Shown here piece after piece: positions 1 through 64,000 of a DNA stretch of 64,000 bases. How positions within the stretch are numbered: the first letter of the stretch is position 1; each line of letters starts with the position of its first letter. The stretch covers positions 546 through 64,545 of the forward strand of contig JBPBPH010000089.1 of the NCBI GenBank assembly GCA_050954355.1, written 5' to 3'. The notes beneath the pieces were generated by a model that did no database searches, was not told the DNA's origin, and saw only the letters and a list, made by a program, of their open reading frames with translations. Position numbers and translations under genes: made by a program. The stretch comes from Janthinobacterium lividum. Its GTDB lineage: Bacteria; Bacteroidota; Bacteroidia; Cytophagales; Hymenobacteraceae.

Positions 1-704
1 TGGCTGGTGAGCGACGAGGCCATCGTGTTCACGTTCTCCGTCAGCTCTTTCCACACGCCGCCCACGTTGGGCACCACGGCCTGGCCGCCCAGCCTGCCCT
101 CGGTGCCCACTTCCTGCGCCACCCGGCTCACCTCGCCGGCAAACACGTTGAGGTTGTCGATGGTGCGGTTAATGGTTTCGGCCATCACCTTGAAGTCGCC
201 CGACACCGGTATCTGAAAGCTCTCGTCGAGGTTGCCCTTGCTGATGTTTTTGAGCACCTTGCCCACTTCCAGCACCGGCACCGCAATGCTGTCTACCAGG
301 CCGTTGATGTTGCTGAGCATGTCGCGCCAGAAGCCGCTGGCCCCGTCGCTGGAGGCGCGGGCCTTGAGGTTGCCCTCCACGCCGGCCACCTTCGAAATGC
401 GCGACACCTCGCCCCCTACCCCGCCAATCATCTCCACCATTGAGTTGTAGGCCTCGGCAATTTCCGAAAAGATGTCGTCGTTTTGCTTGGTCAGGCGCAC
501 GCTCACGTCGCCCTTCTTAAAGGCATCGAGGGCAAACAGTACCCGGTTGAGCTGCTCGTTCACGTAATCGCTGTCGACGGTTGGGTCGAGGGCGGCCCGG
601 CGGGCCCCGCGCTTGCGGGTCAGGTCGGGGCGGCCGGTTTCATCGAGGTCCGGAGCGACGGCCTCAGCCGTCGGCGCGGCAGCAGAGTGTTTGGCGGTAG
701 CCAT
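1..704 (-). CDS. Poly-HAMP sensor protein, probably a hybrid histidine kinase (N-terminal part; runs off the window start)
   Basis: Hand translation from ATG at 704: MATAKH...[13 protein letters not shown]...[15 protein letters not shown]...[45 protein letters not shown]. These are typical poly-HAMP repeats. Not in the ORF track because it is truncated. Confidence 0.85.
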
Positions 705-925
705 AAATAACGAAGGTGGTGGAAACGGTAGGCGGCCCTAGGGCCACACCAGTGGGGAATAGCAAATGTATAACAAGGGCGCGGGTTGCCGGCGGGGCGG
801 CCCTAGGGCCCGGGGCGAGCGGCATCGGGCTAGCTAGTGCATCTTTGCGCCCGCTTTCAACTTTTCGGAAGCAGCTTGCGTTCTCTCGGTCCGAGAAAAC
901 TTTACCCGTCCCTCCCGTCTTTCGC

Positions 926-3418
926 ATGGTCAAGAATCTAGTTATTGTCGAGTCGCCCGCCAAAGCCAAAACCATTGAGGGTTACCTCGGCCAGGATTAC
1001 GTGGTGCGCTCCAGCTATGGCCACGTGCGCGACCTGCCCAAGGACAACAATGCCGTGGACGTGGCCAACGGCTTCAAACCTACTTACGTGGTAGATGCCG
1101 ATAAGCGCGAGCTGATTTCGCAGCTCAAGAAGCTGGCCAAGGAAGCGGAGATGGTGTGGCTGGCGAGCGACGACGACCGCGAGGGCGAAGCCATTTCGTG
1201 GCATCTCTCGGAAACCCTTAACCTAAAGGCCGACAAGACGAAGCGCATCGTGTTTCGCGAGATTACCAAGCCGGCCATCCTCAACGCCATCGAGCATCCG
1301 AGGGCCATCAACCTGAACCTGGTGAACGCCCAGCAGGCCCGGCGCGTGCTCGACCGCCTGGTGGGCTTCGAGCTGAGCCCCGTGCTGTGGCGCAAGGTGA
1401 AAGCCGGCCTGAGCGCGGGCCGCGTGCAGAGCGTGGCCGTGCGCCTGGTAGTAGACCGCGAGCGCGAAATCAACCAGCACAAGTCGGCCAGCGCCTACCG
1501 CGTGGTGGCCCGCTTCGACGCCGGCCAGGGCACCACCCTGGAGGCCGAGCTGCCCACCCGCTACAAAACCCGCGAGGAAGCCGAAGCCTTTTTGCAGCGC
1601 TGCCTAGGGGCCACCTATAGTATTAACAGCCTCGACAAAAAGCCGGGCAAGCGCACGCCGGCGGCGCCCTTCACCACCAGCACCTTGCAGCAGGAGGCCT
1701 CGCGCAAGCTGGGCTTCTCGGTAGCCCAAACCATGACGGTAGCCCAGAAGCTCTACGAGGCCGGCCACATCAGCTACATGCGCACCGACTCGGTGAACCT
1801 GAGCGAGGAGGCCCGCCTAGGGGCCCGCGCGGCCATCGAGGCCGCTTACGGCGCCCAGTACGCCCACGAGCGGCAGTTCAAAACCAAGTCGGCCAGCGCC
1901 CAGGAGGCCCACGAGGCCATCCGGCCCACCCACTTCGAGCAGGTGAAGGCCGGCGCCGACAGCTCCGAGCAGCGCCTCTACGACCTCATTCGCAAGCGGG
2001 CTATGGGCTCACAGATGGCCGACGCGCAGGTGGAGCGCACCACGGCCGTGATTGGCATCAGCACCCAGCCGGGCGTCACGTTTTCGGCTACCGGCGAGGT
2101 GATTACGTTCGAGGGCTTTTTGAAGGCCTACGCCGAAAGCAAGGACGACGACGAGGAAGAAGGCAAGCCGGCCGATGGCGAAAGCAGCTTCTCTAGGGGG
2201 TTGCCGCCGCTGAGCGTGGGCCAAAACCTGCCGTTGCAAACCCTGACGGCCACCGAGCGCTTCAGCACGCCGCCGGCCCGCTACACCGAGGCCTCGCTGG
2301 TGAAGAAGCTGGAGGAAATGGGCATCGGCCGCCCCAGCACCTACGCCCCCACCATCAGCATCGTGCAGAAGCGCGGCTACGTGGAAAAAGACTCGCGCGA
2401 GGGCAAGGAGCGCAAGTTTTACGCGCTGAGTTTAACCGATAGCGCGGTAAAAACCGAGCAGCGCACCGAAACCTACGGCGCCGACAAAGCCAAGCTCTTC
2501 CCTACTGATACGGCCCTAGTAGTCAACGATTTCCTGGTCGAGCACTTCCCCAATATCGTGGATTTCCAGTTCACGGCCAAGGTGGAGGACGAGTTCGACC
2601 AGATTGCCAACGGCCGCGAGGATTGGGGCCACATGCTGGCGGGCTTCTACGAGCCGTTTCACCAGAGCGTGGAGCGCGGGCAGGACATTGAGCGCAGCAC
2701 GCTGAGCAGCACCCGCGAGATTGGCCTGCACCCCGAAACGGGCGAGAAAATAACGGCCCGCCTGGGCAAATACGGCCCCTACGTGGCCCTGGGGGACACC
2801 ACCGACCCCAACGTGAAACCGGCCTACGCCAACTTGCGCAAGGGCATGTTTATCGAAACCATTACCCTGGAAGAGGCGCTGGACTTGTTCAAACTGCCTA
2901 GGGTAGTGGGCGCGTTTGAGGACAAGGATATGACGGCCGCGTTGGGTCGGTTTGGGCCCTACATCCGCCACGACAGCAAGTTTTATTCGCTGACCAAGGA
3001 GCAGGACCCGCACACCATTACCGGCGACGAGGCCGTGGTGCTTATCGAGGCCAAGCGCAAGGCCGACGCCGAGCGCCTCATCAAGGAGTTTCCCGAAAAC
3101 CCCGACGTGCAGGTGCTGAACGGGCGCTTCGGCCCTTACATCGTGGCGGGCAAGAAGAACGTGAAGATTCCGAAGGGCGAAGAACCCACGGAACTAACCC
3201 TGGAGCGCTGCCTGGAGCTGGCCGCCGCCACCCCCGACAAGCCCGCCAAGGGCGGCCGCTTTGGCAAGAAGGCCGCCGTCGAGAAGCCAGCTAAGGAAGT
3301 GGACGCGCCCACCAAAAAGGCCGCGAAAGAAGCCGTACCAGCCAAGAAAAAGGCGCCGGCGGCCAAAAAGAAAGCGGCCGCCAAGCCCGCCGCTAAAAAA
3401 ACTGCCGCCAGCAAGTAA
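926..3418 (+). CDS. topA: DNA topoisomerase I
   Basis: [37 protein letters not shown] and GIGRPSTYA motifs; Lys/Ala-rich tail. Start placed at ATG 926. Confidence 0.97.
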
Positions 3419-3440
3419 GTCGCTAAGGCGTTTTTTGCAG

Positions 3441-3472
3441 AAAGCTCCGCCCAGTTGGCGGGGCTTTTTTTG
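3441..3472 (+). terminator. Rho-independent terminator after topA
   Basis: AAAGCTCCGCC-loop-GGCGGGGCTTT hairpin followed by a T-run. Confidence 0.8.
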
Positions 3473-3687
3473 GCCCCTAGGCCTGTGGCAGTTAGGCTGG
3501 CCGTAAGGCGCAGGCAAGGCCGCCGGGCCCAATGAAAATTAGGTGAGCACCACGGTTGAGGCAAAGCCTTTTATTGGGTATAATTTATTGATAAACAACC
3601 TCATCCGTACCAACTATGGCCAAATGATGGGCGTAAGAAAGGGGCAGCCACCACTATTGGGGCTGATAACTCCTTTTCCACCACCCT

Positions 3688-4560
3688 ATGTTTTACCACG
3701 ATAAACGCACCCAGTATAAAGTGCGGGTTGAGAAACCCAACCCCGCTTTTGCCCGCATGTTGCAGCAAGCCATTGGCGGCATCGAGGGCGAAATGCGCGT
3801 GTGTTTGCAGTACCTGTTTCAGGCCTGGAACTCGCGCGGCCCAGTGAAGTACCGCGACATGCTGCTTGATGTAGGCACCGAAGAAATTGGCCATATCGAG
3901 ATGCTGGCCACCGCCGTAGCCCTCAACCTGGAAGGCGCGCCGCTGAGCGTGGCTGAAGCCGCCATTAAGCAAGACGGCGTAGTGGGCGCGGTGCTGGGCG
4001 GCATGAACCCGCGCTCGTTCCTCTCGGCGGGCTTAGGGGCCATGGCTTTCGATGCCGAGGGCGTGCCGTTTAGCGGGGCCTACGTGGTGGGCAGCGGCAA
4101 CATTTTGGGTGATATGTACACCAACGTGGGGGCCGAGAGCACCGGCCGGGTGCTAGCCACCCGCCTCTGGGAAATCACCGACGACCCTGGTATGAAAGAC
4201 ATGCTCGGCTTCATGATTGCCCGCGATACCATGCACCAGCAGCAATGGCTGGCCGTGATTGAGGAGCTGGGCGGCACCAAGGCGCTGCCCATTCCCAACT
4301 CCTTCCCGCAGCAAAGCGAGTATAAGCAATTTGAATATGCCTTCGTGAGCCCCGGCATCAACGAGGCCGCTACGCCCGCCCAGGGCCGCTGGACGAGCGG
4401 CGAAAGCCTCGACGGCAAGGGCGAATTTCACGTGCTGAAGGCCCAGCCCTACGGCGACGAGCCCAAGCTAGGCCCCCCCGCCCCCAAAGGCCACGCCCAG
4501 AAGGAGCAGATGACGCTGACCGATACCATTATCGGCAACATTAAGGACTCGCTGAGCTAA
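3688..4560 (+). CDS. Manganese catalase family protein
   Basis: GGIEGEMRVCLQY, DVGTEEIGHIEML and ARDTMHQQQW motifs. Confidence 0.92.
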   Translation: MFYHDKRTQYKVRVEKPNPAFARMLQQAIGGIEGEMRVCLQYLFQAWNSRGPVKYRDMLLDVGTEEIGHIEMLATAVALNLEGAPLSVAEAAIKQDGVVGAVLGGMNPRSFLSAGLGAMAFDAEGVPFSGAYVVGSGNILGDMYTNVGAESTGRVLATRLWEITDDPGMKDMLGFMIARDTMHQQQWLAVIEELGGTKALPIPNSFPQQSEYKQFEYAFVSPGINEAATPAQGRWTSGESLDGKGEFHVLKAQPYGDEPKLGPPAPKGHAQKEQMTLTDTIIGNIKDSLS

Positions 4561-4577
4561 GCGCTTGCCAGAAGACT

Positions 4578-4615
4578 AAAAAAGGCGGTCGTGCTCATCT
4601 GGCGTCCGCCTTTTT
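4578..4615. terminator. Bidirectional terminator-like hairpin derived from the REP family
   Basis: AAAAAGGCGG...CCGCCTTTTT between convergent genes. Its core TGCTCATCTGGCGTCCGC recurs at about 6614. Confidence 0.6.
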
Positions 4616-4638
4616 GTTCTTTTAGCTTCTTGCCTTGA

Positions 4639-5550
4639 TTACTCCTCTTCCTTGCCGAAGCCGAAGAAGCGCTTGATACCGGCCCAGGCACCCCCTAAGG
4701 CCAATATAACCACTTTCCAGAACTTGGCGATAAGAGCAAAGGCGCCCACTTTAGCCAGCACCTTGCCTGCCACCAGGCCCCCGATGGAGTAGGCCGCCAC
4801 CTCGTCCACTTCGGGGTTGAAGTCGCGGTACTGCTCGCCGCGCACGAACTGCACGTTGGCCAGCAGGCCCGGAATGCTGGCCTTGATTTCGGGCAGTTGC
4901 GCGGGGTCGGCCACGGCGTTGAAAATCAGCACGCCCTTGCGGCCCAGGATGCGCACGTTGTAGTTGAGAGTTTGCTCGAGGCCGCTGCCGAAGCGCAACA
5001 GCTTGGCCCAGTGCAGGGTATGCTGCTGCTTGTCGTAGTAGGGCTTGGCGCCCCAGCCGTACACGTGCACGGCCTCGTAGCCGGCCTCTTCGCGGGCGGG
5101 GTTTTCCTCCTCGCTTTCCTTCTGCATGGTTTCCAGCAGCTCGTCGTAGTTGATGTCGTCGGCGTCGTTGTCCTTCACGTAGCCTAGGGGCTCATACTGC
5201 ACGATGTAACCCCAGTTGTTTTCGCTGAGCGGCCCGCGGTTGAGCGGAAACAGCATGCCCAGGTTGGCTTGCGGCGGGTTGTGCCAGAGCTTGTGCAGCA
5301 CGTAGCCGCTCTGCGTCGAGTCGAGGTAGTGGTAGCCCTTCGGCACGGTTAGCTCGCCAATGCCGCCGGGCAGTGAAATGTGCCCCTGCTGGTAGTGCAG
5401 CGAGTTATTGATGGAATCGGCATAGGCGCGATAAAGCGCCGCCGAATCTACCGCGGCAGCAGGCTTGGGGGGCGGGGTGGGTTTGGGCTTAGCGGCCAGG
5501 CCGGCGGCGCTAAGCAGTAAAAAAAGAAGGGAAAGTAGCGTTTTTGTCAT
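4639..5550 (-). CDS. DUF2167-like membrane-anchored protein
   Basis: Signal peptide; GYVKDNDADDINYDELL, LHWAK, LNYNVRILGRKG motifs; C-terminal TM GLVAGKVLAKVG. Confidence 0.85.
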   Translation of the reverse strand: MTKTLLSLLFLLLSAAGLAAKPKPTPPPKPAAAVDSAALYRAYADSINNSLHYQQGHISLPGGIGELTVPKGYHYLDSTQSGYVLHKLWHNPPQANLGMLFPLNRGPLSENNWGYIVQYEPLGYVKDNDADDINYDELLETMQKESEEENPAREEAGYEAVHVYGWGAKPYYDKQQHTLHWAKLLRFGSGLEQTLNYNVRILGRKGVLIFNAVADPAQLPEIKASIPGLLANVQFVRGEQYRDFNPEVDEVAAYSIGGLVAGKVLAKVGAFALIAKFWKVVILALGGAWAGIKRFFGFGKEEE

Positions 5551-5727
5551 AAGCTTCTGAGTAGGCAATGGATGAGGTTTCGAAGGTACTCGGCGCCCAC
5601 TTAAATTTCGCCATTGCCACCCGCGCCGCCGTACCTGGCAGCGCGGGCACCCTGGCTTTTGCTTGCCCTGGCCTTCCAGCCGGCCCTAGGGCAAGCCCAT
5701 ACCAAAAGTGCGGCTTGGCCCGTTTAG

Positions 5728-6576
5728 TTGTTTAAAACTCAGCTTGTGCTAAGCTACTTACTATTTGTACTGCCCGGCTTGCTGGTAGGCCTACCGGCCC
5801 CAGTTTACCCCTGGCTGAGTGCCGTGCCGACGGCCAGCCAGGCGGTAGCCACCCGCTTTGCCCCGCCCCTAGGGTGCCGCCGGGCGCCGGTGGCAGCCGG
5901 CTCGTGGGGCGAGTGGCTGCGCGGGCTACCACTGCAACCGGCCGGCACGCCCGCGCGGCTCTACAACGGACAGCTTAAAGACCGCCAGGATGTAGTAGCG
6001 GCCGTGGTAAACATCGACGTGGGTACCAAGGACTTGCAGCAGTGCGCCGACGCCGTTATCCGGCTGCGGGCCGAGTACTTATTCAGCCAAGACCCCAATA
6101 AGGTGCATTTTCACCTTACTACCGGCTACGATTTCTGGTTTTCGGACTACCTGGCGGGGCGCACGTTTGTGGTACGGCGCGAGGAAGTGCTGCCCGCGCC
6201 TAAGCCCGCCGAAGCGCCCACCCACGCGGCCTTGGCGCGTTACCTGCTGCCCACCTTCGGCTACGCGGGCACCTTGTCGCTAAGCCGGGACGTGCGCCCA
6301 GTGCCCCTAGGGCAGGTGCAGCCCGGCGACGTGCTGCTGCACGGCGGCGCGCCCGGCCACGCCGTGCTGGTACTCGACGTGGCTGAAAACCCACGCACCG
6401 GCCAGCGCTACCTGCTGCTGGCCCAGAGCTACCTGCCGGCCCAGCACATCCACTTGCTGCGCAATGTGGCCACACCCGCCCTAGGGGCCTGGTTTGCCGT
6501 GCCAGGGCCCGAGGCGACCAAGTTGGAAACGCCAGAATGGACATTTAGTACGCAGGAATTGGGCCGGTTTGATTGA
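5728..6576 (+). CDS. DUF4846-like secreted protein (putative Cys-His amidase fold)
   Basis: DLQQCADAVIRLRAEYL, GHAVLVLD and LLAQSYLPAQ motifs. Confidence 0.75.
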   Translation: MFKTQLVLSYLLFVLPGLLVGLPAPVYPWLSAVPTASQAVATRFAPPLGCRRAPVAAGSWGEWLRGLPLQPAGTPARLYNGQLKDRQDVVAAVVNIDVGTKDLQQCADAVIRLRAEYLFSQDPNKVHFHLTTGYDFWFSDYLAGRTFVVRREEVLPAPKPAEAPTHAALARYLLPTFGYAGTLSLSRDVRPVPLGQVQPGDVLLHGGAPGHAVLVLDVAENPRTGQRYLLLAQSYLPAQHIHLLRNVATPALGAWFAVPGPEATKLETPEWTFSTQELGRFD

Positions 6577-6648
6577 GGCTGTAAGCAGCAAGTCTGTTCG
6601 CAGAAGCACTCCTGCTCATCTGGCGTCCGCCTTTTCAGAAACTGACTA

Positions 6649-7308
6649 TTAATCCGGCAGCGCGGCAATTTTAGCGGCCGATAGCTCACTGAAGTCGCTT
6701 ATTACCTGGTTGGCCAAGCGCAAGTCCTGGCCTTCGGAGTGGGGGCTGGCGTAGCCGATGCAGTAGATGCCGGCGGCCTTGGCGGCGGCCACGCCATTGG
6801 CCGAATCTTCGATAACGAGGCACTCGGCAACGGGGGTGGCGGCCAGCGCGGCGGCGTGCAGAAAGATGGCCGGGTTGGGCTTGGACTGCTCAAAATCTTC
6901 GCCGCTGACCACGTGGGCGAAGTACGGCGCCAAGCCAAAGCGGTCGAACACGCGCTTGATGGTAGCCTTGGAGGCCGACGAGGCCAGCACCAGCCCTAGG
7001 CCCGCCCGGCAAATATCGTCGAGCAGTGGGCGCACGCCGGGCAGCAGGTCGAGGCTGGGGTCGGTATCAAATTGCGCGTTGAACAGTTCGCGCTTGCGCA
7101 GGAGCAGGGTTTCGGGCGTTTGGGGCAGGTTGTAGCGGGCCCGCAGGCGCTGCATGACGTTGCGGGTCGACGAGCCCAGGAAGCTGGCGTACTCGGCGGC
7201 GGAAACGTCGATTTCTAACTCGGCAAACAACTTTAGAAAGGCGGCGTGGTGAATGGGCTCGGTGTCGATAATGACGCCGTCCATGTCGAAAATGACGGTA
7301 CGAATCAT
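6649..7308 (-). CDS. HAD-family phosphatase (beta-PGM/CbbY-like)
   Basis: FDMDGVIIDTE, SKPNPAIF and IEDSANG motifs. Confidence 0.92.
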   Translation of the reverse strand: MIRTVIFDMDGVIIDTEPIHHAAFLKLFAELEIDVSAAEYASFLGSSTRNVMQRLRARYNLPQTPETLLLRKRELFNAQFDTDPSLDLLPGVRPLLDDICRAGLGLVLASSASKATIKRVFDRFGLAPYFAHVVSGEDFEQSKPNPAIFLHAAALAATPVAECLVIEDSANGVAAAKAAGIYCIGYASPHSEGQDLRLANQVISDFSELSAAKIAALPD

Positions 7309-7470
7309 GCGCGGAACTGGAAAGAAAAGGCAAAGGTGGCGCCCAGGCGCCCGCCGCTAGCCAGGGCAACCGGGTAATGGCCGCCCCGGCACCCTAGGGC
7401 GCTGGCGAACCAGCCGGGCCGGGCACCCCGCCGTTTTACTGTTAATTTGTGCGTTTCGCCGCTTTCCCGC

Positions 7471-8484
7471 ATGAATTTATTTTCCTACGCCACGCTGGCC
7501 GGCTACCAATGGGCGCACCCGCGCCTGCTGCTGTTGCTGGCGCTGGTGCCGCTGCTGCCGCTGCTGCGGGCGCTGCTGGCCCGGCGGCGGCGGCAGGTGG
7601 TGGTGGCCCTGGGGCCGGGCGGGCTGCGCAGCAACTGGCGGGCGCTGCTGCGCTTCGGGCCGCCCCTGGTGCTACTTGCCAGCCTGGCGCTGCTGGTGCT
7701 GGCCGCCGCCCGCCCCCAGCGCGCCGACGAGCACCTTACCCAAACCGGGCGCGGCATCGACATCGTGCTGGCCCTCGACGTGAGCGGCAGCATGGAGCTA
7801 GAGGACCTGAAGCCCACCCGCTTGGTCGCCGCCAAGCGCCTGGCCCGGCGCTTCGTGCAGGGCCGCACCGGCGACCGCCTGGGCCTCATTGCCTTCGCCG
7901 GGCAAGCCTACTCGCTGGTGCCACTAACGACGGACTACGACTTGCTGCTCGACAACCTGGCCAGCCTGCGCCCCGGCCTCATTGCCGACGATGGCACGGC
8001 CATCGGCACCGCCATTGGCACGGCCATCAACCGCCTGCGCGACTCGCGGGCGCTGTCCAAGGTGTGCCTGCTGCTCTCGGACGGCGAAAGCAACGCCGGC
8101 AGCCTCGACCCGCTGCTGGCCGCGCAGTTGGCGCACGCCTACGGCATCCGGCTCTACACCATTGGCCTGGGGCAGGATGGGTTCGTGCCCTTCGGCCGCG
8201 ACAGCACCACCGGCAAAACGCGCTACGTGGAAACCCGCCTCGACGAAACCACCATGCGGCAATTGGCGCAAGCGACGGACGGCCGCTTCTTCCGCGCCAC
8301 CGACAACGCGGCGCTGGGCGAGGTATTCGCCGCCATCAACCGCCTCGAAAAGTCCGACATCCGCACCCAGCGCTACCGCAGCGTGCAGGACTTCTACCGG
8401 CCCTACCTGGGCCTAGGGATACTTTTCTGGTTTTTGTGGCTGGGGCTAAAAAGCACGTTTATGAGCAACGTGCTGGAAGATTGA
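7471..8484 (+). CDS. VWA-domain membrane protein (BatA-like)
   Basis: N-terminal TM, MIDAS DVSGSM, GTAIG, LSDGESN, C-terminal TM. Confidence 0.88.
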   Translation: MNLFSYATLAGYQWAHPRLLLLLALVPLLPLLRALLARRRRQVVVALGPGGLRSNWRALLRFGPPLVLLASLALLVLAAARPQRADEHLTQTGRGIDIVLALDVSGSMELEDLKPTRLVAAKRLARRFVQGRTGDRLGLIAFAGQAYSLVPLTTDYDLLLDNLASLRPGLIADDGTAIGTAIGTAINRLRDSRALSKVCLLLSDGESNAGSLDPLLAAQLAHAYGIRLYTIGLGQDGFVPFGRDSTTGKTRYVETRLDETTMRQLAQATDGRFFRATDNAALGEVFAAINRLEKSDIRTQRYRSVQDFYRPYLGLGILFWFLWLGLKSTFMSNVLED

Positions 8485-8538
8485 GAAGTTAACTTTATAT
8501 ACCAATGTCTAAAGCCTAACAACATAATTCAAATAATT

Positions 8539-8991
8539 ATGACCGACGAACAACTGATGCAATATCATTATAAGGTAGAGCAAGATTTACAACAGTATGG
8601 CTACTACTCAACCTTCGTATTTTCTAAAGACAAGCCGTCTTTTTGCTATTCGACAGGCATCTATAAAAACTTCGGTATTCCGGAGATATTCATCTCTTCG
8701 CTGCCCCCAAACTTATCATACGAGCTTATTAGTAACTACCTGAACAAGTTTAAGGAATCCAAATCTGTACCGCTGAATCAGCGCATAGTTGATTTAACCG
8801 ATAGATTTTTCGTCTATTTAATAGACGTACCAATATCAGAAGTAAAGGACTATGCTTTAGCTAGTATAAAGTTTTATGAAAATATAGATTTAAAATATAT
8901 ACAGTTGATTTATCCAGATATTCAAGGAAATTTCCCTAATGATTCCGAATACGATTATGACCAAATTGTATTAGGAGATTTTATTAATTAG
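8539..8991 (+). CDS. DUF4262-like hypothetical protein in an AT-rich islet
   Basis: FCYSTG...PEIFI and QLIYPD..G.FP motifs; markedly AT-rich. Confidence 0.6.
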   Translation: MTDEQLMQYHYKVEQDLQQYGYYSTFVFSKDKPSFCYSTGIYKNFGIPEIFISSLPPNLSYELISNYLNKFKESKSVPLNQRIVDLTDRFFVYLIDVPISEVKDYALASIKFYENIDLKYIQLIYPDIQGNFPNDSEYDYDQIVLGDFIN

Positions 8992-9075
8992 TAAAATCTC
9001 TTAAGAATTAGAAGCATTGCTCGCTCAATATTAATACTTAAGAATCAGCTATCTGATTTGACACGTACTATTTCA

Positions 9076-10146
9076 ATGCCCTCCACTAGTCCCATCCTCC
9101 TCATCCAAACCGCCTTTATTGGCGACGTGATACTAGCAACGGCGCTGGTGGAGGAGCTGGCCCGCACCGCGCCCCAGGCGCCGCTCGATGTGCTGGTGCG
9201 GCGCGGCAACGAGGGGCTGCTGGCGGGCAACCCGCACGTGCGGCAAGTGTTAGTGTGGGATAAGAAAACCCGCAAATATCCCAACCTGCTGCGGCTGCTG
9301 CGCCAGGTGCGGGCCGCCGGCTACGGGCGCGTTATCAACCTGCAGCGCTTTGCCAGCATGGGGTTTCTCACCGCGTTTTCGGGCGCGCCCGAGCGGGTGG
9401 GGTTTGCCGAGAATCCGTTTAGCCGGTTTTTTACGCGGCGGGTGCCGCACGTTATCGGCAACGGCACGCACGAGGTGCAGCGCAACTTGGCTTTGCTGGC
9501 CGAAACGCCCCTAGGGCCTGGTCCCGCGCCAAGCCCGCCGCCGGCACTAGCCGCTGCTTACGTGGCGGTGCGCTCGGTGCTGCCTAGGCCCCACCTCTAC
9601 CCTACCCCGGCCGATGAGGCGGCCGCCGCGCCCTACGCGGCCGTGGGCGAGTATGTGTGCCTAGCGCCCACCTCGGTGTGGTTTACCAAGCAGTACCCTC
9701 AGGCCAAGTGGCTGGCGCTGCTGGCCGCGCTGCCCGCTGGCTTGCCGGTATACCTACTGGGCGGCCCGCCCGACGCGGCTGCCTGCGCCCAGCTGGCGGA
9801 GGCAGCCGCGCGGCCGGGCCTGGTAAACCTGGCGGGCCAATTAAGCTTGCTGGCGTCGGCGGCGCTCCTGCGCGGGGCGGTGCTCAACTACGTCAACGAC
9901 TCGGCGCCGCTGCACTTGTGCTCGGCCGTGAATGCGCCGGTGTGCGCCGTATTCTGCTCCACGGTGCCAGCCTATGGGTTTGGGCCACTGAGCAGCTTTG
10001 CGCGGGTGGTGCAGCACGCGCCGGGGCTGGCTTGCCGGCCCTGCGGCCTGCACGGGCACGCCCGCTGCCCCCTAGGGCACTTCCGCTGCGCCCTAGATAT
10101 TGAAACCCCACTGCTGCTACGGGCCCTGGCCGACGCCTGCGCCTAG
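9076..10146 (+). CDS. Glycosyltransferase family 9 (heptosyltransferase-like)
   Basis: IQTAFIGDVIL, NDSAPLH and C-terminal CRPCGLHG..CP.GHF.C motifs. Confidence 0.92.
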   Translation: MPSTSPILLIQTAFIGDVILATALVEELARTAPQAPLDVLVRRGNEGLLAGNPHVRQVLVWDKKTRKYPNLLRLLRQVRAAGYGRVINLQRFASMGFLTAFSGAPERVGFAENPFSRFFTRRVPHVIGNGTHEVQRNLALLAETPLGPGPAPSPPPALAAAYVAVRSVLPRPHLYPTPADEAAAAPYAAVGEYVCLAPTSVWFTKQYPQAKWLALLAALPAGLPVYLLGGPPDAAACAQLAEAAARPGLVNLAGQLSLLASAALLRGAVLNYVNDSAPLHLCSAVNAPVCAVFCSTVPAYGFGPLSSFARVVQHAPGLACRPCGLHGHARCPLGHFRCALDIETPLLLRALADACA

Positions 10147-10196
10147 CGAACAAATGCGCAGCAAACCCCAGCATAGCAGGCTCGTAAGCAGCAAGG

Positions 10197-10316
10197 CAGC
10201 CACCAAGCCCGTCCTGCTCAGCTTATCGAAGCATCTCTACCGCGCCGTTGGATTAGTAACCCTGGTGGCGCGGCAGGGATGCTTCGACAAGCTGAGCAGG
10301 ACGGGCTTGGTGGCTG
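10197..10316. repeat. REP-like long inverted repeat
   Basis: Arms GTCCTGCTCAGCTTATCGAAGCATC / GATGCTTCGACAAGCTGAGCAGGAC. Confidence 0.85.
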
Positions 10317-10340
10317 TATTTCTATCCGATTAGCTTCTTC

Positions 10341-12893
10341 ATGCCTTCCTCCGAAAATCTACCTGGCTTCGTGCAAGTGCGCGGCGCCCGCGAGCACAAC
10401 CTCCAAAACATCGACGTGGATATTCCGCGCGATGCGCTGGTAGTATTTACCGGCATCTCGGGCTCGGGCAAGAGCAGCCTGGCTTTTGGCACGCTCTACG
10501 CCGAGGCCCAGCGCCGCTACCTCGAATCGGTGTCGCCCTACGCCCGGCGGCTCTTCAACCAGATGGCGGTGCCCGACGTGGACCGCATTACGGGGCTGCC
10601 GCCGGCCGTGGCCCTGCAGCAGCAGCGCGGCGCCCCGAGCACCCGCTCGTCGGTGGGCAGCGTGACGACGCTGGCCAACCTCTTGCGTATGCTCTACTCG
10701 CGGGCCGGCCACTACCCTAGGGGCCAAGGCATTGTGTATGCCGAAGGCTTCTCGCCCAACACACCCGAGGGCGCCTGCCCCACCTGCCACGGCCTGGGGC
10801 GGGTGTACGAGGCCACCGAGGCCAGCATGGTGCCCGACCCCGCGCTCACCATCCGCGAGCGGGCCGTGGCGGCCTGGCCCCAGGCCTGGGGCGGCCAAAA
10901 CCAGCGCGACATCCTGGTGAGTTTGGGCTACGATGTGGACGTGCCCTGGCGCGAGCTGCCCCAAAAAACCCGCGACTGGATACTCTTTACCGATGAGCAA
11001 CCGGTGCTGCCAGTATATCCCGGCTACTCGCCCCAGGAAACCCAGCGGGCGATAAAGCGCCGGGAGCCGCCCAACTACATGGGCACCTTTACCGGGGTGC
11101 GGCGCTACGTGCTGCACACCTTCGCCACCACCCAAAGTGCGCTGATGAAAAAACGGGTGGCTCAGTACCTGCTCAGCACCGCGTGCCCCACCTGCCGTGG
11201 CAAGCGCCTGCAGCAAGCCGCCCTGGCCGTGACGTTCGCGGGCCTCGACATCACCGAACTGCAGCGCCTGCCGCTCAAGCGCCTCTCCGAACTGCTGCGG
11301 CCCTTTGCCGCGGGCCAGGGCCTAGGGCCCCAGGTGGCCGCCGAGGCGCCAGAGAAGGTTATCGTGACCCAGCGCATCGCCGCCGATTTGGTGGCGCGCC
11401 TGGCAGTGCTGCTCGATTTGGGCCTAGGGTACCTCGACCTGGAAAGGAGCACGCCCACCTTATCGCCGGGCGAGCTGCAGCGCCTGCGGCTGGCTACCCA
11501 GCTGTATTCCAACCTGTTTGGGGTGGTGTACGTGCTCGACGAGCCCTCGGCGGGCCTGCACCCGGCCGATACCGAAGCGCTGCTCACGGCGCTGGCCGAC
11601 CTCAAGCAAGCGGGCAACTCGCTGTTTGTGGTGGAGCATAACCTGGCCGTGGTGCGCCAGGCCGACTGGCTGGTGGACGTGGGCCCGGCCGCCGGCCGCC
11701 ACGGCGGGCGCGTGCTCTACAGCGGGCCGCCGGCGGGCCTGGCCCAAGTGCCCGAGTCGATAACGCGGCGCTACCTGTTTGCCGACGGGCCGCCCGCTTT
11801 GCCCACCCCGCGCCCCGCCGCCGGCTGGCTGCAACTGCGCGGCGTGCGCCGCCACAACCTGCAAAACCTGGCCGTGGATATCCCCCTAGGGGTGCTCACG
11901 GCCGTAACGGGCGTGTCGGGCTCGGGCAAGAGCACCCTCGTGAGCCAGGTGCTGGTCGAGCTGGTGCTGGGCGCCCTGGGCCAGCAACTGCCCGAAGCCG
12001 ACGAAACCGACCCGCTGGAGCAGCCCGCCCCCGAAACCACTGGCGGACACCTGGTAGGCAGCCCCAACCACCCCAGTGGTTCAGGTGGCTCAGGTGGCCT
12101 AGGCGGTATCGGCCGGCTGGTGCAAGTCGACCAGAAGCCGATTGGCCGCACGCCGCGCTCAAACCTGGCCACCTACACGGGGCTGTTTGACGCGGTGCGG
12201 GCGCTATTTGCCAGCACCCCGGCGGCCCGGCAGCGCCGCTACGATGCCGGCCGCTTCTCGTTTAACGTGGTCAAGGGCCGCTGCCCCAACTGCCAGGGCG
12301 AGGGCTCGGTGATGGTGGAGCTGCTGTTTTTGCCCAGTGTGTATGCGCCCTGCTCGGTGTGTCACGGCGCCCGCTACAACCCCAAAACGCTGGAAATCAC
12401 CTACCAAGACAAAAACATTGCCGATGTGCTGGCCCTGACCGTGGACGAGGCCTGGGCGTTTTTTAGCGGGGAGGCGGCCGTGCGCCGTGCCCTCACAGTG
12501 CTGCGCGAAGTGGGCCTAGGCTACCTGCGCCTGGGCCAGCCCGCCACCGAGCTGAGCGGCGGCGAGGCCCAGCGCGTGAAGCTGGCCACCGAACTGCAGC
12601 GCGCCCAGCGCGGCCACACGCTCTACGTGCTCGACGAGCCCACCACCGGCCTGCACCCCGCCGACGTAGAGCGCCTGCTGCTGCAGTTGCGCGCCCTGGT
12701 AGCGGCCGGCCATTCGGTGGTGGTGGTGGAGCACGACCTGCGCGTGATTGCCGCCGCCGACTGGGTGCTCGACATCGGCCCCGGCGCCGGCGACGAGGGC
12801 GGCCGCGTGGTAGTGGCCGGGCCGCCCGCCGCGGTGGCGCAGGCGCCGCAAAGCAAGCTGGCGGGGTATCTGCGCGCGTATTTGGGCGAATAG
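10341..12893 (+). CDS. UvrA-family excinuclease ABC ATPase (short UvrA2/DrrC-like paralogue)
   Basis: Two Walker A motifs ([18 protein letters not shown]), signatures LSPGE and LSGGE, CxxC zinc modules; 850 aa. Confidence 0.9.
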
Positions 12894-12924
12894 TCGAGCT
12901 ATATTTGCTAGGGGTTGATTTCCT

Positions 12925-13031
12925 CCTAAAAGGCGGTCATGCTGAGCGCAGCCGAAGCATCGCTATCGCATCGTTGAGCGATGCTAAGTAGCGATGCTTC
13001 GGCTGCGCTCAGCATGACCGCCTTTTTTAGG
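12925..13031. repeat. REP-like long inverted repeat
   Basis: GGCGGTCATGCTGAGCGCAGCCGAAGCATCGCTA plus its exact reverse complement. Confidence 0.9.
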
Positions 13032-13068
13032 CCGCCGACCCTAGCGGGACTCATTTACAACTGCTTCT

Positions 13069-15639
13069 ATGCTCCTTTCTCTACTCCTCGCCGCCCTGCT
13101 CGCCCCTACCCCGCCCGGCCCGGTGCCGGTGGTGCCGGGCGTGTCGCGGGTGCTGGCCGAGGCGCGCAAGGCCCGCATTAGCCGCGTGGCCTACACCCTC
13201 GACCTGGCGGTGGCGGGCGGCCCGGACGCGCCGCTGGAGGGCAGCGAAACCATCAGCTTTCGCCTGCGCGACAACCGCCAGCCGGTGCAGCTCGACTTTA
13301 AGGCGCCCACTGACCACCTGCGCCGCCTGCTGGTAAACGGCCAGCCCACGCCCATCGACCACCGCGCCGAGCACCTGGTGCTGCCCGCCGCCGCCCTGCG
13401 CGTAGGGCCCAACGAGGTGCGCCTGGAGCTGCAAGCCGGCGACTTATCGCTGAACCGCAACGCCGACTACCTCTACACCCTGCTGGTGCCCGACCGCGCC
13501 CGCACGGTGTTTCCGTGCTTCGACCAGCCCGATTTGAAGGCCACCTTCACGGTGTCGCTCACGGTGCCGCGCGACTGGCAGGTGCTCACCAACGCCAAGC
13601 CTCTGGGCCACCTGGAGCGCGACCTGACCAAAACAATGAACTACCAGGCGTCTGACTCCATCAGCACCTACCTGTTTTCGCTGGTGGCGGGCAAATTTAC
13701 CAGGGTATTCGAGGCCGTGGATGGGCGCACGATGGCCCTGCTGCACCGCGAAACCGATACCACCAAGCTGCGCCTGAGCCTGCCGGTTATCTTCCAAACC
13801 CACGGCCGGGCCCTGGCGTTTATGGAGCAGTACACGGGCCTGCAATACCCGTTTCAGAAGCTTGATTACGTCGCCATTCCCGACTTTCAGTACGGCGGCA
13901 TGGAGCACGTGGGCGCCATCGACTACAAGGCCAGCAGCTTGTTTCTGGACCAGGGCGCCACCAAAGACCAGCTGGTGGCCCGCCAAAACCTGATTGGCCA
14001 CGAAACGGCCCACATGTGGTTTGGCGACCTCGTGACGATGCGCTGGTTTAACGACGTGTGGATGAAGGAGGTATTTGCCAACTTTATGGCCGACAAGCTG
14101 AGCGCGGACACCGAAGACGCCGAGGGCCAACTGCTCAAGTTCCTCACCGACCACTACCCGGCGGCCTACGCCGTGGACCGGACCCTAGGGGCCAATTCCA
14201 TTCGGCAGCCGCTGGAAAACCTGCAGGAGGCGGGCTCACTCTACGGCGGCATCATCTACCACAAGGCGCCCATCATGATGCGGCAGCTGGAGCTGCTGAT
14301 GGGCGAGGAAAACTTCCGGGCCGGCGTGCGCGAGTACCTGGCCACCTACGCGGGCGGCAACGCCACCTGGCCCGACCTCATCGCCATCCTGGACGCCCAC
14401 ACGCCCGCCGACCTCGCCGCCTGGAACCAGGTGTGGGTAAACGAGCCCGGCCGCCCGGTCTTCAGCTACGACTTGCAGCAGGCCGGCGGCAAGATTACCA
14501 GCCTCACCATCAGCCAAAAGGCCGAAGATGGTTCGCCGCGCGTGTGGCCCCAGCGCTTCGATGCGGTGCTGCTGTCGGCCACCGGGCAAGTGCTGGCGCA
14601 GGGCGAGGTAGACGCCGCCCAGGCCCGCGTGGCGGCGCCCTGGGCCGCGGGCGCGCCCGCCCCGGCCTATGTGGTGCTGAACGCGCACGGGCTGGGCTAC
14701 GGCGTGTTTCCGGTGGCGCCGGCGCTGGCCGGGCAGCTGCCCGCGCTCACCGCCGCAGGCTGGCTGCGCGGGGCGGCCGCCCCTAGGGCCGCGCTCTACA
14801 CCAGCCTCTACGAAAACATGCTGCGCGGCGAGGGCAGCTCGCCCCGCCAGCTGCTGGCTGCCTACGTGGCGCAGTTACCTCACGAAGATGCTGAGCTGAA
14901 TATCAAGCTACTAACCAACCAGCTGGGCGCTATGTACTGGCAGTTCCTGTCGCCCGCCGAGCGCCTGGCGCAGGCCCCGGCCGTGGAGGCGGCACTGTGG
15001 CAGGCTATGCAGGCTGCCCCCACACCGGGCGCGCAAAAGCTGTTTTTCCAGGCCTACCAGCGCGTGGCCCTCAGCCCAGCGGCCCTCGGGCGCCTCTACC
15101 AAGTGTGGCAAACGCAGCAGGCCCCGGCCCAGGTGAAGCTGACCGAGGACGACTACACCAGCCTGGCCCTGGCGCTGGCCGTGCACGACTACCCCGCGCC
15201 GCAGCCCCTTTTGCCGGCCCAGCTCGCCCGCGTGCAGAACCCCGACCGCCGCGCCCGCCTGGCGTACCTCATGCCCGCCCTCTCGCCCGACGCGGCCGTG
15301 CGCGACCAGTTTTTTGCCGGCCTAACCCAGGCAAAAAACCGCGAAAAGGAAGCCTGGGTGGCCACGGCCCTGGGCTACCTGCACCACCCGCTGCGCCAGG
15401 CCGCCTCCGCCAAGTACCTGCCCCAAAGCCTGGCCCTGCTCCAGGAAATTCAACTGACGGGCGACATCTTTTTTCCGGCCGCTTGGCTGCAAGCCACCCT
15501 AGGGCAGTACCAGTCGCCGGCCGCGGCCCAGGTAGTGCGCGGTTTTTTGGCGGCGCATAAAACCTACAATCCGCAGCTGCGGGGCAAAATATTGCAGGCC
15601 GCCGACGACTTGTTTCGGGCGGAGCGGCTGGTGAAGTAA
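13069..15639 (+). CDS. M1-family aminopeptidase (secreted)
   Basis: GGMEH exopeptidase motif; HETAH-x18-E zinc site (WMKE); signal peptide. Confidence 0.93.
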   Translation: MLLSLLLAALLAPTPPGPVPVVPGVSRVLAEARKARISRVAYTLDLAVAGGPDAPLEGSETISFRLRDNRQPVQLDFKAPTDHLRRLLVNGQPTPIDHRAEHLVLPAAALRVGPNEVRLELQAGDLSLNRNADYLYTLLVPDRARTVFPCFDQPDLKATFTVSLTVPRDWQVLTNAKPLGHLERDLTKTMNYQASDSISTYLFSLVAGKFTRVFEAVDGRTMALLHRETDTTKLRLSLPVIFQTHGRALAFMEQYTGLQYPFQKLDYVAIPDFQYGGMEHVGAIDYKASSLFLDQGATKDQLVARQNLIGHETAHMWFGDLVTMRWFNDVWMKEVFANFMADKLSADTEDAEGQLLKFLTDHYPAAYAVDRTLGANSIRQPLENLQEAGSLYGGIIYHKAPIMMRQLELLMGEENFRAGVREYLATYAGGNATWPDLIAILDAHTPADLAAWNQVWVNEPGRPVFSYDLQQAGGKITSLTISQKAEDGSPRVWPQRFDAVLLSATGQVLAQGEVDAAQARVAAPWAAGAPAPAYVVLNAHGLGYGVFPVAPALAGQLPALTAAGWLRGAAAPRAALYTSLYENMLRGEGSSPRQLLAAYVAQLPHEDAELNIKLLTNQLGAMYWQFLSPAERLAQAPAVEAALWQAMQAAPTPGAQKLFFQAYQRVALSPAALGRLYQVWQTQQAPAQVKLTEDDYTSLALALAVHDYPAPQPLLPAQLARVQNPDRRARLAYLMPALSPDAAVRDQFFAGLTQAKNREKEAWVATALGYLHHPLRQAASAKYLPQSLALLQEIQLTGDIFFPAAWLQATLGQYQSPAAAQVVRGFLAAHKTYNPQLRGKILQAADDLFRAERLVK

Positions 15640-15641
15640 TT

Positions 15642-15746
15642 TTCCGCCTGTCATGGCGAGCCTGCGAAGCAACCGCACCAGCGCGATTACCGCCTAGGGT
15701 TCGTCCGGGTTGCGCTTGCTTCGCAAGCTCGCCATGACAGGCGGAA
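15642..15746. repeat. REP-like inverted repeat (GTCATGGCGAGC variant)
   Basis: TTCCGCCTGTCATGGCGAGC...GCTCGCCATGACAGGCGGAA. Confidence 0.75.
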
Positions 15747-15789
15747 CGGTTTTGGGCGAACTTTGCCCCCAGACTTTGTTATAGCTGCA

Positions 15790-17025
15790 ATGGCTGATTA
15801 TCATCAATTCGACTACCCCAACGGCATCCGGCTTTTACACAAAGAGGTGCCGCACACCAAGATTGCCCACTGCGGTTTTTTGCTCGACATTGGCTCGCGC
15901 GACGAGCAGGCGCACCAGCAGGGCCTAGCCCACTTCTGGGAGCACATGGCCTTCAAGGGCACCCACAAGCGCAAGTCGTTCCACATCCTCAACCGCCTCG
16001 AAACCGTGGGCGGCGAGCTGAACGCCTACACTACCAAGGAGAAAATCTGCTTCTACGCCACGCTGCTCAGCACCCACTTCGAGCGCGCCTTCGAACTGCT
16101 CACCGATTTGACGTTCAACTCGGTATTTCCGGAGCGCGAGGTAGAGAAGGAGCGCGGCGTGATACTAGAGGAGATGAGCATGTACCAGGACGCGCCCGAA
16201 GACGCCATCATCGACGACTTCGACGCCGTGGTATACGGGCAGCACCCCCTAGGGGTCAACATCCTGGGCACCCGCGAGAGCGTGGGCGGCTTCCAAAGCG
16301 CTGACTTTCACGCGTTTTACAACGAAAACGTGCGCACCGACCGGCTGGTGTTCAGCTCGGTGAGCAGCCTGCCTTTCAAGGAGGTAAAGCGGCTGGCCGA
16401 CCGCTTTCTGGCGCCGCTGCCGGCCCGGCTGGGCCCGCACGAGCGCCTGCCCTTTGTGGGCTACCAGCGCCACGACCGCACTGAGCACCGGCCCATTCAG
16501 CAGGCGCACTGCCTGGTGGGCGGCCCGGCCTACGCCCTGCGCGACGAGCGCCGGGTGCCGTTTTTCATGCTCAACAACATCCTGGGCGGGCCCGGCATGA
16601 ACTCGCGCCTCAACCTGGCCGTGCGCGAGAAATATGGCCTGGTGTACACCATCGACAGCAGCTACTCGCCCTACACCGATACGGGCCTCTTTGGCGTGTA
16701 CTTTGGCACCGAGGCCAAGCAGCTAGCCCGCACCCTAGGCCTGGTGCAGAAGGAGCTAAGGCTGCTGCGCGACAAGGAGCTGACTTCCAGCCAGCTGCAC
16801 GTGGCCAAAAACCAGCTCATGGGCCAGCTGGCGATGAGCGAGGAAAGCAACTCGGGCCTGATGCAGCTGCTGGGCAAAAGCACCCTCGACCTGGGCCGCG
16901 TGGAGCCGCTGAGCGAAATTTTTGCCCGCATCGAGCGCACCACCGCCGCCGAGCTGCGCGACATGGCCAACGAGGTGCTGAGCGAGGACAACCTAAGTGT
17001 ACTGCAATACGTGCCGGAAAAGTAA
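15790..17025 (+). CDS. M16-family (pitrilysin-like) metallopeptidase
   Basis: AHFWEHMAFKGT inverted HxxEH motif; NAYT; SRL...REKYGLVY. Confidence 0.93.
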   Translation: MADYHQFDYPNGIRLLHKEVPHTKIAHCGFLLDIGSRDEQAHQQGLAHFWEHMAFKGTHKRKSFHILNRLETVGGELNAYTTKEKICFYATLLSTHFERAFELLTDLTFNSVFPEREVEKERGVILEEMSMYQDAPEDAIIDDFDAVVYGQHPLGVNILGTRESVGGFQSADFHAFYNENVRTDRLVFSSVSSLPFKEVKRLADRFLAPLPARLGPHERLPFVGYQRHDRTEHRPIQQAHCLVGGPAYALRDERRVPFFMLNNILGGPGMNSRLNLAVREKYGLVYTIDSSYSPYTDTGLFGVYFGTEAKQLARTLGLVQKELRLLRDKELTSSQLHVAKNQLMGQLAMSEESNSGLMQLLGKSTLDLGRVEPLSEIFARIERTTAAELRDMANEVLSEDNLSVLQYVPEK

Positions 17026-17029
17026 GCGC

Positions 17030-17914
17030 ATGGCGAAGGCAGCGTCCGTCTTTGGTTTGGTGCCGGGCATTGCGTCGGGCCACGAGTTTGCCAACCGCCT
17101 GGAGCTGTGGGGCGCGGGCGTGCACCGCCAAACGCAAGCCGGCATCAGCGCCCGCCAGGGCGAGGGAGCTGAAAGCATCGTGCTCTCGGGTGGCTATGAG
17201 GATGATGAGGACCTAGGCGATATCATCATTTACACCGGCCGGGGCGGGCGCAGCGCCGAAAGCCAGCAGCAAGTAGCCGACCAAACCCTGACCGGCGCCA
17301 ACCAGGAATTGGCCCGCAACGTGCTACTAGGGCTGCCCGTACGCGTAACGCGCAAAATCACTGAGGCCGGCCGCAGCTTTTACCGCTACGCCGGCCTCTA
17401 CCGCATTGCCGCGTACTGGGCCGCGCCGGGCCGCGCGGGCTACCGGGTGTGGCGCTTCCAGTTGGAAGCTTTGCCCGAGTTGCCTGCCGCGGCCCTAGGG
17501 TCGGATTCATCTCTAAACGTGCAGGAGCCAGCCGCCAGCTACGGCCCAGCACCGCGCCGCGCGAGTACCACGCTCCGGCTAGTGCGCGATACGGCCGTGA
17601 CGCGCCAGGTTAAGAAGCTCTATGACTACCACTGCCAAGTGTGCCGCACGCGCCTGAGTAGTCCGGCCGGGCCCTATGCGGAAGCGGCCCATATTCAGCC
17701 CCTAGGCACCCCGCACCACGGCCCCGACATCTTAGCCAACGTGCTGTGCCTCTGTCCTAACCACCACGTATTATTTGACTACGGCAGTTTTGGCATTGCC
17801 AAATCGGGCGAGCTGTTAGGCCTACCAGGCAAGTTGCTGATGCAACCCAAGCATCCGCTGGCTGCACAGTACCTTGCCTACCACCGCACCCGCTTCTACG
17901 AGCCGCAGCTGTGA
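17030..17914 (+). CDS. SRA(YDG)-HNH endonuclease; putative modified-cytosine-dependent (type IV) restriction enzyme
   Basis: SRA motif GVHRQTQAGIS...SIVLSGGYEDDEDLGDIIIYTGRGG; HNH motif CQVC...EAAHI...NVLCLCPNHH. Confidence 0.9.
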   Translation: MAKAASVFGLVPGIASGHEFANRLELWGAGVHRQTQAGISARQGEGAESIVLSGGYEDDEDLGDIIIYTGRGGRSAESQQQVADQTLTGANQELARNVLLGLPVRVTRKITEAGRSFYRYAGLYRIAAYWAAPGRAGYRVWRFQLEALPELPAAALGSDSSLNVQEPAASYGPAPRRASTTLRLVRDTAVTRQVKKLYDYHCQVCRTRLSSPAGPYAEAAHIQPLGTPHHGPDILANVLCLCPNHHVLFDYGSFGIAKSGELLGLPGKLLMQPKHPLAAQYLAYHRTRFYEPQL

Positions 17915-18393
17915 GCCAGCCACCCGCTCCCCGCTTCGGCCACGTGGGCACCACCCAGCCGGGCGACTTGTTTCACTCGCGGCTAGAGCTATCCTTGCGG
18001 GGGCAGCACCGGCCGCGGCGGGCGGGCGTGGCCGCCACGGCGGCCCTAGGGGCCGAAAGCATCGTGCTGGCCGCAGCCTACGAGGACGACGAGTACCACG
18101 AAAACTACTTTTGGTACGCGGGCAGCGGCGGGCGCGACGCCAAAACCGGCCGCCAAATAGCCGCCCAGGACCCCGCCGACTACCGCAACCAGGGCCTGCT
18201 GCGCAGCGAGCAAACCGGCCAGCCGGTGCGCGTTTTTCGGCGCATTGCGCCGGGCGGCGCGTGGCAGTTTCGCTACGAGGGGCTGTGGCGCGTGGTGGCA
18301 CACACGGTTGGGCCGGGCCGCGCGGGCTGGCAGGTGTTCCGGTTTCGGCTGGAGCCGTGGGGCAGTCCAGGGCTCCTTGGCGCCGGCCGTTAG
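17911..18393 (+). CDS. Stand-alone SRA(YDG)-domain protein
   Basis: RFGHV...HRPRRAGV...AESIVLAAAYEDDE...YAGSGG...N.GL...PVRVFR...RYEGLWRV. GTGA overlap with the upstream gene. Confidence 0.85.
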   Translation: MSQPPAPRFGHVGTTQPGDLFHSRLELSLRGQHRPRRAGVAATAALGAESIVLAAAYEDDEYHENYFWYAGSGGRDAKTGRQIAAQDPADYRNQGLLRSEQTGQPVRVFRRIAPGGAWQFRYEGLWRVVAHTVGPGRAGWQVFRFRLEPWGSPGLLGAGR

Positions 18394-18442
18394 CAGCCCC
18401 TAGGGTGCACCTTTGTGCCCTAGGCCCTCCCCGCCGCGCCCC

Positions 18443-19090
18443 ATGCCCCTCGCCGACCCTACCCAGGCCTACGCCGACGCCCACTCCGAGCCCGAGCCGC
18501 CGCTGCTGCACCAGCTTTGGCGCGAAACCCACTTGCAGCTGCTGATGCCGCGCATGGCCACCGGCCACTGGCAGGGCCGGCTGCTGAGTATGCTCTCGCA
18601 CCTGCTAGGCCCTAGGCGAGTGCTCGAAATCGGCACCTTCACGGGCTACGCCACGCTGTGCCTGGCCGAGGGCCTAGCCCCCGATGGGCAGCTGCACACC
18701 ATCGAAATCAACCCCGAGCGCGCCAGCCGCATTCGGCGCTACGTGGCGGCCGCCGGCCTAGGGGGGCGCGTGCACCTGCACCTGGGCGATGCGGGCGAGA
18801 TTCTGAGCGGGTTGGTCGGTGAAGTGTGGGACTTGGTCTTTATCGATGCGGATAAGGTCAATAACAGCCGGTACTTTGAGCTTGTAATCAACCAGGTGCG
18901 CCCCGGCGGCCTGCTCATCGTCGACAACGTGCTGTGGGGCGGCAAGGTGCTGCCCGGCTACCCGCTCAAACCCAATGACCACGACACCCGCGCCGTGCAG
19001 GCCTTCAACGAGCAAGCGCGCCACGACCCCAGGGTGGTGCCGCTGCTGCTGCCCGTGCGCGACGGCCTGCTGCTGCTGCGCCGGGTGTAA
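18443..19090 (+). CDS. O-methyltransferase (COMT/caffeoyl-CoA family)
   Basis: LEIGTFTGY, FIDADK and VDNVLW motifs. Confidence 0.92.
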   Translation: MPLADPTQAYADAHSEPEPPLLHQLWRETHLQLLMPRMATGHWQGRLLSMLSHLLGPRRVLEIGTFTGYATLCLAEGLAPDGQLHTIEINPERASRIRRYVAAAGLGGRVHLHLGDAGEILSGLVGEVWDLVFIDADKVNNSRYFELVINQVRPGGLLIVDNVLWGGKVLPGYPLKPNDHDTRAVQAFNEQARHDPRVVPLLLPVRDGLLLLRRV

Positions 19091-19138
19091 AGCGCAGCTA
19101 TTCTAGCCCGTTATGCTCACTTGTACTCCTCCCTTTCT

Positions 19139-22081
19139 ATGCGCTTTCTACTCCTTGCCGGCCTAGGTTGGCTTTTGACCTTCAACGCCTTGGCCCAAAG
19201 CACGGTGCGCGGCAAGGTGCTCGACGCCAAAGACCAGTCGCCGCTCATCGGGGCCAACGCGGTGCTCATTCACCTGCCCGACTCGGTGAAGACGGGCACG
19301 GCCGTGGGCGCCGACGGCAGCTTCGAGATAACGGGCGTAGCGCCCGGCCGCTACCTGTTTCGGGCGTCGTTTCTAGGGTACCAGGACCAGCGCCAGCCCC
19401 TGACCGTGCCCGCCGACGGCGCGCCCATCAGCCTGGGTACCGTGGGCATGAACCCCGGCGGCGTGGCCCTAAAAACGGTAGTGGTGACCGGCCAAGCCGT
19501 GCAGCAGACTCAGCACGGCGACACCACCAGCCTCAACGCCAAGGCATTTAAGGTGAACCCCGACGCCACGGCGGGCGACCTGATTGGCAAGATGCCGGGC
19601 ATTCAGGTGGATGCGCAGGGCAAAACCCAGGCCCAGGGCGAGCAGGTGCAGCAGGTGCTGGTCGATGGCAAGCCCTTCTTCGGCACCGACCCCGACGCGG
19701 TGCTCAAAAACCTGCCGGCCGAAGCCATTGATCGAGTCGAAATTTTCGACCAAATGAGCGAGCAGAGCCGCTTCTCGGGCTTCAACGACGGCAACACCCA
19801 GAAAACGCTTAACATCATCACCAAGCCGCAGTTCCGCAACGGGCAGTTTGGGCGGGCGGTGGCCGGCGTGGGCCCCGACGGCGGCGGCACCGGCAGCGGC
19901 AGCCGCTACAAAGCCAGCCTGAACCTCAACGACTTCCACGACAACCGGCGCACCACGGTGCTGGCCCAGAGCAACAATGTGAACGAGCAGAACTTCTCGC
20001 CCGACGACCTCCTGGGGGTCATTGGCAACTCGGGGGGCGGTGGCGGCGGGCGCGGCAATGGCGGCGGGGGCGCCGGCGGGGGCGGCGGGGGCAGCGGCGG
20101 CAATCCGGGCGATTTCCTCACCAGCCAGAACGGGGGCATCAGCACCACCAACGCGGCGGGGCTCAACTACTCCAACGCGTGGAACAACAAGCATACCGAG
20201 CTGACGGGCAGCTACTTCTTCAATCACTCGAATAACACGCTCAACAGCACCACCAACCGGCAGTTCGTCAACGGCACGCTCTACCAGGAAAACGCGACCT
20301 CGGGCAGCACCAACCTCAACCACCGGGCCAACCTGCGCTTCGAGCAGCAGCTTGACTCGGCCACCTCGCTGCTGTTCCGGCCTAGGGTGTCGTGGCAGCA
20401 AAACGATGCCAACAAGGTGCTGGCGGGCGTCACATCCAGCGAGGGCGCGGCGCTGAGCAACATCAACACGCTGTACAACAGCAACAACATGGCCGCCAAC
20501 CCGGCCGGCGACCTACTGCTGCGCCGCCGCCTGGGCAAGCGCGCCGGCCGCACGCTCTCGCTCAGCCTCACCGGCGCCCTCAACGACCGCAATGGCAGCA
20601 GCCTGCTGCGCACCACCAGCACCGGCACCGGCACCAACCTTAACCAGCGCGCCGACCTCAACCAGCACAGCGGCACCCTAGGGGGCAACCTGGCTTATAC
20701 CGAGCCCGTGGGCAAGCACGCCCAGCTGCAAGCCAACTACACGCTCAACTACGCCCCCAACAACTCGGAAAAGTACACCTACGACCTAAGCGGCAACGAC
20801 CAGCAGACGCTGAATGCGGCCCTAAGCAACGTGTTTGACAACTACTACCTCACCCAAGGCGGCGGGCTGAGCTACCGCTACAACACCCGGAAAATCCAGT
20901 TTTCGGTGGGCGCCAGCGGGCAGGTGGCCCAGCTGCGCGGCAACCAGACCTTTCCAGTGGCCGGGCCGGTGCGCTACACCTTCGTAAACGTGCTGCCCCA
21001 GGCCAACCTGATGTACCGCATCGACCGCACCCACAACCTGCGCGTGTTTTACCGCACCAACACCAACGCGCCGAGCATCAACCAGTTGCAGGCCGTGGTA
21101 AACAACTCGAACCCGCTGCAGCTCACCATTGGCAACCCGGCCCTGCGCCAGGAGTACGCCCACAACCTGGTGGCGCGCTACACGGGCTCGAACCCCGAGA
21201 AGAAGGGCAATTTCTTCGCCCTGCTCTCGGGCTCGTTCACCCAAAACCCCATTGCCAACCGCACTTTGCTGGGCCGGCGCGACACCACCGTGACGCCCGA
21301 GGGCACCAACCAGGCCGTACTCCTGCCGGCCGGTGGCCAGCTCACCCAGAGCACCAACCTCTCGAACCAGTATACCCTGCGCACCCTGGGCAGCTACGGG
21401 CAGCCGCTGTTTGGCTCGAAGCTCAACCTCAACGCCAACCTAGGGGCCAGCTACAGCCAAACCCCCGGCCTGGTCAACCTGGGCCTCAACTACGCCCGCA
21501 CGCCGGCCATCACCGGGGGCGTAACGCTGAGCAGCAACATCAGCCAGAACCTGGACTTCACGCTCTCCTCGAACTCCACCCAGAGCTACGTGCATAACAC
21601 GCTCAACAAGCAGCTCAACAGCCAATATTTCAGTCAGTTGACGCGCCTGCGCCTGAGCTGGATAGTGGGGCCGGGCATCTCCATTAAGAGCGACGTGGCC
21701 CACCAGCTCTACCGGGGCTTGAGCAGCGCCTACAACCAAAACTACGCCCTCTGGAACGCCAGCCTCGGCAAGAAAATCTTCAAGCAGCGCGGCGAAATTC
21801 AGATTTACGCCTTCGACTTGCTGAAGCAAAACCGCGCCATTCAGCGCAACGTGAACGTGGCCTACGTGGAAGACGTGCAAACCACGGTGCTGCAGCGCTA
21901 CTTCATGCTCATGTTCACCTACAACATCCGCTCGGCCAACATGACCCTGCCCACCGGCCCCGAGGGCCCCGAGGGCGGCGGGCGGCGCGGGCGCGGCGGC
22001 TTCGACGGCCCGCCCCCCGGCGGGGGGCCGCCGCCCGGCGGGGGGGGCAGCGGGGGCTTTGGTGGCCCGCCCGGCGCCTAG
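19139..22081 (+). CDS. Outer-membrane beta-barrel protein (TonB-receptor-like, N-terminal carboxypeptidase-regulatory-like domain)
   Basis: Signal peptide; KMPGI...VLVDGKPFFG plug; Gly-rich loops; IGNPAL; RYFMLMFTY. Confidence 0.85.
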   Translation: MRFLLLAGLGWLLTFNALAQSTVRGKVLDAKDQSPLIGANAVLIHLPDSVKTGTAVGADGSFEITGVAPGRYLFRASFLGYQDQRQPLTVPADGAPISLGTVGMNPGGVALKTVVVTGQAVQQTQHGDTTSLNAKAFKVNPDATAGDLIGKMPGIQVDAQGKTQAQGEQVQQVLVDGKPFFGTDPDAVLKNLPAEAIDRVEIFDQMSEQSRFSGFNDGNTQKTLNIITKPQFRNGQFGRAVAGVGPDGGGTGSGSRYKASLNLNDFHDNRRTTVLAQSNNVNEQNFSPDDLLGVIGNSGGGGGGRGNGGGGAGGGGGGSGGNPGDFLTSQNGGISTTNAAGLNYSNAWNNKHTELTGSYFFNHSNNTLNSTTNRQFVNGTLYQENATSGSTNLNHRANLRFEQQLDSATSLLFRPRVSWQQNDANKVLAGVTSSEGAALSNINTLYNSNNMAANPAGDLLLRRRLGKRAGRTLSLSLTGALNDRNGSSLLRTTSTGTGTNLNQRADLNQHSGTLGGNLAYTEPVGKHAQLQANYTLNYAPNNSEKYTYDLSGNDQQTLNAALSNVFDNYYLTQGGGLSYRYNTRKIQFSVGASGQVAQLRGNQTFPVAGPVRYTFVNVLPQANLMYRIDRTHNLRVFYRTNTNAPSINQLQAVVNNSNPLQLTIGNPALRQEYAHNLVARYTGSNPEKKGNFFALLSGSFTQNPIANRTLLGRRDTTVTPEGTNQAVLLPAGGQLTQSTNLSNQYTLRTLGSYGQPLFGSKLNLNANLGASYSQTPGLVNLGLNYARTPAITGGVTLSSNISQNLDFTLSSNSTQSYVHNTLNKQLNSQYFSQLTRLRLSWIVGPGISIKSDVAHQLYRGLSSAYNQNYALWNASLGKKIFKQRGEIQIYAFDLLKQNRAIQRNVNVAYVEDVQTTVLQRYFMLMFTYNIRSANMTLPTGPEGPEGGGRRGRGGFDGPPPGGGPPPGGGGSGGFGGPPGA

Positions 22082-22178
22082 GGCCAGCGGCGGGTAAAAG
22101 GCCTCAGGCGCGGGTTAGCGGCGTTGCTACCTATCTTGCTGTCCCCATTTTTACCAACGACCTGCCTTTCCCTAGTCT

Positions 22179-23534
22179 ATGAAGCACCTGCTCTCGGTTT
22201 TGCTGCTGGGGCTGGCCACCCGCCCCGCCTGGGCAGCCGCGCCGCCCACCGTGCCCGCCGCCCTCGACGCCCTGGGCCTGCACCTGACCCTCGACGAGGA
22301 TGCCCGCCAGCTGGTGCAAGCCAAGGTCAACAGCCTGTGCCGCCATCAGCCCTCGCTGGATGAGCGCGTGGCGCGCGCCGAGTCGGCCTTCCCGGTTATC
22401 GACCAGGTGCTGGCGCAGGAAGGCCTGCCGGGCGATTTTCGCTACCTGGTGCTGCAAGAGAGCGCCCTGATAGGCGACGCCGAAAGCACCCACGGCGCGG
22501 TGGGCTACTGGCAGCTCAAGCGCAAAACGGCCCTAGGGCTGGGCCTAACGGTAAACGACCAAGTAGATGAGCGCCGCCACCTGGCGGCCAGCACCCGCGC
22601 CGCTGCCCGCTACCTCACCCGCAACAACGCCGCCCTGCATAACTGGGCCGACGCCCTGCTGAGCTACAACCTAGGGCCCAGCGGCGCGCAGGCCTATATC
22701 GACCCCGCCGATGTAGGCGCCGACGAGATGAATTTTACGGCCCGCACCAACCCCTACCTGCTCGACTTCGTGGCCCAGAAGTTGGTGTTTGAGCCGGCCA
22801 CGGCGGCGGGCACGGTACCCTTCACGCCCTGGCGCGAGGTGCCCGCCACCCCCGGCCAAACCCTGGCCCAGCAAGCCGCTGCCCTCGGGGCCGACCCGGC
22901 CAGCGTAGCTCAGCTAAACACGTGGCTGCTAGCCAGCACCGTGCCCGACGATGGCCACGCCTATACCCTGCTGGTACCCCTAGGGGCTGGGCTAGTGGCT
23001 AGCGCTACCCCCGCTCCGGCCCCCACCGAGCTGCCAGCTGAGGTGCCCGGCCCGCCCGTGCGCGAGCTGCTCGCCAGCCACCCCGTGGCCACTGCCGCGC
23101 CCGTAGTGGCGCCCGCCGTGCCCGCGCCGCGCCCGGTGGTAATAGCGCCGCGCCCGGCGCCTGTGCCAGTTCCGGCGCGCGCTGCCGTGCCCATAGCGGT
23201 AGTTGCAGCCAGCCCCGCGCTCTACCTCGTGGCGCCGCACGAAACGCTGTATAGCGTGGCTCGCCGCCAGGGTGTGCGCCCCGCCGCCCTAGCCGCCTGG
23301 AATAACCTGCCCACCACCGCGGGCCTGCAAGCTGGGCAGTTGCTGCGCCTGAGCCCGCCCCTGCCTACCGCGCCGCCCGCGTCCGCCGCCGGCCGCCACC
23401 TAGTAGCCACTGGCGACACCTTTTACAACATTGCGCGCCGCTACCGCTGCACCGTGGCCGACCTGCTGGCCCATAACGACCGCCCCGCTCCCGCCCTGCG
23501 CGTGGGCGAAACCATCCGGGTGCCCATGTATTAG
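22179..23534 (+). CDS. Lytic transglycosylase (SLT) with LysM repeats, MltD-like
   Basis: QES, GAVGYWQ and SYNLG motifs; two C-terminal LysM repeats (ETLYSVARR, DTFYNIARR). Confidence 0.88.
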   Translation: MKHLLSVLLLGLATRPAWAAAPPTVPAALDALGLHLTLDEDARQLVQAKVNSLCRHQPSLDERVARAESAFPVIDQVLAQEGLPGDFRYLVLQESALIGDAESTHGAVGYWQLKRKTALGLGLTVNDQVDERRHLAASTRAAARYLTRNNAALHNWADALLSYNLGPSGAQAYIDPADVGADEMNFTARTNPYLLDFVAQKLVFEPATAAGTVPFTPWREVPATPGQTLAQQAAALGADPASVAQLNTWLLASTVPDDGHAYTLLVPLGAGLVASATPAPAPTELPAEVPGPPVRELLASHPVATAAPVVAPAVPAPRPVVIAPRPAPVPVPARAAVPIAVVAASPALYLVAPHETLYSVARRQGVRPAALAAWNNLPTTAGLQAGQLLRLSPPLPTAPPASAAGRHLVATGDTFYNIARRYRCTVADLLAHNDRPAPALRVGETIRVPMY

Positions 23535-23538
23535 CACG

Positions 23539-23616
23539 GTAGCTTTCCCCTAAAAAAGAGGAGCCGCACCGCGTGACTTTACGCAGTGCGGCCCCTCTTT
23601 TTTAGGGGAAAGCTAC
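23539..23616. terminator. Long bidirectional terminator hairpin
   Basis: GTAGCTTTCCCCTAAAAAAGAGG...CCTCTTTTTTAGGGGAAAGCTAC between convergent genes. Confidence 0.85.
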
Positions 23617-23621
23617 TAGGG

Positions 23622-25103
23622 CTACAGCTGGTTGAGCGCCACGGCTTTATAGGCGGCGGCGCGGCCCACGGCGGCGCGCAGGTCGTCTTGCAGGGGGCGG
23701 CTGCTTAGGTCGCGCGGGTGCAAGTCGAGCAAGGTGCCATCTTCGGCAATGAGCACGGCGCTGGGCAGGCGGCCGAGGTTGTAGGACTGCCGCACGGCCC
23801 GCTGCTGGGCCAGCGGCACGTAGGCCTGCACCCCCCCCAGGCCGGGCGTGGCCCCCGCCACCGATTGCTGCCAGTAGGTGGGGGCATCGTCGAGGGCCGC
23901 CATCACCACCACAATGGGCTGGCCGGCCAGGCTGCCCACCAGCTCTTTGGCGAAGGGCAGCAGGCGCTGCCCGGCCGGAAAGCGGCTGTCCCAGAACGTG
24001 ATATACACCAGCTTACCCTTAAAATCGGTTAGCGTGAGCTTGCGGCCATCAACCGCACGCAACGTAAGCGGCGGGGCGGGGCTGCCGATGGCCAGCGACT
24101 GGTGGTCGGCAAAATCGGTGCGCAACATGGCTACCCAACTCGCGGGCACCTGGGCCGAGGTGGCGTAGGTTTCGAGCAGGGCCTGGGCGTGGGCTACGTG
24201 GCCCTGCTCAATGGTTTCGCGTACCACCCGGCCCAGCACCACGGGGCGCATGGAGCCGGTGGGCAGCAGCTTGTCGGCCAAGCGGTAGCAGGTTAAGAAA
24301 TAGTCGGGGTCGGTAGGGCGGTGGCCGGTAGTACGCGCCTGGTAGTGCACGTAGTCAAGCAAAAAATCCTGGTAGTGCGGGCTGGGAGCGGCGGCGGGCT
24401 GGCCTGGCACTAGATTAGCGTCCTGCAAAAAATCGTAGTAGCCGTCGGGCAGGTCGGGGCGCATCTGGCCATCCACGGTTTGCTCGCGCAGGTCGGCGTA
24501 GGTCAGGCGGTCGTCGGCGTAGGTATAGGCGATGTCAGCGGCAGCAAAGCTTTCGAAAGCCGATGTAAAGTGACCGTGGCGGCTGGCCTGCTTCAGCAGC
24601 GTTTCCTCATGCTGGCGCCGGTAGTCCAGAAACGCCAGAAAGCCAGCAGGCAGCAGCTTAATGTTTTCGGGCAGCACTTGGTACGCCTCGTTGTTGGTGA
24701 AGCGGCGCCCCTGCTCGGCCAGGTAGTTGTTGGCGGCGGCGGCCGGCTGCGAGGCGCCGCTGGCCGCCGCAAACTTGGCCGTGCTGCTTAGCTCAATGGC
24801 ATCGCCGCGCAGCTCTAGGGCATCGCCGGGCCCCAAGAATACCGACATTTCCTCGTCGCCAAACGTGAGCTGGGCCAGCGTGGGCTGCTGCACCGGAATG
24901 TGCAGGCGAAAATTACCGTCCATGTCGGGGTGCACCGTGCGCTGCTGCTGGTGGGTGGCCAGCGGCTGGGCCCGCCAGCTTACCACGAGCGGGTCGCCCA
25001 GCGCATTAGCGAGGCGCCCACTCAGCTCGGCGCCGGTCATGGATTGCGCGGTGGCGGTGTGGGCTAACAGCATGGCGGCCAGGCCCAGCATCGGGTATCT
25101 CAT
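23622..25103 (-). CDS. Secreted TlpA/thioredoxin-like domain protein (CxxC absent)
   Basis: GSPAPPL...LTDFKGKLVYITFW; LPSAVLIAEDG. Confidence 0.75.
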   Translation of the reverse strand: MRYPMLGLAAMLLAHTATAQSMTGAELSGRLANALGDPLVVSWRAQPLATHQQQRTVHPDMDGNFRLHIPVQQPTLAQLTFGDEEMSVFLGPGDALELRGDAIELSSTAKFAAASGASQPAAAANNYLAEQGRRFTNNEAYQVLPENIKLLPAGFLAFLDYRRQHEETLLKQASRHGHFTSAFESFAAADIAYTYADDRLTYADLREQTVDGQMRPDLPDGYYDFLQDANLVPGQPAAAPSPHYQDFLLDYVHYQARTTGHRPTDPDYFLTCYRLADKLLPTGSMRPVVLGRVVRETIEQGHVAHAQALLETYATSAQVPASWVAMLRTDFADHQSLAIGSPAPPLTLRAVDGRKLTLTDFKGKLVYITFWDSRFPAGQRLLPFAKELVGSLAGQPIVVVMAALDDAPTYWQQSVAGATPGLGGVQAYVPLAQQRAVRQSYNLGRLPSAVLIAEDGTLLDLHPRDLSSRPLQDDLRAAVGRAAAYKAVALNQL

Positions 25104-25248
25104 GCCTGTATAAGTTAGGTAGAGTGTAAACTACGGCCGAGCTTAGCAGCGGCGGCAGTCTTAGCAACGCCTAAGGTACACCCTAGGTTTCCCAAATTGT
25201 GCTCAGCTTTGCAGTTGCAACCCGGCGTAAGTGCCATTTTTTCTTTCC

Positions 25249-26064
25249 ATGTCGCAACATAAAGAAGTGAAGCTCGTCACCACCCACCAGATGCTGGCCA
25301 TGAAACAGCGCGGCGAAAAAATTGCCATGCTCACGGCCTACGACTATTCTATGGCCCAGATTCTGGACGGCGCCGGCATCGACGTGCTGCTCGTGGGCGA
25401 CTCGGCTTCCAACGTCATGGCCGGCCACGAAACCACCCTGCCCATCACCCTCGACCAGATGATTTACCACGCCCAGAGCGTGGTGCGGGCCGTGCGGCGC
25501 GCCTTTGTGGTGGTCGATATGCCCTTCGGCTCGTACCAGGGCAACTCGTCGGTGGCGCTGCAATCGGCCATCCGCATCATGAAGGAAAGCGGCGGCCACG
25601 GCGTGAAGCTGGAGGGCGGCGCCGAAATCAAGGACAGCATTTCGCGCATCCTCACGGCCGGCATTCCGGTGATGGGCCACCTCGGCCTCACGCCCCAAAG
25701 TATTTATAAGTTTGGCACTTACAACGTGCGGGCCAAGGAAGAAACCGAGGCCAACAAGCTCATCGAAGATGCCCATTTGCTGCAAGAGTTGGGTTGCTTT
25801 GGGCTGGTGCTCGAAAAAATACCCGCCACCCTGGCCAAGCGCGTGGCCCAGGAGCTCACGATTCCCGTTATCGGCATCGGCGCCGGCCCCGACGTGGACG
25901 GCCAGGTGCTGGTGGTGCACGACGTGCTGGGCATCACCAAGGAGTTTCAGCCCCGCTTCCTGCGCCGCTACGCCGAGCTGCACGACGTGATGACCCAGGC
26001 CATTCAGCACTACGTGGCCGACGTAAAAAGCCGCGAGTTCCCGAGCAAGGACGAGGCGTACTAG
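25249..26064 (+). CDS. panB: 3-methyl-2-oxobutanoate hydroxymethyltransferase
   Basis: [33 protein letters not shown] and IGIGAG motifs. Confidence 0.97.
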
Positions 26065-26114
26065 GGATAGGTGGCTGTCAATATTGGCAACTTTCTCGCA
26101 CCACTTTTCATCGT

Positions 26115-26378
26115 ATGCGTCGCATTAATTCTTTACTTGCCGCTGCGGCCCTCACGCTGCTGCTACTAGTATCGGGTATAGCCCGGCAATCCTGGTCGTT
26201 GGCGCTGTTAGGTTTTCAATTGCCAGCATTGTGGACATTGCTAGCATTAGTGGGTATTTTCCGGGCAAGCCGCCAAAATCAAACAGTGCTAGTAAGGCTG
26301 TACGTAGTGCTAGGCTGTGCGCTGGCCTGCTTCGCCTATCTTTTGCTATTTGAATTTTCGCTGGTTAAAAGGTACTGA
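26115..26378 (+). CDS. Small hydrophobic membrane protein (87 aa)
   Basis: MRRINSLLAAA... with three hydrophobic segments; lower GC than its neighbours. Confidence 0.5.
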   Translation: MRRINSLLAAAALTLLLLVSGIARQSWSLALLGFQLPALWTLLALVGIFRASRQNQTVLVRLYVVLGCALACFAYLLLFEFSLVKRY

Positions 26379-26444
26379 TTAGCGCAATTCATGCACAGCA
26401 TTTTTCGGTTTTCTCGACGGTGCGGGCGGGGCACCAATCAGCTC

Positions 26445-26557
26445 TAAAAGCACGTCATGCTGAGCGCAGCCGAAGCATCTCCCCCATGCCCCTAGGGTAT
26501 CCGATCGGTCGAGATGCTTCGACAAGCGGACGGTAGATGAGCATGACGTGCTTTTTA
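26445..26557. repeat. REP-like inverted repeat with a chimeric right arm
   Basis: AAAAGCACGTCATGCTGAGCGCAGCCGAAGCATCTC...GAGATGCTTCGACAAGCGGACGGTAGATGAGCATGACGTGCTTTT. Confidence 0.8.
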
Positions 26558-26762
26558 CGACTGTATACACTTCCTAGTAGCCTAGCCGTAACGCAGGCTC
26601 CCTAGGGGCTCCCAGGCCGGTAAGAGCGGGGCGGACGGCGCGCACCCAGTTGGGTGGCCAGAGTGAACGCGCGGCGTAGTAAAGATTTTAACGGTCGCAA
26701 CTTGAGTAATACTGATTTTCGTTATACATTTACTTTGCATCGCAAAGTTCTTCGCAAGTTCC

Positions 26763-28226
26763 ATGCAACCCACTTCCGCTCTCCCCGCCCGCGCCGGCCA
26801 CTGGGTGCGCAGTTCCGTGACCCTGAAGCTGCTGCTTATCGGCGTGCTGCTGCTACTGCTGCTCATTCCGAGCACTATGGTGGAAGGGCTGATTACGGAG
26901 CGCGCCGCCAGCCGCGACGAAGCCACCGAGGCCATTGGGGCGCAGTGAGGCGGGCCGCAGCTGCTGCTGGGGCCGGTGCTGGTGCTACCCTACACCGCCA
27001 CGCAGGTAGAGCAGGGCCAAACGACCATCGTAACGCGCTACCTCTGCCTGCTGCCCGACACGCTCAGCAGCCGCGGCACGCTCGCGCCCGAGCGCCGCCA
27101 CCGGGGCATCTACGAGGCGGTGGTATACCGGGCCCGCCTGCACGTGCAGGGCGCCTTCCAGGCGCCGCCGCTCGCCGACCTGGGCGTGAGCTCGGCGGCC
27201 GTGCGCTGGCCCGAGGCGTTCGTGGCCCTGGGCATCTCCGACCTCAAGGGCATTCGCAACAGCCTAAATTTGCGCTGGGATGGGCAGGCGCGGGCGTTCG
27301 AGCCGGGGCTGCCCGCCAGCAAGGTGCTGTCCGCCGGCGCGGCCCCCACGGCCAGCACCCAGGTAACCGGCGTGGGGCAGGAGCACACTAGCTACTCGCG
27401 CAGCCACCTCGGCGGCGACGACCCTAGCCCCGGCGCCACCGCCAACGGCCTCAACGCCCTGGTGCCCCTGCCCGACGCGGCCGCCCTCACCCGCCGCCAC
27501 ACCTTTGCCTTCGACCTGGACCTGAACGGCAGCAACGGACTGCTGCTGGCGCCCCTGGGCCGCCAAACCACCCTGTACCTAAGCGCGCCCTGGGCCGACC
27601 CCAGCTTCATCGGGGCCTTTTTGCCGGTGCGGCGCACGCTGGGCCAGGGGCAGTTCGCGGCCGATTGGCGGGTGTTTCACCTCAACCGCAACTACCCGCA
27701 GCACTGGCGCACCGAGGACGACCGCCCCAACGTAGACGCCTCCACGTTTGGCGTGCGCCTGCTGGTGCCGGTGAATGAGTACCAGAAAACCATGCGCGCT
27801 GCCAAGTATGCGCTGCTGCCGCTGGCGCTCACGTTCCTGGTTTTTTTCTTCGTCGAACTCCTCCACCGGCGACGCATTCACCCCTTCCAGTATTTGCTGG
27901 TGGGGCTGGCGCTCGTCATTTTCTACGTGCTGCTGCTGGCCCTAGCCGAGCAAATGCCCTTCGATGCCGCCTACGCCGCGGCCACGCTCACCATTGTGGG
28001 ATTGGTGGCGGCCTACGCGGCGGCCAGCTTCCGGCAGCGGCGGCCGGCGCTGGCCACGGCCGGGGTGCTGGGGCTGGTGTACGGCTTCGTGTTTGTGGTG
28101 CTGCAACTGCAGGATTATGCCCTGCTGGTGGGCACCCTGGGCCTGGTGGTGCTGGCCGCCGTCATGTTCCTCTCGCGCAACATCGACTGGTACGGCCCGG
28201 CCGAGCCCGAGCCGAGCGGGGCGTAG
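26763..28226 (+). pseudogene. creD: Inner-membrane CreD-family protein interrupted by an in-frame TGA (26946-26948)
   Basis: LLIP...LITER...EAIGAQ*GGPQLLLGPVLVLPY; RGIYEAVVY; IHPFQYLLVGLAL. Both halves are in the same frame. Confidence 0.85.
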
Positions 28227-28385
28227 TGCGGCCGGGCGGTGTATATTTGCCCGCACGGAATACCGGGCGCGGGTGGCTTTGGCCGCCGCGCACGGCTGGC
28301 TGGCGGGCGCTCAGCAGGCCGGGCCCGGGTTCCGCCTTTCTCATTTCTGGTAGTAGCCTGGCCCTAGGGCCCCTTGCCCCCGCGC

Positions 28386-29099
28386 GTGAACCGTCCTAAC
28401 CTGTGGTCGGAACAAGAGGAAATCTTGTTCGAGGATAACCATTTGCTCGTCATCAATAAGCCCGCCGGCATTTTGGTGCAGGGCGACGAAACCGGCGACG
28501 AGCCGCTGTCGAAAAAAGCTGAGGAGTACCTCAAATTCAAATATAAGAAGCCCGGCGCGGCCTTCGTAGGCGTGTGCCACCGCATCGACCGGCCGGTGTC
28601 GGGCATCGTTATCCTGGCCAAAACCAGCAAGGCGCTCAGCCGGCTCAACGAGCTGTTTCGGGACAACCTAGTGCAGAAAACCTACTGGGCGCTCACCGGC
28701 AAGCCGCCCCAGGCCGAGAGCGGCACGCTGGTGCACTGGCTGGTGAAGGACCCCATCCGCAACGTGACCAAGGCCTACCCCGAGCGCCACACCCAGGGCC
28801 AGCGCTCGGAGCTGAGCTACCGGGTGCTGGGCCCCGCCGCCAACCGCCAACTGCTGCAAGTAAACCCCATCACGGGCCGCCCGCACCAGATTCGGGTGCA
28901 GCTGGCTACCGGCCTGGGCACCCCCATCGTGGGCGATGTGAAGTACGGCTTTCTCAACCCGCTGCCCGACGTGAGCATTGCCTTGCACGCGCGGCAGCTC
29001 GAAATTCAGCACCCCGTTACCAAAGAGCAACTCACGTTGGTGGCGCCCCTGCCCGCCGCCCCGCACTGGGATGCGGCGCGGGCCTACGTTCAGCAGTAG
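28386..29099 (+). CDS. RluA-family pseudouridine synthase
   Basis: NKPAG, HRIDRPVSG, TGRPHQIRVQL, PIVGDVKYG and LHA motifs. Confidence 0.93.
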   Translation: MNRPNLWSEQEEILFEDNHLLVINKPAGILVQGDETGDEPLSKKAEEYLKFKYKKPGAAFVGVCHRIDRPVSGIVILAKTSKALSRLNELFRDNLVQKTYWALTGKPPQAESGTLVHWLVKDPIRNVTKAYPERHTQGQRSELSYRVLGPAANRQLLQVNPITGRPHQIRVQLATGLGTPIVGDVKYGFLNPLPDVSIALHARQLEIQHPVTKEQLTLVAPLPAAPHWDAARAYVQQ

Positions 29100-29253
29100 T
29101 GCCGCCAAGGACCTAGAGTGTAACATTATGGCATTGTGCAGCCCTAGGGCCGCTTTGGCTAAACAGGGGCCGTAAATTTGCCTTATGGTGAACCAAGCCC
29201 CGAAGGATTTCCTTAGTGCGGGCAACGTTCTGCTCACGTCCCAAATTCATCGA

Positions 29254-30030
29254 ATGGCCATCCTGGTTTTTTTCGTCGCCCACTACTATTTATCGCTGTT
29301 TACGCAGACGTTTTACCTGCACCGCTACGCGGCGCACAAGATGTTTACGATGAACAAGTTTTGGGAGAAATTCTTCTTCCTGTTCACCTACATCTGCCAG
29401 GGTAGCAGCTTTTTATCGCCGCGCGCCTACGCCCTGCTGCACCGCATGCACCACGCCTACTCCGATACGGAGCTAGACCCGCACTCGCCGCTGTTTTCCA
29501 ACAACGCCTTCGACATGATGTGGAAGACGAAGAACATCTACAACGACGTGCTCAACCACAACTACGAGCTGGCCGAGCGCTTCGAGGGCGACTACCCGGT
29601 GTGGCAGGCCGTAGAAAACTTCGGCGATAAGTGGTACTCACGCCTGGGCTGGGGCACGCTCTACGTGCTGTTCTACATCCAGTTTGCCACCGCTTGGTGG
29701 ATGTTTTTGCTACTGCCCATCCACTTCTTAATGGGCCCCATCCACGGCGCCATCGTCAACTGGGGCGGCCACAAGTATGGCTACCAGAACTTCGACAATA
29801 AGGACCACAGCAAGAACACGCTGGCCATGGACTTTTTGGCCTTCGGCGAGCTATTCCAAAACAACCACCACAAGCTGCCCATGCGCGTCAACTTCGGCGT
29901 GAAGTGGTGGGAGTTTGACCCCACCTACGTCGCCATCTGGACGCTCGACAAAGCGCGCATCATCAAGATTAAGCGCAAGAACGTGCAGCCCAAGCAGCGC
30001 GTGAAAAAAGACCTGCGGCAGGCCGCCTAG
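29254..30030 (+). CDS. Acyl-CoA/acyl-lipid fatty acid desaturase
   Basis: His boxes HRYAAH, HRMHH and QNNHH. Confidence 0.92.
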   Translation: MAILVFFVAHYYLSLFTQTFYLHRYAAHKMFTMNKFWEKFFFLFTYICQGSSFLSPRAYALLHRMHHAYSDTELDPHSPLFSNNAFDMMWKTKNIYNDVLNHNYELAERFEGDYPVWQAVENFGDKWYSRLGWGTLYVLFYIQFATAWWMFLLLPIHFLMGPIHGAIVNWGGHKYGYQNFDNKDHSKNTLAMDFLAFGELFQNNHHKLPMRVNFGVKWWEFDPTYVAIWTLDKARIIKIKRKNVQPKQRVKKDLRQAA

Positions 30031-30045
30031 GCCCCCTGGCCATGC

Positions 30046-30081
30046 AAAAGCCCCGCTACCGTGCAGGTAGCGGGGCTTTTT
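30046..30081. terminator. Bidirectional terminator
   Basis: AAAAGCCCCGCTACC-loop-GGTAGCGGGGCTTTT between convergent genes. Confidence 0.85.
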
Positions 30082-30115
30082 GTTGTGCAGGCCGCCAACG
30101 AAAAAGCTCCTAGAG

Positions 30116-31108
30116 TCACTTTTGCAGCACCAGCACGCCGTTGAGCAGGAAGTTGTCGCCCGCCTCGGTGGTTAGGTTATACACGGGCTGCAGGCCGCCC
30201 GCGTACTCGCGGGTGCGCAGCACGGTGTGCGGCTCCACGGCCTGGGTGGCGGGATGAAGGCATAAAATCTGGTCGCCCACTACTACCTCGCCGGCGGTCC
30301 TAGGGCCCCCTAGGGTTTGCAAAGGGTGGTTGGGGGTGGCTTCCAGCACCCGGCTGGCCAGCTGGATGGTGGTGGCGTGGGCGCTGGCTTGCTCGCGCAC
30401 GGCCACTACATGCAGCTGCGTGAGGGCATAATTTTGGGCTGCGTGGGCGTGCACGGCCCGCACGGTGGTGGCCGCGGGCTGCCCGGTGCGGGCATCGAGG
30501 CCCAGTATTTGGTCGCCGGGCTGCACGGCGCGCAGGGCCCGGTGGCCGCCGCCAGCCAGCGCCACCAGCTGCTCGCCGGGAAAGCAGATGTCGTTGCCGT
30601 AGGTGCCCGACTCGGCCGAGAGGTTCTTGCCCTGGTTGAGGACCTTGAACTGCTGGAAAGCCAGCTCCTTGGACAGCACGTAGGACAGCTTCAGCACGAA
30701 GTTCTTTTCCTCGCGGTCGATGGCGTGAATGTCCTCGAAGTACTGGTTCCACACCTTGCCGTCGGCGGTGTAGTCGGGCAGCAGCGCCTGGTAGCGCTTA
30801 CCCTTCTCGTTGGTGTAATAAACCAGGGTGCCTATTTCCTGCATTCCGTCTTTGGCAAGGAGCTTGTAGAGGTCGATGCGTTTTTTCAGCCCGTCGTCGC
30901 CCGTAATGAAGTAGGGCTTGCGGGCCTCGTAGCGGTCCAGGATGTACGCATTCTCAAATTTGACGTAGCTATCCGCGTCCAGGTCCTTGACGGCAAACGT
31001 CCGGGCTTTCTTGTACTCGTCGAGGGTGAGCGGGCGGGGGTTGGGCTGGCCTAGGGCCGCGCCGCTGCTGCCCAGCAGGAGCAGGCTGGCAAGCAAGGTG
31101 TTGCGCAT
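30116..31108 (-). CDS. Secreted protein with a C-terminal Hint (Hedgehog/intein) domain
   Basis: Sec signal; block A CFPGEQLV (Cys175); block B ATPNHP; block F VYNL; ends NFLLNGVLVLQK. Confidence 0.85.
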   Translation of the reverse strand: MRNTLLASLLLLGSSGAALGQPNPRPLTLDEYKKARTFAVKDLDADSYVKFENAYILDRYEARKPYFITGDDGLKKRIDLYKLLAKDGMQEIGTLVYYTNEKGKRYQALLPDYTADGKVWNQYFEDIHAIDREEKNFVLKLSYVLSKELAFQQFKVLNQGKNLSAESGTYGNDICFPGEQLVALAGGGHRALRAVQPGDQILGLDARTGQPAATTVRAVHAHAAQNYALTQLHVVAVREQASAHATTIQLASRVLEATPNHPLQTLGGPRTAGEVVVGDQILCLHPATQAVEPHTVLRTREYAGGLQPVYNLTTEAGDNFLLNGVLVLQK

Positions 31109-31202
31109 GGAAGTAGTTGCTGGTTTAGTACTGATTGATTCGTTGTCCAGAACGCCCGCCGCGCCGGGCGCGCGGCGGGCATCGGTAGGGCTGGCTACCG
31201 CC

Positions 31203-32384
31203 CTAGGACACCTGCCCGAAGGCTTCGGCAAACGCCTGCATTTCGTCCATCCGGCCGATGCTGACGCGGCACCACTGCTTGCCAGCAAACTGCCAGTTGC
31301 GCACGCCCACGCCGCGCTTCATCATCTCGTCCACGAAGCGCTTGCCGTCCATGCGCAGCGGAAACATCACGAAATTGGTGGCGGAAGGAATGTACTCGTA
31401 GCCTTCGCGCTTAAGCGTGTCATAGAGAAACAGCCGCGAAGCCAGCGTTTTTTGCAGCGCTTCCTGCATATAGGCCTGGTCTTGGTAGCTCACCAGCGCT
31501 GCTTGCACGGCCGGGGCCGAAATACTCATGGGGCCCTGCGTGTACTGGCTCAGCATTTTGATGGTTTCGGGCTGGCCCACCAGGTAGCCCACCCGCAGGC
31601 CCGCAAAGCCGTAGAGCTTTGAGAAGGTGCGGGCTACCAGCACGTTCTGGCCCGCCTTCACGGCACTCATCAGGCTGGCGGCGCGCGGGTCGGGCAGGTA
31701 GTCGATGTAGGCCTCGTCCACGAAAACGGGGGTTTTCTTCGCTACCCGCTCCACAAAACCCTTGAGCTTGGCCGCGTCGAGCACGGTGCCGGTGGGGTTG
31801 TTGGGGTTGCAGATGTACACCAGCCCCGTGCGGGCGTCGAGCAGCTTTTCCATCGCGTCGAGGTCGTACTTGTGGTCGGCGGTGAGGGGCACGGCCACGA
31901 TGGGCGCCTTAAATTTCTCGGCCTTGCGCACGAGGTCGGCGTAGGTGGGGTCGGCCGTGAGGATGGCGCCCTGCTGCCCGTAGCGCATGGCGGCGGCCAG
32001 CAGCAGCGGGCTCGAGCCGGCATCGAGCAAAATGTGCTCGGGCGTCAGGCCCTCGTAGTCAGCGATTTTCTGGGTTAGCTCACGGCTCTGGGGCGGGTAC
32101 TGGTAGCAGGTAGCCACCGAGTCGGCGATGGCCTGCTTGGCTTTTGCCGAAGGCCCGAAGGGATTTTCGTTGGCCAGCAGGCGCGCCTTAAGAGTGGGCG
32201 CGGCGGCGGCCAGCGCCTCCTGCTCGGTGAGGGGCAGCCACGCGGGCGCGGCCGGCAGCAGCGGCGCGGGGCGCGGGGCCAGCGGCGCGGCCAGGGCCCC
32301 TAGGCCCGCTGGCAGCAGCGAAGCTGCTCCAGCCAGTAAGGCGCCCGATTTCAGCCAGGCGCGGCGATTTATGCGGTTTTCCAT
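31203..32384 (-). CDS. HisC-like PLP aminotransferase with a twin-arginine signal
   Basis: NRRAWLK; NENPFG, CNPNNPTG, VDEAY and RTFSKLYGFAGLRVGY motifs. Confidence 0.9.
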   Translation of the reverse strand: MENRINRRAWLKSGALLAGAASLLPAGLGALAAPLAPRPAPLLPAAPAWLPLTEQEALAAAAPTLKARLLANENPFGPSAKAKQAIADSVATCYQYPPQSRELTQKIADYEGLTPEHILLDAGSSPLLLAAAMRYGQQGAILTADPTYADLVRKAEKFKAPIVAVPLTADHKYDLDAMEKLLDARTGLVYICNPNNPTGTVLDAAKLKGFVERVAKKTPVFVDEAYIDYLPDPRAASLMSAVKAGQNVLVARTFSKLYGFAGLRVGYLVGQPETIKMLSQYTQGPMSISAPAVQAALVSYQDQAYMQEALQKTLASRLFLYDTLKREGYEYIPSATNFVMFPLRMDGKRFVDEMMKRGVGVRNWQFAGKQWCRVSIGRMDEMQAFAEAFGQVS

Positions 32385-32496
32385 GGGGCGTACGGGTTTA
32401 GGTAATAAATGCGAGAATTGGTTGGGTCGGGGGCAATCGCCGCGGGCGCCGCGGTGCGTTGCTCGCCACGGCAAATTACTGCTATAGTGGCGAATA

Positions 32497-34098
32497 TCAG
32501 TTAGTTGCGGCTTTCACGGTGGGGTAGCTGGTGCGCTGCTCGCTGAGGCGGCCGTGCACGGCCGCCACCGTGCTGCGGGCCGACTCGAAGGCGCCCGCCA
32601 TCCAGGCGGTGAGGTAGGTGGTGTGCTCGCCGGCGAAGTACACGCGCTGCTCGGGCCGGAGCAGGGCTGGGTACAGCGCCTGCCGCTGCTCGGGGGTGTA
32701 GAGCGCCCAGCCCCCTAGGCTGTAGGGCTGCTTCTGCCAGCTCACCGAAAACGAGCGCTCGAACTCCCTAGGGTACTGCGGATGAATAAGCTGGCCCTTG
32801 CGCAGGGCCAGCTGCTCGCGTTCGGCGTAGGGCAGCTCGCCCACGGCCTTGGCCTTCTCGTTGAAGTTGTAGTAGCCAATCAGGATGCCCTTCTGGCTGA
32901 GGTAGTCGTAGCTGGGGTAAAATACCTGCGTCAATTCATTGTTGGTGTGCGTGATGCCGCCGTAAATCTGCTCGTCCTCCTCCCAAAACCGGCGCTTGAA
33001 CTGCAAACCAATCTTGCCGGTCTGGATGTAAGGCACGAAGTCGATAGCCCGGCTCACGTCGCCCGAAAAATTGTGGCTCACGTTGCTGAGCACGGGCAGC
33101 GGCAGGGTGCAGATGCAGAGGTCGGCCGTCAGTTCGTGCGTGCCCTGGGGGTCCTGGTACGTCACCTGCACTCCCTCGGGCTGGTTGAGGATGTGCGTCA
33201 CCTCGCAGCGCAGCTTCAGGCAGTCGGCCACGCGCCGCTCCAGCGCCTGCGCAATGCGGTCCATGCCTCCCACGGCCTGAAACATGGTCATTTGCAGCTC
33301 GTAGGTATACTCAGCCACGTTGTAGAAGTCGGGGTCGAGCAGGCCCGACTGCACGATGTCGGCCAGGCGATAGGGGTCGGCAATCTTACCCACGCGCGGG
33401 CCGGCGCCGGGCGTCTCCACGTAGCCGCGCCGCGCCGAGGCCTTATATAAGGCATCAATATCGAGCCCGCCCTCGGCGCGCAGGTATTCGAGCACCTTGG
33501 CCGCGTCTTCCTTGCTCAGGCCGGTATCTACCTGGTGGGTACTCAGGGCCTTGGTCAGCAGCTCGGTGGTGTAGCCGCGCACGTCGTTATGAATCTCGCG
33601 GGCCCGCACCTTTTTGTTCGATAGCGGCCCCTTACCCTCGGCAAAGTAGTAGCTCCCTTCATTCACGTTGTTATATACTTCCAACGGCACGCCCAGCTCC
33701 TTGCAGTAATGCATCGTGAGCTGGTGGTGGTGCGGAATGCGCGACGGCCCCGCGTTGAAATACAAGCCGTTGTCGAAGCCGGCGGTGTGGGCGGGGTTGG
33801 TGGTTTCCTGGGTGCTGCTGCCGCCGCGCACGCTCCAGCAGCGGCCGCCGCTGCGCTCGCGGGCTTCCAGAATAGTACAGCGGTAGCCCAGCTTGCGCAA
33901 TTCGTAGGCCGAGGTAAGGCCCGCCAGCCCGCCGCCCAGTAGCACGATATGCTTGCCCTGCCCGCTGCCCGGCCGCAGCTCGAACGCATGGGCCGGCGCG
34001 GCCGGCAGCAAATTGAGCGCTAGCATGGCCGGGTAGGCCCCCGCCCCTAGCGCGGCACTTTTAGTTAAAAAAGCTCGTCGAGAAATCGATTTTTGCAT
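32497..34098 (-). CDS. Flavin monoamine oxidase / L-amino-acid oxidase family protein with a twin-arginine signal
   Basis: SRRAFL...AHA signal; GGGLAG, EARERSGGR, GGMDRI and FAGEH motifs. Confidence 0.9.
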   Translation of the reverse strand: MQKSISRRAFLTKSAALGAGAYPAMLALNLLPAAPAHAFELRPGSGQGKHIVLLGGGLAGLTSAYELRKLGYRCTILEARERSGGRCWSVRGGSSTQETTNPAHTAGFDNGLYFNAGPSRIPHHHQLTMHYCKELGVPLEVYNNVNEGSYYFAEGKGPLSNKKVRAREIHNDVRGYTTELLTKALSTHQVDTGLSKEDAAKVLEYLRAEGGLDIDALYKASARRGYVETPGAGPRVGKIADPYRLADIVQSGLLDPDFYNVAEYTYELQMTMFQAVGGMDRIAQALERRVADCLKLRCEVTHILNQPEGVQVTYQDPQGTHELTADLCICTLPLPVLSNVSHNFSGDVSRAIDFVPYIQTGKIGLQFKRRFWEEDEQIYGGITHTNNELTQVFYPSYDYLSQKGILIGYYNFNEKAKAVGELPYAEREQLALRKGQLIHPQYPREFERSFSVSWQKQPYSLGGWALYTPEQRQALYPALLRPEQRVYFAGEHTTYLTAWMAGAFESARSTVAAVHGRLSEQRTSYPTVKAATN

Positions 34099-34345
34099 AG
34101 TCAACGCTTTTTGACCCCCAAAATTTAGGGAGCAAGCTTCATTAAATAACATTTTATTTAGCTTATCCCCTATTTTAGTAGGGCTCTTTTACCAATAATA
34201 ACCTTTTATAACCTACCACCCCTAGTAGATAAAAGGCTTGGGTGGCAATTAAGCTTTGCTTTTCTTTGCGTATCCTCGGGGCATAGTAGTGAGTTGTAGG
34301 ATAGCTTATTTCGACACAAATGCTGATTTAGCGCACGTTGCCCCG

Positions 34346-34353
34346 TACCTTTG
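34346..34353 (+). promoter_or_regulatory. Bacteroidota -7 promoter element upstream of rpsP
   Basis: TACCTTTG matches TAnnTTTG. Similar elements at 29173, 36588, 37207, 39793 and 45100. Confidence 0.65.
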
Positions 34354-34418
34354 CGGCCCCAAAGTATTTTACTTATTTCACAGACGCACGGGATGCGTCG
34401 CTCAACCTTACCAGGTTT

Positions 34419-34967
34419 ATGGCAGTTAAAATCCGCCTCGCCCGCCGTGGCCGCAAAAAGGCCGCGATGTACGACATCGTAGTAGCCGACTCGCGCTCGC
34501 CGCGCGATGGCCGCTTCATCGAGAAGCTCGGCACCTACAATCCCAATACCAACCCCGCCAGCATCGACTATGACGGCGACCGCGCCTTCTACTGGGTAAT
34601 GAACGGCGCCCAGCCCTCGGAAACGGTGCGCGCCATGCTCGCCTACCGCGGCGTACTGCTGCGCCGCCACCTGCAACTGGGCGTAGCCAAAGGCGCCCTG
34701 ACGCAGGACGTGGCCGACCAGCGCTACAACCAATGGCTGGACGAGAAAAACAACAAGATTGAGGCTAAGCGCACCGGCCTCACCGACACTAAGGCCGAGG
34801 CCCGTAAGCAGCAGCTCGCCGCCGAAACCAAAGTGAAGGACGCCCGCGCCGAAACCCTGCGCAAGAAGCAGGAAGCCGCCCTGGCCGCTACTGCCCCCGC
34901 CGCTCCGGCCGAGGGCGAAGCCGAAACTACCGCTACCGCTGAGGAATCGGCCGAGCACGCCGCCTAA
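34419..34967 (+). CDS. rpsP: 30S ribosomal protein S16 (with C-terminal extension)
   Basis: MAVKIRLARRGRKK...DSRSPRDGRFIEKLGTYNP. Confidence 0.97.
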   Translation: MAVKIRLARRGRKKAAMYDIVVADSRSPRDGRFIEKLGTYNPNTNPASIDYDGDRAFYWVMNGAQPSETVRAMLAYRGVLLRRHLQLGVAKGALTQDVADQRYNQWLDEKNNKIEAKRTGLTDTKAEARKQQLAAETKVKDARAETLRKKQEAALAATAPAAPAEGEAETTATAEESAEHAA

Positions 34968-35001
34968 GGCTGGCCTGAACCACGCCGAGCAGCTGACTAA
35001 C

Positions 35002-35108
35002 AGCACGTTATGCTGAACTTGCCGAAGCAGCTTGGTCGCGTAAGTAATCCCAACGATTGGAGTTAGTTACGTGGCCAAGCTGCTTCGGCAAGTTCAGCAT
35101 AACGTGCT
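35002..35108. repeat. REP-like long inverted repeat
   Basis: AGCACGTTATGCTGAACTTGCCGAAGCAGCTTGG plus its exact reverse complement. Confidence 0.85.
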
Positions 35109-35153
35109 TTTTAACGCATTCGTTTTCCCGCTCATTATTTCCTTGCTGCTCCC

Positions 35154-35720
35154 ATGGCCCCCGACGACTGCTTTGAGCTAGGCTACCTCGTGAAGCCCCA
35201 CGGCCTGAAGGGCCAGTTTATCGCCGAGCTGGATGTGGACGACGCCAGCGCCTACGACGACCTCGAAACCGTATACCTGGCCCTGCCCACGGCGCCCGAC
35301 AAGCTTACGGCTTACCCGGTGGAGCGCTTCAGCCCCCAAGGCGGCCTGCGCGTGCTGCTCAAGCTGCGCGGCATCGAGCGGCTGGAGGAAGCCGAGCCCC
35401 TGCGCAACGCCAAGCTCTGGCTGCCCCTCACCGAGCTGCCCGAGCTGGACGAAGCCCAGTTTTATTTTCACGACGTCATTGGCTTTCAAGTAATTGATGC
35501 CCAAGAGGGAGCCCTAGGGGTGGTGGAGAATTTTTATGAGCTGCCCCAACAGGATGTGCTGGCCATGCGCCACCAGGGTCAGGAAGTGCTCATTCCGGTG
35601 GTGGATGAGCTAGTGAGCCACGCCGATATGGCAGCCCGGCAGCTGTTCGTGAACCTGCCCGAAGGCCTACTGGATATCTACTTGAATCCTAGCGCCCACA
35701 AAAACCCTAACGCCGACTAG
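35154..35720 (+). CDS. rimM: 16S rRNA processing protein RimM
   Basis: KPHGLKG, FYFHDVIG, EVLIP and LPEGLLD motifs; synteny. Confidence 0.95.
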   Translation: MAPDDCFELGYLVKPHGLKGQFIAELDVDDASAYDDLETVYLALPTAPDKLTAYPVERFSPQGGLRVLLKLRGIERLEEAEPLRNAKLWLPLTELPELDEAQFYFHDVIGFQVIDAQEGALGVVENFYELPQQDVLAMRHQGQEVLIPVVDELVSHADMAARQLFVNLPEGLLDIYLNPSAHKNPNAD

Positions 35721-35854
35721 CTGGCCCAGCTACCAGCCGGCAGGTAATAGCCCGGAGCTGCTACTTAGGCATTTTTGCTTAGCAGCGCAGGCAGGTGCGG
35801 TAGCGCCGTAGCTGTGAACCGAAGGACAACGAAGCTAAATCCGTTACATCTGCG

Positions 35855-36529
35855 ATGCGGGTAGACATCCTCACTTGCCAGCCCGAGCTGCTGGCCAGCC
35901 CCCTAGGCCACTCCATCGTGAAAAGGGCCCAGGAAAAGGGGCTGGTGGAGGTGCACCTGCACCAACTGCGCGAGCGGGCCATCAACAAGCACGGGCAAAT
36001 TGACGATTACGTGTTTGGCGGCGGCGCCGGCATGGTGCTGCGCGTAGAGCCCATTGCCGCCTGGCTCGACGAGTTACGAGCGCAACGTTTCTACGAGGCC
36101 ATTATTTACCTCACGCCCGATGGCGAAGTGCTGCGCCAGCCGCTGGCCAACCGGCTCTCGCTGCTGGGCAACGTGATTCTGCTGTGCGGGCACTACAAAG
36201 GGGTAGACCAACGCATTCGGGATGAGTACGTTACCCACGAAATCAGCCTGGGCGACTACGTGCTGAGCGGCGGCGAGCTGGCCGCCGCCGTGCTGGTCGA
36301 TGCCGTGGTGCGGCTGCTGCCGGGCGTGCTGGGCAACGAGGAATCGGCGTTGTCGGACTCGTTTCAGGACGATTTGCTGGCGCCGCCGGTGTACACGCGG
36401 CCGGCCGAATGGCGCGGGCGGGCGGTGCCCGAGATTCTGCTTTCGGGTAATACGCCCAAAATTGAGGAATGGCGGCACGAGCAAGCCTTGGCCCGCACCC
36501 AAGCCTTACGGCCCGATTTACTTCAGTAA
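35855..36529 (+). CDS. trmD: tRNA (guanine-N1)-methyltransferase
   Basis: [29 protein letters not shown] and YTRP motifs. Confidence 0.97.
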
Positions 36530-36663
36530 TACGCTAATACAGCCTGGAAGCGCCGCGCTAGGGCTTGCTTCTCTGCGTTTAATTCCTTATCTTTGCGCTC
36601 CGTTTCGCAAAATACCAACTTCTCGGGCAGCGGCGCTGTTCATTTGTAATTCAACTTTTCGCC

Positions 36664-37044
36664 ATGAGCGTACTACTCGATTTCATTAATGCCGAAGGCC
36701 AGGAGCGCCGCGCCAGCTTTCCCAAGTTTGCCGCCGGTGACACCATCAACGTGCACGTAAAAATCCGCGAGGGCAACAAGGAGCGCATTCAGCAGTTCCA
36801 GGGCGTGGTTATCCAGCGCCGCAACCCTAGCAGCAACGGCGAAACCTTCACGGTGCGCAAAATCTCGAACCAGATTGGTACCGAGCGTATTTTCCCGCTG
36901 CTCTCGCCCAACATCGACAAGATTGAGCTCGTGCGCCGCGGCCAAGTGCGCCGCGCCCGCCTATTTTACCTGCGTGGCCTCTCGGGCAAAGCTGCCCGCA
37001 TTAAGGAGCGCCGCCGCGACACGCCGACTGCCGTAGCCGCCTAG
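36664..37044 (+). CDS. rplS: 50S ribosomal protein L19
   Basis: [26 protein letters not shown]; [10 protein letters not shown]. Confidence 0.97.
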
Positions 37045-37067
37045 GCCCTAGCTGAGCACGAACCCTT

Positions 37068-37102
37068 AAAACGGCTCTTCCCACCTGGGAGGAGCCGTTT
37101 TT
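37068..37102 (+). terminator. Terminator after rplS
   Basis: AAAACGGCTCTTCCCA-C-CTGGGAGGAGCCGTTTTT. Confidence 0.85.
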
Positions 37103-37260
37103 ATTGGACCCAGCCCTAGGGGTGAGTAAGCGGCATAGGCACGGCAGTGGCGGCTTGCTGCTCCACTGGCCGGCTCGCTTTGGCGCCCGCCCCGCGCGGG
37201 CTAGGGTATCTTTGCGGGGCGCTCGGCGCTCACTCTTTCTTTCCCTACTCCCCCTACCCA

Positions 37261-38520
37261 ATGCGCGTTTCCCGGCTGGCCGCCACGATGAGCGGCTCCG
37301 AAATTATTCGAATCGGCAACGAGGTTAGCGAGCGCGTCCGCCAGGGCGAGGCCATCTGTAACCTCACCATCGGCGATTTTGACTCCCGCCTCTACCCTAT
37401 TCCCGACGGGCTGCGCGAGGCCATCGTGGCGGCCTACGAGGGCGGGCACACCAACTACCCGCCCGCCGCCGGCACCGCCGATTTGCGCCAGGCGGTGAGC
37501 GAGTTTTTGCAGGCGCGCCTAGGCCTCAGCTACGCGCCGGCCGACGAGATTATGATTGCCGGGGGCTCGCGCCCGCTCATTATGTCGGCCTACGAGGCTG
37601 TGGTAGATGCTGGCGACCGGGTGGTATTTCCGGTGCCCTCCTGGAACAACAACCACTACTGCCACCTCACCGGGGCGCAGCCGGTGCTGGTACCCACCAC
37701 GCCCGAAAACCAGTTTATGCCTTCGGCGGCCGACCTGGCCCCGCACCTGCCCGGCGCCACCCTGCTGGCCCTCTGCTCGCCGCTCAACCCCACCGGCACG
37801 GTATTTACCGAGCAAGGCCTAGCCGAAATTTGCGACTTGGTGCTGGCCGAAAACCAGCGCCGCGGGCCCGACGAAAAGCCCCTGTATTTGCTCTACGACC
37901 AGATTTACTGGCTGCTGACCTTTGGTGAAACCCAGCACTACGACCCAGTGAGCCTGCGCCCGGCCCTGCGCGACTACACCATTTACATCGACGGGCTCTC
38001 GAAGTGCTTTGCAGCCACCGGCGTGCGGGTGGGCTACGCTTTTGGCCCTAAGCAGGTAATTGACCGCATGAAGGCGCTGCTGGGCCACTACGGCGCCTGG
38101 GCCCCCAAGGCCGAGCAGGTGGCGGCCGGCCAGTTTCTGCCCCAGACTGCGGCCGTCGACGCCTACCTCACCCAGCTTAAAACCCGGCTGCAAGCCAGCC
38201 TCGACGCGGCCTACCACGGCCTGCTGGCCCTGCGCGACCAGGGCTACCCCGTAGCGGCCGTGGCCCCGGCCGGGGCCATTTACCTCACCGCCAAAATCGA
38301 CGTGCTGGGCCGTACCACGTCCGCCGGGCAGGTGCTGGCCACCTCGCTCGACATTGCCACCTACCTCATTGCCGAGGCCCATCTGGCGGTGGTGCCCTTC
38401 AGCGCGTTTGGCGCGCCGGGCAGCGAGCCTTGGTTCCGTCTCTCAGTGGGCGCCGAGCCCGCCGAGGCTATCCAGGCGGCCCTGCCCCGGCTGCAAGCGG
38501 CGCTGGACAGGCTGCGCTAG
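37261..38520 (+). CDS. Class I/II PLP-dependent (aspartate-type) aminotransferase
   Basis: SPLNPTG, YDQIY and GLSKCFAATGVRVG motifs. Confidence 0.92.
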   Translation: MRVSRLAATMSGSEIIRIGNEVSERVRQGEAICNLTIGDFDSRLYPIPDGLREAIVAAYEGGHTNYPPAAGTADLRQAVSEFLQARLGLSYAPADEIMIAGGSRPLIMSAYEAVVDAGDRVVFPVPSWNNNHYCHLTGAQPVLVPTTPENQFMPSAADLAPHLPGATLLALCSPLNPTGTVFTEQGLAEICDLVLAENQRRGPDEKPLYLLYDQIYWLLTFGETQHYDPVSLRPALRDYTIYIDGLSKCFAATGVRVGYAFGPKQVIDRMKALLGHYGAWAPKAEQVAAGQFLPQTAAVDAYLTQLKTRLQASLDAAYHGLLALRDQGYPVAAVAPAGAIYLTAKIDVLGRTTSAGQVLATSLDIATYLIAEAHLAVVPFSAFGAPGSEPWFRLSVGAEPAEAIQAALPRLQAALDRLR

Positions 38521-38541
38521 GGTACAGCAGAGTTACCCAAC

Positions 38542-38593
38542 AACCAAAAAGCACGTCATTCCTCGCAGGCGAGGAATGACGTGCTTTTTGGTT
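38542..38593. repeat. Short REP-like hairpin, probably acting as a bidirectional terminator
   Basis: AACCAAAAAGCACGTCATTCCTCGC / GCGAGGAATGACGTGCTTTTTGGTT. Confidence 0.8.
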
Positions 38594-38607
38594 ACTAGTT
38601 TGGCTGC

Positions 38608-39666
38608 TTACACGCTCGGCTGCAACGGCTCGCGGCCGGGCGCGTGGCCATCCTCCGCGGGTTTAGGTGGCTTGTCGCGGCCCATCCAGAGCGCCAGAAA
38701 GGCCCCTAGGGTAGTGGCGGCCACCAAGCCGGCCACCACGGGGTGCAGGCTGGCGCGGGTATAGTAGCTATGCATGGTGTGGCCCTCGTAGTCGCCGCGC
38801 GCCTGGACGTGCGGAGCGGCGGGGCGCTGCAGCGAGCCCTCGGAGTGGCGGGCCCGGGTGCCGGGGTGCACCTGCTGCTGAGGGCTGCTTTTCGAGGCCA
38901 GCCAGTCCACGGTGCCGGGGGCGTATTTGTTCATGGCGCTCATCATTTTGCCGCCGCCACCCACGTAGATGTCGCGCACGGGGTGGCTGGCGGCGTGCAG
39001 GATGGCACCGGCTACGTCCTCGGGGGCGTACACGGGCGGGGGCAGCGTGGGCTGCTGGGGCAGGTAGTTGCGGGCATGCGCCGGGAAGGGCGTATTGATG
39101 GCGGCCGGCTTGATGAGCGTAACCGAAACCGGTGCCTGCTCCTGGCCTAGCTCAATGCGCAGAGCATCGGTGAAGCCCTTGATGGCGTGCTTGCTCGACG
39201 CGTACATGCCCTGAAAAGGAATAGCCACGTCGCTGGCCACGCTGCCCAGGTTGATGAGGGCGCCGCCGTGCTGCTTGAGATGCTTCACGGCTTCGAGCGA
39301 GCCATTGACCACGCCCCACAAGTTGGTGTCGTAGAGGCGCTTAAAATCTTCCAGGTTGCCCTGCTCTAGCTTGCCCCACATGCCCACGCCGGCATTATTG
39401 ACCCAGGTATCGAAGCCGCCGAAGTGCGCGCGGGCGGTATCGGCAATGTGGGCCACGGCGGCGGGGTCGGCCACATCGGCCACTACGGTGACTACGTGGC
39501 CGCCCAGCTCGCGGGCCACGGTATCGAGGTCGTTGGCCGAGCGGGCGGCCAGCACCAGGCGGGCCCCAGCTTGGGCGGCGGCGCGGGCGGTGGCTAGGCC
39601 AATGCCGCTGGTAGCGCCCGTGATGACGAGCACTTGCTGGTGCAGGGGTTTGAGTTTAACAGACAT
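38608..39666 (-). CDS. Short-chain dehydrogenase/reductase
   Basis: TGATSGIG, NNAG and YASSK motifs. Confidence 0.92.
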   Translation of the reverse strand: MSVKLKPLHQQVLVITGATSGIGLATARAAAQAGARLVLAARSANDLDTVARELGGHVVTVVADVADPAAVAHIADTARAHFGGFDTWVNNAGVGMWGKLEQGNLEDFKRLYDTNLWGVVNGSLEAVKHLKQHGGALINLGSVASDVAIPFQGMYASSKHAIKGFTDALRIELGQEQAPVSVTLIKPAAINTPFPAHARNYLPQQPTLPPPVYAPEDVAGAILHAASHPVRDIYVGGGGKMMSAMNKYAPGTVDWLASKSSPQQQVHPGTRARHSEGSLQRPAAPHVQARGDYEGHTMHSYYTRASLHPVVAGLVAATTLGAFLALWMGRDKPPKPAEDGHAPGREPLQPSV

Positions 39667-39828
39667 TACGAACGAGGGTCAGGTCGTGGAAATAAGGAAG
39701 AAAAGCAGGGGCTGTACGCACGCCCAGGGCAAATGGATAAGGCGCAGCTTGCCCCTAGGGCCCGCACCGGGCGGGGCGCTGGCGGCGGGCGCTACCTTTG
39801 GGCCCGTATTTTTTACCCTAGCTTTCGA

Positions 39829-41004
39829 GTGGCTTCTTTTACAACTAAAACCCTGGCCCTGCTGGGCTCGACGGGCTCCATTGGCACGCAGGCGCTGGAA
39901 GTGGTGCGCGCGCAAAAAGGGCGGTTTCGGGTGGCGGTGCTCACGGCGGGGCGGCAGTGGCAGCGGCTGGTGCAGCAGGCCCAGGAGTTTCGGCCGGCCG
40001 CCGTGGTGGTTGCCGACGAGTTTTACCACGACGTAAAAACCGCGCTGGCCGGCCAGCCCGAAACCGAGGTGCTGGCCGGCGCGGCGGCGCTGACGCAAGT
40101 AGTGCAGCGCCCCGACGTGGAGGTGGTGCTCACGGCCCTGGTGGGCTACGCGGGCCTAGGGCCCACGGTAGCGGCCATTCGGGCGGGCAAGGACATTGCC
40201 CTGGCCAACAAGGAAACCCTGGTGGTGGCCGGCGAGCTGATTACCAGCCTCGTGCGTGAGCACGGGGTGCGCCTGCTGCCCGTCGATAGCGAGCACTCGG
40301 CCATTTTCCAGTGCTTGGTGGGCGAGGCAGCTAACCCGCTCGAGAAAGTCATCCTCACGGCGTCGGGCGGGCCGTTTCGGGGGCGCACCGTGGCCCAGCT
40401 GGCGAGCATCACTCAAGCGCAGGCCCTGAAGCACCCCAACTGGACGATGGGCGCCAAAATCACCATCGACTCGGCCACGCTCATGAACAAGGGCCTGGAA
40501 GTGATTGAGGCCAAGTGGCTGTTTGACCTGGCCAATGACCAAATTGACGTGGTGGTGCACCCGCAAAGCATCGTGCACTCGCTGGTGCAGTTCCAGGATG
40601 GCTCGCTGAAGGCCCAGCTGGGGCTGCCCGACATGAAGCTGCCCATTCAATACGCCCTAGGGTACCCGCAGCGGCTGCCGAATGCCTGGCCCCGGTTTTC
40701 GTTTCTCAACTACCCCAGCCTCACCTTCGAGGCGCCCGACCTGGGCACGTTTCGGCACCTGCCGCTGGCCTTCGCAGCTATGCGGGCGGGCGGCACCGCG
40801 CCCTGCGTGCTCAACGCGGCCAATGAGGTAGCGGTGGCCGCGTTTTTGCAGGATGAGGTGAGCTTCCTGGGCATGGCCGATGCGGTGGCCGAAACCCTGG
40901 AAAGGGTGCCGTATCTTGCAACCCCAACCCTGGCCGACTACGCCGCCACCGACGCCGAGGCGCGGCGCGTGGCGACCGGGCTAGTCAAGGCATCACTTAG
41001 TTAA
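39829..41004 (+). CDS. dxr: 1-deoxy-D-xylulose-5-phosphate reductoisomerase
   Basis: LGSTGSIG, LANKE, PVDSEH, HPNWTMG, NKGLE and NAANE motifs. GTG start is inferred. Confidence 0.97.
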   Translation: MASFTTKTLALLGSTGSIGTQALEVVRAQKGRFRVAVLTAGRQWQRLVQQAQEFRPAAVVVADEFYHDVKTALAGQPETEVLAGAAALTQVVQRPDVEVVLTALVGYAGLGPTVAAIRAGKDIALANKETLVVAGELITSLVREHGVRLLPVDSEHSAIFQCLVGEAANPLEKVILTASGGPFRGRTVAQLASITQAQALKHPNWTMGAKITIDSATLMNKGLEVIEAKWLFDLANDQIDVVVHPQSIVHSLVQFQDGSLKAQLGLPDMKLPIQYALGYPQRLPNAWPRFSFLNYPSLTFEAPDLGTFRHLPLAFAAMRAGGTAPCVLNAANEVAVAAFLQDEVSFLGMADAVAETLERVPYLATPTLADYAATDAEARRVATGLVKASLS

Positions 41005-41102
41005 GAACGTCATGCTGAGCTTGTCGAAGCATCTCGCTCGCACCGTTTGGTTTCATTCAACGGCGCAAGCGAGATGCTTCGCGGGCTCAGCATGACGTTC
41101 TT
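41003..41102. repeat. REP-like long inverted repeat
   Basis: AAGAACGTCATGCTGAGCTTGTCGAAGCATCTCGC...GCGAGATGCTTCGCGGGCTCAGCATGACGTTCTT. Confidence 0.88.
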
Positions 41103-41142
41103 GAGCAGACTACTATTTACTTTTCTAATTCAACTACTTCCT

Positions 41143-42486
41143 TTGGAAATTCTTGTGATGATTGGCCAGCTCGTGCTGGCGCTTTCGCTGCTCGTGGGCT
41201 TGCACGAGTTTGGGCACTTTGCCTTTGCCAAGCTATTTAAGATTCGGGTTAGCAAGTTCTACATCTTCTTCGACTTCCTGTTTCCGCTGCCCAACGTGGC
41301 CAATTTCAGCCTCTTGAAGAAGAAGATTGGCGAAACGGAGTACGGCATTGGCTGGTTTCCCCTGGGGGGCTACGTGGCCATTCACGGCATGGTGGACGAA
41401 ACCCAGGACGCCGACGCGCTGGCCGGCCCGCCGCAGCCCGACGAGTTTCGGGCCAAGCCGGCCTGGCAGCGCCTGCTGGTGATGCTGGGCGGCATCATCA
41501 TGAACGTGCTTACGGGCATCGTGGTGTTTACGCTGCTCACCTACAAGCTGGGCGAGGAGTACCTGCCCGCCGCGCAGGCCCGCTACGGCATAGTGGCCAG
41601 CCCGCTAGCCCAGCAGATAGGCTTCCGCGACGGCGACCAAATTGTGAAAATCAACGGCCGCCCCTTCCAGGAGTTCAACGACATCTACGACCCCGACGTG
41701 CTGCTCGACAACGAGAGCTACTACACCGTGGAGCGGGGCGGCCAGCTCCTCGACTTGCCCAAACTAGGGTCGGGCTTCCTGGACCGCATCAGCAAGCAGG
41801 GCGACGAGCCCTTCGTGTCGGCTCGCGCGCCCTTCTCGCTCGGCGAGGTAGTGGCGGGCGGGCCGGCCGCCAAGGCTGGCATTCAGCCCGGCGACCGCGT
41901 GGTGCAGGTGGGCAGCACGCCCATCACCTACGCCAACGAGCTGCTGACCACGCTGCCCAAGCTCAAAGGCCAAACGGTGCCCGTGACGGTGGCGCGCGGC
42001 GGGCAGCGCCTCACGCTGCCGGTGGCCATTAACTCGTCGGGCAAGATGGGCGTGGCCCTCAAGCCCGACCTGCACCTGAGCACCCGCTACTACGGCCTGG
42101 GCCAGTCGGTGCCGGTGGGGGCCAAAAAGGCATTTAGCGTGGTGACGCTGCAAGCCAAGGCCCTGACCAAGATGGCCAAACGCGAGATTTCGGCCGCCGA
42201 CAACCTGGGCGGCCCCGTCGAGATTGCCCAGCAGTTTGGCGGCGTCTGGAACTGGCCGCACTTCTGGACGCTGGTGGGCATGCTGAGCATGGTGCTGGCC
42301 TTCATGAACCTGCTGCCCATTCCGGCCCTCGACGGCGGCCACGTGCTGTTTCTGCTCTACGAGATGATAACGCGCACCAAGCCCTCGGAGCGCTTCCTCG
42401 AAAATGCCCAGCGCGTGGGCACGGCGCTCATCCTCATGCTCATGTTCTACGTGCTGATTGTGAAGCAGGTAATGAAGTTTTTTTAG
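41143..42486 (+). CDS. rseP: RIP metalloprotease RseP
   Basis: HEFGH, PLGGYV, PDZ domains, NLLPIPALDGGH; lies downstream of dxr. TTG start is inferred. Confidence 0.95.
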   Translation: MEILVMIGQLVLALSLLVGLHEFGHFAFAKLFKIRVSKFYIFFDFLFPLPNVANFSLLKKKIGETEYGIGWFPLGGYVAIHGMVDETQDADALAGPPQPDEFRAKPAWQRLLVMLGGIIMNVLTGIVVFTLLTYKLGEEYLPAAQARYGIVASPLAQQIGFRDGDQIVKINGRPFQEFNDIYDPDVLLDNESYYTVERGGQLLDLPKLGSGFLDRISKQGDEPFVSARAPFSLGEVVAGGPAAKAGIQPGDRVVQVGSTPITYANELLTTLPKLKGQTVPVTVARGGQRLTLPVAINSSGKMGVALKPDLHLSTRYYGLGQSVPVGAKKAFSVVTLQAKALTKMAKREISAADNLGGPVEIAQQFGGVWNWPHFWTLVGMLSMVLAFMNLLPIPALDGGHVLFLLYEMITRTKPSERFLENAQRVGTALILMLMFYVLIVKQVMKFF

Positions 42487-42513
42487 GCCTAGGGCTCAAA
42501 ACTGGTTGTAGTA

Positions 42514-42552
42514 AAAGGCGGTCATGCTGAGCCTGCGAAGCATGACCGCCTT
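42514..42552. repeat. Collapsed REP-like hairpin
   Basis: AAGGCGGTCATGCTGAGCCTGCGAAGCATGACCGCCTT. Confidence 0.75.
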
Positions 42553-42584
42553 GTTTTTTAATTATGCAGCTCTTTCGTTACCCC

Positions 42585-43091
42585 ATGCGCCGCCCTTTGC
42601 CGCTCCTAGGCCTGCTACTGGCGCTGCCTACCCTAGGGGGCACGCGCCACGCCTACCACAGCACCATCACCGAGCTGCGCCTGAACGCGCCGGCCAAGCA
42701 GGTGGAGCTTTCCATCAAAGTCTTCACCGACGACCTGGAGAAGGCCATTTCGCCGGGCCAGCCCAAAACCGTGAGCTTGCGCGAGCCCCGCGCCCTGCCG
42801 CTGGTGGCGCAGTACCTGCACCAGCACCTGCTGCTGAGCTTGCCGGCCGCGGCCCGCGCTGGCCGCCAGCCGCTCGATGTGCAGCTGGTGGGCCTGCAGC
42901 CCGACCAGGAAGCCTACTGGGTGTACGCCAAGGCCGTCCTGCCCCGCCCCACCACCGAGCTGCTGGTGCACCAAGCCATGCTGCTTGAGCAGTTTCCCGA
43001 CCAAATGAACATCGTAAACGCCGAAGGCAACGGCAAGAAAATCAGCGAGCTATTTCGCAACGGCCACGAGGAGCAGGTACTCAACTTTTAG
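42585..43091 (+). CDS. DUF6702-like secreted protein
   Basis: HAYHSTITE, KVFTDDLE and FPDQMNIV motifs. Confidence 0.7.
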   Translation: MRRPLPLLGLLLALPTLGGTRHAYHSTITELRLNAPAKQVELSIKVFTDDLEKAISPGQPKTVSLREPRALPLVAQYLHQHLLLSLPAAARAGRQPLDVQLVGLQPDQEAYWVYAKAVLPRPTTELLVHQAMLLEQFPDQMNIVNAEGNGKKISELFRNGHEEQVLNF

Positions 43092-43115
43092 GTAGGGTAA
43101 GGAGTAAAGAGAGCG

Positions 43116-43787
43116 TCATTGCGCACTAGCACCCAGCCACTGGCAGAAGGGCCCTAGGGCCCGCAGCGCCGCCAGCGTGTGCGCCCGAAAGTCGGCCGGC
43201 GACAGGGCCCGCAGGTCGGCGTCGGGCAGGTGGTGAGGGAGAATAAATTGCTTGTGGCGCAGCCAGTTGGCTTCAGGGTGGGTGGCCTCGTAGCCGGGCG
43301 GCATCTTCTTGAGCTGCTCGCCCCCTAGGCCCCGCGGGAAAAACTGCCGGGCGGCGGGTGCAAGTAGCAGCGCATGCAAATCGGCGGCGGCGTAGTCAAT
43401 TTCCTGGCGCACGGCGGCCAGCTGCTCTTTGGTGGGCTCGTAGAGGCCACCAGCCACCAGCGTTTGCCCGTGCGGGCCCACCTGCACGTAGCGGCCGGGG
43501 GCGCTGCCGTGCTTGCCGCCGGGCGCGAAGTAGGCCGAAAAGTGCGTTTTGTAGGGCACCTTCACCTTCGCGAAGCGCACGTCGCGGTAGATGCGAAAGG
43601 TGCACTTGGCGGGGTCGAGGCCGGCCAGGGCGGGGTCGGCGGCGGCCAGCTCGCGCAGCCAATAAGCCACGTCGGCCTGGAAAGCGAGCCGCAGCTCTTC
43701 GTAGCGGGCTTTGTGGGCCTGAAACCAGTCGCGCTCGTTGTGGGCAGCTAAGTCTTGCAGGTAGTCGAGCAGGGCAGCAGGGTTCAT
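43116..43787 (-). CDS. DUF2461 family protein
   Basis: HNERDWF...Y and FRIYRDVRFAK..PYK motifs. Confidence 0.88.
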   Translation of the reverse strand: MNPAALLDYLQDLAAHNERDWFQAHKARYEELRLAFQADVAYWLRELAAADPALAGLDPAKCTFRIYRDVRFAKVKVPYKTHFSAYFAPGGKHGSAPGRYVQVGPHGQTLVAGGLYEPTKEQLAAVRQEIDYAAADLHALLLAPAARQFFPRGLGGEQLKKMPPGYEATHPEANWLRHKQFILPHHLPDADLRALSPADFRAHTLAALRALGPFCQWLGASAQ

Positions 43788-43950
43788 GGGGCAAAGCTAG
43801 GACAGCGGGCCCTGGGGCCAGTAGCTTAATCCAGGGCCTGGCGGGCGCCGGGGCCCTAGGGTGCGCGCCGCCCAGCTGGTAGCGGGCGCGGGCCGGCACG
43901 GTTTTTTCGAGGAGCTTTGCCCGCCTACTCATTTGCTTTTACCCCTGCCC

Positions 43951-45066
43951 ATGCGCCCGCTGCTGCTTGCCTGCCTAGCCCTCTTCCTTGCCCCCACCCT
44001 AGCCCGCGCCCAGCGGCCCACCGATATATGGTACTTCGGCCAGCGGGCGGGGCTGAGCTTTGCCAGCGGCGCGCCCACGCCGCTCACCAACGGGGCCATG
44101 ACCACCTATGAGGGCTGCGCCACGGCCACCACCCGGCGCGGCGAGCTGCTGTTTTACACCGACGGCCAAACCGTGTGGAACCGCCAGCACCAGCCCATGC
44201 AGGGCGGCCGCCACCTTCTGGGCTCGGGCAGCAGCACGCAGAGCGCCCTCATCGTGCCCGACCCCGGCTCGGGCAACGTGTTTTACGTTTTTACGGTGGC
44301 TCCGCAGGGCGGGCCCGACGGCCTGCGCTACTCGGTGGTGGATATGACCCGCGACAATAACCTGGGCGACGTGGCCCGCGCCAACCTGCTGCTGCTGACG
44401 CCCGTGGCCGAGAAGCTGGCCGCCGTGCGCCACGCCAACGGCCGCGACGTGTGGGTGCTGGCCCACCGCTGGAACTCCAACGCCTTCGTGGCCTACCTGG
44501 TGACGGCTAACGGCGTGAGTGCCAAGCCAGTGGTGAGCAACGTGGGCGCCACCACCGGCGGGCCCGGCGGCAACGCCATCGGGGCGCTCAAGTTCGCGCC
44601 CGACGGCACCAAGCTAGCGGCCGCCCTCTGGCGCGACAACAACAGGTTTGAGGTCTACGACTTCGACCGCGCTACCGGCCAGGTGAGCAACCCGCGCAGC
44701 TTCGGGCCCTACCAGGAGGCCTACGGCGTGGAGTTTTCGCCCGATGGCACCAAGCTCTACGGCACTGCCAACGGCAACTCCTCGGCCAAGAATATTGCCG
44801 CCGGCGCCCTCGAAACCCAAGTGCTGCAGTTCGACCTAGCCACCAAGCAAGTAGCGCCCATCGGCCACTCCAGCAACCACAAAATCGGCGCCTTGCAGCG
44901 CGGGCCCGACGGCAAAATTTACGTGGCCCGCGAGGACAATTCTTTCCTAGGGGTCATCGACAACCCCAACGCCGCCGGCCCCGCCGCCCGCTACACCGAC
45001 GATGGCCTGAACCTGGGCGGCCGCCGCAGCAAGCTGGGTTTGCCCGCGTTTGTGGTGGAGCCCTAG
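43951..45066 (+). CDS. Secreted beta-propeller (WD40-like) protein
   Basis: WYFG..AGL, LLFYTDG, repeated FAPDGTKL/FSPDGTKLY, LQRGPDGKIY. Confidence 0.8.
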   Translation: MRPLLLACLALFLAPTLARAQRPTDIWYFGQRAGLSFASGAPTPLTNGAMTTYEGCATATTRRGELLFYTDGQTVWNRQHQPMQGGRHLLGSGSSTQSALIVPDPGSGNVFYVFTVAPQGGPDGLRYSVVDMTRDNNLGDVARANLLLLTPVAEKLAAVRHANGRDVWVLAHRWNSNAFVAYLVTANGVSAKPVVSNVGATTGGPGGNAIGALKFAPDGTKLAAALWRDNNRFEVYDFDRATGQVSNPRSFGPYQEAYGVEFSPDGTKLYGTANGNSSAKNIAAGALETQVLQFDLATKQVAPIGHSSNHKIGALQRGPDGKIYVAREDNSFLGVIDNPNAAGPAARYTDDGLNLGGRRSKLGLPAFVVEP

Positions 45067-45122
45067 GGCCAGGCTACGGCGCAAGTGCGGGCCAGGCGAT
45101 AACTTTGCTTAAAACTTAGCGC

Positions 45123-46043
45123 ATGAAAAAATATCTTTTAAGTTTCACTCACCGCGTGGGCGTAGGGCTGTTTTTGGGTCTTGCCGGGGGCGCGGGCCTC
45201 AGCAGCTGCCACAAGGACGACACCCAGGTGACGGCCGACTACTCGGCCACCGACGACGCGCTCATCAAGAGCTACCTCACTACCAACAACATCACTACCG
45301 CCCAGAAGCAGGCGTCCGGCCTGTACTTCGTGCCCACGGTTACCAATGCCAACGCGGCCAAACCCACAACCGGCACCAACGTGTCGTTCCTTTTCACGGG
45401 CACGCTGCTCAATGGCACCGTCTTCGGCTCGGCCCTGGACAGAACTAAGCCCGCCAGCTTCGTGCTCGGCAACGCCAACACGATTGCGGGCTTGCAGGAA
45501 GGCATTTCGCTGATGCACCTGGGCGACAAGGCCACCCTGCTCCTGCCGTCGAAACTGGCCTTTGGGCCCGACGGCAACGGCGGCACCGTGCCGGCCAACA
45601 CGGTTATCCGCCTCGACGTGGAAGTGATAGATTTCAACTACGCCGCCACCGACGACGCACTCATTCAGCAGTATATCACGGCCAACAGCATTACGGGCGC
45701 CCAGAAGCAAGCCTCGGGGCTGTACTACGTGCCGGTGGTAGCCAACGCCGCCGGCACCCAGGCCACGGCCGGTAAGAGCGTGTCGGTGCTCTACACCGGC
45801 AAGCTGCTCGACGGCAGCACCTTTGACGCCTCCTCGCAGCACGGCAACACCCCCATCACCTTCACCCTAGGGGCCAAGCAGGTTATCCCGGGCTGGGACG
45901 AGGGCATCGCCCTCATGCGCAAGGGCGAGAAAGCCACCCTGCTCATTCCCTCGGCCCAGGCCTACGGCCCCAGCAGCCCCAGCACCAGCATTCCGGCCAA
46001 CTCCGTGCTGCGCTTTGACGTGGAGCTGACCGACGTGCAATAG
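45123..46043 (+). CDS. Tandem FKBP-type peptidyl-prolyl isomerase lipoprotein
   Basis: LSSC lipobox; two FKBP repeats (ASGLY...GWDEGI...IPANSVLRFDVEL). Confidence 0.92.
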   Translation: MKKYLLSFTHRVGVGLFLGLAGGAGLSSCHKDDTQVTADYSATDDALIKSYLTTNNITTAQKQASGLYFVPTVTNANAAKPTTGTNVSFLFTGTLLNGTVFGSALDRTKPASFVLGNANTIAGLQEGISLMHLGDKATLLLPSKLAFGPDGNGGTVPANTVIRLDVEVIDFNYAATDDALIQQYITANSITGAQKQASGLYYVPVVANAAGTQATAGKSVSVLYTGKLLDGSTFDASSQHGNTPITFTLGAKQVIPGWDEGIALMRKGEKATLLIPSAQAYGPSSPSTSIPANSVLRFDVELTDVQ

Positions 46044-46163
46044 CCCTGGCAGCCCGGTAGTACCCTAGGGGGCGGTTGCCAGCGTGGCAGCCGCCCCTTT
46101 TTGGTGGGCCTTGTGGCGCCAGGCCGCCGGGCCACTGTGGGCAAGCGGCGCTATTTTGCGGCC

Positions 46164-47147
<984 letters not shown>

Positions 47148-47207
47148 GGCACTATATTTAGTGTAATAAGCTCGGGTATATACTTCTCACCCGCTACTCA
47201 CAATTTT

Positions 47208-47759
47208 ATGCTGCGCTTTCTTCCTGCTTTCCTGGTTTTGCTGCTCGGTGGCAACCAGCTTTTTGCCCATGCTTGCCAGCCGGTCAATTTGATTACCGAT
47301 GCGCAAAAGAAGGGGCTGCTACAAGACTATATACGAGAATGCCATCGACAGCATTTTTTCGTGGAGGATAAAGGCGCGGTAAAACTCATTGCCTATCAAG
47401 ATGCCGACGGCCGGCCCTGCTGGCTGCTGAGCGCCATCGTTGACGACCGCTACCGCACCGCACCCCCGGCGAGCTATACCCGATTTGGCAACGACGTTAT
47501 ACTAGTGTACCAAGGCGATAGCAACGGTAACCCACTACCCATTGCGGGCAATTTGGCCGAGCGCGAGGCGTGCATTCGCGAAGTGCTCAAAGGCCGCCTT
47601 TATCATTACACCAACGAGCCCCAATACACCACCACTACCGATGCGCAGGGCAACGCCAAGCAGGTACAAATAACCCACGTAATTGGCGGCAACCCGCATA
47701 ACGACTTACTCATCAAGTTCAACAGAGATGGCACCGTCTCGAAGTTCACGCCAGTTTAA
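47208..47759 (+). CDS. Secreted hypothetical protein
   Basis: 183-aa ORF with a signal peptide; lower GC. Confidence 0.65.
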   Translation: MLRFLPAFLVLLLGGNQLFAHACQPVNLITDAQKKGLLQDYIRECHRQHFFVEDKGAVKLIAYQDADGRPCWLLSAIVDDRYRTAPPASYTRFGNDVILVYQGDSNGNPLPIAGNLAEREACIREVLKGRLYHYTNEPQYTTTTDAQGNAKQVQITHVIGGNPHNDLLIKFNRDGTVSKFTPV

Positions 47760-47941
47760 GGTGTGCTTTAGCATCGAGTGACCCTATGGCCACTCGTAGT
47801 TGAGGCGGCGGGGAGCTGCTGGGGACAAATTGAATGAGGCGCCGGACGTGCGGCCTACGCAACGTTTTGGGGCACCGGCCGGTCATCTGGGTAGCTGACT
47901 TTTCGGCCGCCTTTTCGCGTTGCTTCACTCCCGTCCTATTT

Positions 47942-48991
47942 ATGCGAGCTGCTTACCGTTCTTTTCTTGGAGTGGGCCTAGGGCTCCTCACCGCCGCCTG
48001 TCAGCACGCCGCCGGCCCCATCGGGCACTGGCAGGAGCAGCCCACCGGCCAAACCCTGTCGGCAGTGACCCAGCTTGTCTTTTCCAACCCGCAAGCTGGC
48101 TGGGTGGTGGGCGGCATCGTAGCGCCTACCTCCTTCGGGGGGCGCTACACCAATGTGCTACTGCGCACCACAGCGGGCGGTAGCCCTTGGGCAAGCCTCG
48201 ACTTGGCCCCCGTCAATACGGCCCGCGGCTGGCGCAGCTTCTACGCCGTCAACGACCAGCTGCTCTACGGCGTGGCCGACGACCTGCCGCTTAGCCTGGT
48301 GCCCGGCGCGCGGGCGCGGTTTGTCTACAAAAGCCAGGATGGCGGCCAGAGCTGGCAGCGCCTGCCAAGCACCGGCTTTTTCGATGGCGACCTGGCTTTC
48401 CCGAGCGCCCAGGTGGGCCTCTCGACTTACAGCTCCCGCATCGTGCGCACCGCCGACGGGGGCAACACTTGGCGGCCAGTGTGGCAAGACAGCTTGCAGC
48501 GCAAATGGGTGAGCCAGGTGCAGTTTGCCACGCCCACGCTAGGCTTTGCCACCGGCAACTGCGTGCTCAAAACCACCGACCAGGGCCAAACGTGGCAGGC
48601 GCTGCCCTGGAATAACGGCGCCATTTATAACGCGCAGTTCATTGGTGAGTCGGTGGGCTTCGCCGTTACAATGCCTAGCATTACCACTATCACAGGCCCT
48701 AGCATCGACGATTCGGGCCTGTACCGCACGCTCGACGGGGGCCAGACTTGGGAGCGGCTGCTGGCGCCGGCGGTTACCTCCACCTATGCCTTCGTGAGCG
48801 CGCACGAGTTTTACCGCGCCGGCCGCAGCATCGAACACACTTTCGACGCCGGCCAGCACTGGCAGACCGAATACACGCTGCCCACCGCCACCGCGTCCTC
48901 GCCCGATTCATTCGTCAGCTTCAGTTTTCCTTCGCCCGAAGCCGGCTACGCCGTGTCGAACAATGGCGTAGTAGTGAAGCGGGTGCCCTAG
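47942..48991 (+). CDS. BNR/YCF48-like beta-propeller lipoprotein
   Basis: TAAC lipobox; repeated (S/T)xDGGxxW Asp-boxes. Confidence 0.85.
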   Translation: MRAAYRSFLGVGLGLLTAACQHAAGPIGHWQEQPTGQTLSAVTQLVFSNPQAGWVVGGIVAPTSFGGRYTNVLLRTTAGGSPWASLDLAPVNTARGWRSFYAVNDQLLYGVADDLPLSLVPGARARFVYKSQDGGQSWQRLPSTGFFDGDLAFPSAQVGLSTYSSRIVRTADGGNTWRPVWQDSLQRKWVSQVQFATPTLGFATGNCVLKTTDQGQTWQALPWNNGAIYNAQFIGESVGFAVTMPSITTITGPSIDDSGLYRTLDGGQTWERLLAPAVTSTYAFVSAHEFYRAGRSIEHTFDAGQHWQTEYTLPTATASSPDSFVSFSFPSPEAGYAVSNNGVVVKRVP

Positions 48992-49216
48992 GGCAAGCTG
49001 GCCGGGCAAGTAGCTGGCGGCTCAAAGCCACCGGCAGCCTGAGCATAGCCGCTGCCACGCGTTTGGTAAGGCAAGCAGCTGCCGCTACTGGCCGCTACCT
49101 TACCCTGCACTATCCGAACGCTGATTTGGACTGACTCATTTTCTGGGAGGGCTTACAGCTCAGCAAATTATACCTCCTGCCCCTAATGCCTAAGGGTTTT
49201 GCTTGCTGCACTACCC

Positions 49217-51838
49217 CTAGCCCCGGCGCGGGCGCAATGCCAGGTAATCGAGGTAATATAAAATCTTGATGGACACGTTGTTGTTGTGCGGCGTGTTGGC
49301 CACGTTGGTCAGGTTGTCGAAGTAGAGCGGGGTGGCCTCGTTGCCGAGCAGCGAGGTAGCGCTGGCGTTTTTCCACACCAAGCTCACCTGCGAGCCGGGC
49401 GCAAACCACCACACCAGGGACGCGTCTACGTTGAAGGCGTTGAAGCTGGTATCGTGGTTGCGGGTGTAGCCGGGCAGCATTTCCTCGGCGCCGCCGGGGC
49501 GCAGGCGCGCAAAAGCCCGGTAGTGCACCGTGCTCACGTAGTGGCGCACGCGCATGGTGAAGGACAGGCGGTTGGTGAAGGTGTAGTTGGTGGTGAGCGT
49601 GTTGGTGAAGGTGCTCACGTTGCGGCAACCCAGCAGCACGTCGGGCCCCAGCAGCTGGCTGTACTGCTGGTCGATGGCCGCACTCAGGTCGAAGCCGTCG
49701 TTGACGTAGCCTATTTGGTTTACTTTCAAGCTATAATCAAACGTGTAGCGGAAGTTGAGCTTATCGCTCACGCGGTAGCGCGGGCTCAGGGTGAGGCCGT
49801 AGCCCTGGCGCCGGGGCCGCCCCGCCACCGGCGCCCGCTCGTCGCGGGCGTAGAGGCGCAGGCCCACGTTCGCGTCGTAGGCCAGCTTCTGGCGGGAGTC
49901 GCTCGATAGGTAGGCCCCCAGGTTGGCGCTGGTAGGCACCCGCACGTAGTACGCACCCAGCGGAAAGGTGCGCGGCTCGTAGAAGTCGTGCTTGGCCAGG
50001 TCCAGGTTCAGGTTGAAGCCCGCGCTCAAGAAGCTCTTGGTGAAGGTAGTGTTGGCGCTGCCGTAGAGGCCCGCGTTCTGGTAGAGCAGGGGCTGAAACA
50101 GCGCCGAGTGGTAGGCCCCTAGGGTGGTGTAGAGGTTGTTGACCTTCCAAAAAGGCTGGTACTTGTTGTAGTTGATGGTGGCCGACTGGCTGACGTTGTT
50201 GTTGCCAAACAGGATGCCCAGGTCGTTGGGATTATAGGTATCCGACTCGATGCCGTGGTCCACGTTCCAGAGCCAGTTGCCCGAAATCTTGCCCGCGCTC
50301 AGGTAGTACTTGTAGCCGTTCTGGTCGTCGATGGGCGTTTCCGAGTTCAGGGCCAGGCCGCGGCGGCGCGAGTAGTTCAGCTGCCCATTCACGGCGTACT
50401 CGTTCTTTTTATCGGCCAGCTTAAACAGGCCGGCCATCACGTTGGCGTCGTAGGCCTGGCCGGCGCGCGTCACGTTGGTATTGATGAGCGATACGTAGGA
50501 GTTGTGGGGCAGGCTCTGGTCGAGCACCACGATGTTGTAGTTGGTCAGCGGCTGGGTCAATAGCTGGCGCTGCCGCCCGCTGGCCGAGTCCTGCACCGTG
50601 GCGTACATGCTGGCCGACACGGCGTTGAATACTCCGATGCCCAGCCCCTGGCGGGTGCGGCCGCTCACCTTGGTGGCGTTGTAGAGGCGCGCCACGCCGG
50701 GGTTTTGCACGATGTACTCCCTAGGGCCCAGCAGGCCCGGCACGTCATCAAAGCCCAGGGGCTGGGCCCCCACCCGGCGCGAGTAAAAGAGGTTGCCCTT
50801 GTTGAACAGCTCGGTGCCTTCGGTGAAGAACGTGCGGTTTTCCTGGTACTGCACCTCAAAGGGCGAGAGGTTAAGCACCTGGTTATCACTGATGGTTTGG
50901 CCGAAGTCGGGCACCAGGGTCGCGTCGAGGGTAAAGCTCTCGTTGATGCCCCACTTCAAGTCGGCCCCGCCGTTGAAGCTGGCGCTGGCGTTGCGCTTGC
51001 CTTGCACGTTGTAGGGGTAGTGGTTGGCGTAAGCGCTCACGTAGGGCGTGAGCGAGAGGCGCAGCGGCGGGTGCAGCTCGCGCAGGCCGGTCAGCTCGCC
51101 CCACTGGTTCACGAAGCCGTCCACCTGGGGCAGCACCTCATTCCAGAAAAACTGCTGGTTGCTGGCCTTGCGCTGGCGCATCAGGTTGAGGCCCCAGGTT
51201 TGCACCGGCGCCGCCGCAAAGCGCAGGGCCGAGTACGGAATGCGCATTTCCACGCTCCAGCCGCGGCCGTCGGGCAGCGGGGCCACCCGGCTTTCCCACA
51301 CCGCGTTCCACGAGCCGTCCTCGCCGTTGGCGGGCGAGTAGCGCAGGTCGAGCTGCACGCCGGTGCTCATCACGATGAAGCCGTAGCCGTTGAGGTGGTC
51401 GCGGTAGGGGTCGAGGAAGATGCCGAAAAAATCGGTATTGCCCACGTCGTCGCGCTGGGTCAGCTCGTGCCGCACGCTATCGGGACTGGTTTCTACCAGC
51501 TTGGCGCCCACGTAGATAGCCGCATCGTCGTAGAGCACGCGGGCTTCGGTGGGCAGGCGCTCGGGGCGGCCCGGATTGGGCCGCTTCTCGATAAACTGGC
51601 TGGCTACCGGCGCCGTAACCCAGGCCGCGTCGTCGAGCACCCCGTCGAGCTTGATGGGCGTGGCCGTGCGGGTGGCCGCCAGCTGCTGCCGGGGGGCCAG
51701 GGCAGGCGCCGCGGGCGTGGCGGAGGGCTTGGCGGCTACTTTAGCGGTGGCCGGGGCCGACTGCCCTAGGGCCACACGGGCGCAGCAAGCCGCCAGCCAC
51801 AGGCCCAATAGGCCGCGCCGCAGCAAAATAATTAACAT
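49217..51838 (-). CDS. CBM9-like + DUF5916-like outer-membrane protein
   Basis: IKLDGVLDD.AW, EMRIPYSALRF and PDFGQ...LNLSPFE...ENR.FF.EG motifs. Confidence 0.85.
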   Translation of the reverse strand: MLIILLRRGLLGLWLAACCARVALGQSAPATAKVAAKPSATPAAPALAPRQQLAATRTATPIKLDGVLDDAAWVTAPVASQFIEKRPNPGRPERLPTEARVLYDDAAIYVGAKLVETSPDSVRHELTQRDDVGNTDFFGIFLDPYRDHLNGYGFIVMSTGVQLDLRYSPANGEDGSWNAVWESRVAPLPDGRGWSVEMRIPYSALRFAAAPVQTWGLNLMRQRKASNQQFFWNEVLPQVDGFVNQWGELTGLRELHPPLRLSLTPYVSAYANHYPYNVQGKRNASASFNGGADLKWGINESFTLDATLVPDFGQTISDNQVLNLSPFEVQYQENRTFFTEGTELFNKGNLFYSRRVGAQPLGFDDVPGLLGPREYIVQNPGVARLYNATKVSGRTRQGLGIGVFNAVSASMYATVQDSASGRQRQLLTQPLTNYNIVVLDQSLPHNSYVSLINTNVTRAGQAYDANVMAGLFKLADKKNEYAVNGQLNYSRRRGLALNSETPIDDQNGYKYYLSAGKISGNWLWNVDHGIESDTYNPNDLGILFGNNNVSQSATINYNKYQPFWKVNNLYTTLGAYHSALFQPLLYQNAGLYGSANTTFTKSFLSAGFNLNLDLAKHDFYEPRTFPLGAYYVRVPTSANLGAYLSSDSRQKLAYDANVGLRLYARDERAPVAGRPRRQGYGLTLSPRYRVSDKLNFRYTFDYSLKVNQIGYVNDGFDLSAAIDQQYSQLLGPDVLLGCRNVSTFTNTLTTNYTFTNRLSFTMRVRHYVSTVHYRAFARLRPGGAEEMLPGYTRNHDTSFNAFNVDASLVWWFAPGSQVSLVWKNASATSLLGNEATPLYFDNLTNVANTPHNNNVSIKILYYLDYLALRPRRG

Positions 51839-51871
51839 GAAAATTTGATGATTAAAGCATTCGGCGAGCCA

Positions 51872-51898
51872 TAGACCACCAGCACCGCGCCGCGTTGC
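51872..51898 (-). promoter_or_regulatory. Putative ECF-sigma promoter upstream of the DUF5916-like gene
   Basis: Minus strand GCAAC-N16-GGTCTA. Confidence 0.5.
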
Positions 51899-52038
51899 CT
51901 GGCTGCTTGGCAGTAGTTTAAATCCACTGCTTTTGCCTTTACTGCCAGCTACTTATTGGAGAATGATAGTAGAGGCAAGTAACTGGAGCCCAGGCTGGGC
52001 CAGCAGGCCCTAGGCCCCGGCGGCCAAGCTAGGCGCGC

Positions 52039-52833
52039 CTAGCGCGTGCGAAAAAATACGTCGCCGCTGATGCTGCTCAGCGACACGAGCGGGCCACCCT
52101 CAGTGCGGCCGGTGTGCCCGCGCAGGCTATAGCCCACGTAGTGCCGCGCCCGGCGGTTGCTAAACGTCACGCTCGAGTCGGCGTACACTTCGCCGCTCAG
52201 GCTTTTGAGGGTAAGCTCGGCCTGGCGGGCGGGCGGCCAGCTGGCGTCCACGTCGCCGCTAATCGACTCGGCACTGACCGGGGCGCGGCCGGGCAGGCCC
52301 GTGAGGTGAATATCGCCGCTGATGGCGCGGGCCTGCACCGCCCCGCTTAGCCCCGCCAGGTGCAAGTCGCCGCTGATGGACTTCAGCGTCACGGCCCCGG
52401 CCAGGTCCTGCGCGTCGATGTCGCCGCTTACCGTGCGGATGCTCAGGGGCGTGGCGGCGGGCAGCGTCACTTCGTAGTCGATGCGCAGGGCATTATCGTC
52501 ATCAGTGTGGTGGCCGTTGTTACCATCGTGCCAGTTGTGCTGCCAGTAGCGGGCTATCTGCTCCTTATCCAACTTTTCCTCCACCAGCACTTCCGTGCTG
52601 GTCGTGGTCACGGCCAGGTCGTAGGTTTGGTCGAGGTCGTGGTCGGCAATGGTTACCTGGGCCCGCACGGTGAGGCCCGGCCCGGCGCCCGGCCGCACCC
52701 GAATGTGGTGGGCATATTTCAGCTCCAGCGCCACGGCCTGGCTGGCCCCTAGGGGTAGCTGGCGCTCCACCAGACGCTGGGCGCGGGCGGGGCCTAGGGC
52801 AGTTAGCAGCAAAGCGAGGATAATGGTTTTCAT
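52039..52833 (-). CDS. DUF4097-like beta-strand repeat secreted protein
   Basis: Signal peptide; repeated (T/S)(V/I)SGD(I/L/V). Confidence 0.82.
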   Translation of the reverse strand: MKTIILALLLTALGPARAQRLVERQLPLGASQAVALELKYAHHIRVRPGAGPGLTVRAQVTIADHDLDQTYDLAVTTTSTEVLVEEKLDKEQIARYWQHNWHDGNNGHHTDDDNALRIDYEVTLPAATPLSIRTVSGDIDAQDLAGAVTLKSISGDLHLAGLSGAVQARAISGDIHLTGLPGRAPVSAESISGDVDASWPPARQAELTLKSLSGEVYADSSVTFSNRRARHYVGYSLRGHTGRTEGGPLVSLSSISGDVFFRTR

Positions 52834-52913
52834 AGCAGACAATTAAAAGATGGTTGGAAAACGACTTCGCCCCTGGCTGGCGCTTGAGCTTGGCGCCGGG
52901 CCCTAGGCCTTCC

Positions 52914-53738
52914 CTACTTGGCTTGCCGGAACACCACGTTGCCACTGGCGGCTTGCAGCCGCACCGGCACAAATTCGCCGCTGCCGCTGCCGTAGTTGGC
53001 TTGCAACTGGCGCCCCACGTAGCGCGCGGGCTTGGGCAAGCCGGGCTGGGGGGCCGGCTCGGCCGTGGCGGTGCCGCTGGTAGTTTGCATGTTCAGGGCC
53101 GCATTTTGGGTAGGTGGCCAGCTTACCTCCACATTACCGCTGGTGCTGCTGGCCATGAGGGGCGCCGTGCCGGGGCTGTCCACCTCCACGTAGCCGCTCA
53201 CGGTTTTGGCCACCACCGGGCCGCGCACGCCGGCCAGCTTCAGGCTGCCGCTCACGTCGGTGATGAATACGGCGCCCGTCAGGTCGTGCACGTACACGTC
53301 ACCGCAGGTGGTGCTCAGGTGCACTTCGGCGCCGGCGGGCACCGTCACTTCGTAATCGAGGCGGGCGCAGTAGCTGTAGCCGCCGCTGGCCGGGCCCTGG
53401 CTCCAGTCGCCGCTATTGTTGCGAATGCCGTGGCACTCGCCTTGGTAAACGGTTTTGCGTAGCACCCCCAGGTCCAGTTTTTCGGTGAAGAGCACCTCGT
53501 CGGGGGTACTCTCCTGCACCAGGGTATAGGCCTCATTCTGCTGATTGTTGTTCAGGCTCACGTGAGCCGTCACGCGCAGCTCATCGCCAGACTTTACCTC
53601 GATGCGCTGGGCTTCGCGCAGGCGCAACGCCACGCGCTGGCCGGCTTTGTAGGGCGCGGCTTGGGATTCCAGGCGCTGGGCGCGGGCGGCGCCTAGGGCA
53701 GTTAGCAGCAGGCCGACGGCAAGTAAAAACCTAATCAT
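52914..53738 (-). CDS. DUF4097-like beta-strand repeat secreted protein
   Basis: Signal peptide; repeated xxSGxV. Confidence 0.8.
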   Translation of the reverse strand: MIRFLLAVGLLLTALGAARAQRLESQAAPYKAGQRVALRLREAQRIEVKSGDELRVTAHVSLNNNQQNEAYTLVQESTPDEVLFTEKLDLGVLRKTVYQGECHGIRNNSGDWSQGPASGGYSYCARLDYEVTVPAGAEVHLSTTCGDVYVHDLTGAVFITDVSGSLKLAGVRGPVVAKTVSGYVEVDSPGTAPLMASSTSGNVEVSWPPTQNAALNMQTTSGTATAEPAPQPGLPKPARYVGRQLQANYGSGSGEFVPVRLQAASGNVVFRQAK

Positions 53739-53781
53739 GAGATGGGAAAATATGGACTATAAAACAATGATAATCAACCGG

Positions 53782-54555
53782 TTACTTCGTTTTGCGCACG
53801 AAGATGTCGCCGCTTACCGACCGGAGCGAGAAGGTAGTACCACCGCCGTTGGCGCGGCCCTCCACCGTTTGGCCGCCCACGTGGTGCAGGCTGCTGCTGC
53901 CCAGGTTCAGGTCGAAGTCAGTGTAGATTTCGCCCGAGATGGAGCGCATCGAAAGGCTGACCTTGGCCGGCGCGGGCAGGCTCACGTCCACGTCGCCGCT
54001 CACCGAGGTGATGGCGCAGGGCTGGTCGGGCACCCCGCTGAACTGCACCTTCACGTCGCCGCTCACCGTGTTGGCCACCACCGCGCCGCTCATGTTCAGC
54101 AGGCGCAAGTCGCCCGAGGTCAAACTCACTTCCAGGCGGCCGGCCAGGTTGCGCACCGTCAGGTCGCTCGACAGGTTCCACTGGTTGTGGGTGAAGGCCA
54201 CGTCGGTTTGGCGCGGCACCCGCACCGTGTAGTGGCCGTCGCCGTTGCTGGTGCCCACCACGCGCAGCGTGTTGTTGCCGTCCGGCGTCACGCTCAGCCC
54301 CAGGTGGGTATTGTCGCCCCCGCCGGCGTAGATGGGCTTGAGGCCATTGGCCAGGGAGGGGGGCGGCGTGTAGTGGTAGCCGCTGGCCGTAATAAACAGC
54401 TCGTCGCCGTCGTAGCCTTCCACCGTCACGTCGCCCTGGCGCATATCAAGCACCACTTTGCGGCCCTGGGCGCTGGCAAATCTCATCTTAAACTCTTGGG
54501 CGTGCAGCCCCAGGGGCAGCAGCCACGCCAGCAGTATTAAATACTTGGTATTCAT
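53782..54555 (-). CDS. DUF4097-like beta-strand repeat secreted protein
   Basis: Signal peptide; TVSGDV, SVSGDV and SISGEI repeats. Confidence 0.82.
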   Translation of the reverse strand: MNTKYLILLAWLLPLGLHAQEFKMRFASAQGRKVVLDMRQGDVTVEGYDGDELFITASGYHYTPPPSLANGLKPIYAGGGDNTHLGLSVTPDGNNTLRVVGTSNGDGHYTVRVPRQTDVAFTHNQWNLSSDLTVRNLAGRLEVSLTSGDLRLLNMSGAVVANTVSGDVKVQFSGVPDQPCAITSVSGDVDVSLPAPAKVSLSMRSISGEIYTDFDLNLGSSSLHHVGGQTVEGRANGGGTTFSLRSVSGDIFVRKTK

Positions 54556-54721
54556 AATTAAAACAGGTAAAAGCGAGGAGGAAAAACCGGTTAACTAGCG
54601 GAGCCGCGCGCCGCACCGGGGCCGGGGCCCGGCAGTGTGCCCGCGGCCTAGGGTGCACCCTAGGCCGGCAGGCTAGTGCTTACTAATTAGTGACTACCTA
54701 CTGATACTTAATGATTAATCT

Positions 54722-55648
54722 TTAAATTAACTGCCCTAGGCCACTGGCGGCTTGCTGGCGCACGGCGGGCAGCACTTTAGCTTGCTGCGAGAGCTGCTCC
54801 AGCTCGGGCACGGCGCGCTTTTCGCGCAGCGTCACCAGGGCGTCGATGAGGGTTATTTGCACGTTGGGGTCGGTTTGCAGGGGTAGGGCCTCTACCAGGG
54901 CGAGGCCCACGCGGGGGTCGGCGCGCAGGCGCACCAGGGCCTCGCAGGCGGCCAGGCGCACGTTGGGGTTGGGGTCGGTATCGAGGGTGTGAATGAGGGT
55001 GAGCACGGCCGGGTCGCCGGGCTCGGTTACCAGGGCCGGGGCCTCACTCACCAGGGCCAGGCGCTGGCTGGCCGAGGCCGGCTGCTGGCGGGCGGCGGCC
55101 AGCTGCACGCTCAGCGTGGGCCGGCGAGCTTCAGCGGCGGTGGCCGCTGGGGCTTGGGCTACCTGGGTTACCGTGGGGCCGGCGCCGCTGCCGCGCAGCA
55201 GCAGCCCCAGCACGGCCCCTAGGGCTACCAGCGCCACGCTGGCCGCCACGCGCAGCCAGGTAAAGGTGTCGTGTTTTTCATTTTTGGGGGCTACCTGGCT
55301 GGCAGCGCCTGGCAGCGGCTGGCCGCCGCGCTGGCTGGCCAGGCTGCCACCCAACTTATTGCTCAGCCCGCCGGGCGAAGCTGCTGCTAGCTTCGCCTTT
55401 TCCTCGTTCAGCATGGCCAGGAAGTTATCGCGCAGCTCCAGGGGCGGCACCTCGGCTGGCAGCGCATCCAGGTCTTGCAGCAGCTGGCGCAGCTCGGCTA
55501 GCTCCTGCTGGCAGGCGGGGCAGGCGGGCAAGTGCGCGGCCAGGTGCGCGGCCTCGGGCGGCAGCGGGCGGCCGTCGGCCAGCTCGGGCAGCCAGGGCCG
55601 CAGCTCGGCGCAGGGCGGGTTAGGGTGGGCAGAAGGGCTAGGGGTCAT
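54722..55648 (-). CDS. Putative anti-sigma factor (zinc-finger HxxxCxxC, TM, HEAT repeats)
   Basis: HLPACPAC, one TM, DPNPNVRLAA / TDPNVQITL; lies directly after the ECF sigma. Confidence 0.82.
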   Translation of the reverse strand: MTPSPSAHPNPPCAELRPWLPELADGRPLPPEAAHLAAHLPACPACQQELAELRQLLQDLDALPAEVPPLELRDNFLAMLNEEKAKLAAASPGGLSNKLGGSLASQRGGQPLPGAASQVAPKNEKHDTFTWLRVAASVALVALGAVLGLLLRGSGAGPTVTQVAQAPAATAAEARRPTLSVQLAAARQQPASASQRLALVSEAPALVTEPGDPAVLTLIHTLDTDPNPNVRLAACEALVRLRADPRVGLALVEALPLQTDPNVQITLIDALVTLREKRAVPELEQLSQQAKVLPAVRQQAASGLGQLI

Positions 55649-55683
55649 TGATAATAATTACTTACTGCTTGATAATTGCTTGC

Positions 55684-56247
55684 TTAACTCAAGTAAATCT
55701 TACGTAGCGCGTCCAGCGCCCGGTGGGCTTTTACGCGGGCGGCGCCGGCGGTGCAGCCCAGCTGCTCGCCAATCTCGGCGTAGTCGAAGCCCTGGAAGCG
55801 GTGCAGCACCAGCACCTCGCGCTGGGCGGCGGGCAGCAGGGCCAGGGCTTCGTGCAGGGCCTGCTGCTCGTCGTGGCGGGCGCGCTGGCTGTGGGCCTGG
55901 CGGCCGTGGGCAGCGGTCTTTTCTACTTCCTCCAGGTCGGCGGTGGGGCGCTGGCGCTGGTAGTGGTCGGCCCACACGTGGCGGGCCAGCTGGTACACCC
56001 AGGCCCGAAACGGCTGGCCCGGCTGGTAGCTAGCGCGGTAGCGCAGCACCCGCACAAATACGTTCTGGGTCAGGTCCTGGGCCAGGTCGCGGTCGCCGCC
56101 CGCCAGCCGGGCCAAGAAGCCAAACAGCGGCCCCTGGTAGCGCTCAAACAGCCCGGTTAGCTGGTCGAGGTCGCCGGCCTGCACCTGGGCCATCAGGGCT
56201 TCATCGCTGGCAAGCGTGGCAACTGGGGGCAGAGGAGCAGTAGGCAC
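55684..56247 (-). CDS. ECF RNA polymerase sigma factor
   Basis: SDEALM, AQDLTQNVF, FRAWVYQLAR and YAEIGEQLG...RVKAHRAL motifs. GTG start is inferred. Confidence 0.92.
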   Translation of the reverse strand: MPTAPLPPVATLASDEALMAQVQAGDLDQLTGLFERYQGPLFGFLARLAGGDRDLAQDLTQNVFVRVLRYRASYQPGQPFRAWVYQLARHVWADHYQRQRPTADLEEVEKTAAHGRQAHSQRARHDEQQALHEALALLPAAQREVLVLHRFQGFDYAEIGEQLGCTAGAARVKAHRALDALRKIYLS

Positions 56248-56272
56248 TGGCAGAGCGGGGGGTTTGAAGCGG

Positions 56273-56298
56273 TTACCGCCGGCGGGGCCGGACGTTAC
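56273..56298 (-). promoter_or_regulatory. Putative autoregulatory ECF promoter
   Basis: Minus strand GTAAC-N16-GGTAA just upstream of the sigma gene. Confidence 0.55.
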
Positions 56299-56352
56299 GG
56301 CGGGGGATAAAGATTTTTGCATCTTATGCGGGTAATTGATAGCCTAACGCAC

Positions 56353-56396
56353 AAAAAAATAGCTAGCTTCTTGCAAATCAAGAGACTAGCTATTTT
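56353..56396 (-). terminator. Terminator after the M56 gene
   Basis: AAAATAGCTAG...CTAGCTATTTT hairpin with a 7-T run on the minus strand. Confidence 0.7.
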
Positions 56397-56421
56397 CAAA
56401 AAGCCTATGGCTTAGGCCACG

Positions 56422-58893
56422 CTAATTTTCGTTGACGGAAATCTGGAAGGTTGATTTCTGGAAGGTTGATTTGGTCTTGCCCTTACCGCTGGCGGCGGGT
56501 TGGTTGAAGAGCTTGCGGTACTTGGCCACCTGGTCGGGCGTGAGGGCTTTGCCATTGGCGCGGCCGCCCTCGTCGTTTAGCTCAAACGAGAAGTGCTTTT
56601 CGTCGCTGATGAGGCCATCGCGGCGTAGCTCCTCGCGCAGGCGGTTGGTGTTGGGGGCCGGGGGTGGCGGCGGGGGCAGGTGCGGCATGGCCGGCTCTTG
56701 CGGCGCCGGAGGGGCGGGCGGAGCCAGCGGGGCGCGGGGCGGGCGGGGCAGCTTGGCAGTAGTGGGGCCACTGTAAACTAGCTCTTCGCGGCCAGCACTA
56801 CTCAGCGCGCGTAGCTCGGCAGCGTCGGCAGCCATACGGGCGCGCAACTCAGCCCGACGGGTATTGATTTCCAGCAGTTTGGCGTTTCGCGCGGCCTGCT
56901 CCGCGTTGCGCCCGGCCTGCTCAGCATTGCGCTGGGCTTGCGTCGCGTTGCGGTCGGCTTGGTCGGCATCGCGGTCGGCCTGGTTTAGCTCGGCTAGGCC
57001 GTTGAGGTTGGTCGTAACATTGCCATTGAGGTTCAGTTGAAATTGCCGCTGAGCCTTTTGCAACTGGCGCTGCCCTTCGCGCAGGCGGCGCTGGCCTTCC
57101 TGCATTTGCTGCTGGTTGTCTTGCAGCCTGAACTGGAAGGTGCGCAGCTGGTCGCCGAACTGCTTGCTTGTCTGCCAGTTTCCTTTGGAGGCATCAAGTT
57201 CTGCGTCACTCGTGTCATCGCCTTCCGCGATTCCATATTGCCAGCCAGTGTTTGCGCCAGCTTCTCTCAGCCGTAGTAACTCACGCGCAATGTCTTGGCG
57301 CTGCCCTATGGTTAAGCTACTGTTACTTAGCAACTCTGCTAATTTGAGCTGCTCTGATTCGGTTGACTTATTCCGCGGAAATCTAAAGGCTCCAAGGCGC
57401 TCTAGGCGTACCTGGTTGTTGGGCACGGTCACTACCTCTACGGTGCGGACTTTCTCTTGCTTGTTGCGCTTGGCTTTTTTGCCGGTGGCCGCCGTTTCAA
57501 TGGGCTGGCCGTCCACGGTTAGGCTCACTACCCGGCCTTTCTTATCTTTCTCCAGCACCACCGTGCTCGGGCGGCCCTGGCGCGGGCTGCGCGGCAGCCG
57601 GCGGAGGCGAGGCTCGTCGGCCGCGTCCAAATCTGCATCGCCGGTGGCCACCACAGTCATCTGCGCCTGCTTGCGTAGTGGCTTGGCCGTCGTGGCAGTA
57701 GTAATGGTGACAGTGGCAGTACCGGCTTTGGCCTGGTGGGCGGTGTCGGCCGGCGCAATGGTTTGCTTGATGGTGGCTAGCAGCGCCCGGGGAGCTTTGC
57801 TAGCCACGGGGGCAGCCATGGCCAGGCCGGTGCCCAGGCCCGCCACGCCCAGCAGGCATAGCAAGCCCGCCAGCAGGCCTTCGGTGAGCGTGGGCGCCTG
57901 GGGGCGGCCTAGGGCCAGCCGGCGCACCCGCGCCAGCAGCGAGCCGCGGCCCCCGGTGCCGGCGGCGGCCAGGGCCAGGCGCGGCACGGGAGCAGTAGAA
58001 GCCTCTAGCTCGGCCAGGGCGGCCAGGGCGCGGGCCACCCGCAGGGCGTCGCCGCCGCAGAGCGTCGCGGCCTGGTCGTCGCAGCAGTTTTCGCGCTCGG
58101 CACGCAGGCAGCCAGCCATAAACCACACCGCCGGGTGGTAGAAAAACACTGCTTCAGTAGCGGCCAGCGCTAAGTTGAGCAGGTAGTCGCGGCGCACGAT
58201 GTGGGCCAGCTCGTGCGCCAGCAGGGCTTCGAGCAGCGCCGGCGGTAAGCCCGCCACCGCCCCTAGAGGCAGCAGAATGGCCGGCCGCAGGTAGCCCAGC
58301 ACCAGCGGCCCGCGCACCCGGCCCGACTCAAGCAAGGCCACCGGGCGGCGCAGACCAACGCGGGTGGCCAGCGCGGCCAGGCGCTGCTGCCACTCGGCCC
58401 CTAGGGCCTGGGTGCCCGCCCGGCGCAGGCGGCCGGCATAAAACAAGCCGCCTGCCAGCCGGCCCGCCATCAGCAGCAAACCCAGTAGCCAGGCGGCCAC
58501 CAGCAGCGGCAGGTAGGGCTCGGCCCGGTGGGCCAGGGCCGCCAGCGGCGTTGGGGGCGCCAGGGCCTGACTACTAGTTTCAGTCTGAAAAGCCAGTATG
58601 CTAGCTACCACGGCATTTTCCCGAGGCGACAGACTCATTGGTAGCGGCCGACTAGCTGGAGCCTGGCTGTAGTAGTAGCCAAAGGTGCCGCCTACGGCCA
58701 GCAGCAGGCCCGCTAAAGCGGCGGCGCTGGCCGCGTAGCGCACTTCGGGGCGGTGGCGGCGCAGCAGCGGCAGCGCGGCGGCTAGCAGCCCGGCCAGCCC
58801 CGCGCCCTGCCACAGCGAATGCAGCAGCGCGTAGCCCAGCGCCCGCACCAGCGCGGGCGATAACCAATTCTCAAGCAGCCGGAGCGTTGTCAT
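56422..58893 (-). CDS. BlaR1/MecR1-type M56 metallopeptidase sensor
   Basis: LLHSLWQG, HELAHIVRRD, FFYHPAVW and ERENCCD motifs; low-complexity C-terminus. Confidence 0.92.
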   Translation of the reverse strand: MTTLRLLENWLSPALVRALGYALLHSLWQGAGLAGLLAAALPLLRRHRPEVRYAASAAALAGLLLAVGGTFGYYYSQAPASRPLPMSLSPRENAVVASILAFQTETSSQALAPPTPLAALAHRAEPYLPLLVAAWLLGLLLMAGRLAGGLFYAGRLRRAGTQALGAEWQQRLAALATRVGLRRPVALLESGRVRGPLVLGYLRPAILLPLGAVAGLPPALLEALLAHELAHIVRRDYLLNLALAATEAVFFYHPAVWFMAGCLRAERENCCDDQAATLCGGDALRVARALAALAELEASTAPVPRLALAAAGTGGRGSLLARVRRLALGRPQAPTLTEGLLAGLLCLLGVAGLGTGLAMAAPVASKAPRALLATIKQTIAPADTAHQAKAGTATVTITTATTAKPLRKQAQMTVVATGDADLDAADEPRLRRLPRSPRQGRPSTVVLEKDKKGRVVSLTVDGQPIETAATGKKAKRNKQEKVRTVEVVTVPNNQVRLERLGAFRFPRNKSTESEQLKLAELLSNSSLTIGQRQDIARELLRLREAGANTGWQYGIAEGDDTSDAELDASKGNWQTSKQFGDQLRTFQFRLQDNQQQMQEGQRRLREGQRQLQKAQRQFQLNLNGNVTTNLNGLAELNQADRDADQADRNATQAQRNAEQAGRNAEQAARNAKLLEINTRRAELRARMAADAAELRALSSAGREELVYSGPTTAKLPRPPRAPLAPPAPPAPQEPAMPHLPPPPPPAPNTNRLREELRRDGLISDEKHFSFELNDEGGRANGKALTPDQVAKYRKLFNQPAASGKGKTKSTFQKSTFQISVNEN

Positions 58894-59305
58894 CGTCTGG
58901 GGAAGTAGAGGTGGAAGCGTTGGCGTTTTTGATTTCGATGTCATTGAGCAGGCGCCGAATCTGGGCCAGCTCGTCGGGCGAGGTGCGGCGGTGCCCTAGG
59001 GCCTGCAGCACCAGCTTCAGGGCCGAGCCGCCGAAGGTGGCTTCCACGAAGCGGTCGAGCAGCAGCCCTTGGGTATCGTGCTCGCGCACGGCGGCGCGGT
59101 ACACATGGCTGCGGCCCTCATCGTCGCGCTGCACCAGGCCCTTTTCCAGCATCAACTGCATGATTTTGAGGGTAGTGGTGTAGCCAACTTCGCGGCGCGC
59201 GCTGAGCTGCTCGTTCACGAGGCGCACGGTGGCGGGCCCGTGCTGCCAAAGCACCTGCAGGATTTCCAGCTCGGCGTCGGTGGGCTTGGGAGGCGGTTTG
59301 GGCAT
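58871..59305 (-). CDS. BlaI/MecI/CopY-family repressor
   Basis: PTDAELEILQVLW, GYTTTLKIMQLM.EKGLV and FGGS motifs; overlaps the M56 start. Confidence 0.93.
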   Translation of the reverse strand: MPKPPPKPTDAELEILQVLWQHGPATVRLVNEQLSARREVGYTTTLKIMQLMLEKGLVQRDDEGRSHVYRAAVREHDTQGLLLDRFVEATFGGSALKLVLQALGHRRTSPDELAQIRRLLNDIEIKNANASTSTSPDDDNAPAA

Positions 59306-59328
59306 AGGTACTGCGCAAAAAAGTTTCT

Positions 59329-59402
59329 TACGAACCATTTCGTATGACAAGATTATACGACAAATTTCGTAGATAAAAACCAAATCTACGAAATTCGTCG
59401 TA
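59329..59402. promoter_or_regulatory. Three palindromic TACGA-N6-TCGTA boxes (putative BlaI operators)
   Basis: Exact matches at 59329-59344, 59356-59371 and 59387-59402. Confidence 0.8.
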
Positions 59403-59456
59403 TGATATGCTAATAGATTGACTGTGAGGAACAAATTTTTTAACTGGCAGAAAATT

Positions 59457-59560
59457 AAACAGGCGGTCATGCTGAGCCTGTCGAAGCATCTCTACCGAAC
59501 ATTAGACCTAGGGTACGTTCGGTAGAGATGCTTTGACAGGCTCAGCATGACCGCCTGTTT
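59457..59560. repeat. REP-like long inverted repeat
   Basis: AAACAGGCGGTCATGCTGAGCCTGTCGAAGCATCTCTACCGAAC plus a near-exact reverse complement. Confidence 0.9.
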
Positions 59561-59591
59561 GCAGCGTATATGGGCCCCTAGGGGCCCTCGC

Positions 59592-61040
59592 CTACTCGTC
59601 CTGGTCTTGGGCGGCTAGCTCAGCGCCTTCGCCCAGCAGCCGCGGCTGGAAGTTGAGCAGAAACAGCCGCTCCGACGCCCGCGTGATGGCCGTGTACAGC
59701 CAGCGGGCAAATTCGCCCCCTAGGGGCTCTTCGGGCTTGAGGTAGCCGTGGTCGACGAAGACGGCCTGCCACTGGCCGCCCTGCGCCTTGTGGCAAGTGA
59801 GGGCGTAGGCAAACTTCACTTGCAAGGCATTTAGGTAGGGGTCGCGGCGCATTTCGGCGTTGCGCTCGCCTTTCTTCGCGATGTGGGCGTAGTCCTCGCC
59901 CACGGCCTGGTAGAGCTTCTCGTTCTGGTCGCGCGGCAGGGCGGGGCTTTCGGTGTGCAGCGTGTCGAGCAGCAGCTTCACTTCCATTTCGGGCTCGTCG
60001 GGGTAGTCCACGAGCCGCACCAGGGCCTGCGCAAAGCGGAAGCCGAACTGTTCTTCGCGCCGGATAATCTTGCGAATTTGCAAAAAGTCGCCGTTGGCCA
60101 GAAAGCCCATTTCCGAGTTTTTGGGTACCCAGAAGTAGTTGTTGCGCACCACCATCAGGTAGTCGCCGCCCTGAATCTCGTCCTCGGCCTCGAACAGCAC
60201 CTGCCGAATGAGCTGGTTGTACTGGTTGGCGTTGCGGTTCGAGCGGCAGATGATGGTGGTGTTTTCGTGCCCGTAGTGGCGGTAGGCCCAGCGCAGGCCG
60301 TCCTCCAGCTTGTCGCCGCCCATCTTAAAAATATCCGGGAAGCCCTTGGTATGCAAGTGAATAGTGGGCTCCGCCTGGCGCAGCTCCTCGCGCAGCTCGG
60401 TGGCGTTCACCAAGATGCCCGAAGCCTCGGCCTGGCGCATTACCTGGCGCAGCTCCACGCCCTCCACGCGGGCCCGGAAGCGCTGGGCCAGCAGTTCGGG
60501 GTCGAGGGCGGGGCTCAGCAGCTGGCCCACCGGCGGCAGCTGGGCCGTATCGCCGATGAGCAGCAGGCGGTTGGTGCTTTTCTCGAACACGTAGCCCATT
60601 AAGTCATCGAGCAGCCCGGTTTCGCCAAACGATTTCTCGTCCGAAATCATCGAGGCCTCGTCCACGATGTAAAGCATCTCCTCCACTCGATTCGGCTGGC
60701 GCTGGAAGCTCAGGCGCTCGGAGGGCGCGCCGCTGGTTTGGCGGTATATTTTTTTGTGAATGGTGCTGGCCGGCACCCCGGCGTAGGCGCTCATCACCTT
60801 CGCCGCCCGCCCCGTAGGCGCCATCAGGGTATACTTGCGCTGCATACGGGCCAGCCATTGCACCAGGGCGCTGATGACGGTAGTCTTGCCGGTGCCCGCG
60901 TAGCCGCGCAGCACAAACACCTTGCGCCCCGGCAGCGGGTCGCGCAAGAAGGCGTCGAGCTGGGTAAATAGCTCCGCCTGGTCGCCGGTCGGCTCAAACG
61001 GAAAGTAGTCCCGCACGGACGGGAAGCGGGTTTTTAGCAT
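59592..61040 (-). CDS. RecD-like SF1 ATP-dependent DNA helicase
   Basis: GYAGTGKT, APTGRAA, VDEASM, GDTAQLPPV, ALTCHKAQG and YTAITRA motifs. Confidence 0.92.
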   Translation of the reverse strand: MLKTRFPSVRDYFPFEPTGDQAELFTQLDAFLRDPLPGRKVFVLRGYAGTGKTTVISALVQWLARMQRKYTLMAPTGRAAKVMSAYAGVPASTIHKKIYRQTSGAPSERLSFQRQPNRVEEMLYIVDEASMISDEKSFGETGLLDDLMGYVFEKSTNRLLLIGDTAQLPPVGQLLSPALDPELLAQRFRARVEGVELRQVMRQAEASGILVNATELREELRQAEPTIHLHTKGFPDIFKMGGDKLEDGLRWAYRHYGHENTTIICRSNRNANQYNQLIRQVLFEAEDEIQGGDYLMVVRNNYFWVPKNSEMGFLANGDFLQIRKIIRREEQFGFRFAQALVRLVDYPDEPEMEVKLLLDTLHTESPALPRDQNEKLYQAVGEDYAHIAKKGERNAEMRRDPYLNALQVKFAYALTCHKAQGGQWQAVFVDHGYLKPEEPLGGEFARWLYTAITRASERLFLLNFQPRLLGEGAELAAQDQDE

Positions 61041-61417
61041 CAAATTATTCGAAATAAATCGCCGTCAACAAATCCCGTGTAGACAGGAGTATTGCTTAAA
61101 TAAGACTGCTGCACCTGTTTGGTTCTCAGCACGCGCCCTAGGCAGTAGATAACTTCTAACAATTGCCAGTACCACTCCGATTCTTCTTCGCTAGAAATTA
61201 GCAATTCTTTTTCGGCAATAAAAACCGGGAGTTCTGCGGCCCACTCATCATCTGCTTCGTCGTAAACCAGGGACCCTGCGAGGTAAAAAACATATCCCTC
61301 TTCGCTCTCCGTAAGCCCAAAGCGAAACGCTGCCATTGGTTGCGAAGGCTTATCGGTCGTTATTACTTCTTGCAACCAGCTTGTTAACTCGGCGACGAAT
61401 GTATTGTGGTCTTGCAC
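61040..61417 (-). CDS. Acidic hypothetical protein, lower GC
   Basis: 125-aa ORF whose stop overlaps the helicase ATG (TGATG). Confidence 0.65.
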   Translation of the reverse strand: MQDHNTFVAELTSWLQEVITTDKPSQPMAAFRFGLTESEEGYVFYLAGSLVYDEADDEWAAELPVFIAEKELLISSEEESEWYWQLLEVIYCLGRVLRTKQVQQSYLSNTPVYTGFVDGDLFRII

Positions 61418-61449
61418 TTTCTTGTTTCTAAACTCAAACCATCCTACGC

Positions 61450-61887
61450 TTACTGCGGCGCCGGCGCTTCCACCACGGCCATGGTGGCGGTGGCTTTGGC
61501 AATGAGTTTATCGTCGCACCACACCTCGGCCTCGCAGAAGTGCAGGCGGCGGCCGGCCTTGAGCACCCAGCCCACGGCCCGCAGCTGCGAGCCGATGCCG
61601 GGGTTTAAGTAGCTCACCTTCAGCTCGACCGTCACTACCGGCGTCTGCACCAGGGCCACGCTGGCAAAGCCGGCCGCCAAATCGGCCATCGTGGCCACAA
61701 GGCCGCCGTGGGCGTAGCCTAGTTGCTGCTGGTGCTGGGGCCCTAGGGGCAGGGTGGCCTCTACCCGGCCCGGCTCGATGCGGGTGAAGTCGGCCCCAAT
61801 GAGGTGCATAAAGCCTTGCTTCGTAAGCCGTTCGCGAATGCGAGCTTCGAGCTGGGCAGGGGTTTCGGCGGGCAGGTTGGTTGGCAT
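61450..61887 (-). CDS. PaaI-family thioesterase
   Basis: QQLGYAHGGLVATMAD and TVELKVSYL motifs. Confidence 0.92.
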   Translation of the reverse strand: MPTNLPAETPAQLEARIRERLTKQGFMHLIGADFTRIEPGRVEATLPLGPQHQQQLGYAHGGLVATMADLAAGFASVALVQTPVVTVELKVSYLNPGIGSQLRAVGWVLKAGRRLHFCEAEVWCDDKLIAKATATMAVVEAPAPQ

Positions 61888-61970
61888 AGAGCCCAAAGAT
61901 ATTGGCTGTACCTTACGGCCAGCTTTTCTCACTCCCCTAGGTTATAGACCATCTTTCTACCTACCAGCTC

Positions 61971-62567
61971 GTGGTGGCCGGGGCGCTGGGCATAGGCCTG
62001 GCGGCCAGCAGTGGTTTTCGGGTGTTTGTGCCGCTGCTGGCCGCCGGCGTGACGCACCGGGTGGGCGTGCTGCCCACGGCGCCGGGCTTTGCCTGGCTGG
62101 GCAGCACGCCGGCCCTGCTGGCGCTGGCCGCCGCTACCCTGCTCGAGCTGCTAGGCTACTACCTGCCGCTGCTCGACCACCTGCTTGACACCCTGGCTAC
62201 CCCGGCGGCCCTGGTGGCCGGGGCGCTGCTCATGGCGTCGTCGCTGCCGCAGCTCGACCCTACCACGCGCTGGGTGCTGGGCGTAGTGGTGGGCGGCGGA
62301 GCGGCTGGCTTGGTGCAGGGCAGCACGGTGCTGCTGCGGGCGGGCGCTACGGCCACCACCGGCGGCTTAGCCAATCCCCTCTTCGCCACCCTCGAAAACG
62401 GGCTGGCGGTGGGCGGCACCGCGCTGGCGTTGCTGCTGCCGCTGGTGGCGGCGGGCCTGGCCCTAGGGCTGCTGCTGTTCATTGCCAGCCGCTGGCGGCG
62501 CTGGCAGCGGCGCGCAGCCACCCGGCTGGCGGCCGCGCGGGCACCCATCCCGCCGAGCTTTACGTAA
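61971..62567 (+). CDS. DUF4126-like membrane protein
   Basis: GLAASSGFRVFVPLL, LDHLLD and TGGLANP motifs. Start is uncertain. Confidence 0.82.
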   Translation: MVAGALGIGLAASSGFRVFVPLLAAGVTHRVGVLPTAPGFAWLGSTPALLALAAATLLELLGYYLPLLDHLLDTLATPAALVAGALLMASSLPQLDPTTRWVLGVVVGGGAAGLVQGSTVLLRAGATATTGGLANPLFATLENGLAVGGTALALLLPLVAAGLALGLLLFIASRWRRWQRRAATRLAAARAPIPPSFT

Positions 62568-62598
62568 GGAAGGGTCCGTTTCCTTTCCTTTCGCGCCC

Positions 62599-63105
62599 AT
62601 GCCTGCCAACCCCGACTCTGCTGACTCTTTATTGGCGCCCTACCAGGGGCAGGTGCGGGTGCGGGTAGGTGGGCTGCTGGTGCGCCAGGGGGCCATTTTG
62701 CTGGCCGCCCACCGCGGGCTGCTGCCCGGCCAGGCCACGTTCTGGTCACCGCCCGGCGGGGGCTGGGTATTTGGCGAGAGCCTGAAGGACGCGCTGCGCC
62801 GCGAGTTTGCGGAAGAAACCGGCCTGGCCGTGCGCGTGGGGCGGCAGCTGCACCTGCACGAGTTTCGGGAGCGCGGCCTGCAGGCGCTGGAAATCTTCTT
62901 TGAAGTAACCACCACCGACCCTGCGGCCACCCCGCACCTGGGCCACGACCCCGAGCACGGCGCCCACGCGCAGCTGCTGGCCGAGCTGGCCTGGCTCACG
63001 CCTCGGCAGTTGCTGGCCCTGCCGCTGCTCCAGGTGCACCCCGTGCTGCGCGGCCTGCTCAGCCCCGACGACATCTTCGTGCCCCAGGTGCTGCTGGGGG
63101 CCTAG
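62599..63105 (+). CDS. NUDIX hydrolase
   Basis: Nudix box GGG...GESLKDALRREFAEETGL. Confidence 0.92.
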   Translation: MPANPDSADSLLAPYQGQVRVRVGGLLVRQGAILLAAHRGLLPGQATFWSPPGGGWVFGESLKDALRREFAEETGLAVRVGRQLHLHEFRERGLQALEIFFEVTTTDPAATPHLGHDPEHGAHAQLLAELAWLTPRQLLALPLLQVHPVLRGLLSPDDIFVPQVLLGA

Positions 63106-63141
63106 GGGCGCGGGGCCGGGCCTAGGCCCTACTTTTACCGC

Positions 63142-64000
63142 GTGGCTGCCCCTACTCTTCCCCTTCTTGCTACCCCCGCCGTCGAAACCGTGCGCCTGCG
63201 CGACGAGGCCTTCGACCTCGCCAACCCCACGGCCTACCACCTCTACGCCCTGGCCGCGCCGGGCCGCCTGCAAGTGGCTGTCCTCGACGCGGCCCGCCAA
63301 AAAATAGTGGCCCTCGACGACCAGCCCCTTACCCAGCCGGCCGACCTGCCGGCGCTGGCCGCCACCCACGAGCTGCTGGGCCGGCCGGGCTGGGGCCGCG
63401 TGCGGCTAGGCCTGGGCACCCGGGCCTTCACGCTGCTGCCCGCGCCCCTGTTTCGGGCCGGCGACGAGGCGGCCTACCTGGCGCCCCACCACACCCTGGG
63501 CGCCGCCGAGGTGGCCCTGGCCTGCCCCCTGCCCCAGGCCGCGCCCGCTACCGACGTAGTAGCCCTGTTTGCGGCCGATGCGGGCCTAGCGCACTGGCTG
63601 CACCACACCTTTGGGCCCGCCGCCCGCCTGCTGCCCCAGCCGGCGGCGCTGCTGGCTGGCTGGCTGCAGCAGCGCGGACCGGCCGCGCCCGTGCGCCAGC
63701 TCTACCTCAGCCTGGCCGACCAGGAGCTAACGGCCGTGGTGCTGGGCGCCCAACTGGAGTTCTGCAACGTGTTCGCTGTCAATACCCCCGAGGACGTGGT
63801 ATACTTCACCATCTTGGTGATGCAGCAACTGGGGCTGAGCCCCGACCAAGATGCCGTAACCGTTTGGGGCGAGCTGACCGGCGCCTCGGCCGTGTTTAAC
63901 CTGCTGAGCACCTACGTGCGCCACCTGCGCCTAGGGGCCCGGCCCTTCGGCCTGCATTATACCTACCGCCTCAACGACGTGCCCGAGCATCGCCACTTCG
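63142..64000 (+). CDS. DUF3822-like protein (runs off the window end)
   Basis: Hand translation: LRDEAFD...AFTLLPAPLF...LEFCNVFAVNTPEDVVYFTILVMQQL. Confidence 0.75.
   Translation, partial: MAAPTLPLLATPAVETVRLRDEAFDLANPTAYHLYALAAPGRLQVAVLDAARQKIVALDDQPLTQPADLPALAATHELLGRPGWGRVRLGLGTRAFTLLPAPLFRAGDEAAYLAPHHTLGAAEVALACPLPQAAPATDVVALFAADAGLAHWLHHTFGPAARLLPQPAALLAGWLQQRGPAAPVRQLYLSLADQELTAVVLGAQLEFCNVFAVNTPEDVVYFTILVMQQLGLSPDQDAVTVWGELTGASAVFNLLSTYVRHLRLGARPFGLHYTYRLNDVPEHRHF

Follow-up and report, generated by a model that had tools for sequence, protein, structure and literature searches.

The window, a stretch of 64,000 nucleotides with a GC content of 64.2%, carries 106 dispersed copies of the palindrome CCTAGG, many of them in an extended octameric form (Table 1). 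In dinucleotide shuffles of the window, the hexamer reached a mean of 21.1 and a maximum of 31, with 0 of 100 shuffles equalling the observed count, and the 51 copies of CCCTAGGG compare with a shuffle mean of 1.84. The original prediction had given about 105 and about 50 copies, close to these counts; its GC content of about 66% was too high. Its placement of sites in the core genes topA, trmD, dxr and rimM was confirmed by position in every case. According to the gene calls made in the present analysis, 62 of the 106 sites lie in the frame nnC-CTA-GG (Leu-Gly) and 9 in CCT-AGG (Pro-Arg), 7 fall over a TAG stop codon, and 28 are intergenic. Since the low-CCTAGG relatives have Ile-Gly (12/13) or Val-Gly (1/13) in the topA column at 1603, this site arrived with an amino-acid change, and the topA site at 2897 needed several synonymous steps, since four low relatives read CCC/CCG CGC there.

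Table 1. CCTAGG sites and site pairs in the window
Feature	Position	Strand	Remark
Dispersed CCTAGG palindromes (106), of which 51 extended to CCCTAGGG	737..63935	.	counts
topA site, Leu-Gly frame	1603..1608	+	shared with G093; column compared in relatives
topA site, Leu-Gly frame	1816..1821	+	low relatives mostly Lys-Gly (8) or Gln-Gly (2)
topA site, Pro-Arg frame (CCT AGG)	2897..2902	+	shared with G093
Intergenic site pair, 20 bp apart	18399..18424	.	spacing is one favoured in the G000 lineage
Site overlapping TAG stop codon (nCC-TAG-G)	22077..22082	+	example
rimM site	35513..35518	+	
trmD site	35902..35907	+	
dxr, two sites (40155 and 40656)	40155..40661	+	
Site pair, 20 bp apart	63101..63126	.	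first member overlaps TAG stop of NUDIX gene

Genome-wide excess of CCTAGG

The CCTAGG excess is genome-wide and goes beyond codon usage. The source genome (G000; 4.83 Mb in 99 contigs, 88.6% complete) contains 6,583 sites (1.36/kb) and 2,636 copies of CCCTAGGG, the hexamer being 3.7-4.3 times and the octamer 19-29 times as frequent as expected (observed/expected ratio, O/E), and CCTAGG ranks first among all hexamers by maximal-order Markov z-score. Coding sequences hold 4,331 hexamers as compared with 648-662 in five synonymous-codon shuffles (6.6-fold), and 1,778 octamers as compared with 39-56 (about 36-fold). The predicted enrichment thus holds against both Markov and codon-shuffled nulls and is not confined to the window. 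The excess is limited to CCTAGG, since CTAG overall shows no enrichment (O/E 0.96), and the half-sites are not enriched either. Indeed, the share of CTA among leucine codons is 0.516 in C-Leu-GG versus 0.100 in G-Leu-GG and 0.137 in C-Leu-GC, indicating that the full palindrome is required.

Sites in or overlapping genes number 4,654 of the 6,583 and are distributed evenly along gene length, and the density is higher between genes (2.1/kb) than in coding sequence (1.1/kb). The Leu-Gly frame holds most of the coding sites, and 324 sites overlap a TAG stop, TAG being the most frequent stop codon of the genome; the dipeptides Leu-Gly (O/E 1.12) and Pro-Arg (O/E 0.87) are hardly enriched. The consensus is roughly G-(C>G)-CCTAGG-(G>C)-C, and the information fades about 3 bases beyond the core. 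The commonest 16-mer beginning at an intergenic site occurs in 6 copies among 1,927 sites, so that there is no longer common context, in agreement with the earlier view that the sites are neither a transposon nor a REP. CCTAGG is rare in low-GC islands, small contigs and plasmid-like replicons. Among other features of this genome, a small number of intergenic sites lie beside a REP-like repeat, and GATC is almost missing. In eight Logan contigs of run X1, possibly the source sample, 0 differences from the window were seen across sites, and seven more genomes share the excess, which speaks against the polishing artefact considered in the original prediction; runs X2-X4 gave just pieces of other organisms, and small-share runs were left out of the analysis.

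Patchy distribution across Hymenobacter

The closest named TopA relatives of the window belong to Hymenobacter, the TopA tree by itself being poorly resolved. Among 165 genomes of the genus, 8 are dense in CCTAGG (0.75-1.5 sites/kb, or one per about 700 to 1,300 bases), a further 4 are moderate and 153 stand at 0.16/kb or less (the unpublished G139 and G140 count only in the denominators of these tallies and support no claim); in the rest of the order, none of 327 genomes exceeds about 0.37/kb. What had been described as a trait of a Bacteroidota chromosome is therefore patchy, and is not even genus-wide. The seven other genomes with the excess are 99-100% complete. The eight dense genomes form three separate lineages, each with its own flank dialects on one core (C/G flanks; A/C/G flanks; ACCTAGGT; GGCCTAGGCC), and within each of groups A, B and C CCTAGG leads all palindromic hexamers. 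Outside the enriched genomes, the genus avoids CCTAGG, with its TA centre (O/E 0.27), and close species differ 10- to 50-fold in density, with H. setariae Fur1, H. sp. BT559 and Solirubrum puertoriconensis MC1A on the dense side and H. ginkgonis, H. ginsengisoli and H. sp. BRD67 on the sparse side. Along the G143 chromosome, 15 spot samples gave 6-29 sites per 20 kb, without a clear gradient. A metagenome scan yielded distant relatives only (identity of 67% or less), with 16 sites in 950 kb.

At Leu-Gly columns where group B has a site, the four nearest low genomes use CTA in 2 of 59 cases, which does not exceed background. This sequence comparison argues against a recent loss of sites in the low relatives of group B, while older losses may have occurred. 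The CCTAGG state appears to have been gained separately in the three lineages, probably through a factor that was transferred or switched repeatedly.

Site gain, loss and conservation

We then compared rates in two sister pairs at the third position of leucine codons in C-CTn-GG, using an unpolarised two-state equilibrium model. For G000/G093, gain was 0.355 and loss 0.232, as compared with 0.147 and 1.66 in control codons; for G109/G123, the values were 0.573 and 0.072 versus 0.18 and 0.93. Relative to control codons, the gain of sites is thus 2-3 times as fast and their loss 7-13 times as slow, so that the sister-species comparison proposed in the original prediction revealed shifts in both rates. 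A single bias parameter predicted both shifts, with gain x3.0 (x2.4 seen) and loss x0.17 (x0.14 seen) in the first pair, and gain x3.8 (x3.2 seen) and loss x0.09 (x0.08 seen) in the second. Furthermore, transversions behaved like transitions (A/C loss 0.061 versus 0.15-0.38), and such a shift of gain and loss in both classes alike is as fixation bias predicts. We infer that the bias per site is weak, with a scaled S of about 2.9-3.7.

Conservation of CCTAGG was 66%, as compared with 8-26% for eight other NCTAGN hexamers (the ninth, TCTAGA, had 4 cases, 0 conserved), and 78% versus 23-45% in G109/G123. Opposite a site, the commonest non-identical sequence was CCTGGG/CCCAGG (102/392), which is less dense in G109/G123 (0.52-0.55/kb) than in four low relatives (0.81-1.10/kb). 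Four-fold-site divergence stayed level at 0.23-0.26 from 10 bp to more than 1.3 kb off conserved sites. Amino-acid change accompanied the site in G000 (22/37 versus 23/76, p 0.004), an effect that was not significant in G109, G051 or G053.

Spacing and symmetry of the sites

The occupancy of [APT]-Leu-Gly positions rose from 17% with another site within 25 bp to 67% at 400-800 bp, whereas the same test on two control motifs was flat, and the rise was repeated in G109/G123 (26% to 81%). CCTAGG sites therefore repel one another up to a distance of about 400 bp, that is, they show diminishing returns. At short range, pairs of sites in G000 are spaced with a periodicity of about 9.9 bp (p about 0.001), with 49 pairs at 18-20 bp versus 4 at 21-23 bp, and its sister G093, whose phased pairs are not independent of those of G000, has 42 versus 7. 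This phasing is absent from G109 (23 versus 19), G123 (21 versus 30), G051 (12 versus 15) and G053 (10 versus 15), and a periodic signal was also present in one of seven control hexamers (CAGCTC, p 0.004). Hairpins were ruled out as the cause of the 18-20 bp peak, since the signal persisted in the 270 of 285 pairs left after removal of hairpin-like ones.

The two flanks of a site vary almost independently of each other (5,272 seen versus about 5,180 expected, counted over both strands) and are symmetric relative to transcription (585/258 versus 563/276), which together point to double-stranded DNA and a dimer. The near-independence of the flanks also rules out quasi-palindrome correction, and their strand symmetry, along with the even spread along genes, rules out a role at the RNA level.

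Search for a cognate gene

A profile search of all 8 dense genomes plus G064 and G066 detected PF00145 (C5 methyltransferase) in 2/8 and PF01555 in 3/8 of the dense genomes, with no common orthologue, and G123, G059 and G143 (99-100% complete) have neither; the PF01555 match of G000 looks like a phage ParB-methyltransferase. PF02086 (Dam-class) exceeded the cut-off in 0/5 dense genomes, Vsr was present in 1/5, and MutH was found in 0/12 enriched genomes (20 genomes searched). PF07669, in four dense genomes plus G064, gave nothing common, and its only close pair (G093/G109, 86% identical), located in DNA free of CCTAGG and without a tblastn match in G000, was rejected. Motif regular expressions applied to the proteome and six frames of G000 gave no solitary amino- or C5-methyltransferase candidate. 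The profile searches thus found no methyltransferase or Vsr gene shared by the enriched genomes, in disagreement with the co-occurrence envisaged at the outset. The RE_MjaI nuclease was found in 0/20 genomes with a responsive control, while PF05063 (MT-A70; 20 genomes) and RE_CfrBI (0/5) were uninformative, their controls being silent too.

A standalone SRA protein (32/32), ComEC (30/30) and HU (30/30) occurred in all genomes searched. As readers of the site they were rejected, since they are universal, do not group the enriched lineages, and exhibit no common residue change and no transfer or convergence. Intergenic clusters of at least 3 sites, inspected by eye from N-termini, indicated no autoregulated DNA-binding gene. 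By regular expression, G000 has DprA, ComM and ComF motifs, and no type IV pilin or PilT motif.

Interpretation

We tentatively consider CCTAGG to be the binding site of a putative two-fold symmetric protein acting on the resident chromosome, a reading that we place slightly below an even chance. Such a protein would need about one site per few hundred bases, possibly for nucleoid organisation or the loading of repair machinery, and each site would be favoured by a weak fixation bias. The pair spacing in G000/G093 is reminiscent of protein footprints that share one face of the helix, as described for SeqA in the available part of PMC2691817. Against the binding protein stands the outcome of the profile and regex searches of the enriched genomes, which did not find a cognate gene. 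Of the mechanisms in the original prediction, selection for a protein site fits the data, whereas a methylase with Vsr-like conversion is not supported: the searches found no methyltransferase common to the enriched genomes, Vsr in 1/5 and MutH in 0/12, and sites are protected against transversions too, an outcome not expected from one repair enzyme acting on T:G mismatches. A bolder version, which we regard as possible yet doubtful, is that a sequence-specific, methylation-independent chromosome protein moved by horizontal transfer between Hymenobacter lineages and in every case drove thousands of CCTAGG sites in. If true, the drive would have been strong enough to alter codons, stops and some amino acids, each lineage would follow a flank dialect and a spacing rule of its own, and the whole would amount to a transferable bacterial 'chromatin code', active in some species and inactive in sister species.

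The strongest rival, itself rather unlikely, is an uptake or recombination drive, as proposed for DUS/USS and lately for HIP1, in which DNA carrying CCTAGG has an advantage in uptake, protection or recombination during natural transformation, so that the sites spread without benefit to the cell; in one variant, CCTAGG would act in break repair in the manner of Chi. Selection and such a drive cannot be told apart by the rate data, because both give fixation bias and diminishing returns. The dialects on a fixed core match Neisseriaceae DUS, and the rarity of sites in low-GC islands, small contigs and plasmid-like replicons is as for uptake sequences in newly acquired DNA (available parts of PMC3630211 and PMC7811141, respectively); HIP1, moreover, increases transformation efficiency according to the accessible text of bioRxiv 10.1101/2024.09.10.611283 and PMC13756078. 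ComEC in 30/30 genomes and the DprA, ComM and ComF motifs are compatible with competence, but low genomes have ComEC just as the enriched ones do, it does not bring the enriched lineages together, and the regex search of G000 gave no type IV pilin or PilT motif. Furthermore, known uptake sequences are non-palindromic (PMC1939737, in part), a repulsion that saturates at 400-800 bp is short for recombining fragments, and uptake would not readily explain helical phasing.

We judge it improbable that the sites are a by-product of a methyltransferase or other DNA modification with biased repair (Elhai's ratchet, Vsr-like conversion). The ratchet predicts saturation near one site/kb and no gain beside an existing site (PMC4390886, in the part available), both of which are seen here, CCTGGG/CCCAGG is the commonest opposite sequence and is depleted in G109/G123, and the incompleteness of G000 also leaves room for it. 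However, the enriched genomes have no methyltransferase orthologue in common among the families profiled, Vsr and MutH are nearly or wholly missing from those searched, the 7-13-fold reduction in loss includes transversions, and the level four-fold-site divergence indicates no zone of better repair around sites.

Finally, an origin in codon or dipeptide preference, in one mutational hotspot, in repeat elements or in faulty assembly has next to no likelihood and is refuted: although Leu-Gly accounts for most coding sites, TAG is the commonest stop and a REP-like repeat adjoins a few intergenic sites, synonymous shuffles give about 655 of the 4,331 coding sites, the density is higher between genes, Leu-Gly and Pro-Arg are hardly enriched, gain and loss rates are both shifted, no longer context is shared, and eight separately assembled genomes agree.

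HIP1 has been unexplained for about thirty years, in part because HIP1 and its methylases occur together in most cyanobacteria, so that clean contrasts are rare. We found no description of CCTAGG hyper-abundance in Hymenobacter in the open literature. It would provide an on/off counterpart to HIP1 within one genus, with named strains on both sides, and the strong contrast between close species, with the dense state in three separate lineages, should make the cognate factor findable and allow selection, uptake drive and biased repair to be compared. It also shows that repeats of the HIP kind can occur where no methyltransferase is recognisable, and in practice site density separates resident from recently acquired DNA in dense genomes.

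Comparison with known systems

Restriction sites are normally avoided, as CCTAGG is by the low relatives, whereas the enriched genomes favour it. AvrII, BlnI and XmaJI recognise the same hexamer (PMC1939737, in part); in contrast to a Type II restriction-modification system, there is no matching methyltransferase and no MjaI-family nuclease (0/20 genomes). REP and MITE elements differ in that CCTAGG sites share no longer common sequence and are mainly genic (4,654/6,583). SeqA on paired GATC needs Dam hemimethylation, as described in the part of PMC2691817 available, whereas no Dam-class enzyme was found in the dense genomes searched, and SeqA-like paired-site phasing occurs in G000/G093 and not in four other enriched genomes.

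DUS of Neisseriaceae and USS of Pasteurellaceae, as far as the available parts of PMC3630211, PMC7811141 and PMC1939737 describe them, resemble CCTAGG in their density of about 1/kb, their lineage dialects on a conserved core, their rarity in recently acquired DNA and their explanation by fixation bias. Unlike the perfect 6-bp palindrome, they are longer (9-12-mers) and non-palindromic, and DUS is bound by ComP, whereas the regex search of G000 gave no type IV pilin motif.

The closest parallel is HIP1 (GCGATCGC) with the alternate HIPs of cyanobacteria (Elhai 2015, PMC4390886; Xu et al. 2018, PMC5861425), likewise a short, GC-rich palindromic sequence in which preferred flanks surround a six-letter core. 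The HIP1-like character claimed in the original prediction is borne out, as both occur near 1/kb, in coding frames and between genes, with conservation beyond codon usage. For HIP1, the available parts of these papers report a 10-90 kb periodicity, and we found in them no description of repulsion at 100-400 bp or of the roughly 10-bp phasing. HIP1 and the alternate HIPs generally have a cognate methyltransferase, whereas none was found for CCTAGG, which differs further in its phylum and sequence (TA centre), in its patchiness within one genus, and in its apparent separate gains and flank dialects.

CCTAGG is over-represented throughout the genome

We counted 106 copies of CCTAGG and 51 of its extended octamer CCCTAGGG in the window, against shuffle means of 21.1 and 1.84, bearing out the counts of the original prediction. 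The excess extends beyond the window, as the assembly containing it, G000 (4.83 Mb, 62.5% GC, 99 contigs, completeness 88.6%), holds 6,583 CCTAGG and 2,636 CCCTAGGG. CCTAGG ranks first among hexamers by maximal-order Markov z-score, with CTAG as a whole at expectation (O/E 0.96). Large contigs mostly carry 1.1–1.7 sites/kb, and the site is almost missing from many small contigs and low-GC islands. Against an artefact, separate contigs from sequencing run X1, possibly the source sample, are identical to the window across the sites.

Gene calling by a custom script (3,839 genes, 81% coding) placed 3,671 of the 6,583 sites in the frame nnC-CTA-GG, 659 in CCT-AGG, 324 over a TAG stop and 1,929 in intergenic DNA (2.1/kb, versus 1.1/kb in coding DNA). 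The coding excess remains under codon-preserving shuffles, with 4,331 sites observed versus 648–662 in synonymous-codon shuffles. In C-Leu-GG, 51.6% of the Leu codons are CTA, compared with 10% in G-Leu-GG and 14% in C-Leu-GC, indicating that the whole palindrome is needed; sequence information fades about 3 bases outside the core.

CCTAGG is the lone exception among the GC-rich hexamer palindromes of G000, others being strongly avoided (CCCGGG 0.21, GTCGAC 0.22, CTCGAG 0.25, GAGCTC 0.29), the usual restriction-avoidance pattern. GATC is nearly missing (O/E 0.03) throughout the G000 subclade, CCTAGG-enriched or not (loci L007–L036 and L058–L077), and no Dam-class methylase was found alongside; more distant Hymenobacter have 7–49 GATC per 20 kb. 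AGATGCTT and GCATCTCT rank among the top octamers of G000, and some CCTAGG sites adjoin the REP-like repeat tabulated below.

Features in the window and in fetched loci
Feature	Location	Strand	Observation
REP-like intergenic repeats	window ~10150-10370 and 12900-13070		high contig depth, joints between the two
SRA-HNH nuclease, then standalone SRA protein	window 17060-18393	+	
Hint (hedgehog/intein) module protein	window 30119-31108	-	three sites, two spaced 10 bp
Large Eco57I-family restriction-modification gene (L099)	G000:C2:50506-51378	-	internal TAG stop; appears broken
Likely ParB-like/N6-N4 methyltransferase fusion (L004)	L004 1390-2667	-	next to probable terminase small subunit; labels by eye

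Enrichment is patchy within Hymenobacter

A TopA comparison gave Hymenobacter as the closest named relatives. Among 165 genomes of the genus, at densities based on rounded genome sizes except for G000, eight (groups A–C) carry 0.75–1.5 CCTAGG/kb, four (group D) 0.25–0.40 and the other 153 at most 0.16. Elsewhere in the order, density stayed at or below about 0.37/kb in all 327 genomes sampled.

Enriched groups and the flanking dialects of their sites
Group	Genomes	Order-2 O/E	Flanks
A	G000, G093	4.3	C>G
B	G051, G109, G123	5.0	A/C/G
C	G053, G059, G143	3.6	mostly A (ACCTAGGT)
D (weaker)	G064, G066, G179, G173 (L062-L065)	1.6	GGCCTAGGCC-like
Low	15 genomes pooled	0.27	

In trees from eight-gene proteins (27 genomes) and ComEC (30 genomes), the enriched genomes formed distinct groups interspersed with low ones. 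Low neighbours of group B had CTA at 2 of 59 group B site columns, with no leftover seen, which favours separate gains, though old losses may also have occurred. Group D seems to prefer the longer palindrome GGCCTAGGCC, with small coding enrichment, a pattern that could reflect either a stricter dialect or a separate process.

Among 28 loci drawn from the TopA comparison, all bearing a Hymenobacter or Solirubrum title except one record under another name whose TopA is 92% identical, there were three dense ones, H. setariae Fur1 (1.39/kb), H. sp. BT559 (1.43) and Solirubrum puertoriconensis MC1A (1.21), which may duplicate some of the assemblies in the groups and were counted once only. The remaining 25 had at most 0.13/kb and a further 52 loci at most 0.20. 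One record titled Janthinobacterium lividum MAG (L111) has a TopA 92% identical to the Hymenobacter protein of G000, and its title may be wrong for the bin.

Sites are gained faster and lost more slowly

Orthologue alignments showed that sites arise by substitution, often in several steps (CCC/CCG CGC to CCT AGG; ATC GGG to CTA GGG). Between G000 and G093 (376 kb aligned of 480 kb fetched, 86% identity), CCTAGG was conserved at 66%, versus 8–26% for eight other NCTAGN, the ninth having four cases only; between G109 and G123 (182 kb), the values were 78% versus 23–45%. One-off sites showed a weak halo, with CCTAGC conserved at 26% in the group A pair and CTA raised in half-site contexts in the group B pair (0.27 versus 0.16).

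A two-state model of the Leu third position, unpolarized and assuming equilibrium, gave a gain of 0.355 and a loss of 0.232 in the site context for G000/G093 (controls, 0.147 and 1.66), and 0.573 and 0.072 for G109/G123 (controls, 0.18 and 0.93). A single fixation-bias parameter closely predicts both ratios (S of 2.9 and 3.7, respectively), and transversions follow the same pattern. A mutational hotspot would lift gain alone, and the action of a Vsr-type enzyme would be limited to a single mismatch. In G000, the dipeptide was missing from most low relatives at 22 of 37 coding sites versus 23 of 76 non-site Leu-Gly/Pro-Arg (p 0.004), a difference that did not reach significance in G109, G051 or G053.

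Sites repel one another at short range

CCTAGG is more evenly spread than random (variance/mean 0.78–0.88, versus 1.1–1.5 for six control hexamers), with 285 gaps below 50 bp versus 451 expected. Occupancy of [APT]-Leu-Gly rises from 17% with another site within 25 bp to 67% at 400–800 bp, then drops to 43% in the 51 positions more than 1.6 kb from any site; it is flat with distance to control motifs, and the rise recurs in group B. Close pairs in G000 peak at 6–9, 18–20 and 25–30 bp, with troughs at 10–17 and 21–23 bp, a period of about 9.9 bp (p ~0.001; one of seven controls is periodic too). G093 repeats this phasing (42 versus 7). G109, G123, G051 and G053 show no phasing, only general short-range depletion (O/E 0.36–0.79).

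Intergenic sites are densest between convergent genes (4.4/kb) and directly after stops and sparsest in the 40 bp upstream of starts, and flanks are symmetric relative to transcription. Along the G143 chromosome, 15 samples ranged from 6 to 29 sites per 20 kb without an evident gradient, and five samples of its small replicons had 0–8.

Search for the cognate factor

Searches with PF00145, PF01555, PF02086 and PF07669 found no methyltransferase shared among the enriched genomes. PF00145 occurs in two of the eight dense genomes and PF01555, as unrelated proteins, in three; PF02086 is found in none of five, and the PF07669 matches in all five are large or unrelated enzymes without an orthologue across the set. 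Vsr was detected in one of five dense genomes, MutH in none of 12 enriched and two of eight low genomes, and RE_MjaI in none of 20. SRA, ComEC and HU occur in all genomes searched, and none of the three clusters the enriched lineages together. The lack of a common methyltransferase in these families, the single Vsr and the involvement of transversions thus argue against the originally proposed methylase with Vsr-like conversion. The cognate factor could conceivably be a modifying enzyme of an unrecognized family.

An SRA-domain gene occurs in all 32 genus genomes searched, though many lack a C5 methyltransferase. The neighbourhood of the L004 fusion and terminase suggests that contig C10 of G000 carries a prophage.

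Possible mechanisms

We tentatively rank first a role of the site on the resident chromosome, as predicted from the palindrome, the short range of repulsion and the helical phasing. A two-fold symmetric protein would read CCTAGG in duplex DNA, and each site would carry a small advantage that shrinks with another site nearby. Uptake or recombination drive predicts the same gain and loss rates and has precedent, and is therefore placed second, as a possible but less probable explanation. A modification-plus-repair ratchet, ranked third, is unlikely, since four-fold-site divergence is flat from 10 bp to >1.3 kb around conserved sites and no zone of improved repair is thus visible. A smaller share still is left to mechanisms beyond those considered, and compositional or technical causes are effectively excluded.

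Comparison with known systems

The comparison drew on partial texts of PMC4390886, PMC5861425, PMC13756078, bioRxiv 10.1101/2024.09.10.611283, PMC7811141, PMC3630211, PMC1939737 and PMC2691817. In the open-access literature, we found no account of such a repeat in Hymenobacter and none of CCTAGG being over-represented. The repeat works like HIP1, the cyanobacterial highly iterated palindrome, and shares its abundance and conservation, but differs in host and sequence and in that no cognate methyltransferase was found, and we therefore do not file it as HIP1. CCTAGG is a real and, it appears, so far undescribed HIP-like palindrome, which adds new features and natural on/off controls to this class.

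Follow-up and report, generated by a model that had tools for sequence, protein, structure and literature searches.

A conserved three-gene unit in Bacteroidota combining a flavin amine oxidoreductase, a PtaA-like aminotransferase and a Hint protein that ends in lysine

Three neighbouring genes in a 64,000-nucleotide stretch of DNA (the window) encode a flavin amine oxidoreductase, a PLP aminotransferase and a protein that ends in a Hint domain. To our knowledge, a function is known for hardly any bacterial Hint domain that is not an intein, and the locus raises the question of what such a domain does beside these two enzymes. The first-pass annotation read the locus as an exported amine and amino-acid conversion unit with a Hint protein, in which the enzymes might supply or remove a nucleophile for a Hedgehog-like modification.

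Layout and linkage of the three genes

All three open reading frames lie on the minus strand, in the order oxidase (34098-32497), aminotransferase (32384-31203) and Hint protein (31108-30116), with intergenic gaps of 112 bp and 94 bp. This agrees with the first-pass annotation, which had described three co-oriented genes with gaps of about 95-110 bp, an AT-rich upstream region and a shared terminator. The GC content is 42% in the upstream region (34099-34418) versus about 60-69% in the three genes, and the terminator-like hairpin at 30046-30081 is common to the end of the Hint gene and that of a convergent desaturase gene. The features are as follows.

30046..30081, no strand assigned: two-way intrinsic terminator-like hairpin with an 11-bp perfect stem and A4/T5 flanks
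30116..31108, minus strand: Hint protein, 330 aa (signal-like residues 1-20, N-domain 21-174, C-terminal Hint domain 175-330)
30119..30586, minus strand: Hint domain (C175 as Cys1, H222, T258-x-x-H261, variable residue 329, K330)
30587..31048, minus strand: N-domain of the Hint protein, alpha/beta, model pLDDT 91
31154..31180, minus strand: 11-bp GC hairpin between the aminotransferase and Hint genes, with no U tract and not terminator-like
31203..32384, minus strand: PLP aminotransferase, HisC/PtaA/PRK09105-like, 393 aa, twin-arginine motif
32497..34098, minus strand: flavin amine oxidoreductase of the Rhodococcus opacus L-amino acid oxidase (LAAO) type, 533 aa, twin-arginine motif
34099..34418, no strand assigned: intergenic region 5' of the oxidase gene, 42% GC, AT-rich, divergent from rpsP

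One-mismatch matches to what we take to be the Bacteroidota -7 motif occur on the minus strand at 34127 and 34200 and are candidates only; a sigma-70 scan, with a model ill-suited to Bacteroidota, returned 0 sites.

In 80/80 of the closest loci the gene immediately upstream of the Hint gene is that of the aminotransferase, and the oxidase gene lies upstream in 77/80, the three misses being loci that begin less than 1.5 kb upstream, at contig ends. We found no fourth conserved gene around the unit in the Bacteroidota loci, and therefore rejected a further member. Among 301 Cytophagales genomes, which are kin rather than independent samples, the N-domain of the Hint protein is found in 40, the oxidase orthologue in 38 and the aminotransferase in 70; the Hint protein accompanies the oxidase in 38/38 genomes, so that none carries the oxidase without it, and 30 of the 70 carry the aminotransferase without either other gene. 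Gene orders in the 40 genomes, as read from coordinates and partly checked, are oxidase-aminotransferase-Hint in 5, aminotransferase-oxidase-Hint in 20 and convergent in 1; the Hint gene is beside the oxidase with no adjacent aminotransferase in 3, beside the aminotransferase with no oxidase in 2, and unlinked in 9. The Hint gene thus adjoins the oxidase rather than the aminotransferase in 23 genomes, and the two are co-present though unlinked in 9 of the 38 oxidase-bearing genomes. In 401 phylum-wide genomes, a close oxidase orthologue (62-65% identity) was found in 4 genomes other than that of the query, each of which has the Hint gene within about 2.5 kb. Of the two enzymes, it is the oxidase to which the Hint gene is more tightly linked.

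In two near-complete genomes, both of one genus (G047 and G643), the Hint gene persists with all its catalytic residues beside the aminotransferase gene, and the oxidase profile gave only Rossmann-motif matches. The Hint protein therefore has value without this oxidase. Identity to the query, compared with that of the N-domain in 85 loci, gave Spearman coefficients of 0.64 for the oxidase and 0.76 for the aminotransferase, which single out no partner. The linkage seen by the first-pass annotation at this one locus is thus found elsewhere in the loci and genomes counted above, and the three genes almost certainly constitute a functional unit.

Two enzymes with export motifs and the place of the Hint protein

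The oxidase matches the Pfam family Amino_oxidase (E 3e-55), and its closest PDB entry is the R. opacus LAAO, 2jae (E 1.6e-99, covering residues 46-521). It has the FAD motif GxGxxG at residues 55-60, and R120, K362, Y410, W464 and W499 are identical in the alignment to the Arg, Lys, Tyr and two Trp that we take to be the active-site residues of LAAO; a literature search for their roles found nothing. By full-length homology, FAD motif and these residues, it is an enzyme of the R. opacus type; no Hint partner is known to us for the Rhodococcus enzyme itself. As the first-pass annotation had noticed, it carries a twin-arginine signal (SRRAFLT, residues 5-11), and the motif, judged by pattern alone, occurs in 72/72 full-length orthologues (ORFs shorter than 460 aa excluded and one locus skipped).

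The aminotransferase matches Aminotran_1_2 (E 1e-50) and has the PLP lysine (Lys256, invariant across 41 sequences), D223, R264 and R373. It scores below the curated cut-offs of all three nearest families, namely, the PtaA family NF051461 (E 3.6e-68, 229.9 bits, cut-off 500), PRK09105 (278.2 bits, cut-off 444) and HisC TIGR01141 (243.9 bits, cut-off 276.55). Its twin-arginine motif (NRRAWLK, residues 6-12) recurs, again by pattern, in 78/78 aminotransferase ORFs (those under 370 aa and the skipped locus excluded), and together with the PLP-binding residues suggests a PtaA-like periplasmic transaminase. The first-pass annotation was right about this signal, but not in regarding export of a HisC-like enzyme as unusual: PtaA of pseudomonads is, according to PMC6206403, a Tat-exported HisC-like enzyme, so that export of the present one would be no surprise. 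The same report states that the PLP of PtaA has to be regenerated in the periplasm.

What accompanies such oxidases elsewhere bears on the role of the Hint protein. Outside Bacteroidota, 6 of 37 plasmid records with an oxidase homologue were inspected, and in 6/6 a gene for cytochrome c and/or a Rid-like protein lies at most 3 genes away (cytochrome c in 4, Rid-like in 4). Two reports describe the lao-cccA-ridA cluster of Gluconacetobacter diazotrophicus (PMC5053998) and pairs of a Tat oxidase with a Sec cytochrome c, such as NicA2/CycN (PMC12224317). Near the Bacteroidota loci, neither a cytochrome c gene nor a Rid gene is conserved; the oxidase has the Tat motif of a cytochrome c-coupled amine dehydrogenase but no adjacent cytochrome c gene, and the Hint protein has no CxxCH. 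The Hint protein occupies the slot held by cytochrome c and/or Rid genes outside Bacteroidota. An electron-carrier partner would not be required, since Tat oxidases with no adjacent cytochrome c react fast with O2, as PMC12224317 reports. Loss of cytochrome c maturation as a reason for the swap was rejected, since genome G000 has 2 PF01578 matches; two Rid proteins above the family cut-off in this genome have no signal peptide by inspection.

A complex of the oxidase, FAD and the mature Hint protein was predicted with an ipSAE of 0.49 (runs 0.47, 0.60 and 0.49; best of 3 controls, 0.00), the runs sharing at least 82% of contacts with a partner pLDDT of at least 81. The mark applied to such complexes is reached by 116/157 solved complexes and 2/215 mismatches, but at ipSAE values up to 0.60 by 18 solved complexes and both mismatches, and weak passes are more often wrong than right unless binding is likely beforehand. 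The prediction gives weak support to binding. Taken with the co-occurrence, the Hint protein is probably the dedicated partner of the oxidase.

A Hint domain that ends in lysine

The first 20 residues of the Hint protein look by inspection like a signal peptide, in line with the Sec signal proposed by the first-pass annotation. The N-domain has no Pfam family, no PDB sequence match at E up to 10 and, as a model, no Foldseek match at E up to 0.001. Its best VIA-align scores, with Hat1 (Z 5.1, rmsd 4.0, 90 aligned) and Ivy (Z 4.8), are within the range of common arrangements and show neither likeness nor a new fold; the ESM Atlas returned just its own family's clusters (at 0.77), and comparison with the Bacillus Rid-like partner revealed no likeness. 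Y48, D58, R59, D72, G93, P111 and W120 are invariant, and median identity to the query across 85 loci is higher for the N-domain (74%) than for the Hint domain (44%). All 40 genomic N-domain matches in the 301 Cytophagales genomes lie inside open frames of 324-419 aa, shorter proteins falling outside this count. Hint-less alleles of the host gene would be expected for a class 1 intein; four family representatives have no Hint match but seem truncated or frameshifted.

The Hint domain matches Pfam Hint above the cut-off (E 2.8e-9) and, by Foldseek, inteins, bacterial intein-like domains (BILs) and Hedgehog (E 1e-9). Across 32 sequences that share 27-68% identity, C175, H222, T258, H261 and K330 never vary, so that the marks of the HINT superfamily (the fold, Cys1 and block B TxxH) are all present. 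Residue 329, where inteins have Asn, varies, and K330, the final residue, corresponds to the intein +1 position. This register is fixed by the alignment with BIL2 and by related internal Hint domains, which end His-Asn-Lys in 59/73. Lysine stands at +1 in 37/37 family representatives that reach the last block and is the last residue in 30/37, while the pair 328-329 changes freely (LD, FK, MT, LG, LQ and others) and is His-Asn in 0/37. A class 1 intein would have a penultimate His and terminal Asn/Gln, then Cys/Ser/Thr at +1 and a C-extein; the family departs from this in both respects.

Nor does the domain fit BIL type A or B. A third type, C, is that of predatory bacteria, with type-C motifs and a PPS-1 domain. 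Hint_2 (PF13403), presumably the mark of type B, gave no match in the Hint protein at E up to 0.1. Type A is defined, according to PMC7765530, by a C-terminal His-Asn, which the domain lacks. We also rejected a T9SS C-terminal domain as an explanation of the lysine end, the fold being that of Hint.

The Lys-ending Hint domain is not confined to this family. It stands at the end of 32 representative proteins, all with Cys1, whose N-terminal parts fall into 8 unrelated clusters (a WG-repeat cluster accounts for 19, and 5 are LRR proteins), so that at least 8 unrelated protein groups carry it; counts of +1 lysine outside the family are biased upward, as a profile search favours domains that share it. 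The longer Hint fusions were recovered by exhaustive profile search, the blank from a word-indexed search being a false negative. His is found at Hint position 48 (H222) in 36/37 family members and in 46/48 other Lys-ending domains. One Hymenobacter genome (G393) has the domain on an unrelated protein, and neither oxidase nor aminotransferase was found there with these queries. Neither a Hint class with Lys at +1 nor the three-gene system is described in the literature searched, which comprised few subscription papers and no supplements; the bacterial Hint alignments in the supplements of PMC2362128 could bear on the novelty of the class.

Proposed mechanism, alternatives and known systems

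We propose, with a probability of about 0.4 for the whole, a periplasmic deamination unit whose Hint partner processes itself through Cys175 and re-joins through Lys330. Both enzymes, by their motifs, would leave the cell folded with their cofactors through Tat. From what is known of their families, the oxidase would convert L-amino acids to 2-oxo acids and ammonia, and the transaminase would use these oxo acids to regenerate PLP, so that nitrogen could be removed from more kinds of amine. The Sec-exported Hint protein would dock on the oxidase, and a thioester would arise in its Hint domain at I174-C175; the N-S shift at Cys175 is likely to occur. Since there is no terminal Asn, the intein route to cleavage at the C-end is closed to the domain. 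The side chain of Lys330 at +1 may then capture the thioester as an isopeptide, as in BIL2, which forms a Lys isopeptide (PMC8616854). The N-domain would then stay tethered, with Cys175 as a free amino-thiol close to the reactive products of the oxidase. That Lys330 is the acceptor is a tentative assignment: an isopeptide in cis brings no mass change and no obvious benefit, and the residue could be a catalytic helper instead.

The exported conversion unit of the first-pass annotation thus stands as a conserved unit with predicted export and intact N-terminal catalytic residues, but its proposal that a small nucleophile, supplied or removed by the enzymes, is ligated to the N-domain, like cholesterol in Hedgehog, now looks very improbable. 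Very tight linkage, an intact Cys1 and TxxH, and two enzymes that act on amines speak for it. The domain, however, has its own invariant Lys330, a candidate nucleophile. Since the same Hint type also caps unrelated proteins, including one in G393, a genome in which the queries recovered neither the oxidase nor the aminotransferase, the nucleophile probably does not come from the enzymes. Moreover, the partners of the oxidase family elsewhere are cytochrome c or Rid, without a Hint gene, 30/70 genomes have the aminotransferase alone, and the Hedgehog likeness finds no support, the protein stopping at the +1 residue with no sterol-recognition region. There is likewise only a slim chance that the Hint protein serves the aminotransferase or a pathway substrate, for instance as a substrate-binding or chaperone-like protein: the adjacency in all close loci and its persistence in G047 and G643 would fit, but in the 301 Cytophagales genomes the aminotransferase often occurs without the Hint gene, the oxidase never does, and it is the oxidase that the Hint gene adjoins in 23 genomes.

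It is also possible, though doubtful, that the domain only cuts, the thioester being hydrolysed with mere assistance from Lys330 and His222 and the N-domain freed as an accessory subunit of the oxidase that handles imines or stabilises the enzyme in place of Rid. B-type BILs cleave at the N-end (PMC7765530), no Rid is conserved near the loci, the two of G000 show by inspection no signal peptide, and the N-domain is the better conserved half. Hydrolysis, however, leaves unexplained why Lys is fixed at +1 across unrelated proteins with the preceding two residues free, and the N-domain is unlike the Bacillus Rid-like partner. Rather unlikely, too, is an anchoring tag that ligates the N-domain to an envelope amine or alcohol (lipid, peptidoglycan or protein) and so holds the oxidase in place. 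The spread of the domain over 8 unrelated clusters favours it, as does conjugation of BIL2 to other proteins in trans (PMC8616854). No acceptor-binding region, however, follows the Hint domain. H222 also lies near what we take, to be the Hedgehog Asp303 site (Hint position 46), but it aligns with the BIL2 zinc ligand H48. When the domain is aligned by profile to Hedgehog Hint (1at0/6tyy), the match reaches only chain residues 39-41, short of that position.

On the preferred reading of self-processing and re-joining through Lys330, a wider suggestion may be offered tentatively: that bacteria have a widespread and so far undescribed class of C-terminal Hint tags, which form isopeptide bonds via a terminal Lys with no ATP or helper, capping many unrelated exported proteins and here maturing a new non-heme partner that replaces cytochrome c/Rid for a periplasmic oxidase. 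The Hint protein is single-copy and accompanies one enzyme family in all 38 oxidase-bearing Cytophagales genomes, which makes it a clean experimental handle; knock-out and binding tests therefore have an obvious read-out. The lysine fixed at +1 points to a Hint chemistry for which a ciliate domain is the only reported case in the literature searched, and a self-ligating tag of 156 residues, if true, would be of interest to protein engineers. The unit also points to a way in which PtaA-like transaminases of the periplasm may regenerate their cofactor, with a paired oxidase as the source of oxo acids.

Among known systems, the unit resembles lao-cccA-ridA (PMC5053998) and NicA2/CycN (PMC12224317) in having the gene for a Tat-type flavin amine oxidoreductase beside that of an exported partner, and its oxidase belongs to the same family as the inspected plasmid-record oxidases; it differs in that the partner is a Hint fusion with no CxxCH and that a PtaA-like transaminase is included. 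The aminotransferase and PtaA are both HisC-like PLP enzymes with a twin-arginine motif, but here no siderophore genes are conserved nearby and the enzyme is paired with an oxidase. The bacterial BILs A and B (PMC7765530) are likewise non-intein bacterial Hint domains, whereas ours, lacking the marks of either, belongs to a single-copy protein that is well conserved, not hypervariable. Hedgehog Hog shares the layout of a secreted N-domain followed by a C-terminal Hint domain with Cys1 and TxxH, but here the last residue is the +1 Lys. BIL2, from the Tetrahymena BUBL locus (PDB 6y75, 6tmm), shares the Hint fold (Foldseek E 4e-9) and His48, and is the precedent for Hint-made Lys isopeptides; it ends His-Asn with a C-extein, whereas the present domain ends at Lys+1 in a predicted secreted bacterial protein.

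Organization and conservation of the gene unit

The closest named relatives of the window genome point to a Hymenobacter-like source. The unit and its flanking hairpin comprise the following features.

34098-32497, minus strand, ORF of the oxidase
32384-31203, minus strand, ORF of the aminotransferase
31108-30116, minus strand, ORF of the Hint protein
30046-30081, two-way terminator-like hairpin in the sequence

The first-pass annotation had described three co-oriented genes with short gaps, an AT-rich upstream region and a terminator, and this description is confirmed, with gaps of 112 bp (oxidase/aminotransferase) and 94 bp (aminotransferase/Hint gene) and 42% GC upstream of the oxidase gene. 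The second gap holds a GC-type hairpin that lacks a U tract. A convergent fatty-acid desaturase-like gene (PF00487; 29185-30030) has the terminator in common with the unit; present in 15 of 81 loci, it is local Hymenobacter-type context outside the unit.

A GTDB genome scan returned 252 relatives of the Hint gene, of which the best 80 (53-92% identity) were retained, and the set is therefore skewed to close relatives. These best 80 of 252 loci span Hymenobacter, Adhaeribacter, Pontibacter, Mucilaginibacter, Pedobacter and Chitinophaga. In 80/80, the gene immediately upstream of the Hint gene encodes the aminotransferase; in 77/80 the oxidase gene lies upstream of that, the three exceptions being contig ends. 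Antisense shadows aside, no fourth gene is common to more than 17 of the 81 loci. As a bias check, we queried a single even draw of 301 Cytophagales genomes with the N-domain, oxidase and aminotransferase, which were found in 40, 38 (orthologues) and 70 genomes, respectively. All 38 oxidase-bearing genomes, which are kin rather than independent samples, harbor the Hint protein, and 30 aminotransferase-bearing genomes have neither oxidase nor Hint protein. Conservation of the gene neighbourhood, proposed earlier as a check, thus holds in both the linkage and the co-occurrence counts.

Coordinates read by eye give the order oxidase-aminotransferase-Hint in 5 genomes, aminotransferase-oxidase-Hint in 20 and a convergent arrangement in 1; the Hint gene adjoins the oxidase gene without an adjacent aminotransferase gene in 3 genomes, and is unlinked from it in 9. 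Two genomes of one genus (G047 and G643) have the aminotransferase-Hint pair without the oxidase, whose absence was confirmed by profile. Leaving out the window genome itself, a 401-genome phylum-wide draw has four genomes with a close orthologue of the oxidase, and the unit is present in 4/4; a fifth oxidase match, at 30% identity, came without a Hint match. Since the association has been kept through several rearrangements and loss of linkage, these observations argue for a functional tie among the members, mainly of the Hint protein to the oxidase.

SusC/SusD-like pairs or a TonB-receptor-like gene, judged by eye, adjoin the oxidase or aminotransferase gene at seven loci (L155, L156, L157, L162, L103, L173 and L111), and such neighbours in several Cytophagales fit nutrient uptake. 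In one genome (G609, L166:4118-6076), a catalase-like gene (by eye) and a small neighbour stand immediately upstream of aminotransferase-oxidase-Hint. At locus L078 and at G644:C1:4797401-4800213 the oxidase/aminotransferase matches are split by frameshifts or assembly errors, and the Hint gene is intact.

The two enzymes and the proposed oxidase partner

The closest solved structure to the oxidase is 2jae, the L-amino acid oxidase of R. opacus (E 1.6e-99; runner-up E 4e-39), and what we take to be the active-site residues of that enzyme are identical in the alignment. The aminotransferase is HisC-like, yet falls under the cut-offs of HisC, PtaA and PRK09105; its PLP residues are invariant in 41 sequences. 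The twin-arginine signals previously noticed on both enzymes recur, by motif pattern only, in 72/72 oxidase and 78/78 aminotransferase orthologues tested. Numerous oxidase orthologues (at L032, L039, L057, L065, L074, L083 and other loci) have no ATG ahead of the motif and an apparent TTG or GTG start, so that ATG-only gene calls miss the Tat signal. The Tat aminotransferase is in two copies close to the unit at L046, L104, L112, L156, L157 and L170. In the available text of PMC6206403, PtaA is a Tat-exported HisC-like transaminase whose PLP needs periplasmic regeneration; the oxidase would form the oxo acids for this in the same compartment.

Outside Bacteroidota, plasmid sequences contributed 37 records of oxidase homologues (32-45% identity). 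Six were inspected, with an adjacent cytochrome c gene in 4, a Rid or Rid-like gene in 4 and an annotated Hint gene nearby in 0/6. These neighbourhoods match the lao-cccA-ridA cluster of an oxidase with cytochrome c and Rid genes, as the available text of PMC5053998 has it, and the pattern of a Tat oxidoreductase with a Sec cytochrome c, as described in that of PMC12224317. On a Bacillus plasmid (CP085709.1, L152:3986-7249), an oxidase homologue is followed by a Rid-like protein that has a signal peptide and a "hypothetical" annotation, and then by tatA and tatC. Beside the unit in Bacteroidota neither a cytochrome c nor a Rid gene is conserved, and no CxxCH motif occurs in the Hint protein. 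When the oxidase is modelled with FAD and the mature Hint protein, the predicted complex has an ipSAE of 0.49 (best of 3 controls, 0.00), with at least 82% of contacts common between runs and a partner pLDDT of at least 81. The complex-score mark is reached by 116/157 solved pairs vs 2/215 mismatched pairs (at scores up to 0.60, 18 vs 2). The prediction weakly supports binding of the Hint protein to the oxidase. Identity correlation across loci singles out neither enzyme as its partner.

The Hint domain and its carriers

The Hint-domain model has matches among inteins, BIL domains and Hedgehog. In inteins, the +1 position supplies the second-step nucleophile; here it is K330, as set by related His-Asn-Lys-ending domains and their alignment to BIL2. 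C175, H222, T258, H261 and K330 are invariant among 32 sequences (27-68% identity), residues 328-329 are variable, and a His-Asn end is absent from the unit's domain. In the alignment, the BIL2 counterpart of H222 is H48, which binds zinc according to the available text of PMC9200820. The N-domain has no clear relative. Searching 1.84 billion representatives with a profile yielded 870 matches at E <=1e-10. Among the best 150 of these 870, and counting the Hint domains that extend to the last block, Lys is at +1 in 37/37 family members, in 50/57 domains at the C-terminus of other proteins or fragments, and in 68/73 internal domains, the latter two counts being biased upward because the profile favours Lys ends.

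The same best 150 include at least 32 carriers whose long N-terminal part is a different one. These form 8 clusters, WG-repeat and LRR proteins among them; thus, this Hint type is used modularly across proteins. Of ten looked up for taxonomy, one is from an Ignavibacteria MAG. His-Asn-Lys ends 59 of the 73 internal domains reaching the last block, and Lys, not Cys/Ser/Thr, at +1 may be the mark of a broader splicing class. Many long proteins with 2-7 Hint domains, often tandem, end these in His-Asn-Lys (P0166, P0192, P0193, P0202 and others). Elsewhere (P0201, P0204, P0230, P0236, P0258 and others), the domain comes after ricin-type lectin or WG-repeat domains, ends in Ser-Pro-Lys (7) or Ser-Ser-Lys (2) and is followed by a further C-terminal part. 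A His-Asn-Lys domain at L110:9526-10023 also matches the ataxin-1 AXH domain (E 2e-7), as P0166 and P0208 match Pfam AXH. An ORF of genome G036 (L012:595-2229), by eye like an interbacterial polymorphic toxin, has an internal His-Asn Hint domain and then a C-terminal domain. According to the available text of PMC2362128, myxobacteria and gammaproteobacteria also have secreted proteins that carry a Hint domain at the C-terminus.

The same Lys-terminal Hint domain is found in a second Hymenobacter family of about 564 aa with an unrelated N-terminal part (L008, L009 and L098 in genomes G035, G006 and G393; P0126). In G393, the region displayed around this protein has neither an oxidase nor an aminotransferase neighbour, and the unit's queries matched neither enzyme in the genome.

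Proposed mechanism and known systems

The unit is conserved, its oxidase co-occurs almost perfectly with the Hint protein, and the Hint domain has intact first-step residues, no His-Asn and an invariant +1 Lys. We propose that the oxidase and aminotransferase would leave by Tat and the Hint protein by Sec, that the two enzymes would carry out coupled deamination, and that the Hint protein would bind the oxidase. An N-S shift would occur at I174-C175, and Lys330 would capture the thioester, with BIL2 as precedent for isopeptides made by Hint domains in the available text of PMC8616854.

Against this mechanism stand the absence of the oxidase from G047 and G643, the weak complex score and the unselective identity correlation; moreover, a cis isopeptide has no clear benefit, and Tat oxidases without a cytochrome partner simply use O2, according to the available text of PMC12224317. 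Serious rivals are that the Hint domain merely cleaves, or that it attaches the N-domain to an envelope acceptor. The first-pass annotation had suggested that the enzymes supply or remove a nucleophile ligated by the Hint domain. The conserved unit accords with this, but it is unlikely, because the same tag occurs on other proteins, and in G393, where the queries matched neither enzyme.

In the literature searched, which left aside the primary BIL papers and the supplements of PMC2362128, neither the unit nor a Hint class with Lys at +1 is described. The Hint protein of the unit fails defining tests of inteins, Hog, BIL-A and BIL-B alike. In its working, the third gene resembles a BIL or Hog autoprocessor, and the unit as a whole resembles systems in which a Tat oxidase is paired with an exported protein.
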